Below are positions 1-64,000 of a stretch of 64,000 nucleotides of DNA, one piece after another (positions within the stretch are counted from its first letter, which is position 1; each line of letters begins with the position of its first letter). Under the pieces are notes generated by a model, which had not been told where the DNA came from, made no database searches, and saw only the letters and a program-made list of their open reading frames with translations. Made by a program: the position numbers and the translations under genes. Origin of the DNA: Lytechinus pictus (taxonomy: Eukaryota); the NCBI RefSeq assembly GCF_037042905.1, contig NC_087245.1:17114001-17178000 (forward strand), in the 5' to 3' direction.

Positions 1-3000
1 TACGAATCTTTTTGAAATTATTATATACATGCACCCGCCTCTTGTCTAGTACTTTTTACAATACTCTCTCTTTCTCCTTTGACCCTTTCCTTCCCTTCTT
101 CCCCGGGCTTCTTCCCCGGGCTTCTTCCCATCTCTTTATCTCCTCCTCTCTATATCACGTGTAGAGTGCTAAATACATTTTCAGCAACTGGGATGCTAAA
201 AACAGCACCTTTTAGTCGTTTTAGTCTGTGTGAACTACAGCACATGCTGAAAAATCCATCACCCCGAAATGTTGTCACTTTTCATGCTTTTTGAGCTCCA
301 AGTTTTTAGACTCCCCCCCCCCTCTCTCTCTCTTTCTCTTTATACAGACTAAAATTAGCAGTATGCATCAACTCCTTATAAAGTGATTTATCGATTAGTT
401 GCTATGTGGAGGTGTAACTGATTAGGGTGGGCGGGGCCATGATTTCGTCCAAGTCAAACAATTATCTGGTTAAATACACCAATCTTAACATGCAGGTGTG
501 ATGTCGCTGAAAATACATTACAGTTTAGCTGTAGGCCTAGATCATTCAAAGATATTGCGTATGTACGATAAATTCTCCAGTGTTGCTATTTTCATCTGTC
601 ATGTCTGTTGCTCAGTAACTTCATTGACATTTCGTTATAGGAGTTTTACTGAATACAGAGAACAGTCCGATCTCTTAACGAGTCTGGACATGGGTCTGAA
701 TAAAATTACCGATGGGAGCGCATAAACTTGGTTGAATTATAGAAAGTAAATTAATGTATATACAAAACCATAATTCTGTGATTCGATCCATCCTCTTATG
801 AAACAGTGATAACTCCCACGAATAGTCATTTTAAAAATATAAGTTTTCACGTGAAAAACGATTTCATTAAAAAAGATACCTTGAAATATTTAAAGAAGCT
901 TGCAAGGTCTTGCTCTAAATGTTATTTTTGTTATAATTCTGTATCATAAACACAACAATTACGATGAGAAACAGATAAACGGACGCATGTGTAGGCATAT
1001 AATACTTTGTGAAGAACCCGTAAACTCGCCTACACAATAATTGTAAAATCTTAAACTGTTGCTTTTTGTGCATTACAATGCACATTATCCCACGAGGCCA
1101 GTTAGCTGTCGAGTATTCTTTTGTAGGACCGCACACGTCGGGTTATTTGTAGACTGATGGGGGCATTTTAAGAAAGGGGGCTTTTTTATTTTTCTTTCTT
1201 TACTTCCTATACATGTACATCTGAAACGAAGGGGTATAATTGGTTAGGTCTGTATTCCGTGCAATTTCGGATGAGTAAAGTCATGACATCTATTTCGACG
1301 ACCCCCCTCCTCCACTAATATTATTTCCGTATCTTCGGAAGGAGGGGGGGGGTGAAGACGGCAGAATGCCCTTTGCCGCCCCTGCCAAATGTATAGTGTA
1401 ATAAAAAGAGAGAGAGGAGAGGTGTTCATACTGTGGAAGGGGGTTTTCTGCCCCCTCTCCCGTGGAGTTTTCCAGGTAACTATATCATGTACATAGTGTA
1501 TTACTAGACCTCTAAGATCGATTTTCATTTCATTTATCCTGTTACCCGAAATATATTTTTATATTGCTAAAACCCTCTGAAAAGATAAAATAAAGCTAGA
1601 AAGATATATATTACAAGCAAGAAAAAACTTTTTTTTTTTTTTTTTTTTTTGGGGGGGGTCGCTTATCCTTCACCCACCCGTGCAGATAACCATGGGCAGT
1701 GTTATTACGTCTATGACCTCTCTTACCACTTAAATTAAAATAAGTGTGACATAACTGATCATTTGATGAAAAGACTCAGGCACCAGTTAAAAATGTATTG
1801 CATTGTATTCCCATTCCCGAATGCATGGAATGGATCCTATTGTGATTCCAAACGACTGTTCAACTCCGAAGACAACCGACTCTTGTTCCCTTACCCTTTC
1901 AGGTTTCTATTGGGGGAGAATGTGTACAAAAGCTATCTATACTCGTAAACAAATACGATCTTTGTTTGTAAATTTTCAAGAGTCGTACTATAGTATTCAA
2001 GAATAGATCTAAAAGCAGTCGCAAATTTTCCGTTCACAATACAATCGTCTTAAAATGTTACACTCCTATTTCTACCGTAACGTCGACATTGCCGCTCGTT
2101 ATCTCTATAGTTACCCTTCCTTTTCCATTCTATTTATTTTCCCACAATTTCCAAGACCATGTGATTGTTTGTAATCAACATTTCTTATATTTTCTCTTTT
2201 GAATGATTCGCCTGCATGTTGTAAACGAATGCCCATAACATCTCTCATGTATCCTAGGCCTACATCGACTGTCCACCCCACCCCACCCCGGCCGCCCCCT
2301 TGGTGGGGGCAAGGAACACGTGATTCAGCCAGCCCCCATGACCTACCATTGCCCGTTTCCTTCCCTTTCACTCTATCATCATGATCAGTCAGGTTCATTT
2401 GTAAGTCATGTCGGTGAGCTCTTTACCCATGCTAATCCCATCAAAGCTAAACGTTGTGCCGATAATCTCTATGTACATAGGTCCTGACCACACTGAACTT
2501 CACACCCCATCGGGTGCCAATAAACAATCTTGTCCTCAACTATTTCGTGCAACAGTTATTATATGATCATCAATCACATCAATGAATAATTGATTGTTTT
2601 AAAAATCCTTAATATCGTATCATTTTTATATACTGCATTCTTTTCAAAATATGAATTAATACTTCCCCGTGAGTCAGTCGGCCGTGCCGATTAATCCTTG
2701 CCCATTTTACGCGTGACACTGTATTTTATATTGTACATGATTTAGGCCTACTCTTCTATATTTCAAGTCCCATTTGGTTGAAATTCGAATGAAATTCAAA
2801 TTGAATTTTCATATGAATTATGAAAATTAACATGCGTAGCATTGCGACAAAATGAAGAAGAGTGCACTGTATATGTTAAAGCATATCCCGTGGTATTAGT
2901 GTATCTAGTTTGCATTGCTTTGCGATTTCAAACTAGAGAGGTAAGACTACGGGAACACGATCTCTTGGAAATTGTAAGCAAGCGAAGCGCGAGCGCACAA

Positions 3001-4449
3001 AAGTCCACATTTCTAAAAATAAGTAATAAATTCTTTAACAGATTCAGTAAGATTACTATTTCATTTTTAGCCTCTAAAGGAAAAAAATAATTGTCTTTTA
3101 TAGTAAGAAAGTGAAAAATAACATAATCCACTGGATCTTCAACGACATTTCTGAGCCTCGCCTTTGAGTTAGATGTAGAAACAAAATAATTGATCGTTAA
3201 ACCTTCAAGATATGACAATTCATGAAACAATGATGGATATCCTTCCATGAATCGAATTCAAAACTATGTTATTCACACACCATGACAACATTTCTCGTGA
3301 TTGTGATCTATTTTCTTAATGATTTGGTCAAACAATTACCAGGATTACATTCTTCTGTTGGTACGGAAAAAATCGTAAATTATGTCAAAGTTGAGGTTGG
3401 TTCAATTACCACTCCCCCCCAAAAAAAAACTCGGTTCGAATTTTCGGTGTCATCTTTCTTGTATCCCTTTGGTGAAACCCCTTGGCCTCTTTGCAAGATA
3501 GAAGAGCTTTTTGTGCCAACCATTCTTGAATTTTTCCGCGCCACTTATGGCCTCTATTCTTTCCTTTCATTGTGTAGAATGTTTAAATTGGAGACGGGTA
3601 TGTCCTCTTTCGGAAGAGATTAAAATAAAACGAAGAAAATGTTTGTGAGCACCCCGGCGTGCGTAATTCAGAAAAAAAACTTTTTCTTTTGTGCATAATG
3701 GACAAAACATTTCTGTGTCCGGAATGATGGCAAATAAACGGGTGTGGTATATATAATGCTGAATCTTGGCGTCTTGCTTGAAAACTCACCAAGAAAACAA
3801 ACAAGTGTTTTGTAAAGGTAGGTTGATTGTTCAGCCAACACTTTAATAAGACGGGAATAGGGCAGTAATAATGACGTTCGTTTTAAATTTTTACTTTTAA
3901 GTCCATGCAAAGACATTCTCATGAGGTTGTTCAGAAGTCAAAAGGTGTACCTAAAATTGGAAACGACAAGTAATTTACTGTCCATTCAACATACTCCAAG
4001 TTACAGACTGTGCTTTATCGAAGACATGTTATTTTACATGTGTATCCATGAGGGTTTTTTAGAGAAAGAGGGGGGGGGGGGGGTGTACACTCACTTTGCT
4101 GTGAATCACCCAGATTGGTGAATAGTTAGAATTTTGAAGTGCCTATTCAACTGACTGAGTCTTTTAAGAGAAATTTATATAGTGAAAAGTAGTATTAGAG
4201 AGTTGTGTGTGTGATTGATAATGTACTGCACAATTTCATTGATAATCATGATGTATATTTTGATTCATGAGAGAAAATAATAGGTTTTATTTCAATGAAC
4301 ACAATGAGATATAAATTCCAGCTAATATGATTTGATTTTCTTTCGAGTGATTGTTATGATAGGCCAGGTAAACTAAGAGTAGTCGTGTAGGAAATTAATG
4401 TATATCTTCACTTCACTTTGCCATAATGAGCATTTTTTGTAACAGATGT

Positions 4450-4680
4450 CAAGTATGGCGTTGGGGGAGAAATTAACGAAGTGCTGCGAGAGAGCGAAGC
4501 GAGCAAGCCAAAATTTTGACCTTTACAATATAAAAATCTATTTTTTGTAATAGATTTTGAAAAAATATTCAGAAAATGAAGTGATATTTCACCCTTTTCC
4601 ATTTTCTTTTCTTTTTTTCCTCATCTTTTTCTTTGTATTCATATTGGGGTCCATGACCCCCCATCTCGACACCCTTGCTC
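4450..4680. mobile_element. Diverged copy of the 14206-14460 MITE family
   Basis: Shares TTGTAATAGATTTTGA and ATATTTCACCCTTTTCC blocks; contains GAGCGAAGCGAGC. Ends approximate. Confidence 0.55.
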
Positions 4681-5480
4681 TAAAGTCAGTCATTTTTAAG
4701 TCTTCATTACCCAATGCCCGGTGGTCACTGACCCCTCTGCCAATTAGTCTCATTTGTTACTTTACGTTATCTTGAGCTTAAATACACGTTTTAGATTTGA
4801 CAAAATTGTTATTTTCTAGGGATAATGCATATTACAGTCTGTTAGAACACAGAGATTCGTTGTTAAATACAATTAAAACGTCTTCTATGCCTAATTATTG
4901 AAACCTTGTTATTGGTGATCATCTGAAAAGCGTTCGTTCACCCCTTTTCTAACAATCAACTTCGTTGATTTTCTACGAATTTGCTATGAAAGAAATCTAG
5001 AGAACGTTTTGAACCATACGTAAACAAATAATAATGCTTGCTGTCCCATTGCTGTGGTTACTGTACAGTTTGTCAACTATAAAGAATAACAGAATTAAAG
5101 AATAGAAATGAATAAAGGACAAGATCATCCTACGCGATAAAAAAATATCTCTCTCCCTCTACCTCTTGGCCCATTCTCATTTCTTTTCCCCTCTGTTCCA
5201 TTTCGCCCAATTTTTGCGATTTCTTTCGAAGTTTGTCGACTGAATGGGTCTCGATGAGCAAGTGGGAGGGTAAAGGGGCGGAGACAATGCAACAAACGAG
5301 GCGAATCGTGCGCCCCGTCAGACTCGGTTCAAGGAATCCCCTCATGGTTATTTTGTTCCATGGTGCGAGGGTTTGGCTGTTTGATTCCAAGGAGAAACGA
5401 AATAATATGGTTCCGAGTTTTGATATAGATTTAAAAGTCAAGTTGAATGAATGAATAGTTCATTTCGGGTGGATTTAGCC

Positions 5481-6177
5481 TTAACCCCAAAAGGATTGGG
5501 CTATTTGAGATGTATTGAGGACTGGGGGCACATTATTTACCACAAACTATAAGCCAGTATAAAAAAATCTGAAAATAAATATTTTTTCATTTATTATGAA
5601 TAAAATATGGAAATTAGTTCGTGAAAAACATTATTTGCAAATTTAACACCGAATTTCACTTCAAATGTTCTTGTTTTTTTTCCAGATGTCATCTTTGTAT
5701 TCTAGTTTAAAGGTTTCCACAAAGAAAAATTGCGAAAGCCAATTTTTCCTTATGTATTTTTTTGCTTTTAGAATTTCTTATGTATATCTTTGTTTTTTTC
5801 ATCTTTTGTTTTTCATTGTTTTAATGGAAATTATTACAGACCATTTAAAAACTAAGTTGAACCCTTAAATAATTAAGCAGACCAATTAGAATGAAAAATA
5901 ATCACCCGTTTATGAATTTCATCTCCCATAGACTTTCACAGACTTTTCAAGTATGAAAATGAGCCATTTTCGGCATGACATTTTTTCGTAAAAAGTCACG
6001 TGGCGTCGCGATGCTATACCCGTATGTCGCGAATTTGGTCTCAAAAGTTGTGTGACACTTTAAAGAAAAAAAATCATAAAATTTTGCGGCGCTATCTTTT
6101 TGTGTTACGGAAATATCGAGCGAAGCGTCAAGGGGGGCCATGATGCCCCTCCCCTTCCAGTCCTCTTAGCATCAAAA
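5481..6177. mobile_element. piggyBac-like MITE remnant
   Basis: Starts TTAA|CCC. Subterminal GAGGACTGG is mirrored by CCAGTCCTC near 6157-6165; the right terminus is degenerate. Confidence 0.5.
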
Positions 6178-6818
6178 GGTAAAATAAATCCATACGGTAC
6201 GTGTTATGATTTTGAACCGCAAGGGATAAAACGACTGAATCGAATCCGATCAATGATACTTGATCAAAATAATGTGGGGGCAACCCATTCAGCAAAAGTA
6301 GGACTAATTTATGGATTCCGTTCCGTTTGCCTCAGGTAGTTCTGACCTACTAGCTTACGGAAATCACCCGACCTGCTTGCCATTAGTCATATATTTTTAA
6401 TGGCCGATAAACGTATATCGCTACTTTTTTTTAATACAGGTCGACTTTCAAATATCTGTTTTATACCATCCCATATATCTATTCGCGTAATTTTTATTGT
6501 CTAGAAGGTATAAGTACATACGCGATTGATAAAAAAATACTTACGGCTTGGGTAGAGACAACGCAACCAAGGGATGGCTAATCCCGTGGATGTTTGATAT
6601 TCGGTCTTTGGTTTACTCCCTCGTGTGCATTCTACAATAGTTTGTGAAGAAGGAAACTTTCTTTCTTCATGTAGAGCTGTTTACAATCTAAACCAAGTAC
6701 TGCCATTCCACAACAAATGGCATTCGGCAAGCTCATTTAGCAATGTGACCGTTCCGTGATTGTTTTGTTAGGAATATAATTTCTGGAAGAATCCCTCGTT
6801 CGAAAGAAATTCACAATT

Positions 6819-6824
6819 ATGAAG
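6819..6824 (+). CDS. Candidate coding end of an alternative first exon (Met-Lys)
   Basis: attATG AAG|GTAAGA: A at -3 and a near-consensus phase-0 donor compatible with the 17053 acceptor. No transcript evidence. Confidence 0.4.
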
Positions 6825-7178
6825 GTAAGATCTCCGCGATACTTCGAAGATGTAATCTTTAAAAACATTTGTGTTCATGAATATGTTTTGTTTACCTTTC
6901 ATTTAATTTTGATAATATGTACACCTTTCAAATACATGTAACTTCCTGATAAGTGGTTTAGTTGTTGTTTAGTGGTCTTATGCGTTTTGAAGATTATCAT
7001 CATTTCCATCGTGTCAAAATCTCCAGTCGGCAAGGTCGAGGAACACTTGAAGTTTTTCGAGATTGCTTATTCTCTGCAGATTTTTATGTATATGAATAAA
7101 TAACATCGCGTATTATGGCGGCGGCGTTACTTTGTTTTTTGATTGCTTATTGTCATCGATTCTTGATATTAAGTGACA

Positions 7179-7226
7179 TTATTTATTTATTTATTTGTTT
7201 ATTTATTCATTTATTTATTTATTTAT
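7179..7226. repeat. (ATTT)n microsatellite
   Basis: Direct reading. Confidence 0.9.
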
Positions 7227-7282
7227 TACATCAGGGATTACTCCCATCAGTGGTACCTCAAATTTGCAGATAGCAATATATT

Positions 7283-7314
7283 AGTAGTAGCAGCAGCAGA
7301 AGTAGTAGTAGTAA

Positions 7315-7362
<48 letters not shown>

Positions 7363-7393
7363 CAGTAGTTGTAGTAGTAGTAGTAGCAGCAGC

Positions 7394-7440
<47 letters not shown>

Positions 7441-7526
7441 CAGTAGCAGCAGCAGCAGTAGTAGTAGTAGTAGTAGTAGTATAGTAGTTGTAGTAGTTGT
7501 AGTAGTAGTAGTATTTAGTAGAAGTA

Positions 7527-7557
<31 letters not shown>

Positions 7558-7600
7558 TAGTAGCAGTAGTAGTAGTAGTAGTAATAGTAGTAGTAGAATT
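7283..7600. repeat. Compound (GTA)n/(GCA)n trinucleotide microsatellite, ~320 bp
   Basis: Direct reading; it generates the poly-V/A and poly-T/A ORFs in the track. Confidence 0.95.
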
Positions 7601-8363
7601 AGTATTAGTTCTTGTTGTTTTTGTTTTTTGTTGAAGTATTATTATTCTATTCTTCTTCATCGTTATCATCATCATTATTATCGTTTCCTTTATAATTTTT
7701 AGTATTATAATTCTTATCTATTTCATTGAGCACGTTTAAACCCATGATTATTAGCAGATACGATTATGTTTGGTGAAAGAAAGGGGAAACTGCAAGCTAA
7801 TATTTATAAAACCAAAATACAATTTCCCAAATGAGAAGGCGTGTTTCCAACCCTAAGTAGATCTAAAGCTCTGAAAAATCTTTAAATCATATCGGATCTG
7901 CATGAGGGAAACTCAATTTTCCATGATTTCCAGGAGTGGATTTAGGTATCCTCATCGTAATCCATGATTGGCTACTAACAGGTGCAACGATGTCACCCTC
8001 TCACCCCTTCATGGATCTGAGCTGGGGTGGGATACCAGTCATGTTTGGAGGATAATCTGCTGATGGATATAGCTTTGGAAAAGCTCGAGAATTGTAATAG
8101 GATGTTTATGATGGCTTTCATTTTATCCCTGGAAATAAATTTGATAATGAGAAAACAGCCCATTATCAATAATTGGCGGAATGCTATCGATGCAGGGTTT
8201 TTAAACTAAAACAGACTCTGAGGTGAAAAACTGATAAATAATATTGATTAAACAAATAGAGAAATAAAAAGATAGGTAAATAAATAAATATACCAATATA
8301 TTGAAATAGATAAATGAATAATTGAATAAATGATTGAATAAGTAAATGAATATATTAATGATT

Positions 8364-8580
8364 GCATCAGTCGGTAGAGCGGGGGAATCGTATTCTGGTG
8401 ACCCGGGTTCGATTCACACTTGGTGCGCTAGTGCCCTTTGGTAAGGCATTAATCCTCATTACCAGGTCCTTCGGAGAGGACCTTAAGCCGTCGGTCCTCT
8501 GGTTGCTTGCTTACAAGCATTCATGCTTTCTTAGCAATCAGGTAAAAAATCCCCACCAATCAATCAATCAATCAATCAAT
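8364..8580 (+). mobile_element. tRNA-derived SINE with (CAAT)n tail
   Basis: A-box-like AGTCGGTAGAGC, B-box GGGTTCGATTC (8405-8415), a body resembling SINE central domains (GTGCCCTTTGGTAAGGCATTAATCC; GAGGACCTTAAGCCGTCGGTCC) and a 3' tandem CAAT tail. Confidence 0.8.
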
Positions 8581-10111
8581 TATATGATTGAATAAATAAA
8601 TGCATACATGAATTAATATGTACATAAATAAAATAAAAGCTAAAATACAAGAAAACAAAAACCTGAAAAATTATCATTCAGTTTTTATTCATCCCCTCAA
8701 AACACAAAACTACTAAAATCTTATGAATGTACAGGCTGTAATTATGCAATTTTATACTCACAAACCCGCCAAATTTTCGATGTGGCCTACATGTAGGCCT
8801 GCAATGTAAACCAATCTTTATAAAAATGTATCATGTCCTACAGTTTTGATGTTATATAAAAATATTTATCAGCAAACATGGGATCACTCAACACAGTCAT
8901 GTATAAAAGTTAATCAAAGGAAGCAAACAAATTAATCATCGCCGGAGTGTATGTTAGTCATTTTCAACTTGAATTTTCTTTAAAAACATCAACGGGCCAA
9001 TAGGATAAGACATGTTTTTGACTGGAGGAATGTCTATCTTTCAAACTCATGCCTGAGCTTCGAAATGTATTTAATATATTTATATTCGTCGGTAAACACA
9101 AGAACTTGACAATCGGCTTGCTTATTAATTATAATTGTTAGATTGTTTTTTAGACTATGGCGGAATCGTGTCATTAACATATTAAACATGTTCAAAACAT
9201 GCCATAGCATCCTATGTCTGGGCCTGTCAATACCACAGGAAACAGTGTCTTACAGAGTGACAGCAGATTGATCGAAGGCCTCTGTCCCGTCTATTTTAAG
9301 AGTTATATGTTTCTGATATCTTAAATACCGTTTCTGCCTGCATGGAGGTTGTACGAATATAAACCCAGCCGCTAATATCCTCATAACCCCCGACATCCGG
9401 CTGCTAGCCGATAGGGTGCAAACAGGAGTGATTTATACAAGAGAGAAAAAAAAACTAACAAACATGCAAGTGCCTTGGCTTGCCATAGCTAAAGGCGACA
9501 AAGTCTAACCATAGATCTGTAATAGCTCTATAGTTTAACACATGAAATGTATTCGTGCCGTGTGACCGCCACCGAATCCTTGGCTTGATCCGGATTGGAC
9601 AGCTACCCATGTCACGTGGTTTAATGTCACGGCGCCAGTGATGATGATGATAGCTAAATCGTTTTGCAGAAACTGTTGCGTATATCCTGTTTTGACAGTG
9701 TGTGGCGAAAATCTTTCAACTTCAGAGTAGTTTTACGACGTACAAAATTGCATTGTGATTGTTCACCAACGTCTAGACCTTTTATTTAGGAAGATGATGC
9801 CGAATTTTAGAAGCCAATTATATGCATTCATCACTTCAAACAAACACCAGTCTATGTCAGAGAATCTGGTTACCGCTAGAATGTGATCAAGGGACTCGCC
9901 TGTTCCAATTTGGAAAATTCGCAGACTTCTCCCAGACGGCTCTATTGTATGTTTTGCTTGTAAATGAGACTATCGTAATCTTTCTTATAAAAGTCAGCAA
10001 TATTTTGTCTGCTACTAAATGATGTGATTAATTATTGGAGTAGTTACCATTACTGTGACCATTCAAATTTGCAGGAAATTTGAAAAACACTTTCTTTCCA
10101 CTTCAATCATC

Positions 10112-10120
10112 ATGAAAAAG
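10112..10120 (+). CDS. Candidate coding end of an alternative first exon (Met-Lys-Lys)
   Basis: atcATG AAA AAG|GTATGT: A at -3 and a strong phase-0 donor compatible with the 17053 acceptor. No transcript evidence. Confidence 0.45.
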
Positions 10121-13100
10121 GTATGTATCTTTTTTCAGCAACCACGATTCGTTATTATTAGAATATCAAAATTCACTTCCCTTTATTTTGTCGAACATGT
10201 ATAGATACTATATATCAACGTTGTCTGCTCCGTTTGGTTATGAAGATCACTTCATCTTGACATGGAAATGTGTTCCGTGGTAGATGTAATATGTTTTATT
10301 TTGACTGTTTAATACTATTAATCTTTAACTCATAAATTTACTGTCAATTTATTGACAATTCTTAAAAATTGGCTCCATTAAATCCGGAAAATGCACACGA
10401 AGATAAATGCATTGTTGATTTATGGTAATGATGACAATAGCTGACCACATGATTGAGTTTTAACATTACCCAAGCGCTGAATTTGATTTACTGGGCATAA
10501 CAACACAACACATGTTATATCCATGGCATGAGATGGAATGACACTCTAAATGCACTTGAAAGTTACTTTTGTATTTATTTCATTGAATTCCATTCTGAGA
10601 TTAAAGATATTGCTTAACATTAAAAATGTCTCGTTTAAAAAAAAACTGAACGCTGATTTGTGTCCATATCGAAAAAAAAAAGAATTGGAAGAAATAATAA
10701 AACACTGTGCACACACTTTTCATTTTTTAAGTAATAACTTGCAAGAAATTTTCACCGGAGTGACAAAAAGTAGAAGTCTTGTAATTTATTTCCCTCGTGG
10801 GCATTTGAATTCAACACCTCACAACCACTGAAAACGAACGCAACTTTTCTTGACCTGCCAAGATGTCTGGCTGGACCTTGATACCTGGAAAGCAATCTTT
10901 AACTTTTAACAGGTTGGGAGACAAATACATGGTTATACCCTTGACACAGCTATCTTGTGTCTTTGATTGACTCGTTATCACGATCAAGATTCGGTTTAGT
11001 TCCTCAGGTCATGACCTGCAATATGTCTCTCCAAATATCCCGAACCACTTTCTAGATAATTCAGGTTTAGATGAAAGGTCTTCAGTCTGCCAACGACAAA
11101 GAAGTTTTTGTGATATGACAGAGGCGAACTTGAGCCGATAGACTCGTTTGGGATTTATGAGTTTGAATAATTTATTGTCATCTTATCTGTATACCAGATA
11201 GCATTAAAAAGACAAGATTCATTTTAATCATGTCTCTTCAACAAATCACGGAGTTGTAACAAGGCTCAGCCATAAACACTGAAGTGATTACTTTCAGATG
11301 CTTCGGATATTTTCAAAGACTTATTACAAGGCTATTACATCCATCACTCTAATGTTCAAACTTGTCATTCTTCAAGATCTTACCTTTGACATGAAATGAC
11401 CTTTAGGGTCACGGTAAAGAACTCAAGTTTGCCGATGAGACCTGGAGAACGAGGGGAAAACTGTACGCTCTACTTCACTCGAGAAACGATACCAGATGGG
11501 TGCATGAGAAATCCCCCAACAAACTTCAATCGTTACCTGTTTGCAAGTGTTCTTAAAGGCATGGACCTGTTAAGGTAATGTTCTTTTACCAAACAGTCCA
11601 GAGGGAAACCTTGGGGGAAAGGGAATGAGCTATTTTACAGCAGAGGATTTGCTAGATCCCTAACAACACTTTCAATCAAGAATCTAAACAGGTTTAGTGC
11701 GAGGCGGGAGGAGGGTGACAGTATGGCTGTAGACACCAATTCGTCCCACCACTTTCATGCTTTCCAGGACTTAAAACTGTACTTAGTCATGGTTGTTACT
11801 TGTTGAATGTAATTGCTGTTTTAAAATGTGAAACAATCAGTGAGTGATGTAGGGGAAGGTTGTGGATGCTCGCTGTTTGTATTTGTAATGAACAAGGGAT
11901 CGCATCATAGATGCAAGGTATTACAACTTCTGAACGTACTCTAGGTAGTACGGCATTGTGGCTGAATTAATGTTATTCATTCTTGGTGTATTCCGGACGT
12001 GTTGATTAGAATAGATGTTTACTCATCAACCAGGTTCTTATGACACCATTTTAGTGAAAAGCGGAAGATATGTTGAATAGATAGTGTCACTGAAAAGGCT
12101 TTGACACCCTATAAAGCACCGGGAATTAAGAAGGACAAAACTTATGCTCATAACTTCCAGGTTTGCCGGATGGACATACGAGTCTCTTCTCAGATACTAT
12201 GAGGATTTACCTCCCAAAGTAAATACAACAAAATGAACTACTATACGGAATGTACTCTTGATTCTTTGTATCGAAATCGTTTATGATTAAGTTCTCTTGT
12301 TCCATATCTGATGGAAAGCGATAGACACGGTAAACATGAAATGAGCAGTGGATATCCACTTCTGTATGATCTTCTGTTGAACGCGGTTCAACATTCGAGT
12401 GCTTTAACATTTTGATGGAGGGATACCAAACGTTCGTTAGTGATGTATTGTCGAATTATTTCCTGAGGTTACGGCAAATAAAGCAAGCAGATAGTCAATA
12501 CCTTTCCTTAAAATGTTTGATTTGGAACTCCGTTTCGAGTTGGACAAGGTTCTAAAAGCACTTTGTAAGTTTGTATTTTGTTGGATTAACTTTGATTGAC
12601 AGAAATAAACAAGCCTTGTTGAGTGAAAGTGAATCCTCTATATTCCCATTCCAAAGGGGGAGTGTTGAACCGGTACTAATGCCGGTAAAATATAATCCTG
12701 TTTATTTTTCACGTGCCTAGTCGCTTTTGACATAATTCAAGTTTGCTATTTGCCGACTCGTTGAATGATGGGATTACCCAAGTTTTCTGTTTTGTTGATT
12801 CCTTGAGCTGTCTTTTTGCCGCGTGTGGTTCATTTCAAAGTCAAACATACGTAAAATAAGTAAATCTGCAGGAATAAGCAAATGACAGTCTTGTGGAGAA
12901 ATATAACATTACATAATTATAACATAAGCATGAGTGGAGCCTATAATTCTGAATCTTAACCAATGCATGTCGTAGGACATAAAAGGAAGTCACCTTTAAA
13001 ATTGGGAGAAGGTTCTTTTTAAAGTTTATTTATCTTTCAAGATGTATATTTGTATTTGTCTTTGTGTTTGGGGCTGTGGGGCACCCCCCAAAAAAAAATT

Positions 13101-14205
13101 AACAAACAAACACACGTTTCACTACCGACGGAAAAGAAACAAAAACAAAGAAAGGACTTTTTTTTTTCTTAAAATTATGTTGAATTCGCTTTTACAAAAA
13201 TTAGATCTTGATTAAAGAGGTAATTGTTATTGCTCGAATGCTTCTATCCGCCCATCACGCCATTTGGTGATATATTTGTCATGTGATTGATCATGTGATC
13301 TGTGAAAGATGTAATCTAATTCTAAATGATGGCTATTCCTATAGTCGCTCTACTTTCACGACTTTTGTACACACATTTTTGTAACAATAGCATTCTACCA
13401 GCAATGGTTAAAACTTTATAGCAAGATTTGATAGGGGCCGCAAATTATATCGTTGAATATCATACCACTTCAGTTACTGGTAAATATAATATAATATAAT
13501 GGGATATTTTTTTTCTTCAATTTGTTGAAGGCTTTTACGTTCGTATGCAATGTTAATATTTTCTCAACGTCTCTGTATATACAAATGTACATGAATAAGC
13601 ACAGTATTAGAATATATCGTACCTTGTTCAAAGTAGGCGTCATCGTACAAGCCAATATCAACGAATAACTGAATCAATTAATTCATTTAGAAAAGGTGAA
13701 TCCATAAAAACCACAAATCTCACATCCCCTAGAGGTTTGTCGGAACGATAAAAGATTTCTTTTTCGTTACTACCTCACTGTTTATGTGTTTGAACAATAT
13801 TCCAGTGGCTTAATGTGTCTCCTTTTCATTCTTAACTATTGAAAGTTAAGAATCGTTCCGACAACCTAGCCCCTAAACCGCTTAAGGGAATAATAGGAAA
13901 ATATCCCGGGTGGAAAATTCAATTTTTCACAGAATGTGATTGATCTTTTATGTGTGAAAATAGCAAAATGGTCCATTACATTAAAAACGGCTCTGTGCGA
14001 ATGGTACTTTATATTGGGGAAAAGGAGATTATCTCGTATTAAAAGATGTACGTTTGAATACCGTCTCCCGTTTGATGTTATTCACTCAATCAAAATGGAT
14101 GAAAGGGGGGGGGGGGTCAATTGAAATAGGGTTATTTTAAGTTTTAATTATTACGGGTTGTACAAGACAAGATAATATAGGTATCGAGTAAAGTAAAGTC
14201 TGCAG

Positions 14206-14460
14206 CAGTGGCATAATAAGCACAAATATGAGGGGCTAGACATGGCTTCTGGTGCCAAATTTTCTTTTAAAAAAGGTTTATATAAAAGCCCAATTTTGTA
14301 ATAGATTTTGACAAATTTTTTAAAGAGTGATAACATATTTCACCCTTTTCCCTGTTCTTTTATCAATTTTCCTCATTTTTTTTTTGTGGGGGGGGGGTCG
14401 TGAAAATTGTTGGGGTCTATGGCTCCAAGCCCCCCCCCCCCCCCCATCTGAACGCCAGTG
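14206..14460. mobile_element. MITE with CAGTGGC-type termini (hAT-like)
   Basis: CAGTGGCAT...ACGCCAGTG with a poly-C subterminal run. The internal segment (TTGTAATAGATTTTGA...ATATTTCACCCTTTTCC) recurs at ~4530-4640. Confidence 0.6.
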
Positions 14461-17052
14461 GCCTGCCATCATAACATGATCGTAGATCTATGTAATCATA
14501 GGAATTACAAGGTTGGTAAATTAAATAATTCCAAGCCAAGCTAATTTGCAACGTCAAATTTAAGTTGTGGCGTGCGCCTTTTTTTCACTTTCATGTGAAG
14601 TTACAAACCGATTCAGAGATCTGTGCTTCGAACATATGGGTTCGAGCCTCGGGTCACTATTTTCGATGGCGATCCCAAACGTTATAAATGCAGATGGACT
14701 TAATGCCCGTTCGTACTCTCACACACGCAAACAAAAGTGAACAATAAATCAGAAATATGACCCCAACAAATAAAAATTAAAACCTAATGCCTTCTCAGAT
14801 GGGAATCCCATATTAACATCGTGATAAAAATAGTATAGACTATATTTGTTTCTTAATGAATATGATCCCTTTTATTAATTAATGGTACAAAGGAAGATGA
14901 GCTAGAAGTAAAAATAAGCAAAACTACTTGTGGCTGTCATAAAGAGGAAATTGGTGGGGGGCGAATGAAGGAGCGATTTGATTTTGAAAAACAAGGCACG
15001 CTAACAAGTGTACATACCCACTGTAGTTTGATCATCTCTTTGATGCCAATGGTGATGTAAGGTTAATTAACTGTGACATGAATAAACACATTTCGTAACA
15101 AGCAGTCGTAATCTAATTTAATGTTCATCCTCTCTGAAGTGCCTGAAATTTCTCTACGTACATACCACCTGTTCATCATCCCTCATGCATATGCATATAT
15201 ACCATCCTGATCATGGACCGACTGTACACAACGCACACCTATCCCACACACCTTCAATTCTGTCACAACAAGATATATGGGAAATAGTCCTTCCATCTTT
15301 TCACTTTGGAAAAATGAGTTACCTCAATATCAAAGAAAATACAGAGCAAAAAAAGGAAGGGGAATACTCGTTTACCAGTCCGAGAATTCATCACCTTAAA
15401 ATATCATTGTAAAGATATAGAAAGTGTGATGGATTATTGTAGTAACGTACATTCGTTTTCTTTTTCTTACTGCACCCCTATCGTTGATAGCGAGTTATAC
15501 AGTCTTCCATTTGTGATGTGCTCTGAAGAGAACATTGACGAGAGGGGAAAAAAAATCGATTTACATGACTGTTTCTATTCTGTCTTTTAAGGTGTACATT
15601 CATTAGTGTACTCCTGGTTTAAATCCATGCAGTTGTATTCATGTGTAACATCTTCGGCTTCAATGTTCTTACGCTACAATTACCAATGATGACGAAGCTA
15701 TGATTTACTTTGATCATACTGATTGAGAACTATGTTTAAGATTCAAACATACGAACGCATTGAATTCTTCGTCTATTTCGTATTATTAATTTTGTTTCTT
15801 CCCATCGATCGATTATCGGCCCAAAATATCTGGCTTTACGCAGAGACACAGAAGAGGGAAGAAAAACTCTACCCCCTATAAAGTAAAGCGAGTGAGCGAA
15901 ATGGCGGAGCTTATCTTTTTTGGTATCGTTTTGTTGTAATTTTAGATCTAATAATCTGGTGTTCCCTGGGTACATTTCGCTTAAAATTTGCAATAATTAT
16001 AGTTATCTTAGCTATTGTGCGCTTGAGACTTGAAGTTTGAAGAATAATAGGGGCAACTACCCACCACCCCCCCTCATGTTCAAGCGTGTTGATGCAGCGA
16101 TTGGGTTAGGACGTGACTCTTCTCCTTGAAAGTTACCACACATTCCGTTCTTCCAACCACTTGACCATTGTTCTTTCTCTTGGTCAAATTCGGACAGATA
16201 ATCGAAATCAATTAAACATGGCGTAAGTGCGGAACATCCCTGTAATTCGTGTTGCTTTAAAACGGTGGAGGTGGTAAAACACCAAATAGAAATTCTCATA
16301 TAATGATAGGATATCTTGTCTATATTATAGTCCTCATATTCTGTATTTTGCCAGGCTTCACTTTTAGAAATATGCCTACATGTAGGTCTGCTTGGCTACA
16401 AAGTGTCTAGTTTTAGAAAGCCATTATACTTTCTACCAACTTTGAATATCTTATGTAAATATGCCATCATTGTTGTTTAAGGGTGACAATATTTAAGTTT
16501 AAAACGAAACTGATAGTATCGCTACTTTTATTCAAGGTGTAGTGTAAGTTTCCACTTTCGGCATCATCGACACGATTTGAACTAACAACTTTCAATGTAA
16601 CCAGTTCAACACTTGTTGGCCTGAAAGGGGACATGTTGACCGACTAAATCGCATAAATATCACAATTTTCACCCGTTTTTTTCACTTCCCCTTTTTGGAC
16701 ACTGTTGAAAGTCTGATACAAGCAATAGTGTGGATGTCATGTCCCCAGAGGACACAAGTCAGAGCCCACCTATGGTCTTGTATATCTTCATTGTGATGGT
16801 ACATAACAAACAAGAATGATGCCTTTTCATTTCAACACGGTTGTTCAAACTCCCCCTTAGGCAGCCGCTATTCACTGCTATTGAATAGTGTTTGAATGCA
16901 ATTATTATGTTCTATAAATTTACTTCAGCCCAGACTCGACAGCACGTACCTACGCAGTAGGATATATGGCCTTCTAAGGTTTTAAACTCCCGTAAGCTTT
17001 GTAAAATTGGTTTTTAATTTTTCTCCTTTTCTCTGTTTGTTTCTTCTTACAG

Positions 17053-18151
17053 AGGACGGCAAATGCAGTTCGCGCCATCGGGCGTATGAATGCTCTTCGC
17101 TTGGTTTCTCAACGGAGAGCAAGCAAATCGAACGGTAGTCCATCAAGCGAGAAGACCCCAACATCACCATCTCCATCAGGTAGCAGTATCAGCTCTCCCG
17201 TGGAGCAGCCTACGGATGGGCAGGGCAGTGAGCGTACCCCTAACGCCGAATTGAAGAGAAAAGAAAAGGCAGAGATCGATAAAAGTATTGATCAGGAAAG
17301 TAGTGCAACCAATACCAGTACAGTGCCTTCTATTGAAGTAGAGACTCCGGTGAATACACAGAGTAATAGGGATAGTTATGTGAAACCTGATACGAATGGT
17401 AGAGCCTTGTCCTTTACTTTAGACTCGGACGTGGAAAACGACAGTGGTCTTGATCTGTCCTTGGATCAGAACGCTCTAGGAAAGCGCAGCGCGAGATCAT
17501 CCCAGAATTCAGTCAGCGAAGGAAGGGACGAACTGCCCAGTGACTTGAGTCTTAAAACCGACGGTGTTAATAATAATACACGTGATCAGAGTTTAAGCCT
17601 TGATAAGGATGGTCAGCAGCGTAATTCCGTGATCGACACTAATTCCGTGACATCATCCTCGGCTGATAAGAGTGATATCAGCCTGTTGTCTGATGCGAGT
17701 GAAGATACCAGCGATCCCGGAGTAAACATGGACCGATACCTCTACGATCCCAACAAGGGGGTGAAGAATCAGGCTGCGAGGTGGGAGGTGCGTACCAATA
17801 GTCCAGATAGGAAGTCCACCAAGAACAAGGCAGGTGGTGGTGGTGGTGGACAGTCACCCCCGCAGCAAGCACCGGTCTTCAGGCAGAAGTTCCGACACTG
17901 TGAGGTGATCGCAGGATCAGTGGCATGCTTCGAGTGCTGTGTGGATGGCAACCCTAGCCCTGATATCATCTGGTATAAGAACGGTAAGAGGGTCCAGGAG
18001 AACGAGAGGTACAGGATCATGAAGGGCGGTGAGGATATCCATTCTCTGGTGGTCAAGGATGTCACCAAGGATGACCAAGGCACCTACATGTGTGAAGCAA
18101 GGAGCCCGGCCGGAAAGGCCCGCTGTAGCGCCAGACTAGTGGTGCAGCAAC
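17053..18151 (+). CDS. Exon: CaM-binding half-motif RTANAVRAIGRM, Ser/Asp-rich linker, Ig domain 1 (APVFRQK...CSARLVVQ)
   Basis: Long polypyrimidine tract ending ttcttacAG at 17051-52, in frame with ORF 17086 (phase 0). Donor C|GTAAGT at 18152 (phase 1). I-set signature C..W..D.G.Y.C. Confidence 0.93.
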
Positions 18152-21100
18152 GTAAGTATTCATTTATCATTATGTTATGATATTTAGATAAGCCACGTGG
18201 TCATTGAAATTTCAATCCAAACATGGAGCTTCGTATGTTTTGGAGGTGTAACACATTATAATTATTGTCAGAAGAAAGGGATCACATTTTTACGCACTTC
18301 TTTTGAGAACAATTTCATGAAACACCCCTAATGATAATGTGTACTTTATTGTTTGATCAATAACAACACGAAATCCATACATGCACATGAAAATTCAAAC
18401 TTTAAACTATAAGTACTGGGATGACCTGCGTAGTGTATTTCGTAGGCCTCGGAGCATGAATTGTAAGACCAAGGATGTATCAGATGAAGTGACACCTCTT
18501 TGCCCTTTGGTGGGACTAGGAAGAAGGGGACAGGCAATGCTTGCTACTATTGGGTACATTCACCATTACCAGACATGGCACTTGTCTTGATCACATCTTA
18601 GAAAGGAAAGTAAACAAGTGCAACACTGCCTGATGTTTATGTGGTGTAGCGCGCGAGAAGTGATCTATCAATATTTGATCAGCGAACTGGGACAAAACCG
18701 AAGAGGAAAAGTCCTCAAGTCCTAAAGAGATCAAGCTTCCGTATCGGCCGCATTAAACACGTTCCTAAATATGTTTCCATGAGACAACAAACATACAAAC
18801 ACATAATCAGATAGGTAGGACTATGAGAATGTCATTGGACATTTTCTTTTGGGTAGTCTATTTTTACAATTCACAATACACCATGAATGCAATTAAGAAG
18901 CTTTAGAATGGCTTCCTGATGCATCCAGGGAATTTTTCATCAACACATGCTGGCTGACAGGTTGTCAGATCTGACAACTTTCCTTAATTTTGATTGGCTG
19001 AGAAGCACTGATACTATAGTAAATGTCGAATAAAACGTCTGACAAGTTTCATGATATGCTCTCAAGGAGTCCCGTGTTATTTGGACTTGGCAGACCTTGT
19101 CAGTATTTTTATTTTAGGTGCTCATATTCGATAGTCCATGGGATGTTTCATATAGATTTTCGCATAGTTACCAATTAATATATAAATTATTCTATTATGA
19201 ACCGCTAAAAGGGCGAGCACAATATATATTTTTTCTTGATGGCTACGACTGTATTATGAATATTTCGACTACATTACAAAAACAAATATTAAGATTGTAT
19301 TACAAAATTATTGTTTCGTTTAAATTGAGGGAAGTAATATTTACCTTGAAATGTGACTTATTGGATAAGATCGTAAGGAAAAACTGTATACTTCACTCTA
19401 CCCAATACAATAAGAAATTTTTTAGACACATTTAACTTGCCACGTTCAAGTCATCTTAGTATAATTTTCCGAACAGCTATAAATATGAAAGACTCCCAGA
19501 ATGCAATGATTTTTTATATTCTCGAGTATAATAAAGTTTTGAATGAAGTCATTGACCTCTACCGTCATTGGATGTTGAACCCGACTACCATCTACCAACA
19601 TGACGACTGAATGACATCCAAAGCTTTGCCAATTGTTCTTTGCCAGAAATACCAACTTTACCAGAGCCTGAAAGATTGTAATGTATACACCAATATGAGA
19701 AACTGGTGATGTTGGTCTCCTGAAAGATGTTTGGATTCGATTTCAGATCATTGTTGAAGCATGCCTACGTGATATGGTCACGTGACAGAGCTCAGCTACC
19801 ATTCACTGCATTCCTCAAGAGCTCTAAAATTCAAGCCTTTTAAATTTGGTGAAGAATAGGTATACATTTCACAGTGGCATGCTTATAAAATGACGCGAGT
19901 TCTTGCTCTTTTCTGTTTGAAAGATGATGAACTGCTAGGGAATTGCATTTCCCAGGTAGGCCTGTTACTGAAGACACTACTAAAGGCACAATGAGCAAAA
20001 CTTAAATTCGCTGCGAAAAGATGAAAAACAAGTATTATTTGAAAAAAAGGAAAAACGTTTATCAAATCCTTGAACTGCAATAGGCCAATCATTAGGACTA
20101 AACTTCTGTCACTTCTAAGATGGTTCTGATAGTCTTCCAGATGGCACACCAGATTACCAGAACTTTTCCAATTTACCCTAACTTGTGCCCAAACGAATGA
20201 ATTACCAGCATCCATTTTCATTCTTATTTGCCCAAGATGATTGAGTACATTAGCGCAACACAGATGCTCAAATTCAGATAAGATAAAGTTTGATTCAAAG
20301 CTAGAGGAGTAACCATGGCTATCCACCTCTTTCGGAACTTTCCCTTTTCAAGGTTGTGATGCCTCGGTAAATTCCATCCCGAATGCATCTTTCGACTCTT
20401 GCGTTTGACCTTCAGTGGCGTCTTGACCTTGTAAATGAAGGTCATTCTCCATCACTCGTTCTCTCTCCCTCTCTCCCTCTCTCACCCCACCCCTCCCCCC
20501 TCTCTCTCTCTTCCTCCCTCTCATCTTTATATTTCTATTCATCACTCTATCGTGAACTCGCAGATTAACTTTGATAAACCAGAAACTACTTTCCCAACCG
20601 TAAAATGTACTACCCCTAACCTAATAACACCATTGCATTCAGTCAGCTGAACCGAAACTGTAATCTGAATAAGATCGATAAATGTGGATCCTCCTTGCCA
20701 ATGGGGGTCGGAATGAAAGAAATGGCCACTCAGGCAGTCAGAAACCTTCATTACAAATGGTTAGTCCAATCAATTAGAGAAACAAGGTATTGTTGATATC
20801 TTTTCATCTCAATTTAAAGGGGTGTTTACTCTGAAAGAAGATGCAATTTTGCTAACAGAGTTCTGTGGCCAGTACAATGAGCCAGGTTGTGTTGTGTTTG
20901 TATGTTTTTCTCACTCACATTGCCTTCCATCAATACACTGCTTTTATATGACGAGCTGAAACTTCTTTTCTTTCTCACAAGATACAGCTGCTTGATGTGA
21001 CTGAAGGTCCAAGTGCTTTGGGAAATAAAGCTGAAATTACGTGGCCGTCACAACATGATGTGTAAATTTATAGGGTACCCCCCCCCCCCCGATGGAGGGG

Positions 21101-24100
21101 GGGGGGGGTTGTAGTTTGCGCGCTGTGTGCAAACCATTTCAACTGGCAGCTACTTTTCCCACAGCTCAACATAAAGGTGGGCGCACGCAAGTCGCAGGAT
21201 TCAACCAACCAAGGGGGTGGGGTTGGGAAAAAATCTGATGACTTTTGTGAGTCTTCCTCTGGGAATTGTAGCGTCCCACTCACAAGGACCAAACAACACT
21301 ACATTGGGCGTGCCTTGAAAATTACATTATCGTTATATCATTATGGCAGCAGAATGCTACTTGCTTGCAAATCTAGGTTATTATTTTCCAAGTTTATAAT
21401 AAATCCTGGAATTCTATTTACAGATAGTACATTGGATTGGTTAATAACAAGGTTTCTGTGACCATTATTTAGCGTGATGATATCATCACCTGGGCCAGTT
21501 TACACATGATTACCATAGTGAGGTTCCACAACTTCCAGATAATTTTTTTTATCAACTTAATTTCTTCCATTTAATTTACAGTCGATTGATAACACATTAT
21601 AAACAGCCGACCTATTCTGATACCATGTATTCTTCACAAAGTGGGCGGGGCCGTAGTGTTGAGAAACTTGAAGCTTTAGGTCAACATGACCTGTACTATT
21701 TTAGATAACGTTCAACGTCGCTTTGACAGACCTTGAGTCTTTCACGATTAATGTCTTATAGTTGTGAAAAATCAATAAAGACTCACCATTCTCAAACTTT
21801 GTTTGATATTGTTCAATTATTTTAAAGTGTAGAGGTAAATTACAGGCCTTTTTTCATGCTCCAGAACTATTTTCTTCTGTAATGTAATTGATATGATTTT
21901 CGTTTTGATGATCGTTCATTAATCGTTTTAGTTGTACTTAGTTACGAATTTCGTTCCTAGTGATTGTTTATGCCGTTCAAACTGCTATTCATATATCGAT
22001 TTAGTAGTAAAGGCAGTATTAGTTATTGCTTATTAGTGTTTGTTATCATCATTACTGTACTATTATACATTTTTTTAAATTCTTATTTGATTTTGAAGTA
22101 CCCATTGAAAAAAGATACAACATTTTATTTTTCTCATTGCCTATTCCGTATAAAAGATCCACGAACAGATATTTATGTCACAGAGCATTATATTTTGTTT
22201 TACTTGCATCACTCTACAAAATAAACGTGATTAATCATTTGGGCAAGCATAGATAAAGAAGAACAAATATCTGGAAGCAGTTTGAAGAGTTTTTTTTAAA
22301 CCAAGAATGAAAACAATCCACATACATTCTAAAGTTATACAACTTCAAAGATCTTCCTTCAACAAGAACTAGTTCAATGTTCATTTTGGGGAAGTTTTCT
22401 GTTTACTTGACTGTTGGCTACTTTGCTTGCAAATATAATTTTTTGTTTCGTCGGTATTGTTTGCGTGGTCAGTTTACAGTTATATCACTTTATACCTATA
22501 TCGGGTGTTGTGTGACAGTGCTAAATCAGCCGTCGTGTTCCAGTAGTTTGGTGTCGTAATCGCACGGTGTAATCCGTTTCAGTTTTTCTACATTTTACAT
22601 TGGTTATCTGTTTACAGTAGTTATGTTCCTCGGAAGGTTTTATACAAGAAAGATATATTTTGCCATTTTTAGCTCATTAGTTTGACCTGTATTTTGAATC
22701 AACAAATGGGCTCTCTACGACAAAGTGGATGTTAATTAGCCATGTAAACAAGTTAAATGCTCCCATTTCATCACTGGTTCTCATTGTAACGTTTGAGCTG
22801 TTATAAGGGTTCATGTCACCAGCCCGTGTAACAACTTTTTATTATTCCCCTTTCATAATCCCTTTTCTAAGCGCTCAAGGATATCACGAGGGAGTAGGTC
22901 TCCTTTTGTAAGTTTTGTATGTTTGAATGAACAATACTGGATTTGGTCATCAACAAATTTAGATACTGTTCCCTTGTGTATTATTTAAATAGTTATAGCT
23001 TTCGATAATTGCGACCATTAAAAAATTTAAGACTGAAATCAAAAAGTATTTCTTCATAAATCATGTCAAATAAAACTTCAATATACTGGACAACATTGGA
23101 CGTAATGGTCATAATTGCCACATTTTTATTATAGCTATGACAGCTTTTAGATATTAAATGCATGAAAATGACATTTGCTTATATTCCTTGCATTGTATAT
23201 TTGTCTTGTATCATTTTGTACTTCTTGTTATGAACAAAATGCTGGCAATTGCCAGTGAAGTTCTAATAAATTCAATTCAATTCATATCAGGCCTGCTGGT
23301 TGCTGCTTTATAATTGAAAATTTCTTCCAATAACGTGGTTCTGATTAGAGTTGTTAGTGACTTTTGAACAAAAAAAGTGAAAATTATGTATCTGCCCAGT
23401 TCAGAGACATTTTCCCCTTTATTTGACGAACGAATCTCTTCTGATTCGAAATAAGTCCTTGGTTTGTATAACGCAGGCTTTACCCCCATCAGGCCTATAA
23501 TCCCTTTATTACACGTTTATAGTCATTCACTGGTATAAAATACATCTTTGTTAAAATAAAATATTGTTGAACACTGATCTCTCTAGATGAAGATTAGAAG
23601 GTGATTTTAAACGTCCCCTTTGGGTTATAAAACCATTCAGTTTGATTCAATTGCTAGGCATTCAAACTCTTAAAGAGCAGAGGATCTTTTATTCTTCATC
23701 GTCATTAAAACGGCAATCTGTCATATTTTAATCTTGTTTCCTGCATCACATCCACAATCATAGCTCTTGTCTGAAGGACTATTTCGTTTGATACCTATTT
23801 TCAACAATGCCTTTAAATTGTAAAATTGGTGCGCGACAACGCAGTAACTTTCTGTCTATTTCCAGCTTTCAGTGCGGTACAATAGGTATGAGACATTGTC
23901 TGGCCGAAGGCTGGCGACCTCCATTAATTCATATCATCAATACACCTGTATGTAATCATATTATAAATGGAATGTGAATTTGATCTAAAGTGTGATAAAT
24001 GAGTACCTGATATTGGGCATTGTACAATAATGGATGAGTACACTTAGATTTTTCTTACTATAAAGAATAATTATTCTTTTCCTGAAGCAATGCTCAGAAT

Positions 24101-26053
24101 GATTGCACATGCAATAAGCCGCCTTGTCGAGGTTAATTTTGTTTGAATTTAAATTGAATGAGTTGTGGTGTCGTGGTTTGCTTGCTGGGTTCTTAATATG
24201 GAGGTTTTGGGTTTAGAATCTAAGTGCGAAACTGACGGAATTTGACGCGGAATAGAAGAGGACTCAAAATGGAAAAAAAACAGGTGATTTGCAATTTCAT
24301 GAATTTTGGTAACATTTTGACCATGAGAATAGCTTCGATGCTATGTTTCATGTTTAGACGGCTTGAATTTAACTTGCATGTTAAGTTCATGAAATTATTA
24401 AAGGTCGAGTCCACTCCAGAAAAATCTTGATTTGAATAATGGAGAAAAATCAAGCAGGAATAACGCTAAAAATTTGATCAAAATCTGATGTAAAATAAGA
24501 ATGCTATGACAATTTAAAGTTTCACTTATTTTTTCACAAAGCAGTTAAATTCACAACTAGGTGATATGCAAATGAGTAAGTTGATGATGCCCCCCATTCA
24601 CTGTTTCTTTTGTTTTTTATTGTTTGAATTATAATTTTTTTTTACAGATTTGACAATAAGGACCTTCTTGATTAAACCACAAAATGTTAAACAATGCTAA
24701 TTCCACATGTTTAGGGAGGAATAAAACTTTTTTCACATGACAATGAGGAGAAAATTGAAATATTCATTATTTCCATTTAATGAAAACCAAAACAAATCGG
24801 TGAGTGAGTAATGTCATCAGTCCCGGCCCTCATTTGCATACGAAACAGAATGTGCATATAACTGTCTTGTGAAATAAAGGGAAACTTTAAAATGTCATAA
24901 CTTTCTTATTTTACATCCGATTTTGATGAAATTGTCAATGTATTTCTTGTTGTATATTTCTTTTTCTATTCAAATCAACTATTTGTTGGGGGTGGACTTG
25001 TTCTTTAAGTAGAACTATTAACTTTGAAGTTAACATAATTGCATCAGGCTATACAAATGTTCTTTGCGTTGAATCATCGGTGTGTTGAAAAAGATCATTT
25101 TTGGAAAGTCCTCAATTATTGTCGCAAATGCAATTCAATCATTACTTGCACATATTATTTAATGTGTATTCACTTTGAATTTTCACATGAGGGCAAGAAA
25201 TATTGAATTTCTCTAAACTTTACAATGCTATTCGTGCTTATAGATATTTGAACATCTATTGCGAGGCAGTTTTCTGTTACCATGGTTACAGTTTAACCAT
25301 GAAAGTGGTCTAACCGCCCAACTTCATTTGGTGTATTAAAAATATTGGGGCATTTCTCCAATGGTATAGGCTAAACTAAACTTGTTGATATCATTAAAAT
25401 ACCATAAAAGAGATAATGAGAATCGCGGGTATTGAAGTAAGTAATTACTGTTGTTATCGTTTCTCTTGTTGCACACTACCCCCCCCCCTCTCTTATAACC
25501 TTTCCAGCTCTGTATCTTTGATCAACAACAAATAAATCGTTAGATCAATAATTGAGCTTTGCAATGGAATGCAGAACCATTGTACCCATCTATCCTATTA
25601 GCCATGACCAAAGGATAAGGTTATGAACGCACTTAAAGAGCCCGTATTCATTCATTTCTTTGCCAAAAGTTTTGAAACTTTCGGGGGGGGGCTGTAAAGT
25701 CTCTGGTGTACTGGATTCAACACTCTAACTTGCATGTAGGGGCCGCGGAACGGTTTTCAAATGGGGGGGCTGACCATGCAAAAAATCACAATCCTATGGT
25801 CATTTTTACGTTTTTGTACACGGTTTTGGAAAAAAGTGAGGGGGGGGGGGGGCTAAGCCCCCCGCTTCCGCGGCCCCTGCTCGGATATAATACGAGAAAC
25901 ATAAACTAAACTCAACATCGAATTTATTAGGGACCAATCGATCGAATTCCGTATTTTATTCTAATCCTAAAGCGGTATTTCAGATCTCAAAAGATTTTAA
26001 TTCAAGAATCTTTAGGATAAATTTAGTCCCTAACTCCAGTCGATCTGAATTTA

Positions 26054-26098
<45 letters not shown>

Positions 26099-29000
26099 AA
26101 AGTGTATGATTCCAAATTGAAGAGAAACAAAGATGTAATTTTGAAAATGCTTATAATTAAGATGTTATATGGTATAATTGCTATACTTCTATTATCTAAT
26201 GGTGATAACAATAATAATAATAATAATGATAATAACAACAACAACAACAACAATAACTATAATAATATTAATAATAAAAATAAATAATAATAATATTATT
26301 AATGATAAATCCCGATAAGAATAATCCAGAAAAGGGTGACGAGGGGGGGGGGGGGCTTTGAGGGCACAACCAATAATCAATACCAGCTAACCTGATAATT
26401 GTGGAAGAGTATTCCCTCCCCATTTTATGATCAATACCAAGTGGGCAATCCATTATTGGAGGGTATCATGGGTCATTATGTGGTTTTACCTGTACTCTTA
26501 TCCCCCGTTATCTGTTGCTCCTATAAAGTGATCTTGTTTATCTAACAGAATTAAGATGGATCCGTTATGTGGTATTAAGATCTTTAGTCACAAATAGAGC
26601 CGATATCCCCTGTGATATGGATGTGACCTGGATGGTTATGTGTATACAATGTGCTGATTGCTGAGAAACATGAATTGCGTTCGTCCTTCGAGCACAGACA
26701 CTCTGTGGATACATGTCTTAATTTCATATGTTTGTGCATGTACATTGTCCATGCTGAACTGCATTTGGTAGTAAATATAGAGGACCTAAAACACAGGTTT
26801 GGAGACAAGATTGATACATACATGTATTTTGTTCGCAATAATACATGTGCCCATATATTTTTAAATGAAAGAACTAATGGAGACGATGATAACAATAAAA
26901 AAAAACATACATTTCACAGGTGCATCGTTATACAAAGAGTATTTTAGTTTTAATTTAATCTGGTTCTAAAATCATTGTCGACATTAATTTTGTGTACATT
27001 TGGTGACATTTGCTGCAACGTTGTCTCAGCAATCAACCCTCAAGAAATTACAGTATGAATGATTGCTTTACACTCGTTTCGAGGTCTGCTCGTCTTTGTG
27101 GTTGAGCGCCATCTTGTGACGCGAATAGGCACAGTGACAAGGACGTTTTACGGGAGGGGTTCGAAGGAATTGGGTCGCATTAATCAGTGGGATTAGTATG
27201 ATATGGATTAGATGGGAAGTCGTTCAGGAAAGAAGATCCAACCCTGAAGTCTGATTAGCCATATGACTGACAGACTGATGTCTACTTGGTAGAGAATTTA
27301 ACAGAGTCTCAAAGAAGGGCGTGAATGCTTGGCCCCTAATTATTTGAAGACGAAGATCACTGTGAATAAACTTTTTTTGTCAATCCCCCAAATCATCTCA
27401 TTAAAGAATAAATGTTCTACAATTTACCCCGAGATGACAAATCGTTTCAATCTATTCTTATCATTTAGAGAACAGAACAGGAATCCCAGAGGGGGCAGAT
27501 TGACTGTAAAATTAACCTGAAACAGGTTATCCCTAAAAATTTTCATTTTTTCTTAGATGTTAGTTGTTACATTGAAATATTGTTATTATTCTTTGAGTCA
27601 ACGCGTATTATTTCATGTTGGTATAATGTATTTTTTAGAGAATACAATCAACAAACCACCAAAACGGGAGCTTTTAAAAAAATGTTTGATTTTGATCGGC
27701 AGATGGCGCCATGCTGGCCACCACAAGTTTACTTGCCTGCAGCCCAGGCTGAGGCCTGTAAGGAAAAAAAAGGAAATTAAAAATTCACCTCAACATATGA
27801 CAAGAGATGAATCGATATTCAATTGACATGCCATGTAGATGTGATTTTCAATCTTTATTAACCACTCTCCTGGAACCTGGTAATCCCTGTACAAAGCCTA
27901 TGAGAATCACATAATTCAGTAGTCTACAGCTTAAATCTTATGGCCTGTCCTGGGCCCCATTGCATAAAAGTTATTATCATAGTAACTTTGCCATCCAATG
28001 TTAACTTCCCGGAAATCATTGATTCATATTGGCTGATTAGCATTGTTACCATGGCAGTTTACCATTAGGTGGCAAAGTTTCTATAGAGTACGTTTCATCA
28101 TGAAAAGCCATGTTTATTTTTCAACTTTTGAAGTGTGGTATCATGAATATGATGGTGCAGAACCACCCCCCCCCCCCACTTCAACATTTTAGGCCATCAA
28201 ATTCATTACAGAAGTTATGTCGCAGATCTAGAGATGTCACTCCGAAGCGTCATTATTATCTTGTGTCTGAACTCACGGTCAGGGAGGGGATAGGTTGGCG
28301 TCATAATATAGTGCACTCATTAATTTATACCTAACATGGTTAACAAAACACACGTTGATTTTTTCTTCCTTTAAAAAAAAAGATAATATCGACGTGTGAC
28401 TTATTAGTCAACAGTCAACTGGCTTAATCAGCGATGGAATTAACACATTTCAAATGTTTGTTGTATAGACTCATTACTAGTGACCCCAGCTTGTCTAAGG
28501 AGGAAAAAGTCAAAGACTTGCTTTATTTTAAATGTTTCGTTTCCTTTTGGCACTATGTGTTAATCTAGGAGACTGACAGTTTTTTTTCTTATCAGCTTCA
28601 TTCATAACTCATGAATACTCACCTCAGCCTTCCCCCAATTCAACCTATTGTGAATAAATTTGTTATCCCAGAGGCATTTTGTTTTTGGTAAATCTGAAGA
28701 TTATTCCTTTACAAGGTTTGAATTCGTTGTTGGATGAAATAAAAAAAAGTTTACCATAATGTTGGGGAAGTCGATTATTGTGATAAAAATTACTTAGTGA
28801 ATGTATTGTTATAAAATGTCTGGATACTGACATCAAATGATAAAAAATCCCTGGATATAATCATTTTTGTAAGAAAAATAAAACAATAAAAAATATAATA
28901 AGGAAAGAAAGAATCCACATCACTTTTCATGAATAGAATTGTAAAGTTCAGGATATAATTCCATAACTTCATGAAAACGCAGTCGTTAGATATGTGAAAT

Positions 29001-32000
29001 GAATGTTCGAACTTGAGGCCTTTAAAAATCATACAGGCATTTTATATACATAACTGAAAGAGGGAGCTAAATATCATAGAAAGCACAATTTCAATTTTCA
29101 CAAAGAATCATCGTCTTGAATACATTGATTTATCCCTCTTGATTTGTAATTATGAAGAACAATATATTTTCCTTGCCTTTAATCCGGCAAGCTGTACATT
29201 CCATTTCATTATGTCCCTGTAAAGGGATAGACGCTGGGACCAGACGTTTGATTCCTTCGGGATTTCGTGTTTGTCTGGAAAACGGAATATGTTTGCCATA
29301 AAGTCAGTAGCATTGCAAACACGGTACGTTTATCATTAAATAGAATCGCTTTTTATTTTGAATTTCAATTTTCATGCCAAGTGGTAACGATTTATAGTTT
29401 CTTCCACCCCCACCCTCATCGTATTTGACCTCAATTTTTATTTTTTTTTATTGAAAGTGGAAGGAGCTAGGAGTGAGCATCTAAACAAAGTGGTTAACGA
29501 ATTGAAGTTGCAGCTTCTTCTTGAATCTAGTGCTTGCATCTTTTATTCTATTTATTAAATGAAAAAATACCAAGACAAGATGTGATGAATGAAAATGAGC
29601 CATATTTAGCGTGAAGGCCCACCTTAATCATACGAAAGAAAATTGTACACTTCCTTCAATTGCGTGCTTGAAACCCAACAAATCTTGACGGGATATTTGA
29701 ATAGATTTTTCTTTCATGGTCCTAGCTAACATGGAAAATGAATTGGTATTTTGCGTCCAATTATCTCTATGTGTGCCCTCTATACGAAATAAAAAGGAAT
29801 TTATTCAAGTGGACATTTTGACTAACAATGGATGGATATGCGAAGATTCCCTGATCAAAGTCATTCCCACGTGAAAAAAATCATCACAGCCCCCCCCCCC
29901 CCTTCTTAAGAAAACCCTCTCTGTTCAGTGTCTCCTGAATAAATTATTTCATGTCTTCCATAATTTTTTTTTTTTGGGGGGGGGTTGGGGCTTACTATGT
30001 TGACTATAGTCAGGGATAAAGAAGAAAAATTCTCACGTAAAAGATCCTTCTTACGTTGTGAATGGCTGACCACATCAAGATCTATGCATTTTGAAGTACT
30101 ATCAAACTAAAAAACAATCTCAATTCGTATTTTCAATATCGCACCGAATTACTGAAGTTCTCAATGAAATCTGAATTGTAAATGAAGACATTCAACCAGA
30201 AAATATTCATTTCATATTTTCCCACGTAACCTCTCTTTATCGTTGCCCCATTCTTCATGAAGTTTGTCCATTGAATAATGGAAAATATATTTCATTATGG
30301 TTTTGTCTCATCCGAGCGAGAACAAATGAACTCTCCTTTTTTCACAGTCAGAGTCCAATGAAATATATTGTACGGTAATAAACCCTCACAATATATATTC
30401 ATGGGGATCAGAGTGTGAGAGAGAATTTGGGACCGAATATAAAAATGGGAGTAGATTAGAAATATATGCATGTATAATACTATGCTCTCTGCAAGCATAC
30501 CCCAGGAGGGAAGGGGGCACCCTGACATAATTTATTATTTTTTTCCATTGCTTGTCACAAATTTTTTGACAGGTAAATGTTTCTGATAATGGTAGTGACT
30601 TTGATTTGCTGTTGTTAATTATTGTTACTTGCGAGCCATGCCCCCCCCCCCTTCTCCGGAGAGTTTTTCTATTACGTCACTGAGGGTATGCTTGCTCCCA
30701 CTGTTATATCATGGACATGGTTATATGCTCTAAACAATGCTCCCATCACCCTCCATGCACAATGGTGCTGACATTTTCAAGTGATGAAAAAATATGACAT
30801 TCATCAAGCTCATGGCAATGTTTCCTGCAAGTGAAGCATTATAGAGGCGTTTTTATGTCCTACGTACTTGGAGCTGTCGGGGGAGTGTGATAAATTGATA
30901 TTCTATCCCTTACCCTGACCGTATTCTTTACAAATGAATACATATTTCATAACATATCTATTACATTTTCGTAAGCCTCAAGGTCAATTGCACGCACTGA
31001 CCTTGAACGCAATGGGGGATGCAACGACACCCCGCTATCATAACTAATCACTATTTTATGATATGAATGATCTTCCAAACATACATCGCAAGTGGTAATA
31101 TCATTATGATTTATCGTGTATTCTAACATGAGTGACGAGAGCAAGGGAGCCTGTAGTTCACGTCTAGGAGGTACTCAATCACCCATTAACGGTCGACATT
31201 TTAAAAAGCCTGGTATTCGGTTTATAATTGTGTAATGACTTCGTAAGCCCCCACCTGCAGCGAACGGGCTTTCCTTTCCATACCCTATTACCCTTTCAAG
31301 TCGTAATTTAATATTTGTCAAAGTTTTCATATATTTTTGTTTCATATTTTAGGTAAACTTGCTATAAATTAATTTTGTCAATTTATTGCGCTTGAAGAAA
31401 ATCATTCATGTTCAGACTCTTTTTCATTAGATGTTAAAAAAATATTTCTCTTACTCAAATACGTATTTCTGATTTTAACATGTTTAAGAGAATTTCACTA
31501 GAAAGCCTTGAACGAGACAACCCTACAAACTTCATATTATCATAAATTGTTTTCCTGAATGTGCACCTTTTCTTACAATCGCATTGCCGAAAGCGCGCAT
31601 GCAGAAGAACATAGGAGTATACCTAGCATATTCACTCGAAGTAGACGTATATATCAAAAAGGGGATCTATATATTCAGCATTTTCTTTTTATTTCCTTTT
31701 ATCTTTCACAGATCCAGTGTCTAATACTAGTAACCACGAAGATAAAAGGTAAGTTAGTTTTAATTATACCTCTTTTCCTTTAATGTCTTTGGTTAAATGT
31801 ACTTCTCTACAAACATGGACTTACTAGTAGTAGGTCCATGCTATAACTTAACCATGAAACGATTCATCCTATTTTCTCTATCTTGTTAAATCCAGTCCTG
31901 CCATTTTCTTCAGTTCTTTGTTCTCACCTGACTTACCGGTGCTATGTTCTCTTTGTACTAATATTGTTCGTTTTTATTTCATTATGATGTGTTCTTTATA

Positions 32001-35000
32001 TGTCCATGCTGTTATTTCATTTGTTTAAAAAAATTTAAGCGTTTAAAATTTAACTTCAACCGTAGTTGTTTTCGATATAATAGTTGAGGATATAGTCTGT
32101 TGAAACATATAATTGAACATTTTTTGTGTGATTTCGTACTTAAATCCGGTGATTTGACTAAGATTTTGTGCACATCCAAATGAGTCATAGCTACATGAAT
32201 GTGAGAAACACCTTTGTTATCCATGGCCGCAGACAGTTGATAAATGGGTTCGGGGATTCGTCAACTCGAGGCTGAATCCGTTATCAAAGATTTCCTATTT
32301 AGTTCTATTTCTTACCCCCTTAAAACTGTGGTAATTGTGAGTTGAATAATCAAATACACATAAAAACATGATACATGTGAAGGGTATTAGGGATTAGCAC
32401 TGTTACACATCATGCAAATATTTAAGTAAACTGCGAAATTCTCAAAATATGTGTAATCATGTCTTTATGTGTTTTATGAGATAAAGCTATTAATGAGCAA
32501 TGACTCGCGGTGGATTTGATCAAACTTCACCATCTTGGTTGGTGACTGGTAATATAGCAGCATCTTCCTAAAGAGGTTCAAGAATCTTACAATAAATGGA
32601 TTAATTGCCAAGTTCATTTGCTACTATTTTAATCGTAATGATATGGACATAATAAGTTTAATAACCAAGCTCATTTGTTAGAACGAAATGAGATGAATAT
32701 GATGAATCTTTAGGGCCAATCCCTTCAGAATAATCTCCTCCTATACGAAGAACGGGAAACGTACCCGATCTGGGAAATATTTAAAGGTCAAATCCACCCC
32801 AGCAAAATGTTGATTTGAATAAATAGAGAAAAATCAAACTAGCATAACACTGAAAATTTCATCAAAATTGGACGTAAAAGAAGAAAGTTATGGCATTTTA
32901 TAGTTTCGCTTATTTTTCACAAAACAGTGATATGCACAACTCAGTGACATGCAAATGAGTCAGTCGATGATGTCCATCACTCACTATTTCTTTTTTTTAT
33001 TGTTTGAATTATACAATATTTCAATTTTGACAGATATGACCATAGGGACCGACTTGACTGAATCATATAGTATTAAGCAATGCTAATATCACATGTTCAG
33101 GGAGGAATTGATCACTGTTTCACTTGACAAGGAGGTGAATATTAGAATATTTCTTATAATAAAATACAAAAGAAATAGTAAGTGGATGACATCATCAGTC
33201 TCCTCATTTGCATACCAACCAGGATGTGCATATAACTGTTTTGTGAATTTAAGTGAAACTTTTAAATGTCATAACTTTCTTATTTTAAATCCGATTTTGA
33301 TGAAATTTTCAGTGTTATGCTTGTTGGATTTTTCTCTTTTTAATCAAAACAGTTTTTTTGTTGGAGGTGGACTTGTCCTTTAACTACAGGTTTTTTCAAG
33401 TTTGAAGTTTAAACTTTACTTGGGGAAATACATGCTTGATTATAGCACTCTCATATTTCACATGGTCAACAAAACTCCTTGAATCAAATGTCTTTCAAAT
33501 TGGGTGTATGGCCGCACTCATTGTGAAAAAAATCGCAAATATAACAAAGAGAGTTAAAAAATCTTCCGTTTGGATTCTGAGCAGTAGCCCTTCCAAGGAA
33601 AATGATATATAAGTGATCCCTATGGCCATGGTCAAATACTTGGAAATACGTTTGTATGGGAACACAAGATGAATTTAGTTTCACTTTCGGAATCGGTCAA
33701 TTATATTTTCTTCGAAGTTTTTTCATACATCACCAGGTTGCGCACTTTCTTTAATTTTATATGCAATAAATAATTTCAAGTTTAACGACCCAAACTTGTT
33801 CTGTTACCACACAGCTCAAGGCATTCGAACCTATACATGAGCCAGTTACTATCGTATACGATTACCTTTGAAGTGATAAAATCTCTAATTTCAATCCTGA
33901 CTTTGACCCAACTCTAACCTTTCTGTCGCATTAGAACTCAGTTAGGACGCCAAACCATGCCCTTAAATATATCTGTATCGTATTTTACGAGAAACAGCAT
34001 CATCTCCGGAAAGAGGTGAACACTGGTGAATATCATCATGAATAACTGCCGGAAGCAGATTTACTTGACAAGTTAGTCCTGAGCACCATAATCTATGTTC
34101 TGAGAACATTTGTTCTCTCATTCGAGTCATTTAATTTTGTTTTTTTATTTCTGTAAAATCCTTGTTGTATTTTTTTGCGGGGGAGGGGTGGGGGCGCAAA
34201 ATATATCAGTCATCCAATATCCGAACATCACAGAAAAACAATTAGGCCTATCTATAGTGCCATCCATTTGCGGAAAATTGACATAAAAAAGATAAATTTC
34301 AACTTCAATAAAGGACACTTTTACGTTTTACTCATAAAATCATCGGTTGATGAAGTATCAGATGAGAAATCCATTAAGCCAATATTTGATATTTGGAACA
34401 CGTAGAACATCATTCATACACCCTTTAACTCAAATATGGTAATTTTTATCCGAATTTATTCATTGCTGGGGCTCTCTTTTGATATCGATTTTTCTCTCGA
34501 ATGAGAGAGCAAATGTTCTCAGAACATAGGGACGGTATTCATAAGGGCATCAGTATACCTGTCGGCAACAAAGAAAAACAGTAGATTGCCTCTAACCACG
34601 GACAAGGTCAATGCTTAACAATCATTACAAGTCAATTATCATACCAATCAATAAATCTTTATCCTATATTCATTCACTGTGAGATATCGTCCTCAGCCAG
34701 GCCCCATCATATCCGTAGAGACACTTATTTTACAAGCGCTTCGCGCAACTCTGAGCAGGGGTAGCGCTTTTGCTGCCAAACATGCAAATAGATTATTGTT
34801 TCTCATCGGAATGAGCATGGATCTGTAGTAGGTCCATGGAATAAGGAATCCAATCATAGCTCGGAAGGTTGTGTTATTCAGATATGGTTGTTGGAAATGT
34901 AGGGCTTCATCGAGGTTATATCGTATATCTTTATTATTTGATAAAGGTATATTATTTTGTTTCGAATCTCTAGACGTTTCACGATAAGCCTTGATAACCG

Positions 35001-35955
35001 CGAAAACAAAAGTTGTAAAGACTTCATTGTAAACTATTGTAAACTAGGGTTTTGACCAAAAGCAGTATAGAATCCAGCAGCTATTAATTAAAGAATAAAT
35101 AATTCTTACATTTGTCAACATGGTCGGAGTTACGATGTTGATGATGAACAATATAATCCAGAGGTCGTCACAATACTAACATAATTACCTGATGTGTTGT
35201 ACGGAACTTGCAACATTACTATTTCCAACTAAGTCTTTTCTCCGCAAGCACCCTAGATGCAAATTTATATAATATAAAGGTAACTCTAGTCTTAATTGAA
35301 TTTTAAAGTCTGACATGTCTGATGATGCCTCACAATTTACTGTGCAAAATCATCAGTAATGATTGACACAATTTTTTCCCCCTAATATTTACATGAAATA
35401 TACAAAATATCAAATAATATTTATCATATTTTTTTGCCAAGAAAAAGTAGTCCGTGCAATATGTTGGCATCGTCCTTGCCCCGATGGGTATATTCTTCTC
35501 GTTCAAGAAAAGAACCTCTTGGTCTTCATGATTGTAGACCGCACAACGTCAGAACGTCGTCAGTTTTAATATCGAGGGGCGTTTGAGTCATAATTTATGA
35601 ATTCTGTCATTTCCAAAACATATCATCGCGCGGAAAGTTGTTTTTATTGCTCAAATAGTTGTCACGCTACAGTGCTCTAATCACAGTGCGATATTAAACA
35701 GATAGGCGAGTGCCATCGACTCGTCTGGCGTTTGCTGGATTTACGAATTTTGACTCTTCATTATTAGGCCACACAAATCTATACTGACAGCACTATATAT
35801 CTGTGCTACGACTCTACTATTCCTAACAGGCACGAATCCGGGAGGCGAGCGGGACTCATTTTTGTTTCCTTTCCTTTTTTGTGGGGGGCATAAGATTGTC
35901 CAACTTCCTCTTCCCTCCACCCCCCCTTCTCCCTCTCTCGCTCTTCCCCCCCACC

Positions 35956-36000
<45 letters not shown>

Positions 36001-39000
36001 AATGAACATAGGGCCAATTCCTACACCAACGGGGTGATTAATAGGAGAGCGGGGTCTTTTTTGACCAACTCTGCTGTATCAGGCAATCGCCGAACAAAAT
36101 AATATACGTCTTGCTGTGACTAACTGTAACCATGGTGACCAGACTTACCACAATCTTTCCAGGTACTTTGAATACGATGTGTATACATACATTTTTATAA
36201 CTCATCAATTCAGTTTCCTTCGAATGGATATCATTTTGTCAGGGTGTTCGTTATTATTCAAAAGGGGTGAATCTATGAACCTCTGAACCCCCGTCTTTCG
36301 TCATGACACGAGTTCTTGTATTCGTCTGTTGTTCCCAGGAGCTGTCATGTCAAACTTAATTGCTCTTATCAGAATCTCAAGACAATAGACAGCGGAATAA
36401 CCGCATTAAAAATATGAATAATAACACAGACAGCGTGATTGTATAGGACTGTATACTGTCTGTATGTAATGGATGTATTTGAGTTTTCTAAAGAACGAAT
36501 GCTAGATAATGTCGTTTGGTACCGTAAAGGAAGATAATATTTTGAAAGATAATTTTATAAAGGTATCCGCCCATTTCGTTTTAATTATTAGCCACATCCT
36601 TTTTGATATTATTGAAGAAAACAAATCTAAGTTGGATGGGGTTCTGCACATACAGAATTACATTGGATAATCAGACAAGACTTGTGTAAGAAGGTCTTAA
36701 CTTTTCCTTGGGTTTTTTTCATGTTGTGAAACATTTTTATTATTAAATTAGAAAACATGGCCAACTAAATAGCCATATCAACCATTGAAGATGAAATGGA
36801 CATTTGCCGCCAAACTTGAAAAAAGTGAAAGTGTCATCGAAAAAATACAAGTCAGATAATAATTGATAAATACAATTAAAGTCGTGATTTAAACATTTCG
36901 GTGTTTTAATTATGTTGTATGTTTAAAGGGGGTATTCAGCAGGTTCAGTGAGTCCAGAATTGTGATGACGCGTGTTAAGACTGATAACCTGAAATATCTT
37001 CCTCGTGTTCATACCCGATATATACCTTGAACATAAATAGATCAAAATCAGATAGCCTACCTCATATTGAATGGTGTTAATACTCCTTTGTCATGTTTGT
37101 GACAGATTATCATTTGACTGCCATTCTGCTTCACTTCTTCTTTTGAACTTTCTTGGCTCAGTGTTTCCTTCCAGATCACGATGTCCAGTGGTTTCCATTT
37201 GTTTGACCAGGTCAAATCAATATTTATTTTCCCCAATGATAAATTACACACAAACATCAAGGAATGACACTATGACCATTGGTGGTCGCAGATTGAAAGC
37301 GATAAGTTTCTATATTGGTTACACGAGTAGTGTTAATGAATCTGTCTGTTTGAGAATAACTGCTGGATATTTAAACTGTCATAATCAATTTAATCAATCT
37401 ATACGCTGTTTAAAATATGTACCTATTCATTGTTAGTTAAACAATAATTACATTTAAAATGAATTTAAGACTTGTTTAATTAACCAAGTTAGAGGTTCCT
37501 ATTTTAACCATCCTGTTGGATGGTTAAAAATTATTCTAAGAGTGTATCTTGATTTTATCTTGAAATCTTTGACATTTTTCATACATGCTTGTGAAGTTGT
37601 GATGGTTTACATGAATACAATTTTTTGGTCGTTTTGTCATTTTGAAATTAATTACCCGTATTGTTGGATTCATATTTCATCGTTCGTATGGTTTACCCAA
37701 ACTTTGTTATATGATACTTTGTGACAACCTGTGACAATACGATCCGAAATAAAACTTTGATGGGGACGAACAGACTTGAAGTAAAGGCGTCAGTCTATAG
37801 TGAAGCGACTTGCATATGGCTTTGCCTTGATTAATTGCATATATATAATTTGTAATCAAGGAATTCATTTAATTCTAAAGTACATGTAGTTTGGCGTAGA
37901 TTAACTCGGAAACCATTCGTTCAATCCTGGGAAATCGTTCAACATTTTTTTTTCATTCGAGTTGCTTGACGATCCAAGGTATATGGAAACTACTCATCAT
38001 TGCATCTCGTAATTCTCATTTTGATGACGTTGTACGTCTGTTTCTAAGAAGTTCCTTTTGTCCATCCTGTACTTACACGTCAAATGTGATCGATGCGTGC
38101 GGGATGTTATGAATCGCCCTCAGAATGCAATGTCAGTAATATATTACACAAGTCAATGAGATGTAGTTTTAATTTGAAAAATCCCAAATACATAAACCAT
38201 ACCCCCAATATGAAAGGTGAAAGTACGGGTCGTGTGTTCGTTGCGATGGTAAAGTGCAAGTTGTGTATTCTATCGAGACACATTGTTCAGTAGATTTTGA
38301 ACTAGAAATGAGGAATATGCTACAGAACATTTAAGCATTTTTAAAGGCAATCAGAATTAAAAATATCGACAGAGTGATAAGAAAGGAAAGAATATTGATG
38401 TCGCAAGGATTATATTCAATAAAGAAATACAAAGAGAGAAGAGGTGATACTGAAGTGGTTTGATGTTACGTAACGCATTGGAAAGAACGACTGTTTTGAA
38501 TTATAAGTGGATTGAAGAAGTGGAGTTCTTTGTTACAGTGACGTCAATTGACAAACACCCGACATTTGTAAGTCATTAAACGTAAAGATTTGCAAAAATA
38601 GGAAATTAGTGAATCATTTCGTCAAAAAGTAAAACAGAGCTTTTAACAACAGGATCTAGAAATCATTGCGGCCAGTTTGTGAAACTTCAAATGATACAAT
38701 GTCTTTTGTTGAACTCAGAGCTTTTTCTTTTATACATTTCTCCTTTGTAATTACCATATCCAACCTATAAACCCACGCGTTAGAAATTCAGAAAAATTAG
38801 TCCTTATCATTTAAAGATGTTTCTTGTTCACGACCATTCTAAGATAAGGAATAATCTTGTATGTTTTCACATTTGTTCCTGCCTGTCTGCATTGGGTTTT
38901 TTAAAGATACATAAAATATCGACGTTATACTTCATTCTATGCTAGGGGCCTTGGAACAGTTTTGAAAGGGGGAGGCTTACCATGTTATAAACACAGAAAA

Positions 39001-42000
39001 AAAATGTCATTGTGCGTTTTCATACACGATTGATGAAAAAATTGGGACTGGAGACCCCAGCCCCCCCCCCCCTCGGTTCCGCGCCATTTTCACAAGTCAT
39101 TCACCTATCTTGACACCATCATAAGTAAAGTTCCATGGCGAGAAGGTTTATTTGGGATCCTGCTGATGGAATGAAGCTATAAAGAAAATGAAATTCCATT
39201 CGACAACGAAAGTGACTTTTTTAGACTTCTCGTTTATTTCAATCCAATACCGATTCGAAACGATTCATGTGATTTAGGATCGTATTACATATCGGTTGAT
39301 GTTATATTTGATGTCGTTGTCATGGTTACTGAGATGTTTTATCTCCTGCCGTTTAAGCTAGAGGGTATTGGTATCGCAGGTGGGACGGGGATCCCTGATA
39401 TCTATACAATGTCTCTTCTTTTAACCTGACTTGAAGGCATTCGAGGACAAAGAAAGCCGATAATATTATTTTAACCTGGTCCCCATGGAAGAAGAGTGCC
39501 GAGGTGAAGAGCACTTCATTGATGACGTCCATGCTTCTATCTCAATCTTGGCCTGTTGTAACCAATTTTTCATGAATATTAAGTAAACATTTGGTAGCCC
39601 TTTGTAGATTTCTTTAAAAAATTCATTGAATGAATATTACCAAATTATCATCAAATGGTCATTCCACACAAAAGAATAAAACTGTTTCCTTTATAGAATA
39701 TTTAACCCCTTCATATTCCAGGATAGATATATCTGAACCGAAAGTAATTTTCATTCTCCGATTCGAATGTTTGTATAAATGTGATAGACCGATGCCTGCT
39801 TCAAACCATTGCAATGTTATATGTTATCAGAGCAGCATGACATTGTCACTTTCACATTTATCATGTCAAAGCGTGTGATTGTTCACATGATTGTAATGAC
39901 ATTGATAAGTGACAACGAAAATACTGAATTCAAAGTTTATTTGAAATGTGTTTTATATCCCAGTCCTAAACCACAGTGGAGTGTGAAGGAGGGGTTCCAA
40001 ATTCTACAAATGTAATAAACTCAAGCAAACAGTTTATTCTATTATATGGAATGGGTATTTTTATGTATCCTCGTCCCGAACCTCAGTTGTCGGTGCGTTA
40101 CTACCAACATGACTCAAAAGCGACTCATGGTTACGGACGTCATACGATAAAAATAGCCTCTATAGACTTATTCGTTAATAATTTGTTGTCATAAAGGGTT
40201 AAAAACTTACAGATCAATGGAAAAGGAGACATTTAAATATGCCTTAGTAATTTTCTTCATGATACGTTAGTAATATTGAATATACTACATCTTACTGCTT
40301 AAGTCACACGAACAGAACAGACCCAAACCTACCGATGTATATGCCATTCGATATAACGTGCATAGCTTTGATCGTTTGGGCTTCAGTTTTGTTGCTGTGA
40401 CCGTAGCCTAAAGGACCTATCAAACACTACCGTCTCACGATATCATCTGTCTCCTTCTAAGCAGAGAAATATTATCGAACATTTTAGTCGGAAGGTGTTA
40501 GACGGCCGCTAATTCAATTTAAACATATCTCAAGTTGTAAACAGATAATGTCGTGTGTCAGTGTCTAGTTGTTGTTGTTTTTTGTTGTAAAATCAGTTGA
40601 AGAATAAATGGCAAAAGTCAATTGAATGTCATAATCGATAGCAGCATATAGTGTATATAACCGATGAATATTTTAGTTATTACACTTTCATGGAAAGTCC
40701 ATATACGCCTATAGGCTGCACGATGATTAGTTTACATAATGATTCACTGATTCCAATATGGTCGTGTGACCCCGCTAGTGACAAATTCAAACTAATTCAC
40801 AATAGTCATGGTAGTTCCTTATAATTATATCAATACATGTTTCTGTGAAAACACATGGACACTTAAAAAAATCCTCGTACAGTGTTAAGTTATCAACGTA
40901 TCAGCCTTGCTTAAAACCCAAACAAACGTCATAGTATACTTTTGACCGTGTCCTAGTAGCTATGACCTCACTCAGGTCACCCTACACCCCGGGGGCTTGG
41001 TTCCAGTACCCCTGTTATGACCCTCTTCTGATTCCTATTACCCTTCAGATCAGTGTTGTAAATAATACGGCCTGTTGGTCGATAACTGACAGGCGAATAG
41101 TAGCAGAAGAGGCGAAATGGAGATTATAGGGGGCTAATACTTTTACACTAAAACGTGTTGTTACATCCTACGAAAGAAGTTAGGGCATCGACAAATACCT
41201 TATAGCAGTGAGATGCATTTCATTTTGAGATAATCCTTTCATGACCTTCTACCTTCCAGGTGCAAGAGTGACGTCATAAGTTTTTCAAAGTAGAACGAAA
41301 GTGAACAGGAGGTTTTGCGATGTGACCCTGTTTTACCATGGACCTCCAATGTTTTACCAATCTGTCAGCTCGACACTGATATGTGTATCCGATATAACGC
41401 AAGCTTACAAACACCAATGATCCGATTGATAGATTGCTCCGAGACTGATGTTATCTGTCAATGTGAAGAACTTCTATTTTGCCCCCTGGGTCATAATGAT
41501 GGAAAATAAACTAATTAGTTATTCGAGTCGATATGAAGCAAAATATTCCCATTTCAGGTGGCATCCTCATTACTTTATTCCACTTTCCTTCCATTTAACC
41601 TTGGACATGATCGAACTAACTTAAATTAAACAGAATGTACTGGAATACGCATTTAGGTATAAAGAGGTAAAGAGGAGGAACTGGAAGGGGGTTGGAAAGA
41701 AAGGACAAAGTCAAAAAAGGGAAAAGAAAAGGGGCAGAAGGACGTGAAGAACAATTAGGTCTACATTTAGCACTAACAACAACAGCAAAAGATAAAACCT
41801 GCAACACTTATTGTCTGTTCTGTACACCCCTACCCCCTAAAAAAGGAACAATGAGCTCGTTCTCGCCCCCTTCTTTCTCTTCCGTAACCCCTCCTTTTAA
41901 TATTGTGACTTTTTGTTCTTATATTCTCTCCCCCACACACTACCTTTTTTTCTGTCGAGAGGCAATAGTTTCTATAGGCATGACACGAGACAAAACCAAC

Positions 42001-45000
42001 GATCCTGTGTACCATTAATCGAATTTAAACTCATCTAATGATTACCATGATGATGTTTGATAAGAGTGCATGGTATTCCCGTATTGTGTTGCTTATTGTC
42101 ACGATTAATCAGAGAGCCGAACCACGCCCTCTTACCTGTCATGCCTATACCAACGTTCGCATTGTAACGTTATTTCCATGCATCTCAAAGATGACATAGT
42201 TAGAAGTCTATTCTAGGTCTCGCATGTCCTTGTGAAAATAGGTTTGTTTGTTGCAAACTGATTAATGTCCTACAACTCTAGTGAATGTACACTTAAACGT
42301 ACATCTGTATGGAACAACTGCCGAGACATGGTGTACCTGAATATCGGCAGTTTACCCAAGGTCCTCTGTCATGACTTGTCTATGGACATGATGGACTAAG
42401 ATATACTTACAATTGCTGAATTCGTAAAATGCTCTATTCTACTGAAAGTAAATATAGGCCTAGGTGGTTGTGGAAATCAATCTAGCGAACCCTTTCTAAT
42501 TTATACAAATACATTTTTTGTTAGTTGCATAATGTGTGTTACTGTAATCGCCTCATCTGTAGGCCTACTGCTGAGAGTAAAGTGGTTGAAGGAGACCATG
42601 ACTTGTAGACAGTTGTTACTTTTCTAACAGGTGGCTTTGGATAGCACTGTTATTGAACATGATGAGGGGTGATAAAGCCAGCCATCTAATATTAGAAACA
42701 TGTTCCGTGGAAACAACAGACGTCTTATCTATCACATTTTCATGTTTATTTTTGTCTCTTTCCTGAACTTCATTTCTTTGTTATTTGTTGTTTTTAAGTA
42801 TGGGATTACGATGTGTTTCATACTGATAAGGAATTGTGAGTTTACGTCTGACACTTTGTTTTGTTCTGCGGTTTAAGTCTAACGAGCTTTTTTTTCCATG
42901 TTTCTGTTCATATCTTCACAGTTCAACATCTGAAAGCAAGGAGTCACCACCTGCACGACAGAACAGCACAGGCCGCAAATTCTGGCAGTTCAATTCGAGC
43001 AAGAACAAGGATCCGAGAGGGGACAAATTGGCAACGCCATCCAAGTCTTCTGCGCCCACAGCCAGCAAACAATCATTCTTCAGTCTCTCACTTGATCGGA
43101 GAGGATCGTCACGCACGGAGGCTGAACCCCGCCAGCAGCGAGACAGTCGCTCTTCTACGGTATCCCCTCCACGGACAAGCAAATCTGCCGTCGATAAATT
43201 GAAAGAAAGAGCCGATGCATTTACCAAACAATACGAAAGGAAAAAAGAGGAAAGGCAGTCGTTAGCTGACCGTGCTCCTCGTCGACAATCTGCAAATATA
43301 TCGGCATATCTACAACGATACACTCGAAGCGCATCCGCGGATAGAAGCAGTAGTTTTAGCATCGGGAGTACCTCCTCAACGAGTAGGAGGGGGAGTAGTG
43401 CTTCATCGACGGACGAACCCGACCTCGCACCTTATTCACGACCACGGCTAGCAACTTACGCGACGATGATTCGGTCGACGCAAAGCATCGGCGCACTCTC
43501 TGCCAAATTTGAGAAAAGCAAGGCAAATGGAACCGATACACAATCGAAAGGAACTTCATCAACATTACCGAGGAAAGATCTCAAGTATAATGCAAATTTG
43601 GATGCCAAAAAGGCACTTTTTAGTAGCTCTAGCAATGGAACAACGAATTCTTCACCGATCAAAAGTAAGACAAAAGATCCTGTCTCAATCGTCCCACGGA
43701 CAGCAATTACAGCACCACCGTCGACATCATCGTTACGATCGAAATTTGAGACGAAATCAAATGGTGATAAGGATGGTTCTTTCACCCGCTCAATACCGGG
43801 TCGTCAATCAACAGGTAGGCACTCATATCTAGATAAAATAGACACTAAAGATAGAGTCCTATCACCTTCCTCGTCGTCATCGTCTTCGTTATCGTTTAAT
43901 AGATCAACAGCGGCCCGACATTCAACGATTGGAGTCATGAAATCCTCATCGACAGACAATAAACACGACTTCAGGAATAGTGTGAATGCAACGCGGCAAG
44001 AACCAGCTCGCCCTGTTTCGACGTTTTCATCACCCACCAAGACATCATCAGTATCATCGCCGGTATCATCCACCAATAAAAAAACATACGTTTCCCGTTA
44101 CGAAACTGTCATCAATTCAGACTCCGAGTCTTCCATCTGCTCCACCACCTCGTCGTCGACCTCCGAGAAGAAGTCACGATCAACGCCTTCGTCGTCGATC
44201 TCGTCACGGTACGAGATGAGATCGCCCGTCGTCGAAAAACCGCCGTCGTTCATCAAGAAACCCCAAAAGCTGTCAGCGTCGGAAGGCGAATCAGCGACCT
44301 TGTCGTGCATGGTAGAAGGTGAACCTAAACCGGAGGTCACGTGGTCATTTAGGGGGAAGCCCCTATCGGATGAAGGTCGAGTTGAAATCTACGAGGAGAA
44401 GGGTTCATGTTATCTTGAGATCTTTGATTTGGTTACACGTGATGCTGGACTTTATACCTGTCGGATAGTCAACTCAGCTGGACGATCATCAGCCCTTGTT
44501 GAACTCGTCGTCAATGGTAAGTAAAGGCCCTTTACTACCACCACTCCCCCCCCCCCCCACTCCCTTCCTTATATTATGCACATGATTAAGTGTATTGATT
44601 TAGATCTTTGATCAACCTTAATGTAGATTTTAAATATTCTATCCAAACACTGACAAGGCTCCTTTTAACCCCTAAGATTCATCTTGTTTATTGTTAGTAT
44701 TACTCGCTAATTACACTTTTTACTTCAATTATCCTTTTTTTCGGAATGTGTTACCGCTCCACCCCATCCGAATATAAGTGTACACGCCATCCTCCACCGA
44801 CGTATCCTAGTATAATTGTGATTTATGCTTTACCCATTATTATTTAATACATTCATTATTGGGATAATTATTGACTCCACAATTTCGCCATTGCGTCATA
44901 CCACCAACTATCATCTTGATCGTATAGTGGTCGCATCCTCCCTTCTCCTGAAATGTCAAACTTAGCACTCAGATCTTCCCGTACTAGCTCACCTTTGTCA

Positions 45001-48000
45001 TATAGTAAATTTTCGCTTCTCAATATTCAAGTCGAAATTATATCTCTACCCGATGACTGGAGAATAGTCTTTAGAAGTAATGTATCGAAATAATTCATTG
45101 ATCATGTACAATAGACCGAACACCTGCCTTATGTCGGCAAATGATTGATATAGAATATCAAAGGCTGTTTCAAAGGTCAATAATATTCTTGATTCTGTTT
45201 TCTTTAAAATGATACTTTGAGAACATTCGGTCTCCCAAATTGACGAAAGATCGTTAGTGCAAAGGAACTTTTAACTTCTACAGTGTTTTTTATGGACAAT
45301 ATTTGGCCAGGGAACAATCTTGGCGATCATTGACTTTTCTTGTCGGTTCCATTTTCATCTTGACAACATTGGAGGTTTTCACTCAATTCATCTCTATTAA
45401 CCGAAACTTCATTATAACACTCAATTTCGTTCCCAAATCGAGCATAAAACTTTCGGAATGTTTTCATTAAGGCTATGTGGAATTGTGACAGGTTTCATGG
45501 TTGTGTTTTTATCATGGTTTTCATGTTATTAATTTTGTTCGGCGGGGTTACGATGTGAATGAACAAATTGTGATGGATATTCTTATCAAGTGATTAATTA
45601 TTTTAAGTTGTACCATTTCAGCGTCATCAGATCATTCATGACTCCCATAGGATGGTACTTAGCAGGATTTCCGAGACGATTTCAAAGGAAAACTCATGCA
45701 GGGAGAGGAATGAGACTGAAGAGAGAATCGTTTTATCCCTGAAGTTTTCTCGATAAGAAAGCGTCTTTGTTGATAACGAAAGTGGGTTGAATGCCGGGGA
45801 GGAATATAAATCATTTTGGTGTTTTTTGATTGAGTATCGTAAACAGTGAATAATACGCGACTTATGTTGACCTTGCGTGTGGCATTGTAGAGTAACGTAT
45901 TTCAAGTAGATATGGATTTTTAATCTTCATGATTTTTTCGAGAAATTATTTTGTCAATTTAGGAGCTTTCAGTTGGCTAACAGCTGAGACGCAGAGAGGT
46001 GTCGAGTGATGCAAGAGAGAAAACGAGGTCAACAAAATATCAGGGATTAACTCATCTGGGCAATTGGTTATACATTGCACTCTTGAAACGTTTCATGCCA
46101 ACTCCAAAAATTATTTGAATTAAAAAAAATTGGTTGGTAAACAAAACGATGACAACACGCGATGGGTGGCCATTTTATATATTAATATTTCTTATGTATG
46201 AATAACAGCAATAAACTTTCATCAGAAGAAGACTTGATCTTGATCATTGATATATTGAGGTTATAGACTTTGGAAATTCCACATGCCTTGGAAGAAGCCT
46301 ATGAACTTGGACGTCTTTCAGGTTCAAGCCGTGTTCTCGGGTATGTTTCCTTTTTTTTCGTCGAGTTTGTTCAAAATGACGAGTTATCACGTCCACAATG
46401 AAATCATAATGCCTGCGGGTGTCCATTAGCACCACATGGTAATAATAGACCAGTCTGGTATTTCACCAAATTGACCAAAATATGTGGTTTACCTGTCAAA
46501 GTGAGCAGAAAACACAAGAACAGAAAGCAGTCCGGTCCAGAGGGGAAAAAACTTGGTAGAAATATCGAAACAAGTTTTTCAAGTGTGTTTGATCACTGGC
46601 TCACCTCCCTGCTGTATGCAAACCCCATGTACAATGTACAGACCGAAGGGTACTAAGGTTGATTTGTTGTGGTTTAGATCTTGGAAATCGAGGGATATCA
46701 AGAGGGCCTCTCAGGAGTGATGAGTAATAATTGGGTTACTTTCGTAGGGATAATTTCGTTTCGGTAAATCCATGGAGGTAAAGAAACTCTTCTACCTCAA
46801 ACAAAAAACCCACTCTTTTACATCTATGGTACATCTAATAAACTTTTATGTTCACAATAGCTATTTTTTCCTTAAAATATACTATTCTGCCTCTATACGT
46901 GTCATCTCACCCCCCCCCCCCCCGTTTTTCTATGAGCATGATGGTGATTATTTTATGTAGGGACGGAAACCTCTTGACCAGGATATTCCAAACAATTGAT
47001 GACCACTTATGAATAAAAAATATCCTAGTTAAATCTCTAATTTTCACAATATTTCGAACTTATTTAGGGAATGATTAGAGCAGAATGTTCTCCATCAGGT
47101 CTTGAGGAAAATGTCATGCTCCCCTCAATTATCCTGTCACTGGAATATTTAGGACACACGTCTGTCTTGGATGAAGAGAGAATGTATCTTCGGATGTTAT
47201 TAGACTTCTTATGTTTCATGTAACTCTAGCCATGTTGGGTTAACCTCTTACAATCCGAGTTAAACGACGAATACCGTGTCTGCTAGCAAGACGTGCCACA
47301 ATTACAGCGCTAAAATTAGAGAAGGAAAGAAAGAGAGAAAGAAAAGGGTATCACAAAGACCGCCCCCCCCCCCTCCATCTTGGGGTGCCGAAGGCGTCTC
47401 TTAATATTAAAAAAAAAACCTTCAAAATAAAGAGGGTTTTCGTGTCCATTTGGACACTGGTAGCTTTTCTTTGCATCATTTCTTCGTTCTCATACGATTG
47501 TAGTTCTAGTTTATATTTAAAAACCTCAGAATAGTTCAGTTCAAAGCAGGACGCATTTTGTAATCCATTCTTATTTCATGCCATCAAAGGTGATGTTGCG
47601 TTTATGGTCACAATTTTACACCCTTTATCAGTTTACGTCTCTATAGCTTAGAGATTACAGGAAATGTTACAATTCATACTTGTAAAAAAAGACTACCCTT
47701 GAAACTATGAAGGTGCAGTGTTGATATTTAACATTTTATGGGCAAGATTTGTTATTGATATTCAGCAGGCATCTAATTTGTTCGTTCATTAATTACACCG
47801 TCGATTTTACGATGGATTAAGATAGGCTGAACACTATTGTATGGATTATTAATGAACCTTATAGGGAATCAGAGAAGCATTGAATATTGATTACACAGTC
47901 GGATAGACTATATCAACACTATGTCTGTTCCTTGAAGACATGAAGTACCATTGATGGGGTGTACCATACATTGTGCATTATGCATGTACAAAAATGAAAA

Positions 48001-51000
48001 CAGCCACCGACAATGTAGACCTATTGCTTTATCTTACTGTCCAAATATAAATGCATTATCACTATAGTCAGTGATGTTGAGATGAACTTTATTTCGTTCC
48101 TGTTTAGATTTATAGTTCATTGTATTTACGTAATCTATTCGATACATAAGTTTGTGAAACATATTGTGAAGTAATCTGTTTTTGTCTAAAAAAAAATATA
48201 GGCACCACTTTAGTTTTGGTGGTCTCTTTGTTATGTCAGAAGTTTAAAACATTTTCTTAAATCATTTATCAATTTTCTTTTGTAGTTTTTCGTCGTCATT
48301 CTATGGTTCTATGTTTGTTTGTGTTGTCTTTTCATTGAATCAAAGAGTATTAAAAGCAACGAGTGTGGTAATTTGTTTAAAATCCACAGATTTCATCCAA
48401 TTTATGCCGTGATTGTCAGATATTGTTCCCGCCCTTGCTTCATATTATCCCAGTCCCACACACCAGCAAACAAGTAGTGCTTCCATCTTTTCATCCCCGT
48501 AATGAAGTTTGGTGATTCCTTTTTGTGTTGGATTTGTTGGTATTTAATGATCTACGTTTCCCTTGTGAGTAATGGAAGCTAGTCCTTTGAAAAGAAAAAC
48601 CAGCGTAGTATTCTTGTCCCTTCCCACTTGTGTAGTTATCCCATTCACACCGTTTTGAATGTTTTGGCCTTACATTCCGAACGCTGTTTACATCTACCGA
48701 CCCCAATTCAATGCATAACCCAAGGTAAAAATGCCTATCCAACAATCAGATTTATTGACGGTGCTGTATAAATGGAACAGACATCATACAATATAATATG
48801 GGACTAGGCTCCAGGGAAGTTGGATCTGTGCCTCCTCATCAGCAATTATCTTTTTTTATCTCGCGTATATAAAGGAGGATGATTTATGCTGGAATTCGTC
48901 CAAGAACAAGTCATGATAGATTTATGTCAAACATAATCCAATTCAAATATTATTTCAATGGATTCAGGACTGCAGATGTAGATGTAAAACACCTCAGAGT
49001 TTTTGGTTATGATAATTGGTCATAGATTCTACATATTTAGTACAGGCACCTAGGCCTATATGGTAGTTATTTTGTTTGACAAATCTGTTTTGAAAGGTAT
49101 GAATGCTTATAAGTACAGTAATCAAAAGGATCAAAGGGTCAGTGGCCTTTAGGTCCCAAAACCTCTCAGATGAACCTGATGGCCGTTATAGGATTAATGC
49201 AAGGGCTACTGTATACCCTGCTTGGTCAGGAACCTATTCATGATGTCACCACGCCCCCATCCTTTACCATGACCATCACAATAGTAGGCCAAGATCAGCT
49301 ATTGAACTATTTTGTTCGTTCATTGTGCCTTTCATTTAGAAAATCTCCTGAGAGACTGAGGAGACAGGGTGTTCTTATTCAGACGGATGTTACTTTTGTT
49401 TTTTGATGTGTCTCATTTCTGTTAACAAACTATGCATGTGCATAATGCGAAATTTCTGTAGTATATTATGAAAGTACTAATTCACTGAATTCGCCACAAC
49501 CCCAACCCCAACATGTTCCGCAGCCGCTAAAGTGTTAATCCGGTAACCCTACGTTATTCTCCGTTGATAGCTGTCTCCATTTGACGTTCTGTCACTGTTA
49601 ACTTGTCATTTGACATGTTAAAAGTGTGATATAACTCATACCCCATGGTAAACTGACAAATCCTTAGTCATTCTAAACAAGTATTTTTGTCATTCAATTA
49701 CCAAGTGGTCATTTCTATATATGTCTTGCACAGTGATATAAAAAAGAGTTAGTTTAACCGCGCCATGTCTGTTTTCCCTCACACAATGAAGCACCAGTGA
49801 GGAGGATTAAACACCACTTTGAGAAATGTAAACGTCTGATTTGCGAGCTTTTATTTGCTCTTCTTTGTAATTTAGTGAATTTCCGTAAAGTGTGAATGCA
49901 AAAAAAAAACTATAGTAAAAGATGACCCGTGTGCGAAATGCATAGAAGTAAGGATTTTGTGGCTGTTTGTAGTTCAGCTCAGCCTCTGACACTGATCTCT
50001 TTGATGTTTGTAATACTACAATATCGCGGGATAACATCAGAAATGGAGAACTGTTGATTCTTTTAACCCGACTTACTGGATATTTTGGATGCTTTTTCTG
50101 GCAACAAAGGGAATAGGTTCAAGGGAGAGGGCGTGAAAATATTTGGGATGGAAAGATGCGGTGCGGGTGGTTTGTGGGTAGCTCCTATTCTCCCTACAGA
50201 TCAAAACTGGAAATACACTGTTGTACTTATGCAACGAATAATAATTGTGGTATCATATCTCCATGGTGAGATCTTTGTCTGATACCAAAGGAAGAACATA
50301 TCCATATGGGATGATGTGAAAGAGAAGGACTTAAACATTTATTTGAGAGGAGAATTATGTAGTTTTTGAGGGGTGTAGTAGATGAAAAATGAACGGAACT
50401 TTTATCAGATTCCAGGTTTTCTGAATAATCCATGCGTCCGAATTACTAATGTGGGATTCTATTTTGAATGCCAATTTGATATTGAAAAAATTAGGAAAAT
50501 ACAAAATGGGAGTTGAAGAATGATCGGAAATTTTGAACAGCTGCTGGCCTAATCCTTCAAATCAACTTTACCTCTAAGATGTAAGCACGCTCTTGTTTCC
50601 AAAATAATATTTTCTTAAAAGCACAACATGTTCCAAGGTCAATGTATTTTGATATCATCCCTTAGGATATTGCACAAGACATATTATATTATACAAGGGA
50701 GGGTCCTGGAAAGGGTGTGTTAGGTTTCAGTGAGTCCTGTTTTTAACCAAAATATATAGAACATTTTGAAGGATGGATTGGGGTAAATTTGTATACTTGT
50801 TTGATCTGATTTGAGGGGAGTCCTTGTTTTAAGGTCACGGGATGTAACTCTTCACCTGTTATCTCATTTCCACCCTGCCCCCCCCCCCCCCATCTCCCAC
50901 CCTCTGCTGAGAGGTTCACTTTTGTAATCACTTTAATTTTGTCACTTTTCAAAGTTTCTTTTTGTTTGCCTGTTTGATGTTACCAACACTATCTTCCTCA

Positions 51001-54000
51001 CCTTGCTTGCCCGAGATTCTAGATTATCACATCCCCGGATCACATCAGAAACTCTTTGATAATGATCCTATCTTTGTTTTTCCCCTCAAAAATAGAAATC
51101 AGTGAAAACAAGTGACGAGTCTGGTTGTTTTCCCGCCATTTTCACCCCCACAATGGTCAACGTCCCATTTTGCCAGAGATAACAAATATCACTTTTTATC
51201 CGTAATTATCATCTTATTTAAATACTTCCGAGTTTTTGTATTGTCGAGCTAATATGGAGGCTGAATATCGATTTCACAAGGTGTGACTCATTATTTCTTT
51301 GACCACTATAAACTGATAATTCTCAGGATTCCCCGCAAAATAATCTGCGATTGCACATCAGCATTACCAGAACACTACATCGTGATTTATTCATCAAATA
51401 ATGAGAAAATCACGTCTTTAAAGCAGACAGGAAAATCCCAGACTGACCGATGAATAGACAATAGTTTGACCATGAAAACACCCCCTCTTTCTGAGATTAC
51501 ATCCAGTTTTGTATTGTTTTGGGTGGATGAGTCAGTTGACCAAGAATGTCTACAAGAGATTGTTAGTAGGGTCATAAAACACTTGACGTACTATCAACAT
51601 TCCGCCATTAGCCATAGAGATCTCATTAAGAATAGTTAACGAGCGTTGCGGACATCGCTCTGATCGATGAAATGATGATAATCGCTACATAATCCGACAT
51701 CGTTGCTCCCAATATTGTCGTTAACGGTGTCACGTATAACTCAATTGTACTCGACAGGTGATAAACTAAAAGAAGGATAAACATTCTCCTATAGAAAATT
51801 AATAATGTTTATGAAAAAAAAAACACGGAAAAGGTCTTATTAAATTATTACACGAATAAATGTAATGCTATTTATAGTGCATGATAACAATTAAATGTTT
51901 TATAATGGAGATGGTCTGTGAATTAAACAAAATGAGAAACGTTTTTAAAGAAATCCCGAGTAGGTCACAAACGTACTAGACTCGCATGCTGAACAATCAT
52001 TCATAAATACAACACCAAATCCATTTTGATTTTAACCTGCTTATAGTGCTTTTCTGATATATTATTCCTTTATTAGTCATCGGTTGGGTTAATCATAGCC
52101 GTAACCTTATGAATTTGAATAGAAGTCCACCGAAATCAAGACCTGAGTCGGAATACCCTTTCAGCACAAAATATCCTTCAACTTTACCTGACGGTTTACT
52201 GTGCTTGGGGTATGGTATTTATATCATAATAGATGTCAAGTCAATGAGCTGTGCATTGATCGTACGCAAAGGGTACTAAGGCAAATGCACTTTTATCACG
52301 AGCATGAAAATATTATGAATATACCAAAAAAAATAGGTCACCATTATGCGATGGATCTAGTAATATCAGAATATTGCGGCACACAAGCTGGTATGTTTTG
52401 AGTTGAGAATGAAGTATACTGAGAGAATGGTGGACGGTGTATGACTTTGATTGAACTGTCAAGCCATGTCTCGTTAAACTGGACGGATATCCCATGACAG
52501 AATGATAATACGTGGAAAAACAACATCGCGAATGAACGAGAATTATGTCAATTATTTTCTATAATTACTTGGTTCGCAATAATGCAATCCATTCCGTAAT
52601 TTCCGTTAATGTGCCAAGTTTTGTACAGAAGAGCTCCCTTGAGATTTAACAGATATTTTATAAATAGTGCTTTAGTTAATAATTGTGAAACTATGGATAA
52701 ACAGACCACGTCGTGTATGAACAATATTTCTATGGACATATGACCTTTTTCATATCTTTTTACAAACGATCAACACGATCAAGAAAAGGAGTAACATGAG
52801 ACAAATTCAATTTTGTTTCCTTCTGATACTTGATATGAATGTGGTTTCCTCCTTCAATGCGATAAAACGTCTGGAATTAACTCGAATCTTCTCTTCACTT
52901 TCTCATTTCCTCCCGAAAATCTGTTCGTCCTTTCTGTCTCCGCCTCTCCCTTTCGTTCTTCCACTCTCCACAGCCAAGCCGAAGAGACCTCCCTTCTTCC
53001 TTCAGAAGTTGTCCGACTGCGAGGTCCACGAGGCCGGTGCTAACGGCCGGCTTCAGTGCAAGCTGGACGGTGCCCCTGCCCCCGAGACCAGCTGGCTCAA
53101 GGAAGGCAAAGCCCTTCAGGAGAGTGACCGCGTGCACTTTATCCAGAGTGACAACGGTATCCATGCACTCATCATTGATGACGTCACTGAAGATGATGAT
53201 GCCATCTATACCTGCATTGCTAAGAACAAGCACGGTCAGGTGTCCAGCTCTGCTGAGCTTATTGTAGGTGAGTTTCCAAAAGTAGGAAGTCATCAACAAG
53301 GAAACAAGATTGTTGCCAACCTTGCTTTTAAGTTTATAGGTAGGCCTGCCAATGTAAAGGAAAACAATTATTCAGTCCTTTAAAGTGAGTTTTGCTAATA
53401 CAAAGCACCTCCTTGTGAATAATTAAAATCAATGAGTTAAAAAAGTGTAATTAATAATAACTGATTCATATATGAATCAGTTATTATATGAATCAGTTAT
53501 TTATATTAATCGATCGATCGATACTTTAAGAACTTATAAGTTCTTAAAGTATCGATCGATCGATTAATATAAAAGTTAGGGTAGATTTTATTCAATCAAC
53601 ATTTTTCATTGGACATGTTTACACGGCACCCCGATTCCACATCATTCAGACTCATACACTAAGGAGCTTTGAAAGCTCCTTGCTTACACCCTAGATGACA
53701 CGAAGTGTAGTTAAAAGATAATAAATGAGCGTAATGATTATTTTGTAACATGTGTTTTATTCATTTTCTTCTTCAAATCTCCCAGAAATCGACCTTCCGT
53801 CAAAGAGTGAAGTAGACAGTTTGATAGACGGATCTCTTCATATAGACGTGGATGATATACAACCAAGGTAGGTAGTTTTACAACTAGTAGTTATAAGAAC
53901 TGTAATATCCTAAATCATATTTACTGGTTGCCCGACTCTTCATTGCAACGGTGAGAATAGTGGTTTAATGGAATTGAAGATTTCTTGCAGATTGAAACCC

Positions 54001-57000
54001 CCTGTTCGTTTTTTAGATGTTTTCAAGGAAGATGTTCTGCCTTTACCATGTATCCAAATTAATATCATGGATTATGATACCGTTTCACGGAATCCGTATT
54101 CCGATCGTTCAAGATTTATTTTGATTTCATTTTATGAGAGAACAATAATGTTCATCCTACGATCTGTCTGCATTCGTGCAATGACTAGGGCAAATTCACC
54201 ATGAAATAACGATCATGTTCTTGCATTGACCATTCTCCAATTCAAATCGTTGTTTGGATTTTATTGCAAACTCTTATGTTACAGTGCCTGCCATCAGACG
54301 ATATATTTCATTGATCCTATAAACAATATTAACTTGATCTTCCCCTTCTGCAGCTCTGTGACCGAGACGCCACCCATCGCTGTATCCTCACCCGCTGCAA
54401 CTAAGCCTACAGTATCCGCCCCTCAATTCTTGGACAGACCCAGCTCGGTGACAGCAGACCAAGGCAAATCCGCACGATTCAGCAGCTCAGTTTCGGGATT
54501 TCCCCTTCCCGTAGTCACGTGGGCCAAGGATGAGAAAATCCTGGAGGATGAAGGAAGATTTGAGATTTATGATGAGGGTAGAGAGTTTATCATGGAGATC
54601 TTTGATCTTCAGCCAACGGATGAGGGGTTGTATACGGTCACTGCCGAGAACTCTGCAGGCAAAGCGGCGACTGGGGCACAGCTGACCGTCAACAGTAAAT
54701 ACGTTTCCTTTCTTCGGTTTCAGTTGCCAAATCATGTGGATACCGTCTACTTTTTAAAGCTAAAGATATGTTTAGGTATCATTGAAAGTATATTGAAGTT
54801 TGGACATAGATGAATATCATATTTCGAGAATATCCAAGAATGTAAATGGAAATAATATATAATGTATACGAGAGACAGGTATTGCAACAACTTGTTAGCA
54901 TTGGACTGGCAATTCAAATGAAAAAAAGAAGTTTGTTGGTTGTTTAATGTTACTAAAAATAATGCAATCGATTACTACGTTTTTACTTTGTTTTTTTTTT
55001 AGGGACAAAAGCAGCTATTGAGCAGCCTCCTCCTCCAGCTCCTTACACGAACTCATTGTCTTATTCGGATGTCCGTCATGACGAGGCAGCATCTTCAGAA
55101 GACGTCCCGTCACTCAAGTCAGAACAACTCATCCCAGAACCCATCGCCACCAATCCTACAGCCTTCCAGCCACCGTCTAGGATCCCGCCAGAGTTCCTGG
55201 CACTACCAACCCAGAGGACAATCACTGAACCCAACTCTGCCAAGTTCAACTGCCGCGTGGTGGGTGATCCCAAGCCCACAGTTACGTGGAGTCGTAACAA
55301 TGTTGTCCTGAGTGATTCGGGGCGGTATGAGATCTATGAGGAAAAGGATGACTTCATTCTGGAGATCTTTGATACGACCACTGAGGATTCTGGTGTGTAT
55401 GTCTGCACTGCAACCAATCTGGCTGGGCAGAAGCTTGCCGAAGCCAGACTCACTGTAGAGAGTAAGTTCTTCATAGTCTCCCAAACGTAATTAACAAGTC
55501 AAAGGAAACATGTAGACATAAAAAGAACGTTGGAGAATGAGGAACATCGTAATGTTATAACTAGTTACAATAAGCTCACTGTGAGATCACTGATTACGTA
55601 TTGTCCAGTGTTGTCGTCAGTCTCTTTTGATCATGCCCGATTAAAAAAGTTGTAATGATTCATATATCCTTGATTACAGCTGACAAAATGAAGAACATAA
55701 AAAGGAAATTAGTTAAAGTTGAATTAAGAAGGGGGTGAGTTTCCATAAATATAGGTTCTACATACAATATATAGTATATATAAGTTGTTCAAACACATAG
55801 CATGTCACAATAATCCTCTGCCTTCTCGATATTTTGCTTTGAAAGTCTATGAAATTAGCCACCTGTCAGAGCCCGAGAGACGAGTGTACAGAAAAGTCAC
55901 TCGGAGTGTGACGTCACCGGGGGGAATTTAGTATAAGAGGTGCCTGAATGTCATACAGAAATGCTATGCAGAGAGAGAAAGATATTTTACAATTTTTTTT
56001 CAAAGCAACTCAAATCAAATAAATAGGACTGATATGTACAAATCTTTACTTTCCCTGTATAAAAAACAGTATGAATAACCACCATGAACTCTTCAATCAT
56101 GATGTAAGATAGCAAACAGTGAGTTATTGAATGATATTTTCACTATTTCTCATTTATTTTATCACGATGTTCAATCAAGTGAGTAGCTGGAAAGTAATTC
56201 CGGCGGCTAGCTCAGCGCGCGCTGAACGCATAATACTAGTACACACAACACCCAGGCTAGGCATTGAGTGTACTGTTATGGTCTGGTATGTCGACTTAGT
56301 TCATGGCCGTGCAGCGATCCCCTGGCGTTTTTTCTTCTTTTCTTTTGTCTTTGACTCCACTTTTATATCCTCTGGATCATTTCCACTCATAGCTCATTCC
56401 ACAGAACAATCTTGAACCAAACGTATAGTATTCTTTCTCGGCCTTCTGAGTTGTTTTCTATATTTAATTACGCTAGGGGTCACCGTCACACATACAAACG
56501 CAATTCGGAAGTGAGTTGAAGACAGAAAGATATATAGTAATTAGTATACATCTCTATGGTTGAAGACAACAAGAACGGTACGGTAGCTCGACAGCTAGCT
56601 GCGCCGGAGCGGGCGGCCGGTCGGCACAAAGCAATTCCGCAACCAACTGTGTTTTTTTGCAAGAGCCGCGTCACACGCGGATAAATATGTCATAATAACA
56701 CGTCTGCTACGTTATCGACTGGTGAGAAGATCTCGATCAAATTTTATATTATTCACCTTGAAATTATTCCTTTAGGGTCTATGGTATCACTCTGAGGGAA
56801 TTCACATATTTGGAATAATAGTACGGCCACAAATATTTTAATCATTTCCTCTTTGCAAGTTCTATGGCTCGCAGATACAACTTCAACTGCAGTTATTCCA
56901 TATGAAGGAGTACGTGCATAGTACACAAAACGGCACTGCCTTGATTACTACACCGGGACCGAATACCCCCCGGTGACGTCACACTCAAAGAACACCCGTC

Positions 57001-60000
57001 TCGGTAGGCATTGCAGGAGCGAACTCAGGGAAAATGGGTAGGGATAAATCGTTCAAATTCACTATTTTGAAAAAAGAAAATGGGGGGTCGAATCACCTAT
57101 TAGTGTTTGGGGGGTTGTAAGGTTGCTATTAATGTAAATATCTCAATATTTGGAATCGTCTTCTTAATTCAACTTTAAGAATTGATAATACACATTTTTT
57201 CATAGCGACTGGTTTACAAATAGATTATCTAATCAATGATGCTGTCAATAATGCAATTTGATTAATTTCTTTCACATAAGGTTCTGCCCCAAAGGGTACA
57301 ATACCTGAATTCATCGAGAAGATCAGCGGTACTGCCGTGGGAGACGGAGAATCCGCAAAGTTCACCTGCAAGCTTCGAGGTATACCGCCCCCTAGCGTTC
57401 ACTGGTATTATCGCAACCAGGAGATCGTCGGTAGCGATGAGGTGTATGAGCTCCACCACCAAGAAGAGACTGCATCTCTGTGTTTACCGGAAGTGTTACC
57501 GGAGGATGAAGGGGAATACTCGTGTTCGATTAAGAATGATATGGGAGAGACATCATGTAGTGCCTTCCTGAAAGTTCAAGGTATGTTCAATTTATTACAC
57601 CCCCCCCCCCAAAAAAAAGGAACTGAAGTAGTAGACAAACAGATGCTGAGTTTGCATTCGCTGGGAGACGGCAAAGGTCCAATCTTTCCTATTTCCTGCA
57701 TTTGTTTACTGGATTTTCAAAGATTTTCAAGAAGGGGTCATCTTTCTTTGTCTCTGTCTTAGAACGTACCGTCTTGGATGTTAAGTTGCTTTTATCTTGC
57801 ATCTATAAATTTTAACATTTAATCAATCGTCGTTAATCAAAGCAATCGCAACGTTTTATTTAATTATAGAAACAAAAATAAAAATGATTCAAGGAACGTG
57901 ATTCGTCCTATTGTCTAGTTGTTTTGGAGTTTTCATTTCCGTCTCTTACTTTCTCTTCTTTAGCTGCATCCCCAAAATCAACGATGCCAGAATTCGTCCA
58001 GAAGCTTAAAGACATCCAAGCCATTGACGGAAGCCCACTGTCACTGCCTGTCAGAGTCGCAGGTATTGTTACCCTTTTTGAACAACTTAATTTTCAGATG
58101 ATCTTTGTAGGTTTGCATGGTGGAGTTTATAATGTGGAGAAGGTTCACGGTTCACCATGTGTAATATGAAGAAGGGAAGGAAATACGGGCAGAAAGATTG
58201 AAATGGAAAGACGAGATAGGATGAAAAGAGAAAATTTGAAGTATTCTTTTCTTGAAAGTGAGTGAAGTCCTGAAAAGGACTGTAAACCAGATGAGATGAG
58301 CTGAATATGGCTTGAGTAGTAGCAGGTTGAAGTGAAGTGTAACTTAAATTTCATTCATGGTTTTTTCATGCACCGGGATAATTTGTTTTTCAATAAATGA
58401 TAAAATGTAGGGTATTTCAAAAGATGATGAAGCATCGTTCGATTGAATGTGTTAAAGAATTAATTTGAATCCTATTTCTACATGTGAGATTTAATTGGTT
58501 TTTTGAGAGCTACGATAACATTTGAATTTCTTCATTTGCAATAGTCCGTACAATATGATATGATTAACAACAAGTTGAAGTGTTTAGATCTAATTTCTTC
58601 AAATAGATTGAGTTGGTTCTTGTTCGGGCAGACACGGTTATCTAAAATGTACATGTAATCAGAATTTCAAAATATTCAGAAATATTATCATTTTCTAATT
58701 AAGGTTCACCTGACCCAGACGTCCAATGGTTCTTCAACAAGGAGCAAATAAAAGAAGATAGTGATTTCAAGTTTGTTCGAGATGGAGATAGGTTATCTCT
58801 GGTCATTGCTGAGGTTTATCCAGATGATGCTGGTGTCTATACGTGTAAGATCTTCAATTCGGCGGGTTCGGACGAGTGCTCTTGCAAGGTATTCGTTCAA
58901 GGTACGTTGACGTTTATGTGTACCTCATATTAAGAGTTTAGAGCGCCACCTTGCGTTTATACCGATAGTTGAAGACTAGTGAAATGACACAAATAATGAT
59001 AAGGAATAAGGAATGAAACATTAGTTAATTCTCATGAAAATATCATTAAGACTACACGACTAAATCTATAAATGAAGTAGTTATTATTTCTTAATTCGGC
59101 GAGAAATCATGTTCAACCACAAACTGGTCAGGAAGCCAGATTGAAAATAAATCAACAATATTATTTTGGGGAAAAGGTGGATTGTTTTTTTACATTCATT
59201 TCGTCATTGATATTAAGAAGGTTTTTTTATGGCAAGCAAAATATATATACATTCCCACGGAATCTAGAATCGAACGAAGCTTCTGAACTTGCAGCTCTTT
59301 ACAGCAAAACGTCAGAATTATCTGATCAGAAGGCAAAATCAAACAAAATAATATTATTATTGTCAGGGATATTTCTTTCTTATTACTTGGCAAACCCGAT
59401 TCTTAAAAAGAATTAAATCATGCGACATTTCATTAAGATTGCCTAATGTTCTGTTTATTCGACAGAGAGTGACATCGACGGTAGCCCGCCAAAGTTCGTT
59501 CAAAAGCCCCGTTCCATCAACATCGACGAAGGAAGCAGTGTTACACTTTCTTGCAAGATCGACGGCGAACCTCTTCCAACCGTTACCTGGATCAAAGATG
59601 GCCGATCTATCGAACCAGGCCGAAGATTTAAGATGGAGTCTTCAGGTATCTCCGGCACGACTCGTTCGCTGAACATCCCGACGGTTCTAGCTACCGATGC
59701 GGGTAGTTATACTTGCGTCCTGCATAATCAGTATGGAGGAGAGCAGTGCAGTGTGAACGTGGTGGTTAAACCACTGGAAGATGAACAGACCGATTTCAGA
59801 TCTCTTCTCAAATCAAGGTATCTATTTTTAATAACGCAAAAAGTGATACCATTCGAGTCGACTTAATAATTGTGGATTTACAGAATAATTCAAGGATCAG
59901 AATGCGATTGATTTTTTCTCTTAAAATCTGGTTTCATTCATGGCAAAAAACGAAATTTGTATCAACATCCATCAAATATAATACGTGATTTTGATTACTG

Positions 60001-63000
60001 AAGTGTTGACTGATATCACACTATCGAATATGGTTATTGTTTCATGTTATTGCTATTCCTTTGCCCAAAGTATATTTCATCGAATTGTTGTATAATTTCA
60101 AATAGATCGTCGAGAGATCAAACCAAAAATCTGACCAAATTTGAAATTACAAAGGCAGATCGTTTTGATGTAATGTGATATATTTTTAAGGAAGGAATGG
60201 CTATTAAAATCACTTTATTTCAGAATTATATGTATTTGGCTTTTTACCTTTTCTATCATACTCTGCAGACCTCGACTCCAGAACATCTCCAACTCACCCA
60301 ACAATGTGTCGAGCGACAAGAGCGAAGCGGAGCAGGTGGATTTCCGTCATGTATTGACACGCCATGTAAACACCAGAAAGCGTCCCGTCTTCATCAAACC
60401 GTTACAAGATATCGAGGTCGTTGAAGGCGAGTCTGTGACTTTCGAATGCCATGTCGATGCTATCCCCGAGCCGACCATCATCTGGACTGCGAATAAAAAG
60501 GAGATCAAAGAATCTAAGTACTTCCAGATGATCTATAAAGGTAAGACATGATGATTCCGTGACATCAATACACTTTCCGATTTTTTTAATCACAAGGTAG
60601 GCTCAGAATATGGACCTGTCAAAATTGTCACATGGATTACATGCAAATTTGTTTTACTCAACAGTTATATGGTTCATATTTTAACCAACATCGACTTTGT
60701 TCTGAGACTCTTCCCTTGTGTTCTGAGGATAATCCTTTTCATGATTTTAAAAACTTGTCTCGTTATGAGGTACGGTAATATTAAATGATAACAAATAGCT
60801 GTTTGTAGTTGCTAAAATATTACTATATTATGTTGGAAAGTAAAAACTTCCCTCGTATGATAGTGGTTTGTTGTCAAAAAGGTTAGTGATTCTGCCATGT
60901 AGAAGACATAAATGATCAAACTAAGTTTTACGATCATCCACCTCTAATATTTATTTTCACTGATTATGATTGTACCTGAACAATGTTGGATAACGTTGAT
61001 GATGGTTATATTAAAAGATGATAAGTTAACCCAAATTAGGCCGAGCTATTTTAGTAAATGGTAGAGCCCAAGTGGGTCTCGGTCGTCGATTGCGAAATCG
61101 CGCGCTCATATTGCTTCTGACGTAATCTACGAAACATAAGAGCAATTGTTTTAATTCGGGATTTCATTGATTATGCTAAATTTTGCATGTAATCAGAATT
61201 CTGCCCTAAATTTCAATTTTGATAATTATTTTGCTTCCTTGGGTTCACGGGTATGATGAACATACATGTAATTATGGACGTATTTCACTATATAGGCCTA
61301 CTTTGAAAGTTTAGATTATTGGTTGATTTCGAAGTTTTTGTTAAGGGACATCGATATTTGAGAATGGTATTTGAGGTTTTCTGAAAAATTAGTGCGATAG
61401 TTGAAACTGTTTATTTTGAGTTTAATAGTGGATATTGTAGGTGAGCTTGATGAGTAGGAAAAAATATTTTCACTACTTTTCTTACTGAGGCAGACCAATG
61501 TGCTTTATCGTTATGGATGGTTTTTAATTTCGTTTAAAACGCTGTAGATCTCGATGATATCTTGTTCTTTTTAATCTATTCAGTAAGTCTCTGTAGGCAA
61601 AAAGCAACCATTGCGTCTCTCTCTCTTCCTTTCTCTTCCTTTAGCATGTTTAGGGAGGTTCACATTATACAAGCTATGCTTTTGAGTGAATCTCACATTT
61701 CCACCTTTTTTCTATTTAAATTATATATTATAATCTGTCTACAAAATGCGCCATATTTTGTATATATTTTTATATGTTAATTATCATTGATGTTGAATAT
61801 AATTATAATGACAATGATTTGTATCGTTTATATTTGTTATAAATATATACAAATGATTTGTATCAATATTTATGTCATTTCTGTTGGAAATAAATTTGAA
61901 TCTGAATGATTTGATAGCAAGCCTAACTTAGGCCAAATTGATGAGATTGTTGACTGTTAATGGGTGTCGAGTCTAAAATATGTAATCATGGCAATTCATG
62001 GTTACGGATGACGATTGGACTGATTAAACACGGAGTGAAACAATGGACATGGTTTAAACATTTTAGTCCACAATACACCATCCGTTGCGACCTAATCGTC
62101 TAATAAAATGCAATAGCATTTGATATGAACATTCTAACCTACAAAATTTTAAGGATAGAAGTTCCGAATAGTGGTATCCATTTTTTCTACAAAATAACTT
62201 GTAAAACAAGTATTAAAGGATAAGATAATTCTCAGACTTGTTCAAGTAACATTCATTATCATATTGATATGATTACAATACTGTCTGTGTGACCCAGAAT
62301 ATTATTTAAATGTTTGTAATAAATTAGATTATTTTTTTAATACGGCGCCATTTTCCGCCTGCGAGAGCCCGAACTGTACCGATTCTCACAAAGTGGGTCT
62401 CTACATGATTCTACTTCCATCAGTACTCGAATTGAACTAATATGGTGATTGATTTGCAGTTGTACTTTAGCAGGTTAATCTAAGCCTGATATAGAAGAAT
62501 TAATTTAAAGGGCGTGCGATATCACAATATAGGACTGGCAGGTTGGGAACCCCGCAGGGGTGTGATTTCTCCCCCCTCGGGGAGGTAGAGGGGTGTAGCC
62601 ATGTGTGAAGCTTACACGATGTCTTTATTGGATCGCGATCAGGGGATGATTAGTCGCGCTTCAAGGCTACGCGTCATTACTTGCCGGCCTGTAAACTAAT
62701 CATCAAATCGGATCTGATTTAAAGTTCTCCTCTATCTCAATACTATGTGCATGTGAATTTGTAACTAAATGTCAATATGTCACCATACATACATGAATTA
62801 AATCTACGTTTAAAAATAGTATGTCTCCGGAGTGTCCCCATGATTCTACTTCCTTATTTTAATGTCACCATTCATCATGTCCATGACATTTTACTTTCAT
62901 TGGTAAATTTCTGCAATGTTCAACTCTTGTTTTACCAACCACATGATTTGTAGTGACCTGATTTATTTATAAATTGCTACAATGAAAGTAATTTTGTACC

Positions 63001-63987
63001 CCGCTTTCAGGTCTAAGTTGATATATGATCCACTATTACGGGTTCCCTTTTACCAAGGGGATTCAAACGAAACTGACATTTATTAAGTAATAGTGAAATG
63101 TAGATATCCATTATGGTTTGAACCTAGCAATATGAAATAGATAATCGAAACTCATGCAGATCGCATGTTTTTTTATGTTAACTGATTGTTTACTATAAAA
63201 CACAGGCTATTGGAGTCAAATCTATTTCTCCCAGGCGTCAGCTTGTTAGGACAATCTTTATGCGATTGTCTTTAATTTGTACTTTTTGTACAATGATACA
63301 GTATGCATCGACTGTCGATTGAAATATACGTTTCAAGAGTATCGAAAATAAATGACAAAACTCCTTTGAAAAGACTATGCACTATGTGAAGTCTTCTGAG
63401 TTAATGGGATTCTAAATTTCCATAGTTCTTTCTGCAGGCGGCTTGTAGAGAGAGGGATATTATTCTTCTTGACATCTCATTTCTGTATGTGAATGCAAGA
63501 GGATAAGTCTGTCTGAACCATTAATTTTATACCTTCATTTTAACTGCAAGGGAGATTGGAGATGTATATTTTCGTGTGAACTAAATTGGTACATCATTTG
63601 GAATTGCTATTGATCTATATTTCAATACGAGATCGTATATTTGATTTATGCTTTCCATTGTTAAAACTTGTAAAAGATTAATACTCCCGAATTAAAATTT
63701 TAGAAAGCGTCATTTTGTATTTGTTCAGTCATGTTACGGCAGTCGTGCGGAACAGCAATCACATCTATTCAATGGGGAAATAAAATGCGGTAAAGATATC
63801 TTTTATCATGATGATTTTAGACAAGGTGATTTTCAACTGTATCTTTTTGATGTTTTTTTTTTTTTTTTAGATGCGGTAGCAACGCTCCTCATAGCCGAAG
63901 CTTTCGCTGAGGATGAAGGTGATTATACATGTACTGCAACCAATGGAGTCGGAACAGTGTCTTGTACCGCAGAGCTGACTGTCCAAG
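17053..63987 (+). CDS. MYLK: Multi-exon MYLK/MLCK-like giant Ig-domain protein (partial; 13 exons, ~1748 aa, 9 I-set Ig domains, 2 DFRxxL motifs, MLCK CaM-binding half-motif at the start); continues beyond the window
   Basis: Exons 17053-18151, 31712-31748, 42922-44516, 52974-53267, 53786-53867, 54354-54694, 55003-55461, 57281-57580, 57964-58062, 58704-58901, 59466-59817, 60269-60540 and 63871-63987 all have AG/GT boundaries and join in one frame. Motifs NAVRAIGR, EQTDFRSLL and AEQVDFRHVL are characteristic of smooth-muscle-type MLCK. The symbol is a family-level call; the kinase domain is not seen. Confidence 0.8.
24398..25008. mobile_element. Non-autonomous DNA transposon (MITE), TTAA-flanked with AGG-type termini (Kolobok-like), copy 1
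   Basis: TTAAAGGTCGAGTCCAC...GTGGACTTGTTCTTTAA. Long imperfect inverted arms; co-linear with 32781-33383. Confidence 0.85.
25737..25879. mobile_element. Short MITE with TIR AGGGGCCGCGGAA, copy 1
   Basis: TAGGGGCCGCGGAA...TTCCGCGGCCCCTG; related copy at 38943-39085. Confidence 0.75.
26060..26094. repeat. (TA)n microsatellite
   Basis: Direct reading. Confidence 0.95.
26205..26300. repeat. (AAT)n/(AAC)n microsatellite
   Basis: Direct reading. Confidence 0.9.
27951..28100. mobile_element. Short fold-back MITE-like repeat
   Basis: Inverted arms AACTTTGCCATCCAATGTTAAC / GTTTACCATTAGGTGGCAAAGTT around an ATTGGCTGA core; a similar core occurs at ~18960-19060. Confidence 0.5.
31712..31748 (+). CDS. 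37-nt micro-exon (H)PVSNTSNHEDK(S)
   Basis: Strong acceptor ttttcttttt...ctttcacAG and consensus donor AG|GTAAGT. Phase 1 to phase 2, exactly what is needed to join 18151 (phase 1) to 42922 (phase 2). No stop codon. Not in the ORF track. Confidence 0.8.
32781..33383. mobile_element. Non-autonomous DNA transposon (MITE), TTAA-flanked (Kolobok-like), copy 2
   Basis: TTAAAGGTCAAATCCACC...GGTGGACTTGTCCTTTAA. Same internal organisation as copy 1. Confidence 0.87.
34093..34529. mobile_element. MITE-like element with 34-bp terminal inverted repeats
   Basis: CTATGTTCTGAGAACATTTGTTCTCTCATTCGAG (34093-34126) matches the reverse complement of 34496-34529 at 33/34. No clear TSD. Confidence 0.75.
35958..35998. 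repeat. (CT)n(CA)n compound microsatellite
   Basis: Direct reading. Confidence 0.9.
38943..39085. mobile_element. Short MITE, diverged copy of 25737-25879
   Basis: TAGGGGCCTTGGAAC...GGTTCCGCGCC with a similar internal sequence. Confidence 0.6.
42922..44516 (+). CDS. Large exon: ~435-aa Ser/Arg/Thr-rich low-complexity region plus Ig domain 2 (KPPSFIKKP...ALVELVVN)
   Basis: Part of ORF 42836-44524. Acceptor cttcacAG at 42920-21 (phase 2), donor G|GTAAGT at 44517 (phase 1). Confidence 0.92.
52974..53267 (+). CDS. Exon: Ig domain 3 (PPFFLQKLSD...DDDAIYTC...SAELIV)
   Basis: Acceptor ctctccacAG, donor G|GTGAGT, phase 1-1, I-set pattern. Confidence 0.93.
   Translation, partial: PSRRDLPSSFRSCPTARSTRPVLTAGFSASWTVPLPPRPAGSRKAKPFRRVTACTLSRVTTVSMHSSLMTSLKMMMPSIPALLRTSTVRCPALLSLL
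53454..53573. repeat. Adjacent perfect palindromes (34 bp at 53454-53487; 74 bp at 53500-53573)
   Basis: Base-by-base pairing checked; centres between 53470/53471 and 53536/53537. Confidence 0.95.
53786..53867 (+). CDS. 82-nt acidic linker exon (E)IDLPSKSEVDSLIDGSLHIDVDDIQP(S)
   Basis: Acceptor tctcccAG, donor AG|GTAGGT. Phase 1 to 2, bridging 53267 and 54354. Open frame; not in the ORF track. Confidence 0.85.
54354..54694 (+). CDS. Exon: Pro/Thr linker plus Ig domain 4 (APQFLDRP...GAQLTVN)
   Basis: Acceptor cccttctgcAG (phase 2), donor A|GTAAAT (phase 1). Confidence 0.9.
55003..55461 (+). CDS. Exon: Pro-rich linker plus Ig domain 5 (IPPEFLALP...EARLTVE)
   Basis: Poly-T acceptor AG at 55001-02, donor A|GTAAGT, phase 1-1. 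Confidence 0.92.
55871..57010. mobile_element. ~1.1-kb inverted-repeat-bounded element (probable DNA-transposon derivative)
   Basis: 21/21 inverted match GAGTGTGACGTCACCGGGGGG (55904-55924 vs 56966-56986), plus outer GAGACGAGTGT / ACACCCGTCTC. Exact ends uncertain. Confidence 0.7.
57281..57580 (+). CDS. Exon: Ig domain 6 (TIPEFIEK...EVLPEDEGEYSC...AFLKVQ)
   Basis: Acceptor ttcacataAG, donor G|GTATGT, phase 1-1. Confidence 0.9.
57964..58062 (+). CDS. Exon: N-terminal half of Ig domain 7 (TMPEFVQKLKDIQAIDGSPLSLPVRVA)
   Basis: Acceptor tctcttctttAG, donor G|GTATTG, phase 1-1. Confidence 0.88.
58704..58901 (+). CDS. Exon: C-terminal half of Ig domain 7 (GSPDPDVQWFFN...EVYPDDAGVYTC...KVFVQ)
   Basis: Translated by hand (absent from the ORF track). 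Acceptor ctaattaAG, donor G|GTACGT. Completes the I-set domain. Confidence 0.92.
59466..59817 (+). CDS. Exon: Ig domain 8 (SPPKFVQKP...CSVNVVV) plus first DFRxxL motif (DFRSLL, 59792-59809)
   Basis: Acceptor ttattcgacAG (phase 1), donor AG|GTATCT (phase 2). Confidence 0.9.
60269..60540 (+). CDS. Exon: second DFRxxL motif (DFRHVL, 60339-60356) plus N-terminal part of Ig domain 9
   Basis: Acceptor ctctgcAG (phase 2), donor G|GTAAGA (phase 1). Confidence 0.92.
63871..63987 (+). CDS. Exon: C-terminal part of Ig domain 9 (DAVATLLIAEAFAEDEGDYTCTATNGVGTVSCTAELTVQ)
   Basis: Poly-T acceptor, donor G|GTAATG. Translated by hand; the gene continues past the window end. Confidence 0.92.
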
Positions 63988-64000
63988 GTAATGTTTATAA

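What the first reader, a model, noticed from the sequence alone, without database searches (positions are those of the whole stretch)
17000..17175. Intron splits the CaM-binding helix, followed by a telokin-like RRAS...SP..TPTSP stretch
Seen: a phase-0 acceptor falls right before R-T-A-N-A-V-R-A-I-G-R-M, so only the C-terminal part of the motif is on this exon. It continues LVSQRRASKSNGSPSSEKTPTSP. Established: in vertebrate MYLK the telokin promoter lies in an intron interrupting the CaM-binding domain, and telokin begins MAMISGLSGRKSSTGSPTSP with a PKA/PKG site and proline-directed sites. Inference: the intron position and the phospho-regulated telokin N-terminus may be ancestral, and the 17 kb upstream may be the homologue of the telokin-promoter intron. 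The ATG at 17086 could serve as a telokin-type start.
Basis: partly seen in the sequence, partly recalled or inferred. Interest (0 to 1): 0.7.

Follow-up and report, generated by a model that had tools for sequence, protein, structure and literature searches.

The report
Two-kinase myosin light chain kinase
This sea-urchin exon belongs to a myosin light chain kinase gene that echinoderm and acorn-worm gene models show with two kinase modules, where vertebrates have one; the flagged intron follows the extra front kinase and likely holds internal start exons that would make a one-kinase form, not the small protein telokin.

Summary
The splice acceptor and peptide are real: exon 17053-18151 starts in phase 0 with the second half of an MLCK calmodulin-binding helix. 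But this is not the telokin end of the gene. Downstream lie 8 more Ig domains and two DFRxxL motifs. Gene models of 9 of 12 echinoderm and hemichordate species show a MYLK with two MLCK kinases (K1-helix-Ig...DFRxxL-Ig3-Fn3-K2-helix-telokin Ig); the other 3 are split models. The finding is the helix behind the extra N-terminal kinase K1.

In 6 of 12 species, models lack K1 and join an alternative first exon at exactly this junction, or start at the Met of 17086; matching mini-exons lie in the window's intron. In 5 of them the product is a 2,700-3,200 aa one-kinase MYLK, collinear with vertebrate long MYLK, not telokin. The telokin-like phospho-stretch is not significant (p 0.06) and not conserved. 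No strict CArG box lies in the intron. The vertebrate intron's exact codon could not be checked. I found no paper on the two-kinase form, in a limited library.

The parts
1..17052 (+). 3' part of the intron that splits the calmodulin helix of kinase 1; the K1 exons lie upstream of the window
   Evidence: No kinase exon in the window; orthologues join WQ to this exon
3921..3965 (+). Candidate alternative first coding exon, 15 of 15 residues equal to the N-terminus of L. variegatus isoform X3; no GT follows it in this window, so it may not splice in frame here
6819..6824 (+). Candidate alternative first-exon end coding MK, followed by donor GTAAGA
   Evidence: Only match in 1-17052; 0.08 expected with a strong donor; MK-starting models in L. 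variegatus and S. purpuratus
10112..10120 (+). Candidate alternative first-exon end coding MKK, followed by donor GTATGT; TATA-like box at 9986
   Evidence: Only match; 0.007 expected; MKK-starting models in L. pictus, L. variegatus and S. purpuratus
11396..11574 (+). First exon of the L. pictus model P0281 (one model only; weak)
12161..12218 (+). Second exon of model P0281, phase-0 donor GTAAAT
17011..17052 (+). Pyrimidine tract and AG acceptor
17053..18151 (+). Exon A (1099 nt, phase 0 to 1): second half of the K1 calmodulin helix, Ser-rich linker, telokin-type Ig domain
   Evidence: RNA-type contigs end at 18151
17053..17088 (+). RTANAVRAIGRM, positions 3-14 of the W-x6-V-x5-M helix
   Evidence: 9 of 12 identical to mouse MYLK
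17063..17089 (+). Short out-of-frame ORF whose stop overlaps the ATG at 17086; both ATGs have C at -3
17086..17088 (+). ATG used as start by models in 5 species (window-encoded P0286, and long K1-less models)
17113..17169 (+). RRAS...TPTSP stretch; urchin-specific in this form
17872..18144 (+). I-set Ig domain after K1; telokin-like; best class for vertebrate MYLK Ig1
   Evidence: Pfam PF07679 E 1e-22
31712..31748 (+). 37-nt exon linking exon A to exon B in frame
   Evidence: AG/GT ends, peptide matches orthologues
42922..44516 (+). Exon B: Ser-rich linker and Ig 2
52974..59817 (+). Eight exons for Ig 3-8 and the first DFRxxL motif (59792-59809)
60269..63987 (+). Two exons: second DFRxxL motif (60339-60356) and the next Ig; two more Ig, Fn3, kinase 2 and the telokin Ig lie beyond the window

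Best explanation
The exon carries the second half of the calmodulin-binding helix of an extra N-terminal kinase (K1) in a sea-urchin MYLK gene that echinoderm and hemichordate gene models show with two MLCK kinases, and the intron before it likely holds internal promoters that would yield a form without K1. Shown: exon, helix half, downstream Ig and DFRxxL exons, and the two-kinase layout in orthologue models. Inferred: K1 is catalytically intact and is switched on by Ca2+/calmodulin through the W-x6-V-x5-M helix, which is complete only when the upstream WQ exon is spliced on. Transcripts starting in the intron splice a tiny first exon (MK, MKK or non-coding) to 17053, lose K1 and the W anchor, and encode a 2,700-3,200 aa one-kinase MYLK with the domain order of vertebrate long MYLK. 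The cell would thus choose between one and two kinases by promoter. The extra module arose by duplication of kinase, helix, intron and telokin-type Ig.
For: Two-kinase K-Ig7/8-dd-Ig3-Fn3-K-Ig models in 9 of 12 ambulacrarian species, the other 3 split. The window's exons map in order on residues 299-2047 of the S. purpuratus model. Contigs extend 1224 and 1217 nt upstream of exon A (K1 needs 897) and 2688, 6350 and 8237 nt downstream (the rest of the reading frame needs 7125). Catalytic Lys, HLDLKPEN, DFG and APE are intact in all 8 ambulacrarian K1 checked. K1 falls in the MYLK group, apart from obscurin/SPEG kinases. K1-less models join at this junction in 6 of 12 species; three sea stars share a related 17-residue first-exon peptide. 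MK and MKK exon ends with strong donors each occur once in the intron; both together in 0 of 300 simulations. The post-K1 Ig best matches telokin among mouse Ig domains.
Against: All isoform evidence comes from automated gene models. I have no direct read across K1-exon A, or from exon A to kinase 2; contig lengths only fit. The L. pictus annotation splits the locus and gives 364-454 aa models without a kinase. The candidate first exons were not covered by the one read lay. The exon at 3921 lacks its donor here. The kinase tree does not group the K1 domains: Ptychodera K1 and K2 pair up (100/99) and one ambulacrarian K1 clade is rejected (p-AU 0.009), so a single origin needs gene conversion. 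No activity or calmodulin binding was tested.
Confidence: 0.8

Rival explanations
1. One reading: this is the telokin end of MYLK, and an intronic promoter gives a small non-catalytic, phospho-regulated telokin-like protein starting at ATG 17086.
For: L. pictus models of 364-454 aa hold only linker and Ig, and one starts at 17086. The Ig is telokin-like. A TATA-like box lies at 16913. Mouse telokin promoter lies in the helix-splitting intron.
Against: Those models end by reading through the donor at 18152; contigs crossing it have depth 2-3 against 48-71 for spliced ones. Depth just upstream of the acceptor is 0, 0, 0 and 0.25. The gene continues with 8 Ig and 2 DFRxxL in the window. The helix-to-Ig linker is 274 aa against 61 in mouse. 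RRAS is not conserved. No strict CArG.
Confidence: 0.07
2. Two neighbouring genes (a short K1-Ig kinase and a long MYLK) that annotation fused; exon A is the last coding exon of the first gene.
For: Split models in L. pictus, D. antillarum and Antedon; a K1-Ig model of 695 aa with its own C-terminus (P0025).
Against: Fused models in 9 species; an in-frame 37-nt linking exon; single contigs run 2.7-8.2 kb past exon A; a D. antillarum model also joins exon A to exon B.
Confidence: 0.08
3. The two-kinase form is real but arose more than once (echinoderms, hemichordates) by local kinase duplication, and says nothing on the ancestor of vertebrate MYLK.
For: Ptychodera K1 and K2 are 81% identical and group together; one ambulacrarian K1 clade is rejected.
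Against: Same layout in both phyla. The Ptychodera post-K1 Ig scores best on the echinoderm post-K1 class (125 against 119 and 105 bits). Kinase identity is high but Ig identity only 51% between its two modules, as a conversion tract would give.
Confidence: 0.3

Closest known systems
Vertebrate MYLK (smooth/non-muscle MLCK, long 220 kDa form)
   Same: Ig array, DFRxxL motifs, Ig-Fn3-kinase-helix-telokin Ig; same W-x6-V helix; intron inside the helix; internal promoters.
   Different: An extra N-terminal kinase with its own helix and telokin-type Ig; 2 DFRxxL against 4 in mouse; 3 Ig after them against 2; long Ser-rich linkers. None of the 96 vertebrate rows has two kinases.
Telokin / kinase-related protein (KRP)
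   Same: Start inside the intron that splits a calmodulin helix; a Met just after the helix; a telokin-type Ig follows.
   Different: Telokin is a 17 kDa non-catalytic product of the last three exons (PMC9343278, passage). Here the products are long, keep kinase 2 and use spliced first exons kilobases upstream; helix half, linker and Ig sit on one exon; no strict CArG; phospho-site not conserved.
Obscurin / SPEG / UNC-89 tandem kinases
   Same: Two MLCK-branch kinases in one Ig-rich chain (PMC3114093, passage).
   Different: Their kinases are both C-terminal and the second is divergent. Here both are MYLK-type (60-81% identical), at opposite ends, each with a full calmodulin helix. Echinoderm and hemichordate obscurin-like kinases form a separate clade.
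Two-kinase models of scallop, Lingula and cnidarians
   Same: Two MLCK-branch kinases in one model.
   Different: Scallop and Lingula K1 form their own clade with a GTAEF loop (twitchin-like by recall); cnidarian second kinases lack the helix. One clade of all bilaterian K1 is rejected (p-AU 0.0006).

Membership tests
MYLK (smooth/non-muscle MLCK) | MLCK-type kinase with intact catalytic motifs | tested here: met
   In orthologue models only; both kinases lie outside the window
MYLK (smooth/non-muscle MLCK) | Calmodulin helix with W, V and a hydrophobic residue at 1-8-14 | tested here: met
   Window half plus WQ from orthologues; the 1-8-14 label is recalled
MYLK (smooth/non-muscle MLCK) | DFRxxL motifs before the last Ig-Fn3-kinase block | tested here: met
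   59792 and 60339; layout
MYLK (smooth/non-muscle MLCK) | C-terminal telokin Ig after the kinase | tested here: met
   After K2 in orthologues; best match of mouse telokin Ig
MYLK (smooth/non-muscle MLCK) | One kinase domain per chain | tested here: not met
   Two in the longest models of 9 species; met by the internal-start forms
MYLK (smooth/non-muscle MLCK) | Ca2+/calmodulin-dependent phosphorylation of myosin regulatory light chain | not testable with these tools
   Needs an assay
Telokin | Promoter in the intron that splits the calmodulin helix | tested here: inconclusive
   Models and candidate exons point to internal starts; no start-site data
Telokin | Same codon and phase as the vertebrate intron | not testable with these tools
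   No vertebrate genomic DNA on hand; paper passage places the intron within the helix without a codon; search gave nothing
Telokin | Small non-catalytic product from the last exons | tested here: not met
   Internal-start models of 2731-3240 aa keep kinase 2; short L. pictus models are donor read-through
Telokin | Conserved R-K/R-x-S kinase site near the N-terminus | tested here: not met
   Present in 3 of 10 K1 modules, 0 of 9 ambulacrarian K2 modules; shuffle p 0.06
Telokin | CArG box in the promoter intron | tested here: not met
   0 strict CArG in 1-17052, 1.06 expected; 7 one-mismatch boxes; the 5' part of the intron is outside the window
Obscurin/SPEG/UNC-89 | Two C-terminal kinases of the obscurin clade | tested here: not met
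   Kinases at opposite ends; separate clade

The most novel reading that the evidence does not exclude
The deuterostome ancestor had a two-kinase MYLK, and vertebrate long MYLK is its K1-less isoform fixed by loss of the front kinase. The exon flagged here then marks the old start of the 220 kDa form, vertebrate Ig1 is a second telokin domain, and the long-MYLK and telokin promoters are serial copies of one promoter-bearing intron in a duplicated kinase module. Vertebrate Ig1 scores best on the post-K1 Ig class in 4 of 4 vertebrates (margins 7-17 bits).
Probability: 0.35. Interest if true: 0.7.

Novelty: new variant of a known kind. Interest (0 to 1): 0.5.

Why it matters
MYLK is taught as a one-kinase gene with three promoters. 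A conserved two-kinase form in echinoderms and a hemichordate, with promoter choice deciding whether the front kinase is present, gives a testable origin for the vertebrate long isoform and for intronic promoters in the helix-splitting intron. It also matters in practice: sea urchin and sea star eggs are standard models of cytokinesis, and knock-downs, inhibitors or probes of 'MLCK' there would hit two kinases that likely differ in control. K1 lacks the R-x-x-S after the helix in 9 of 9 echinoderm modules, while all 9 ambulacrarian K2 modules keep it; by recall this is the site that lowers calmodulin affinity when phosphorylated.

Tried and rejected
No whole genome is held, so the K1 exons and the 5' part of the intron could not be read. 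PDB sequence search with the 50-residue peptide: no match. tblastn for kinase exons in the window: none. The run search listed no holder on record as RNA; only run X22 is recorded RNA. A read lay over the downstream exons was not obtained, so contiguity rests on contig lengths and gene models. [quoted passage not shown] A source for the desensitising site after the helix was not found, so it is recalled. Telokin-like N-terminus as ancestral: rejected. Scallop, Lingula and cnidarian two-kinase models as the same thing: rejected. Earlier scan findings: none. Amphioxus and sea cucumbers gave no two-kinase MYLK among the listed hits, which is weak evidence because only the best 120 of 721 and 150 hits were shown.

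Full report
Observation. The sequence at 17011-17052 is a pyrimidine tract ending in cag, and the exon opens in phase 0 with RTANAVRAIGRMNALRLVSQRRASKSNGSPSSEKTPTSP. The first 12 residues are 9 of 12 identical to mouse MYLK after WQ. Four runs were laid on 16000-21000; all cover 17050-18151, and depth in the bin just upstream is 0, 0, 0 and 0.25. The exon ends at a donor at 18152 and also encodes a 274-residue linker and an I-set Ig. The window encodes a protein filed with Lytechinus pictus models, and its longer exons are 95-100% identical to L. pictus model P0279.

Where the exon sits. The window holds no kinase exon. Downstream on the same strand lie a 37-nt linking exon (31712-31748, in frame), exon B (42922-44516) and ten more exons, with 8 further Ig domains and two DFRxxL motifs at 59792 and 60339. 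In mouse MYLK these motifs lie before the kinase, so a helix upstream of them cannot be the telokin end. Orthologues explain it. Diadema setosum XP_072180958.1 has two Pfam kinase stretches. My own kinase, Ig and Fn3 profiles give K-Ig7/8-dd-Ig3-Fn3-K-Ig in L. variegatus, S. purpuratus, D. setosum, Amphiura, Patiria, two Asterias species, Acanthaster and the hemichordate Ptychodera: 9 of the 12 ambulacrarian species seen; L. pictus, D. antillarum and Antedon have split models. Of the 120 hits listed (best 120 of 721), 21 had more than one kinase: 5 of this type, 5 obscurin-like, 2 lophotrochozoan and 9 cnidarian or cnidarian-like. The other 99 had one: 96 vertebrate and 3 echinoderm rows. The window maps in order on residues 299-2047 of the S. 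purpuratus model.

Is it one transcript? Single contigs hold exon A with 1224 and 1217 nt upstream and 2688, 6350 and 8237 nt downstream; K1 needs 897 nt and the rest of the frame 7125 nt. That fits one mRNA but I did not see those flanks, so it is inference. Contigs that read through the donor have depth 2-3 against 48-71, so the short L. pictus 'palladin-like' models look like read-through.

The intron. The break after WQ is old. At K2, urchin models insert a 19-residue acidic cassette exactly there, and sea star, Lingula, scallop and several unnamed arthropod-like models diverge at the same point. [quoted passage not shown] The codon is not given and no vertebrate model in my sets breaks there, so identity of position with vertebrates is likely but unverified.

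Internal starts. In 6 of 12 species, models lack K1 and either join a short first exon at this junction or begin at the Met after the helix, the ATG at 17086 here. Urchins share MK and MKK starts; three sea stars share a related 17-residue peptide; urchin and sea star first exons do not resemble each other. In the window, ATGAAG-GTAAGA (6819) and ATGAAAAAG-GTATGT (10112) each occur once in 17 kb; with a strong donor 0.08 and 0.007 are expected and both together appeared in 0 of 300 simulations. The 15-residue start of L. variegatus X3 is at 3921-3965 but has no GT behind it here. There is no strict CArG in 1-17052 (1.06 expected). These are automated models and candidate exons, not mapped start sites. 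In 5 of the 6 species the products are 2731-3240 aa and keep kinase 2. Telokin, by contrast, is a 17 kDa product of the last three exons (PMC9343278, passages).

The telokin-like stretch. Its alignment to mouse after the helix is reached by 303 of 5000 shuffles. R-R/K-x-S is present in both Lytechinus species and S. purpuratus only: 3 of 10 K1 modules (three sea stars have a weaker KKxT) and 0 of 9 ambulacrarian K2 modules, which are the true telokin homologues. An ancestral phospho-regulated N-terminus is not supported. A different pattern is consistent: the third residue after GR is Ser in all 9 K2 modules and in mouse, and is absent from 9 of 9 echinoderm K1 modules, present in Ptychodera K1. 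That this Ser is the site that lowers calmodulin affinity is recalled; I found no passage for it.

Mechanism. Shown: layout, helix, splice sites. Inferred: K1 keeps the catalytic Lys, HLDLKPEN, DFG and APE and is released by Ca2+/calmodulin through a helix that is whole only when the WQ exon is spliced on. Starts in the intron drop K1 and the W anchor. The result would be a long actin-bound scaffold with one or two calmodulin-gated kinases by promoter choice; actin binding by DFRxxL is recalled.

Origin. K1 and K2 fall in the MYLK group (87/95), apart from obscurin/SPEG kinases (100/99); echinoderm K2 form a clade (99/91), K1 do not resolve, and Ptychodera K1 and K2 pair up. One echinoderm K1 clade is not rejected (p-AU 0.22), one ambulacrarian K1 clade is (0.009), as is one with scallop and Lingula K1 (0.0006) (30 of the 61 rows). 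The Ig after K1 is telokin-like in all five species tested against mouse; Ptychodera's scores best on the echinoderm post-K1 class, narrowly. So the module duplication is probably shared, with conversion in Ptychodera, but independent gains remain open. Vertebrate Ig1 scores best on the post-K1 class in mouse, a bird, zebrafish and lamprey (75/68, 82/67, 85/70, 75/58 bits), and Ig5, the post-DFRxxL Ig domains and telokin also match in order. This fits vertebrate long MYLK being the K1-less form, but Ig profiles cross-match and the margins are small.

What is known. Tandem MLCK-branch kinases are described for obscurin and SPEG (PMC3114093, passages). Searches for a two-kinase MYLK in echinoderms or hemichordates (listings only) and passages of PMC4883820, PMC2169486, PMC5167519, PMC7037368, PMC4819215 and PMC5440522 showed no description. 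The library lacks most subscription papers, I did not see the sea-urchin kinome paper (recalled), and I read no supplements, where kinome tables could list the two domains. The architecture is present in public gene models under plain names.

Verdict. Real feature, partly misread. New variant of a known kind; interest 0.5.

Noticed in passing
Beyond the window; models P0280, P0279, P0296, P0297 against P0282, P0288, P0298: Urchin kinase 2 has an optional 19-20 residue acidic cassette inserted exactly at WQ|KT, which would cut the W anchor off the rest of the calmodulin helix; seen in both Lytechinus species and S. purpuratus.
   Followed up: partly
Models P0292, P0045, P0311, P0290: Sea star isoforms end shortly after WQ of kinase 2 by running into the intron, with a similar short tail in Patiria and Acanthaster; a form without half the helix and without the telokin Ig.
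   Followed up: no
window 17063-17089: Out-of-frame 8-codon ORF whose stop overlaps the ATG at 17086; both starts have a weak context.
   Followed up: partly
window 3921-3975: Exon peptide identical to L. variegatus isoform X3, yet no splice donor follows in this window; a GT 5 bases on would shift the frame.
   Followed up: partly
Models P0289, P0314, P0320, P0041, P0152, P0044: A motif like LLKAKREE lies 23-31 residues after the helix in K1 of sea stars, K2 of brittle star and crinoid, and both modules of Ptychodera; not found in urchins or vertebrates.
   Followed up: partly
Models P0048-P0056, P0160, P0046, P0047, P0043: Other multi-kinase MLCK-branch models: cnidarians (first kinase with helix, second without), scallop and Lingula (different front kinase), and a three-kinase obscurin-like model in Ptychodera.
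   Followed up: partly
window 18954-19036: Short high-copy repeat, heavily represented in all four runs laid.
   Followed up: no
window 7173-7717, 17824-17850, 20454-20524, about 35970-36010: Simple repeats: a long trinucleotide tract near 7.3-7.6 kb, a GGT run in exon A that varies in length among reads, and dinucleotide runs.
   Followed up: no

Follow-up and report, generated by a model that had tools for sequence, protein, structure and literature searches.

A predicted smooth-muscle-type myosin light chain kinase with two tandem kinase units in the sea urchin Lytechinus pictus

The 64-kb stretch of Lytechinus pictus DNA analysed here (the window; G000:C1:17114001-17178000) very probably represents the central part of one gene of ∼102 kb, encoding a smooth-muscle-type myosin light chain kinase (MLCK) of ∼3039 aa with two complete tandem kinase units. 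Unit 1 would comprise kinase 1, whose catalytic exons lie upstream of the window, an autoinhibitory/calmodulin (CaM)-binding segment (ARRRWQ|RTANAVRAIGRM), a linker and a telokin-like Ig domain. A 37-nt micro-exon and a Ser-rich linker of ∼440 aa would then connect it by splicing to unit 2, a canonical long MLCK with seven Ig domains, two DFRxxL motifs, three Ig domains, Fn3, kinase 2, a CaM site and a terminal Ig, its tail being located downstream of the window. A preliminary description had read these MLCK modules as standing in reversed order; instead, unit 1 appears to end with the exon of the CaM site and the Ig, and unit 2 to begin with the Ig array and the DFRxxL motifs. The apparent domain permutation is thus resolved as a tandem duplication retained within one transcription unit.

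Exon chain within the window

Thirteen exons of the + strand, all with AG/GT borders, form a frame of 1748 aa with zero stops, in agreement with the earlier proposal of an in-frame splice through a 37-nt micro-exon to the Ig array, two DFRxxL motifs and a ninth Ig. In the first (exon A, 17053..18151), the second half of the CaM-binding site of kinase 1 is followed by a Ser/Asp-rich linker of ∼260 aa and an I-set Ig of telokin-like type (Pfam, E 1.4e-22); contigs of X1, X15 and X5 cover this exon. It is preceded by ...cttacag and opens with AGG ACG GCA AAT GCA GTT CGC GCC ATC GGG CGT ATG, that is RTANAVRAIGRM, so that codon reading and splice borders confirm the opening previously given for it. 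Splice-site reading gives an entry phase of 0, an exit phase of 1 and a GTAAGT directly after 18151. The 9/12 match to KTGNAVRAIGRL also holds against mouse MYLK. Positions 1..17052 (+) constitute the last 17 kb of a 22.5-kb intron located between ARRRWQ and RTANAVRAIGRM, which divides the kinase-1 CaM-binding site; as had been assumed, tblastn with the kinase of a relative detected no kinase exon in 1-17050.

The micro-exon (HPVSNTSNHEDK, 31712..31748, borders cacAG / GTAAGT) has homologous residues in the Diadema, S. purpuratus and L. variegatus models. It is followed by the exon of the ∼440-aa Ser-rich linker and Ig 2 (42922..44516), which is defined by a Pfam I-set match, the acceptor at 42922, tblastn and the frame model. 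Pfam I-set matches and the frame model also define the exons of Ig 3 (52974..53267), Ig 4 (54354..54694), a linker with Ig 5 (55003..55461), Ig 6 (57281..57580), Ig 8 with the first DFRxxL, DFRSLL (59466..59817), and the second DFRxxL, DFRHVL, with the first half of Ig 9 (60269..60540). The second half of Ig 9 (63871..63987) is placed by the same evidence together with the flanking genome, and the gene runs on past the window. Ig 7 is split between 57964..58062, a first third placed by tblastn with P0029 and the frame model and giving no Pfam match by itself, and 58704..58901, the remainder, which matches I-set profile positions 26-90 and fits the frame model. Between Ig 3 and Ig 4, the frame requires an 82-nt linker exon (53786..53867), found by tblastn with P0029 and flanked by AG/GT borders; the borders at 18151, 31712, 42922 and 52974 listed in the preliminary description stand, whereas this exon was absent from its list.

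Of the 11 ORFs scanned, 10 gave an I-set match (E 4e-25 to 7e-10), and these matches add up to nine Ig domains; the ORF at 57888-58166, which holds just the first third of the split Ig, was the only one with no Pfam match. The two DFRxxL motifs, EQTDFRSLLK and EQVDFRHVLT, are located at residues 1611 and 1643 of the 1748-aa model, corresponding to residues 1910 and 1942 of the full 3039-aa model. The 1748-aa model shares 97.8% identity with a Lytechinus variegatus RefSeq isoform (its residues 16-1762), and an open frame of 13 exons with such an identity lies far beyond chance expectation.

Full gene model and flanking kinase units

In the flanks of the same genome, Pkinase matches were found 13.7 kb upstream and 8.1 kb downstream of the window, on the same strand. 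Kinase 1 is located 5.5-25 kb upstream, and its last exon (window coordinate -5597..-5468) ends with ARRRWQ followed by a phase-0 GT donor, which corresponds to the upstream exon ending in RR(K/R)W(Q/K) that the preliminary description had suggested looking for. The downstream Fn3 and kinase exons it had likewise envisaged are also present, as an Ig-Ig-Fn3-kinase 2-CaM site-Ig series 1-13 kb beyond the window with the Fn3 exon at window coordinate 70059-70388. Its reading of the locus as a giant MLCK with a kinase on either side of the window is borne out by these flanks, by the RNA contigs and by orthologous models alike. The full model, built by tblastn and splice refinement on the flanks, contains 29 exons, all with AG/GT borders, and 9120 nt encoding 3039 aa without internal stop. 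Its identity is 86.0% to the S. purpuratus RefSeq model P0028 end to end, 97.8% to L. variegatus P0029 (residues 300-3039 of the model) and 67% to the D. setosum protein.

The catalytic motifs GxGxFGxV, AAK, HLDLKPEN, DFG and PEFxAPE are intact in both kinases, and both are followed by ARRRWQ...AVRAIGRM. The predicted CaM sites read KKFLARRRWQRTANAVRAIGRM for kinase 1 and NFVARRRWQ(+/- 19-aa cassette)KTATAVRAIGRM for kinase 2, the mouse site being KKYMARRKWQKTGNAVRAIGRL. The two kinase units have intron positions in common (after LGK, (I/V)LE, CY(V/I)L, KDQR/RKE and ARRRWQ), the mark of a genomic tandem duplication. Kinase 1 begins ∼10 residues past the initiator Met and is without an Ig-Ig-Fn3 head, which is present in front of kinase 2. 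An I-set Ig follows each CaM site: the one behind kinase 2 has the mouse telokin Ig as its best match (51%, 104 bits), and for the one behind kinase 1 the telokin Ig is marginally the best match (78.2 bits vs 76.3 for another mouse Ig). By homology, both heads would be autoinhibited and activated by Ca2+/CaM, the DFRxxL motifs may anchor the protein to F-actin and the Ig behind each kinase may act in a telokin-like manner through myosin binding.

Transcript evidence

The RNA data consist of Logan contigs, which are short-read assemblies rather than single molecules and which support each junction but fall short of placing kinase 1 and kinase 2 on one RNA molecule. X1 and X15 are not recorded as RNA and were treated as such because their contigs skip introns. 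Both contain the 18151->31712 joint with GT..AG ends, in a 5014-nt contig at depth 301 (X1) and an 8669-nt contig at depth 71 (X15). This is the only junction observed directly, the others resting on contig extent and homology. The X15 contig includes 1217 nt before 17050, consistent with 897 nt of kinase-1 coding sequence and a ∼320-nt 5'UTR, and 6350 nt after 18151, exactly the combined length of the 20 modelled exons that follow, up to and including the kinase-2 exon ending in ARRRWQ. Intron depth is ∼0 except in repeats. For X5 and X22, from the other Lytechinus species, no row was obtained for the 18151->31712 joint, probably because the micro-exon is 6 nt shorter there (HPVSNNHEDK in P0029).

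Orthologues and phylogeny

Two Pkinase stretches were found in seven of the 14 relatives scanned, and also in D. setosum P0023. The string K-cam-Ig...DFR-DFR-Ig-Ig-Ig-Fn3-K-cam-Ig was present in 7 of 15 proteins mapped, from three echinoids, two asteroids (one without the last cam3 and Ig), one ophiuroid and one hemichordate; the comparison of domain order that had been proposed gave the same order in models of all four groups. Isoforms of 3022-3053 aa with both kinases are present in RefSeq for L. variegatus and S. purpuratus, and the two-kinase orthologues there are XP_011667918.1 and XP_787033.3 of S. purpuratus, XP_041477160.1 of L. variegatus and XP_072180958.1 of D. setosum; further models come from Asterias, Acanthaster, Amphiura and Ptychodera. 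All are automatic predictions, named 'myosin light chain kinase, smooth muscle(-like)' or 'obscurin-like'. Among these models, the two-kinase layout is conserved across Ambulacraria.

The layout is already in public annotation, the S. purpuratus RefSeq models having been there for years. The preliminary description had allowed for orthologues of this order being already described; this applies to the S. purpuratus RefSeq entries, but no paper describing a two-kinase MLCK layout was found in the literature searched. In the tree, echinoderm K1 and K2 share one clade with vertebrate (mouse, fish) MYLK (support 97/88), and the K1 and K2 kinases of obscurin and SPEG-like proteins are grouped in starred clades of their own, away from the echinoderm MLCK kinases.

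A probable single gene and its predicted alternative products

Alternatively, the locus could be made up of two or three distinct genes in tandem: a short one for kinase 1 that ends in a telokin-like Ig of its own, a canonical long MLCK gene and, perhaps, a small Ig gene. The joined RNA would then reflect occasional read-through, or an assembly chimera arising via shared exons. L. pictus RefSeq divides the locus in this way, into a 324-aa K1 (P0291), a 454-aa 'palladin-like' protein (P0269) and a 2376-aa MLCK (P0267); the D. antillarum models have the same three-way split, and in the crinoid Antedon separate 520-aa and 2000-aa models lie on one contig. Predicted internal first exons at 10112, 11396 and 42700 and low-depth read-through beyond 18151 point in the same direction. 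However, in X15 the depth of the spliced contig exceeds that of the read-through contigs spanning 18138-20041 by a factor of 10-35 (71 vs 2-7), the joint runs through a conserved, frame-keeping micro-exon, and the X15 contig shows no branch between the kinase-1 5'UTR and the kinase-2 end, its 6350 nt beyond exon A matching the model exactly. Moreover, the split K1 models end in intron read-through (P0151, ARRRWQ+VGLIHLIS; P0291, +VGLIHLIL), a truncation artefact, and the locus is annotated as a single gene in L. variegatus, S. purpuratus and D. setosum. We therefore regard separate genes as improbable.

Still less likely is that the main products are devoid of kinase 1, being long MLCK forms or a small telokin-like protein expressed from internal promoters in the CaM-site-splitting intron, with the protein starting at an orphan CaM half-site. 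RefSeq does contain isoforms of this kind: in L. variegatus (2731-2757 aa) they begin with MKK+RTANAV... or MRLFRSQKVYLKLET+RTANAV..., in Patiria isoform X3 AVRAIG is at residue 22, and kinase-1-less forms of S. purpuratus and L. pictus measure 2740-2754 aa and 378-454 aa, respectively. Candidate first exons lie within the window at 3921-3965, 10112-10120 and 11396-∼11575 with 12159-12218 (all +), from matches to RefSeq model N-termini only. They are predictions, and the 3921 exon is without a GT donor in this genome. The X1 and X15 contigs extend 1217-1224 nt upstream of exon A, the size of the kinase-1 coding sequence plus 5'UTR. Forms without kinase 1 would in any case be extra isoforms of one gene and no different explanation; the orphan CaM start of the preliminary description accordingly survives for alternative predicted isoforms and nowhere else. 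A circularly permuted single-kinase MLCK, with the actin-binding/Ig extension shifted C-terminal to the kinase, drew on the domain order within the window and nothing more, and is refuted by the full 29-exon model, in which another complete unit of Fn3, kinase, CaM site and Ig continues the same frame 1-13 kb beyond the window end.

Within a single two-kinase gene, alternative first exons in the CaM-site-splitting intron and an unused 18151 donor would, by homology, yield kinase-1-less long forms and short telokin-like forms. When the donor is not used, RefSeq C-termini and X15 contigs indicate a read-through tail, RKYSFIIML* (18152..18180, +), and a short product ending just past the Ig; the L. 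pictus models P0269 and P0275 end with ...LVVQQRKYSFIIML at the C-terminus. These models (454 aa and 378 aa, respectively), together with the low-depth 18151 read-through, suggest a candidate telokin-like product of an internal promoter. A further predicted first exon (MFRGNNRRLIYHIF, 42700..42743, +) is that of P0267, based on the ORF listing and the annotated N-terminus only; it opens the annotated 'second gene', and its next exon is the one at 42922. Finally, a 57-nt cassette exon would add 19 acidic residues amid the predicted kinase-2 CaM-binding helix.

Comparison with known kinases

The layout of vertebrate MLCK and the actin-binding role of its DFRXXL motifs have been described (PMC2185581). 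Unit 2 has the same order as vertebrate MYLK (210-kDa long form, short form and telokin; mouse P0002), namely Ig array, DFRxxL, Ig-Ig-Fn3, kinase, ARRKWQKTGNAVRAIGRL-type CaM site and terminal Ig, and the MYLK kinases are 55-60% identical to the urchin kinases and belong to one clade with them. Both loci give several products, and the predicted internal first exons of the urchin gene resemble in place the telokin promoter of MYLK, which is located in the intron splitting the CaM site. However, the urchin protein has an extra whole kinase-CaM-Ig unit fused in frame at its N-terminus, two DFRxxL motifs instead of the four in mouse, three Ig domains rather than two between DFRxxL and Fn3, and a long Ser-rich linker.

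For the MLCK, telokin, obscurin and SPEG field, the locus offers a natural case of two same-type kinase heads on one scaffold, with predicted isoforms dropping either head. This two-CaM-unit MLCK, conserved in sea urchins, starfish, brittle stars and an acorn worm and unmentioned in the papers searched, is no new kind of molecule, models from sister species having been public; its value is comparative and curatorial, and includes a corrected 29-exon, 3039-aa gene model for the species. We tentatively propose, as a possibility that we hold at less than even, that ambulacrarian MLCK is a two-headed Ca2+/calmodulin-dependent kinase with both heads active on a ∼335-kDa chain, the N-terminal head free on a long disordered tether and the other anchored to actin/myosin. 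Its output might be tuned by internal promoters in the CaM-site-splitting intron and by the 57-nt cassette, which would alter or abolish CaM control of kinase 2, and the arrangement might go back to the ambulacrarian ancestor as an MLCK-lineage parallel to obscurin/SPEG.

Obscurin, SPEG and UNC-89 are likewise cytoskeletal proteins rich in Ig/Fn3 domains that carry two kinase domains of the MLCK family, with a long, partly disordered stretch between them (PMC7957886, PMC10129394, PMC11487192), and the urchin polypeptide model shares the two kinase domains. However, the urchin heads are bona fide MYLK-type with predicted CaM sites and are located at both ends, whereas the kinases of these proteins lie near the C-terminus. 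No RRKWQ or AVRAIG motif was found behind either kinase in the two obscurins scanned, and in the precomputed Pfam lists RhoGEF (PF00621) appears under arthropod obscurins and is missing for P0028 and P0023. Twitchin, titin and projectin differ by a single kinase of another clade without the RRKWQ...AVRAIG motif, and resemble the urchin protein in having a kinase followed by Ig domains and unique linkers.

The window lies within a tandem-kinase MLCK gene

The window holds the middle of a ~102-kb tandem-kinase MLCK gene, with kinase 1 (K1) upstream and kinase 2 (K2) downstream. For this model, 40 kb per flank were taken from the window's own genome, where the window occupies positions 17114001-17178000 of its contig, and the proteins of relatives were mapped onto these flanks. 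Pkinase matches were found on the same strand 13.7 kb upstream and 8.1 kb downstream of the window, and tblastn with the Diadema antillarum protein P0001 (E<=10) detected no kinase exon in window positions 1-17050. The upstream flank contributes six K1 exons. The last of them, at window coordinate -5597..-5468, ends with ...KKFLARRRWQ directly before a GTAGGT donor in phase 0 and is thus the upstream exon, with an ...RR(K/R)W(Q/K) end and a phase-0 donor, that the preliminary description had predicted. The Fn3 and kinase exons expected downstream were also found, since the downstream flank carries, in order, exons for a linker plus Ig, for an Ig and for Fn3, then five K2 exons, which end ...ARRRWQ, followed by the 57-nt cassette and the final exon, which reads KTATAVRAIGRM...Ig...VEGF-stop. 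Among the three readings proposed earlier (a giant MLCK with one kinase upstream and a second downstream, a permuted MLCK, or a protein starting with an orphan CaM motif), the first is therefore right, and the 'reversed order' of modules arises from the position of the window borders within the gene.

The full model consists of 29 exons, all with AG/GT borders, whose 9120 nt encode 3039 aa without an internal stop. Across its full length it shares 86.0% identity with the S. purpuratus model (P0028), and across residues 300-3039 it shares 97.8% with L. variegatus isoform X3 (P0029). The exons in the flanks match the L. pictus RefSeq models at 100% identity, so the window derives from this species or one very closely related to it. 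Both kinases retain an intact glycine loop, the lysine of AAK and the motifs HLDLKPEN, DFG and PEFxAPE; they share 59% identity with each other and 55-60% each with mouse MYLK. Both units have introns at the same positions, after LGK, (I/V)LE, CY(V/I)L, KDQR/RKE and ARRRWQ. The second unit is thus the product of a genomic DNA duplication and not of retroposition. The cassette exon (window coordinate 74856-74912, 10.9 kb past the window end, AG/GT borders) encodes SDSSESNQESTNDDSSDET and interrupts the K2 CaM-binding site at its centre, with ARRRWQ on one side and KTATAVRAIGRM on the other; the S. purpuratus X2 and L. variegatus X3 models include it, and D. setosum lacks it.

Exon chain inside the window

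The DNA is of animal origin, with a G+C content of 33-44% per 2-kb bin. Exon A (17053-18151, 1099 nt) is preceded by ...cttacAG, opens with the codons AGG ACG GCA AAT GCA GTT CGC GCC ATC GGG CGT ATG, which read RTANAVRAIGRM, and is followed by a GTAAGT donor at 18152. It encodes the second half of the K1 CaM-binding site, a linker and a telokin-like Ig, the last identified by Pfam as an I-set domain (E 1.4e-22). The 9/12 match of this exon to KTGNAVRAIGRL holds against mouse MYLK. Of the 11 plus-strand ORFs scanned with Pfam, 10 contain an I-set domain; the one without a match is a 33-codon piece that corresponds to the initial third of an Ig split between exons.

Once its boundaries are set exactly, the chain comprises 13 exons with AG/GT at every border and 1748 aa without a stop, so that exon A does run in one frame through the micro-exon (31712-31748, plus strand, 37 nt, with AG and GTAAGT borders) to the Ig array and two DFRxxL motifs, as had been proposed. 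These motifs are DFRSLL at residue 1611 and DFRHVL at residue 1643 of the 1748-aa window chain. The acceptor at 42922 was present where it had been placed, and an 82-nt linker exon (53786-53867, plus strand) has to be added to the junctions listed previously. Three junctions of the chain were placed using the RNA joint and by eye. Outside the exons of the gene, 15 ORFs on both strands matched no Pfam family, and thus no nested gene was seen.

The introns also contain repeats. A foldback element occurs in two copies of ~81-85% similarity, at 24438-24991 and 32797-33358, 8.4 kb apart in intron, each with inverted arms of ~90-120 nt separated by ~340 nt. In the RNA runs, word depth over these copies climbs to tens of thousands and numerous spurious 'joints' connect them, indicating a multicopy, transcribed family. 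A long impure trinucleotide repeat of the GTT/GCT type at 7173-7717, also intronic, has open poly-V/A, poly-S and poly-L frames on both strands.

Transcript evidence

Assembled contigs of two sequencing runs of the window's species (X1 and X15) and two of a sister Lytechinus species (X5 and X22) were aligned to window positions 16500-35800. RNA is on record for 3 of the 24 runs listed, all raw-read, and these four runs are not among them. In X1 and X15, depth was limited to exons and repeats in this region. The joint 18151->31712, with GT..AG ends, was present in one contig each of X1 (depth 301) and X15 (depth 71), and it is the only junction that was seen directly. X5 and X22 gave no row for this joint, probably because the micro-exon of the sister species appears to be 6 nt shorter.

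The X15 contig measures 8669 nt, with 1217 nt before 17050, 1102 nt on exon A and 6350 nt after 18151. Added up from the micro-exon to the K2 exon that ends in ARRRWQ, inclusive, the exons of the model amount to exactly 6350 nt, and the 1217 nt upstream are compatible with 897 nt of K1 coding sequence plus a ~320-nt 5'UTR. By these lengths, one unbranched assembled transcript extends from before K1 to the K2 end, the X15 and X1 contigs being short-read assemblies and not single molecules. The end of the X15 contig coincides with the exon before the 57-nt cassette, as expected for a splice branch. Other X15 contigs, at depth 2-7, cross the 18151 donor unspliced to about 20041. A repeat at 18432-19075, in the intron just 3' of exon A, is covered at very high depth by each of the four runs, with a word depth of 2300-3500 per bin and about 52,000 at 18986, and complicates the reading of this low-depth read-through.

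Isoforms and public annotation

For L. variegatus and S. purpuratus, RefSeq contains two-kinase isoforms of 3022-3053 aa and isoforms without K1 of 2731-2757 aa; an accession of this set, XP_787033.3, carries an early number. The public annotation of L. pictus, on the window's contig, cuts the one gene into three models: a 324-aa K1 model (P0151/P0291) that runs into the intron past ARRRWQ, a 454-aa 'palladin-like' model (P0269) made of alternative 5' exons, exon A and RKYSFIIML-stop, and a 2376-aa MLCK (P0267) whose start is an intronic ATG before 42922. The K1 model closes with residues translated from the intron (VGLIHLIS/L), and in one version the glycine loop contains an insert that also derives from intron sequence.

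Matches to the N-termini of the RefSeq isoforms without K1 predict alternative first exons on the plus strand at 3921-3965, at 10112-10120 and at 11396-~11575 with 12159-12218, all inside the 22.5-kb intron that splits the K1 CaM site. The 3921 exon has 15/15 residues as in L. variegatus X3, but AC and not GT comes next in the window genome. A further predicted first exon (42700-42743, plus strand) matches the N-terminus of the RefSeq model starting the 'second gene'.

A full-text literature search, whose coverage did not extend to the sea urchin kinome paper (the supplements might list the gene), found no description of a two-kinase MLCK, and passages of PMC7957886 and PMC4883820 likewise describe none. 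As the layout is present in RefSeq models, it is public as automatic annotation, yet apparently undescribed in the literature as far as searched.

Proposed working of the protein

The nearest known kind for each kinase unit is vertebrate MYLK. Established by the analysis are the gene structure, the splice and the conservation of motifs and layout. By analogy with the vertebrate enzyme, each kinase head would be inhibited by its C-terminal pseudosubstrate/CaM-binding segment and freed by Ca2+/CaM, the DFRxxL pair would bind F-actin, and the Ig after each kinase may behave like telokin. In vertebrate long MLCK, according to PMC2185581, DFRxxL has a role in F-actin binding and the layout is 6 Ig + DXRXXL + 3 Ig. 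K1 is predicted to lack an Ig-Ig-Fn3 head, starting ~10 residues from the N-terminus, and would sit on ~700 residues of mostly disordered linker. Forms without K1 and short Ig-only forms are possible further products of the locus.

Domain order in relatives

A word-indexed search with exon A retrieved Diadema antillarum P0001 (57% identity, full coverage), which has the order kinase, ARRRWQKTANAVRAIGRM, linker, Ig, the micro-exon-like HPSLSRDDIKSP and a Ser-rich linker that is that of window exon 42922. Searched alone against 1.84 billion representatives, the Ser-rich linker gave 3 matches at E<=0.001, of which the Diadema protein alone is a relative; one other (P0020) is a DUF7507 repeat protein. 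The 90% cluster of P0001 includes a D. setosum model (P0023) of 3037 aa with two Pkinase, twelve I-set and one Fn3 domain. As a query, this model retrieved the 3049-aa S. purpuratus protein XP_011667918.1 at 67% identity and 100% coverage, together with long models of starfish, brittle star, acorn worm, brachiopod and scallop. Two kinase domains were found in 7, three in 1 and one in 6 of the 14 relatives scanned.

We mapped the domain order of 15 proteins with purpose-built kinase, Ig and Fn3 profiles and by motif searches. The order K-CaM-Ig-(6-7 Ig)-DFR-DFR-Ig-Ig-Ig-Fn3-K-CaM-Ig is common to this model, S. purpuratus, D. setosum, Asterias, Acanthaster (a model truncated at its end), Amphiura and Ptychodera, so that the comparison of echinoderm and hemichordate orthologues suggested earlier shows it in echinoids, starfish, brittle star and acorn worm. 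In the crinoid Antedon, K-CaM-Ig and the long MLCK are separate models, and Ciona and mouse have one kinase each.

Phylogeny of the kinase domains

As a scaffold with two MLCK-family kinases, the protein comes closest to obscurin/SPEG/UNC-89. In a tree of 49 rows, K1 and K2 are not orthologous to those kinases, and the MYLK CaM motif follows both kinases here, unlike in the two obscurins scanned. Echinoderm K1 and K2, Ptychodera K1/K2 and the tunicate, arthropod and vertebrate MYLK kinases form one clade (97/88). All vertebrate proteins among the best 120 matches to K1 are annotated as smooth-muscle MYLK or have its domain content, MYLK2/3/4 not being part of this comparison.

Echinoderm K2 and the crinoid long form make up a clade (93/93). 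The echinoderm K1 lineages have no resolved grouping in the free tree, and the AU test does not reject their monophyly (p 0.256), which does not show a clade. Since Ptychodera K1 and K2 are sisters (100/98), either conversion or an independent duplication may have occurred there. A pan-bilaterian arrangement is rejected for now: K1 of Lingula and Argopecten falls outside echinoderm K1 and groups with obscurin/SPEG-like, cnidarian and placozoan kinases (92/92), so the two-kinase models of these species are a different thing. Tandem kinases in this family are widespread and have more than one origin. The 'MLCK' models of the placozoan Trichoplax (P0148) and the octocoral Dendronephthya (P0150) carry two kinases each, and these join the obscurin/SPEG-like clade; an 'obscurin-like' protein of the acorn worm Ptychodera flava (P0054, 2340 aa) has three kinase domains, the first of which groups with short arthropod kinases.
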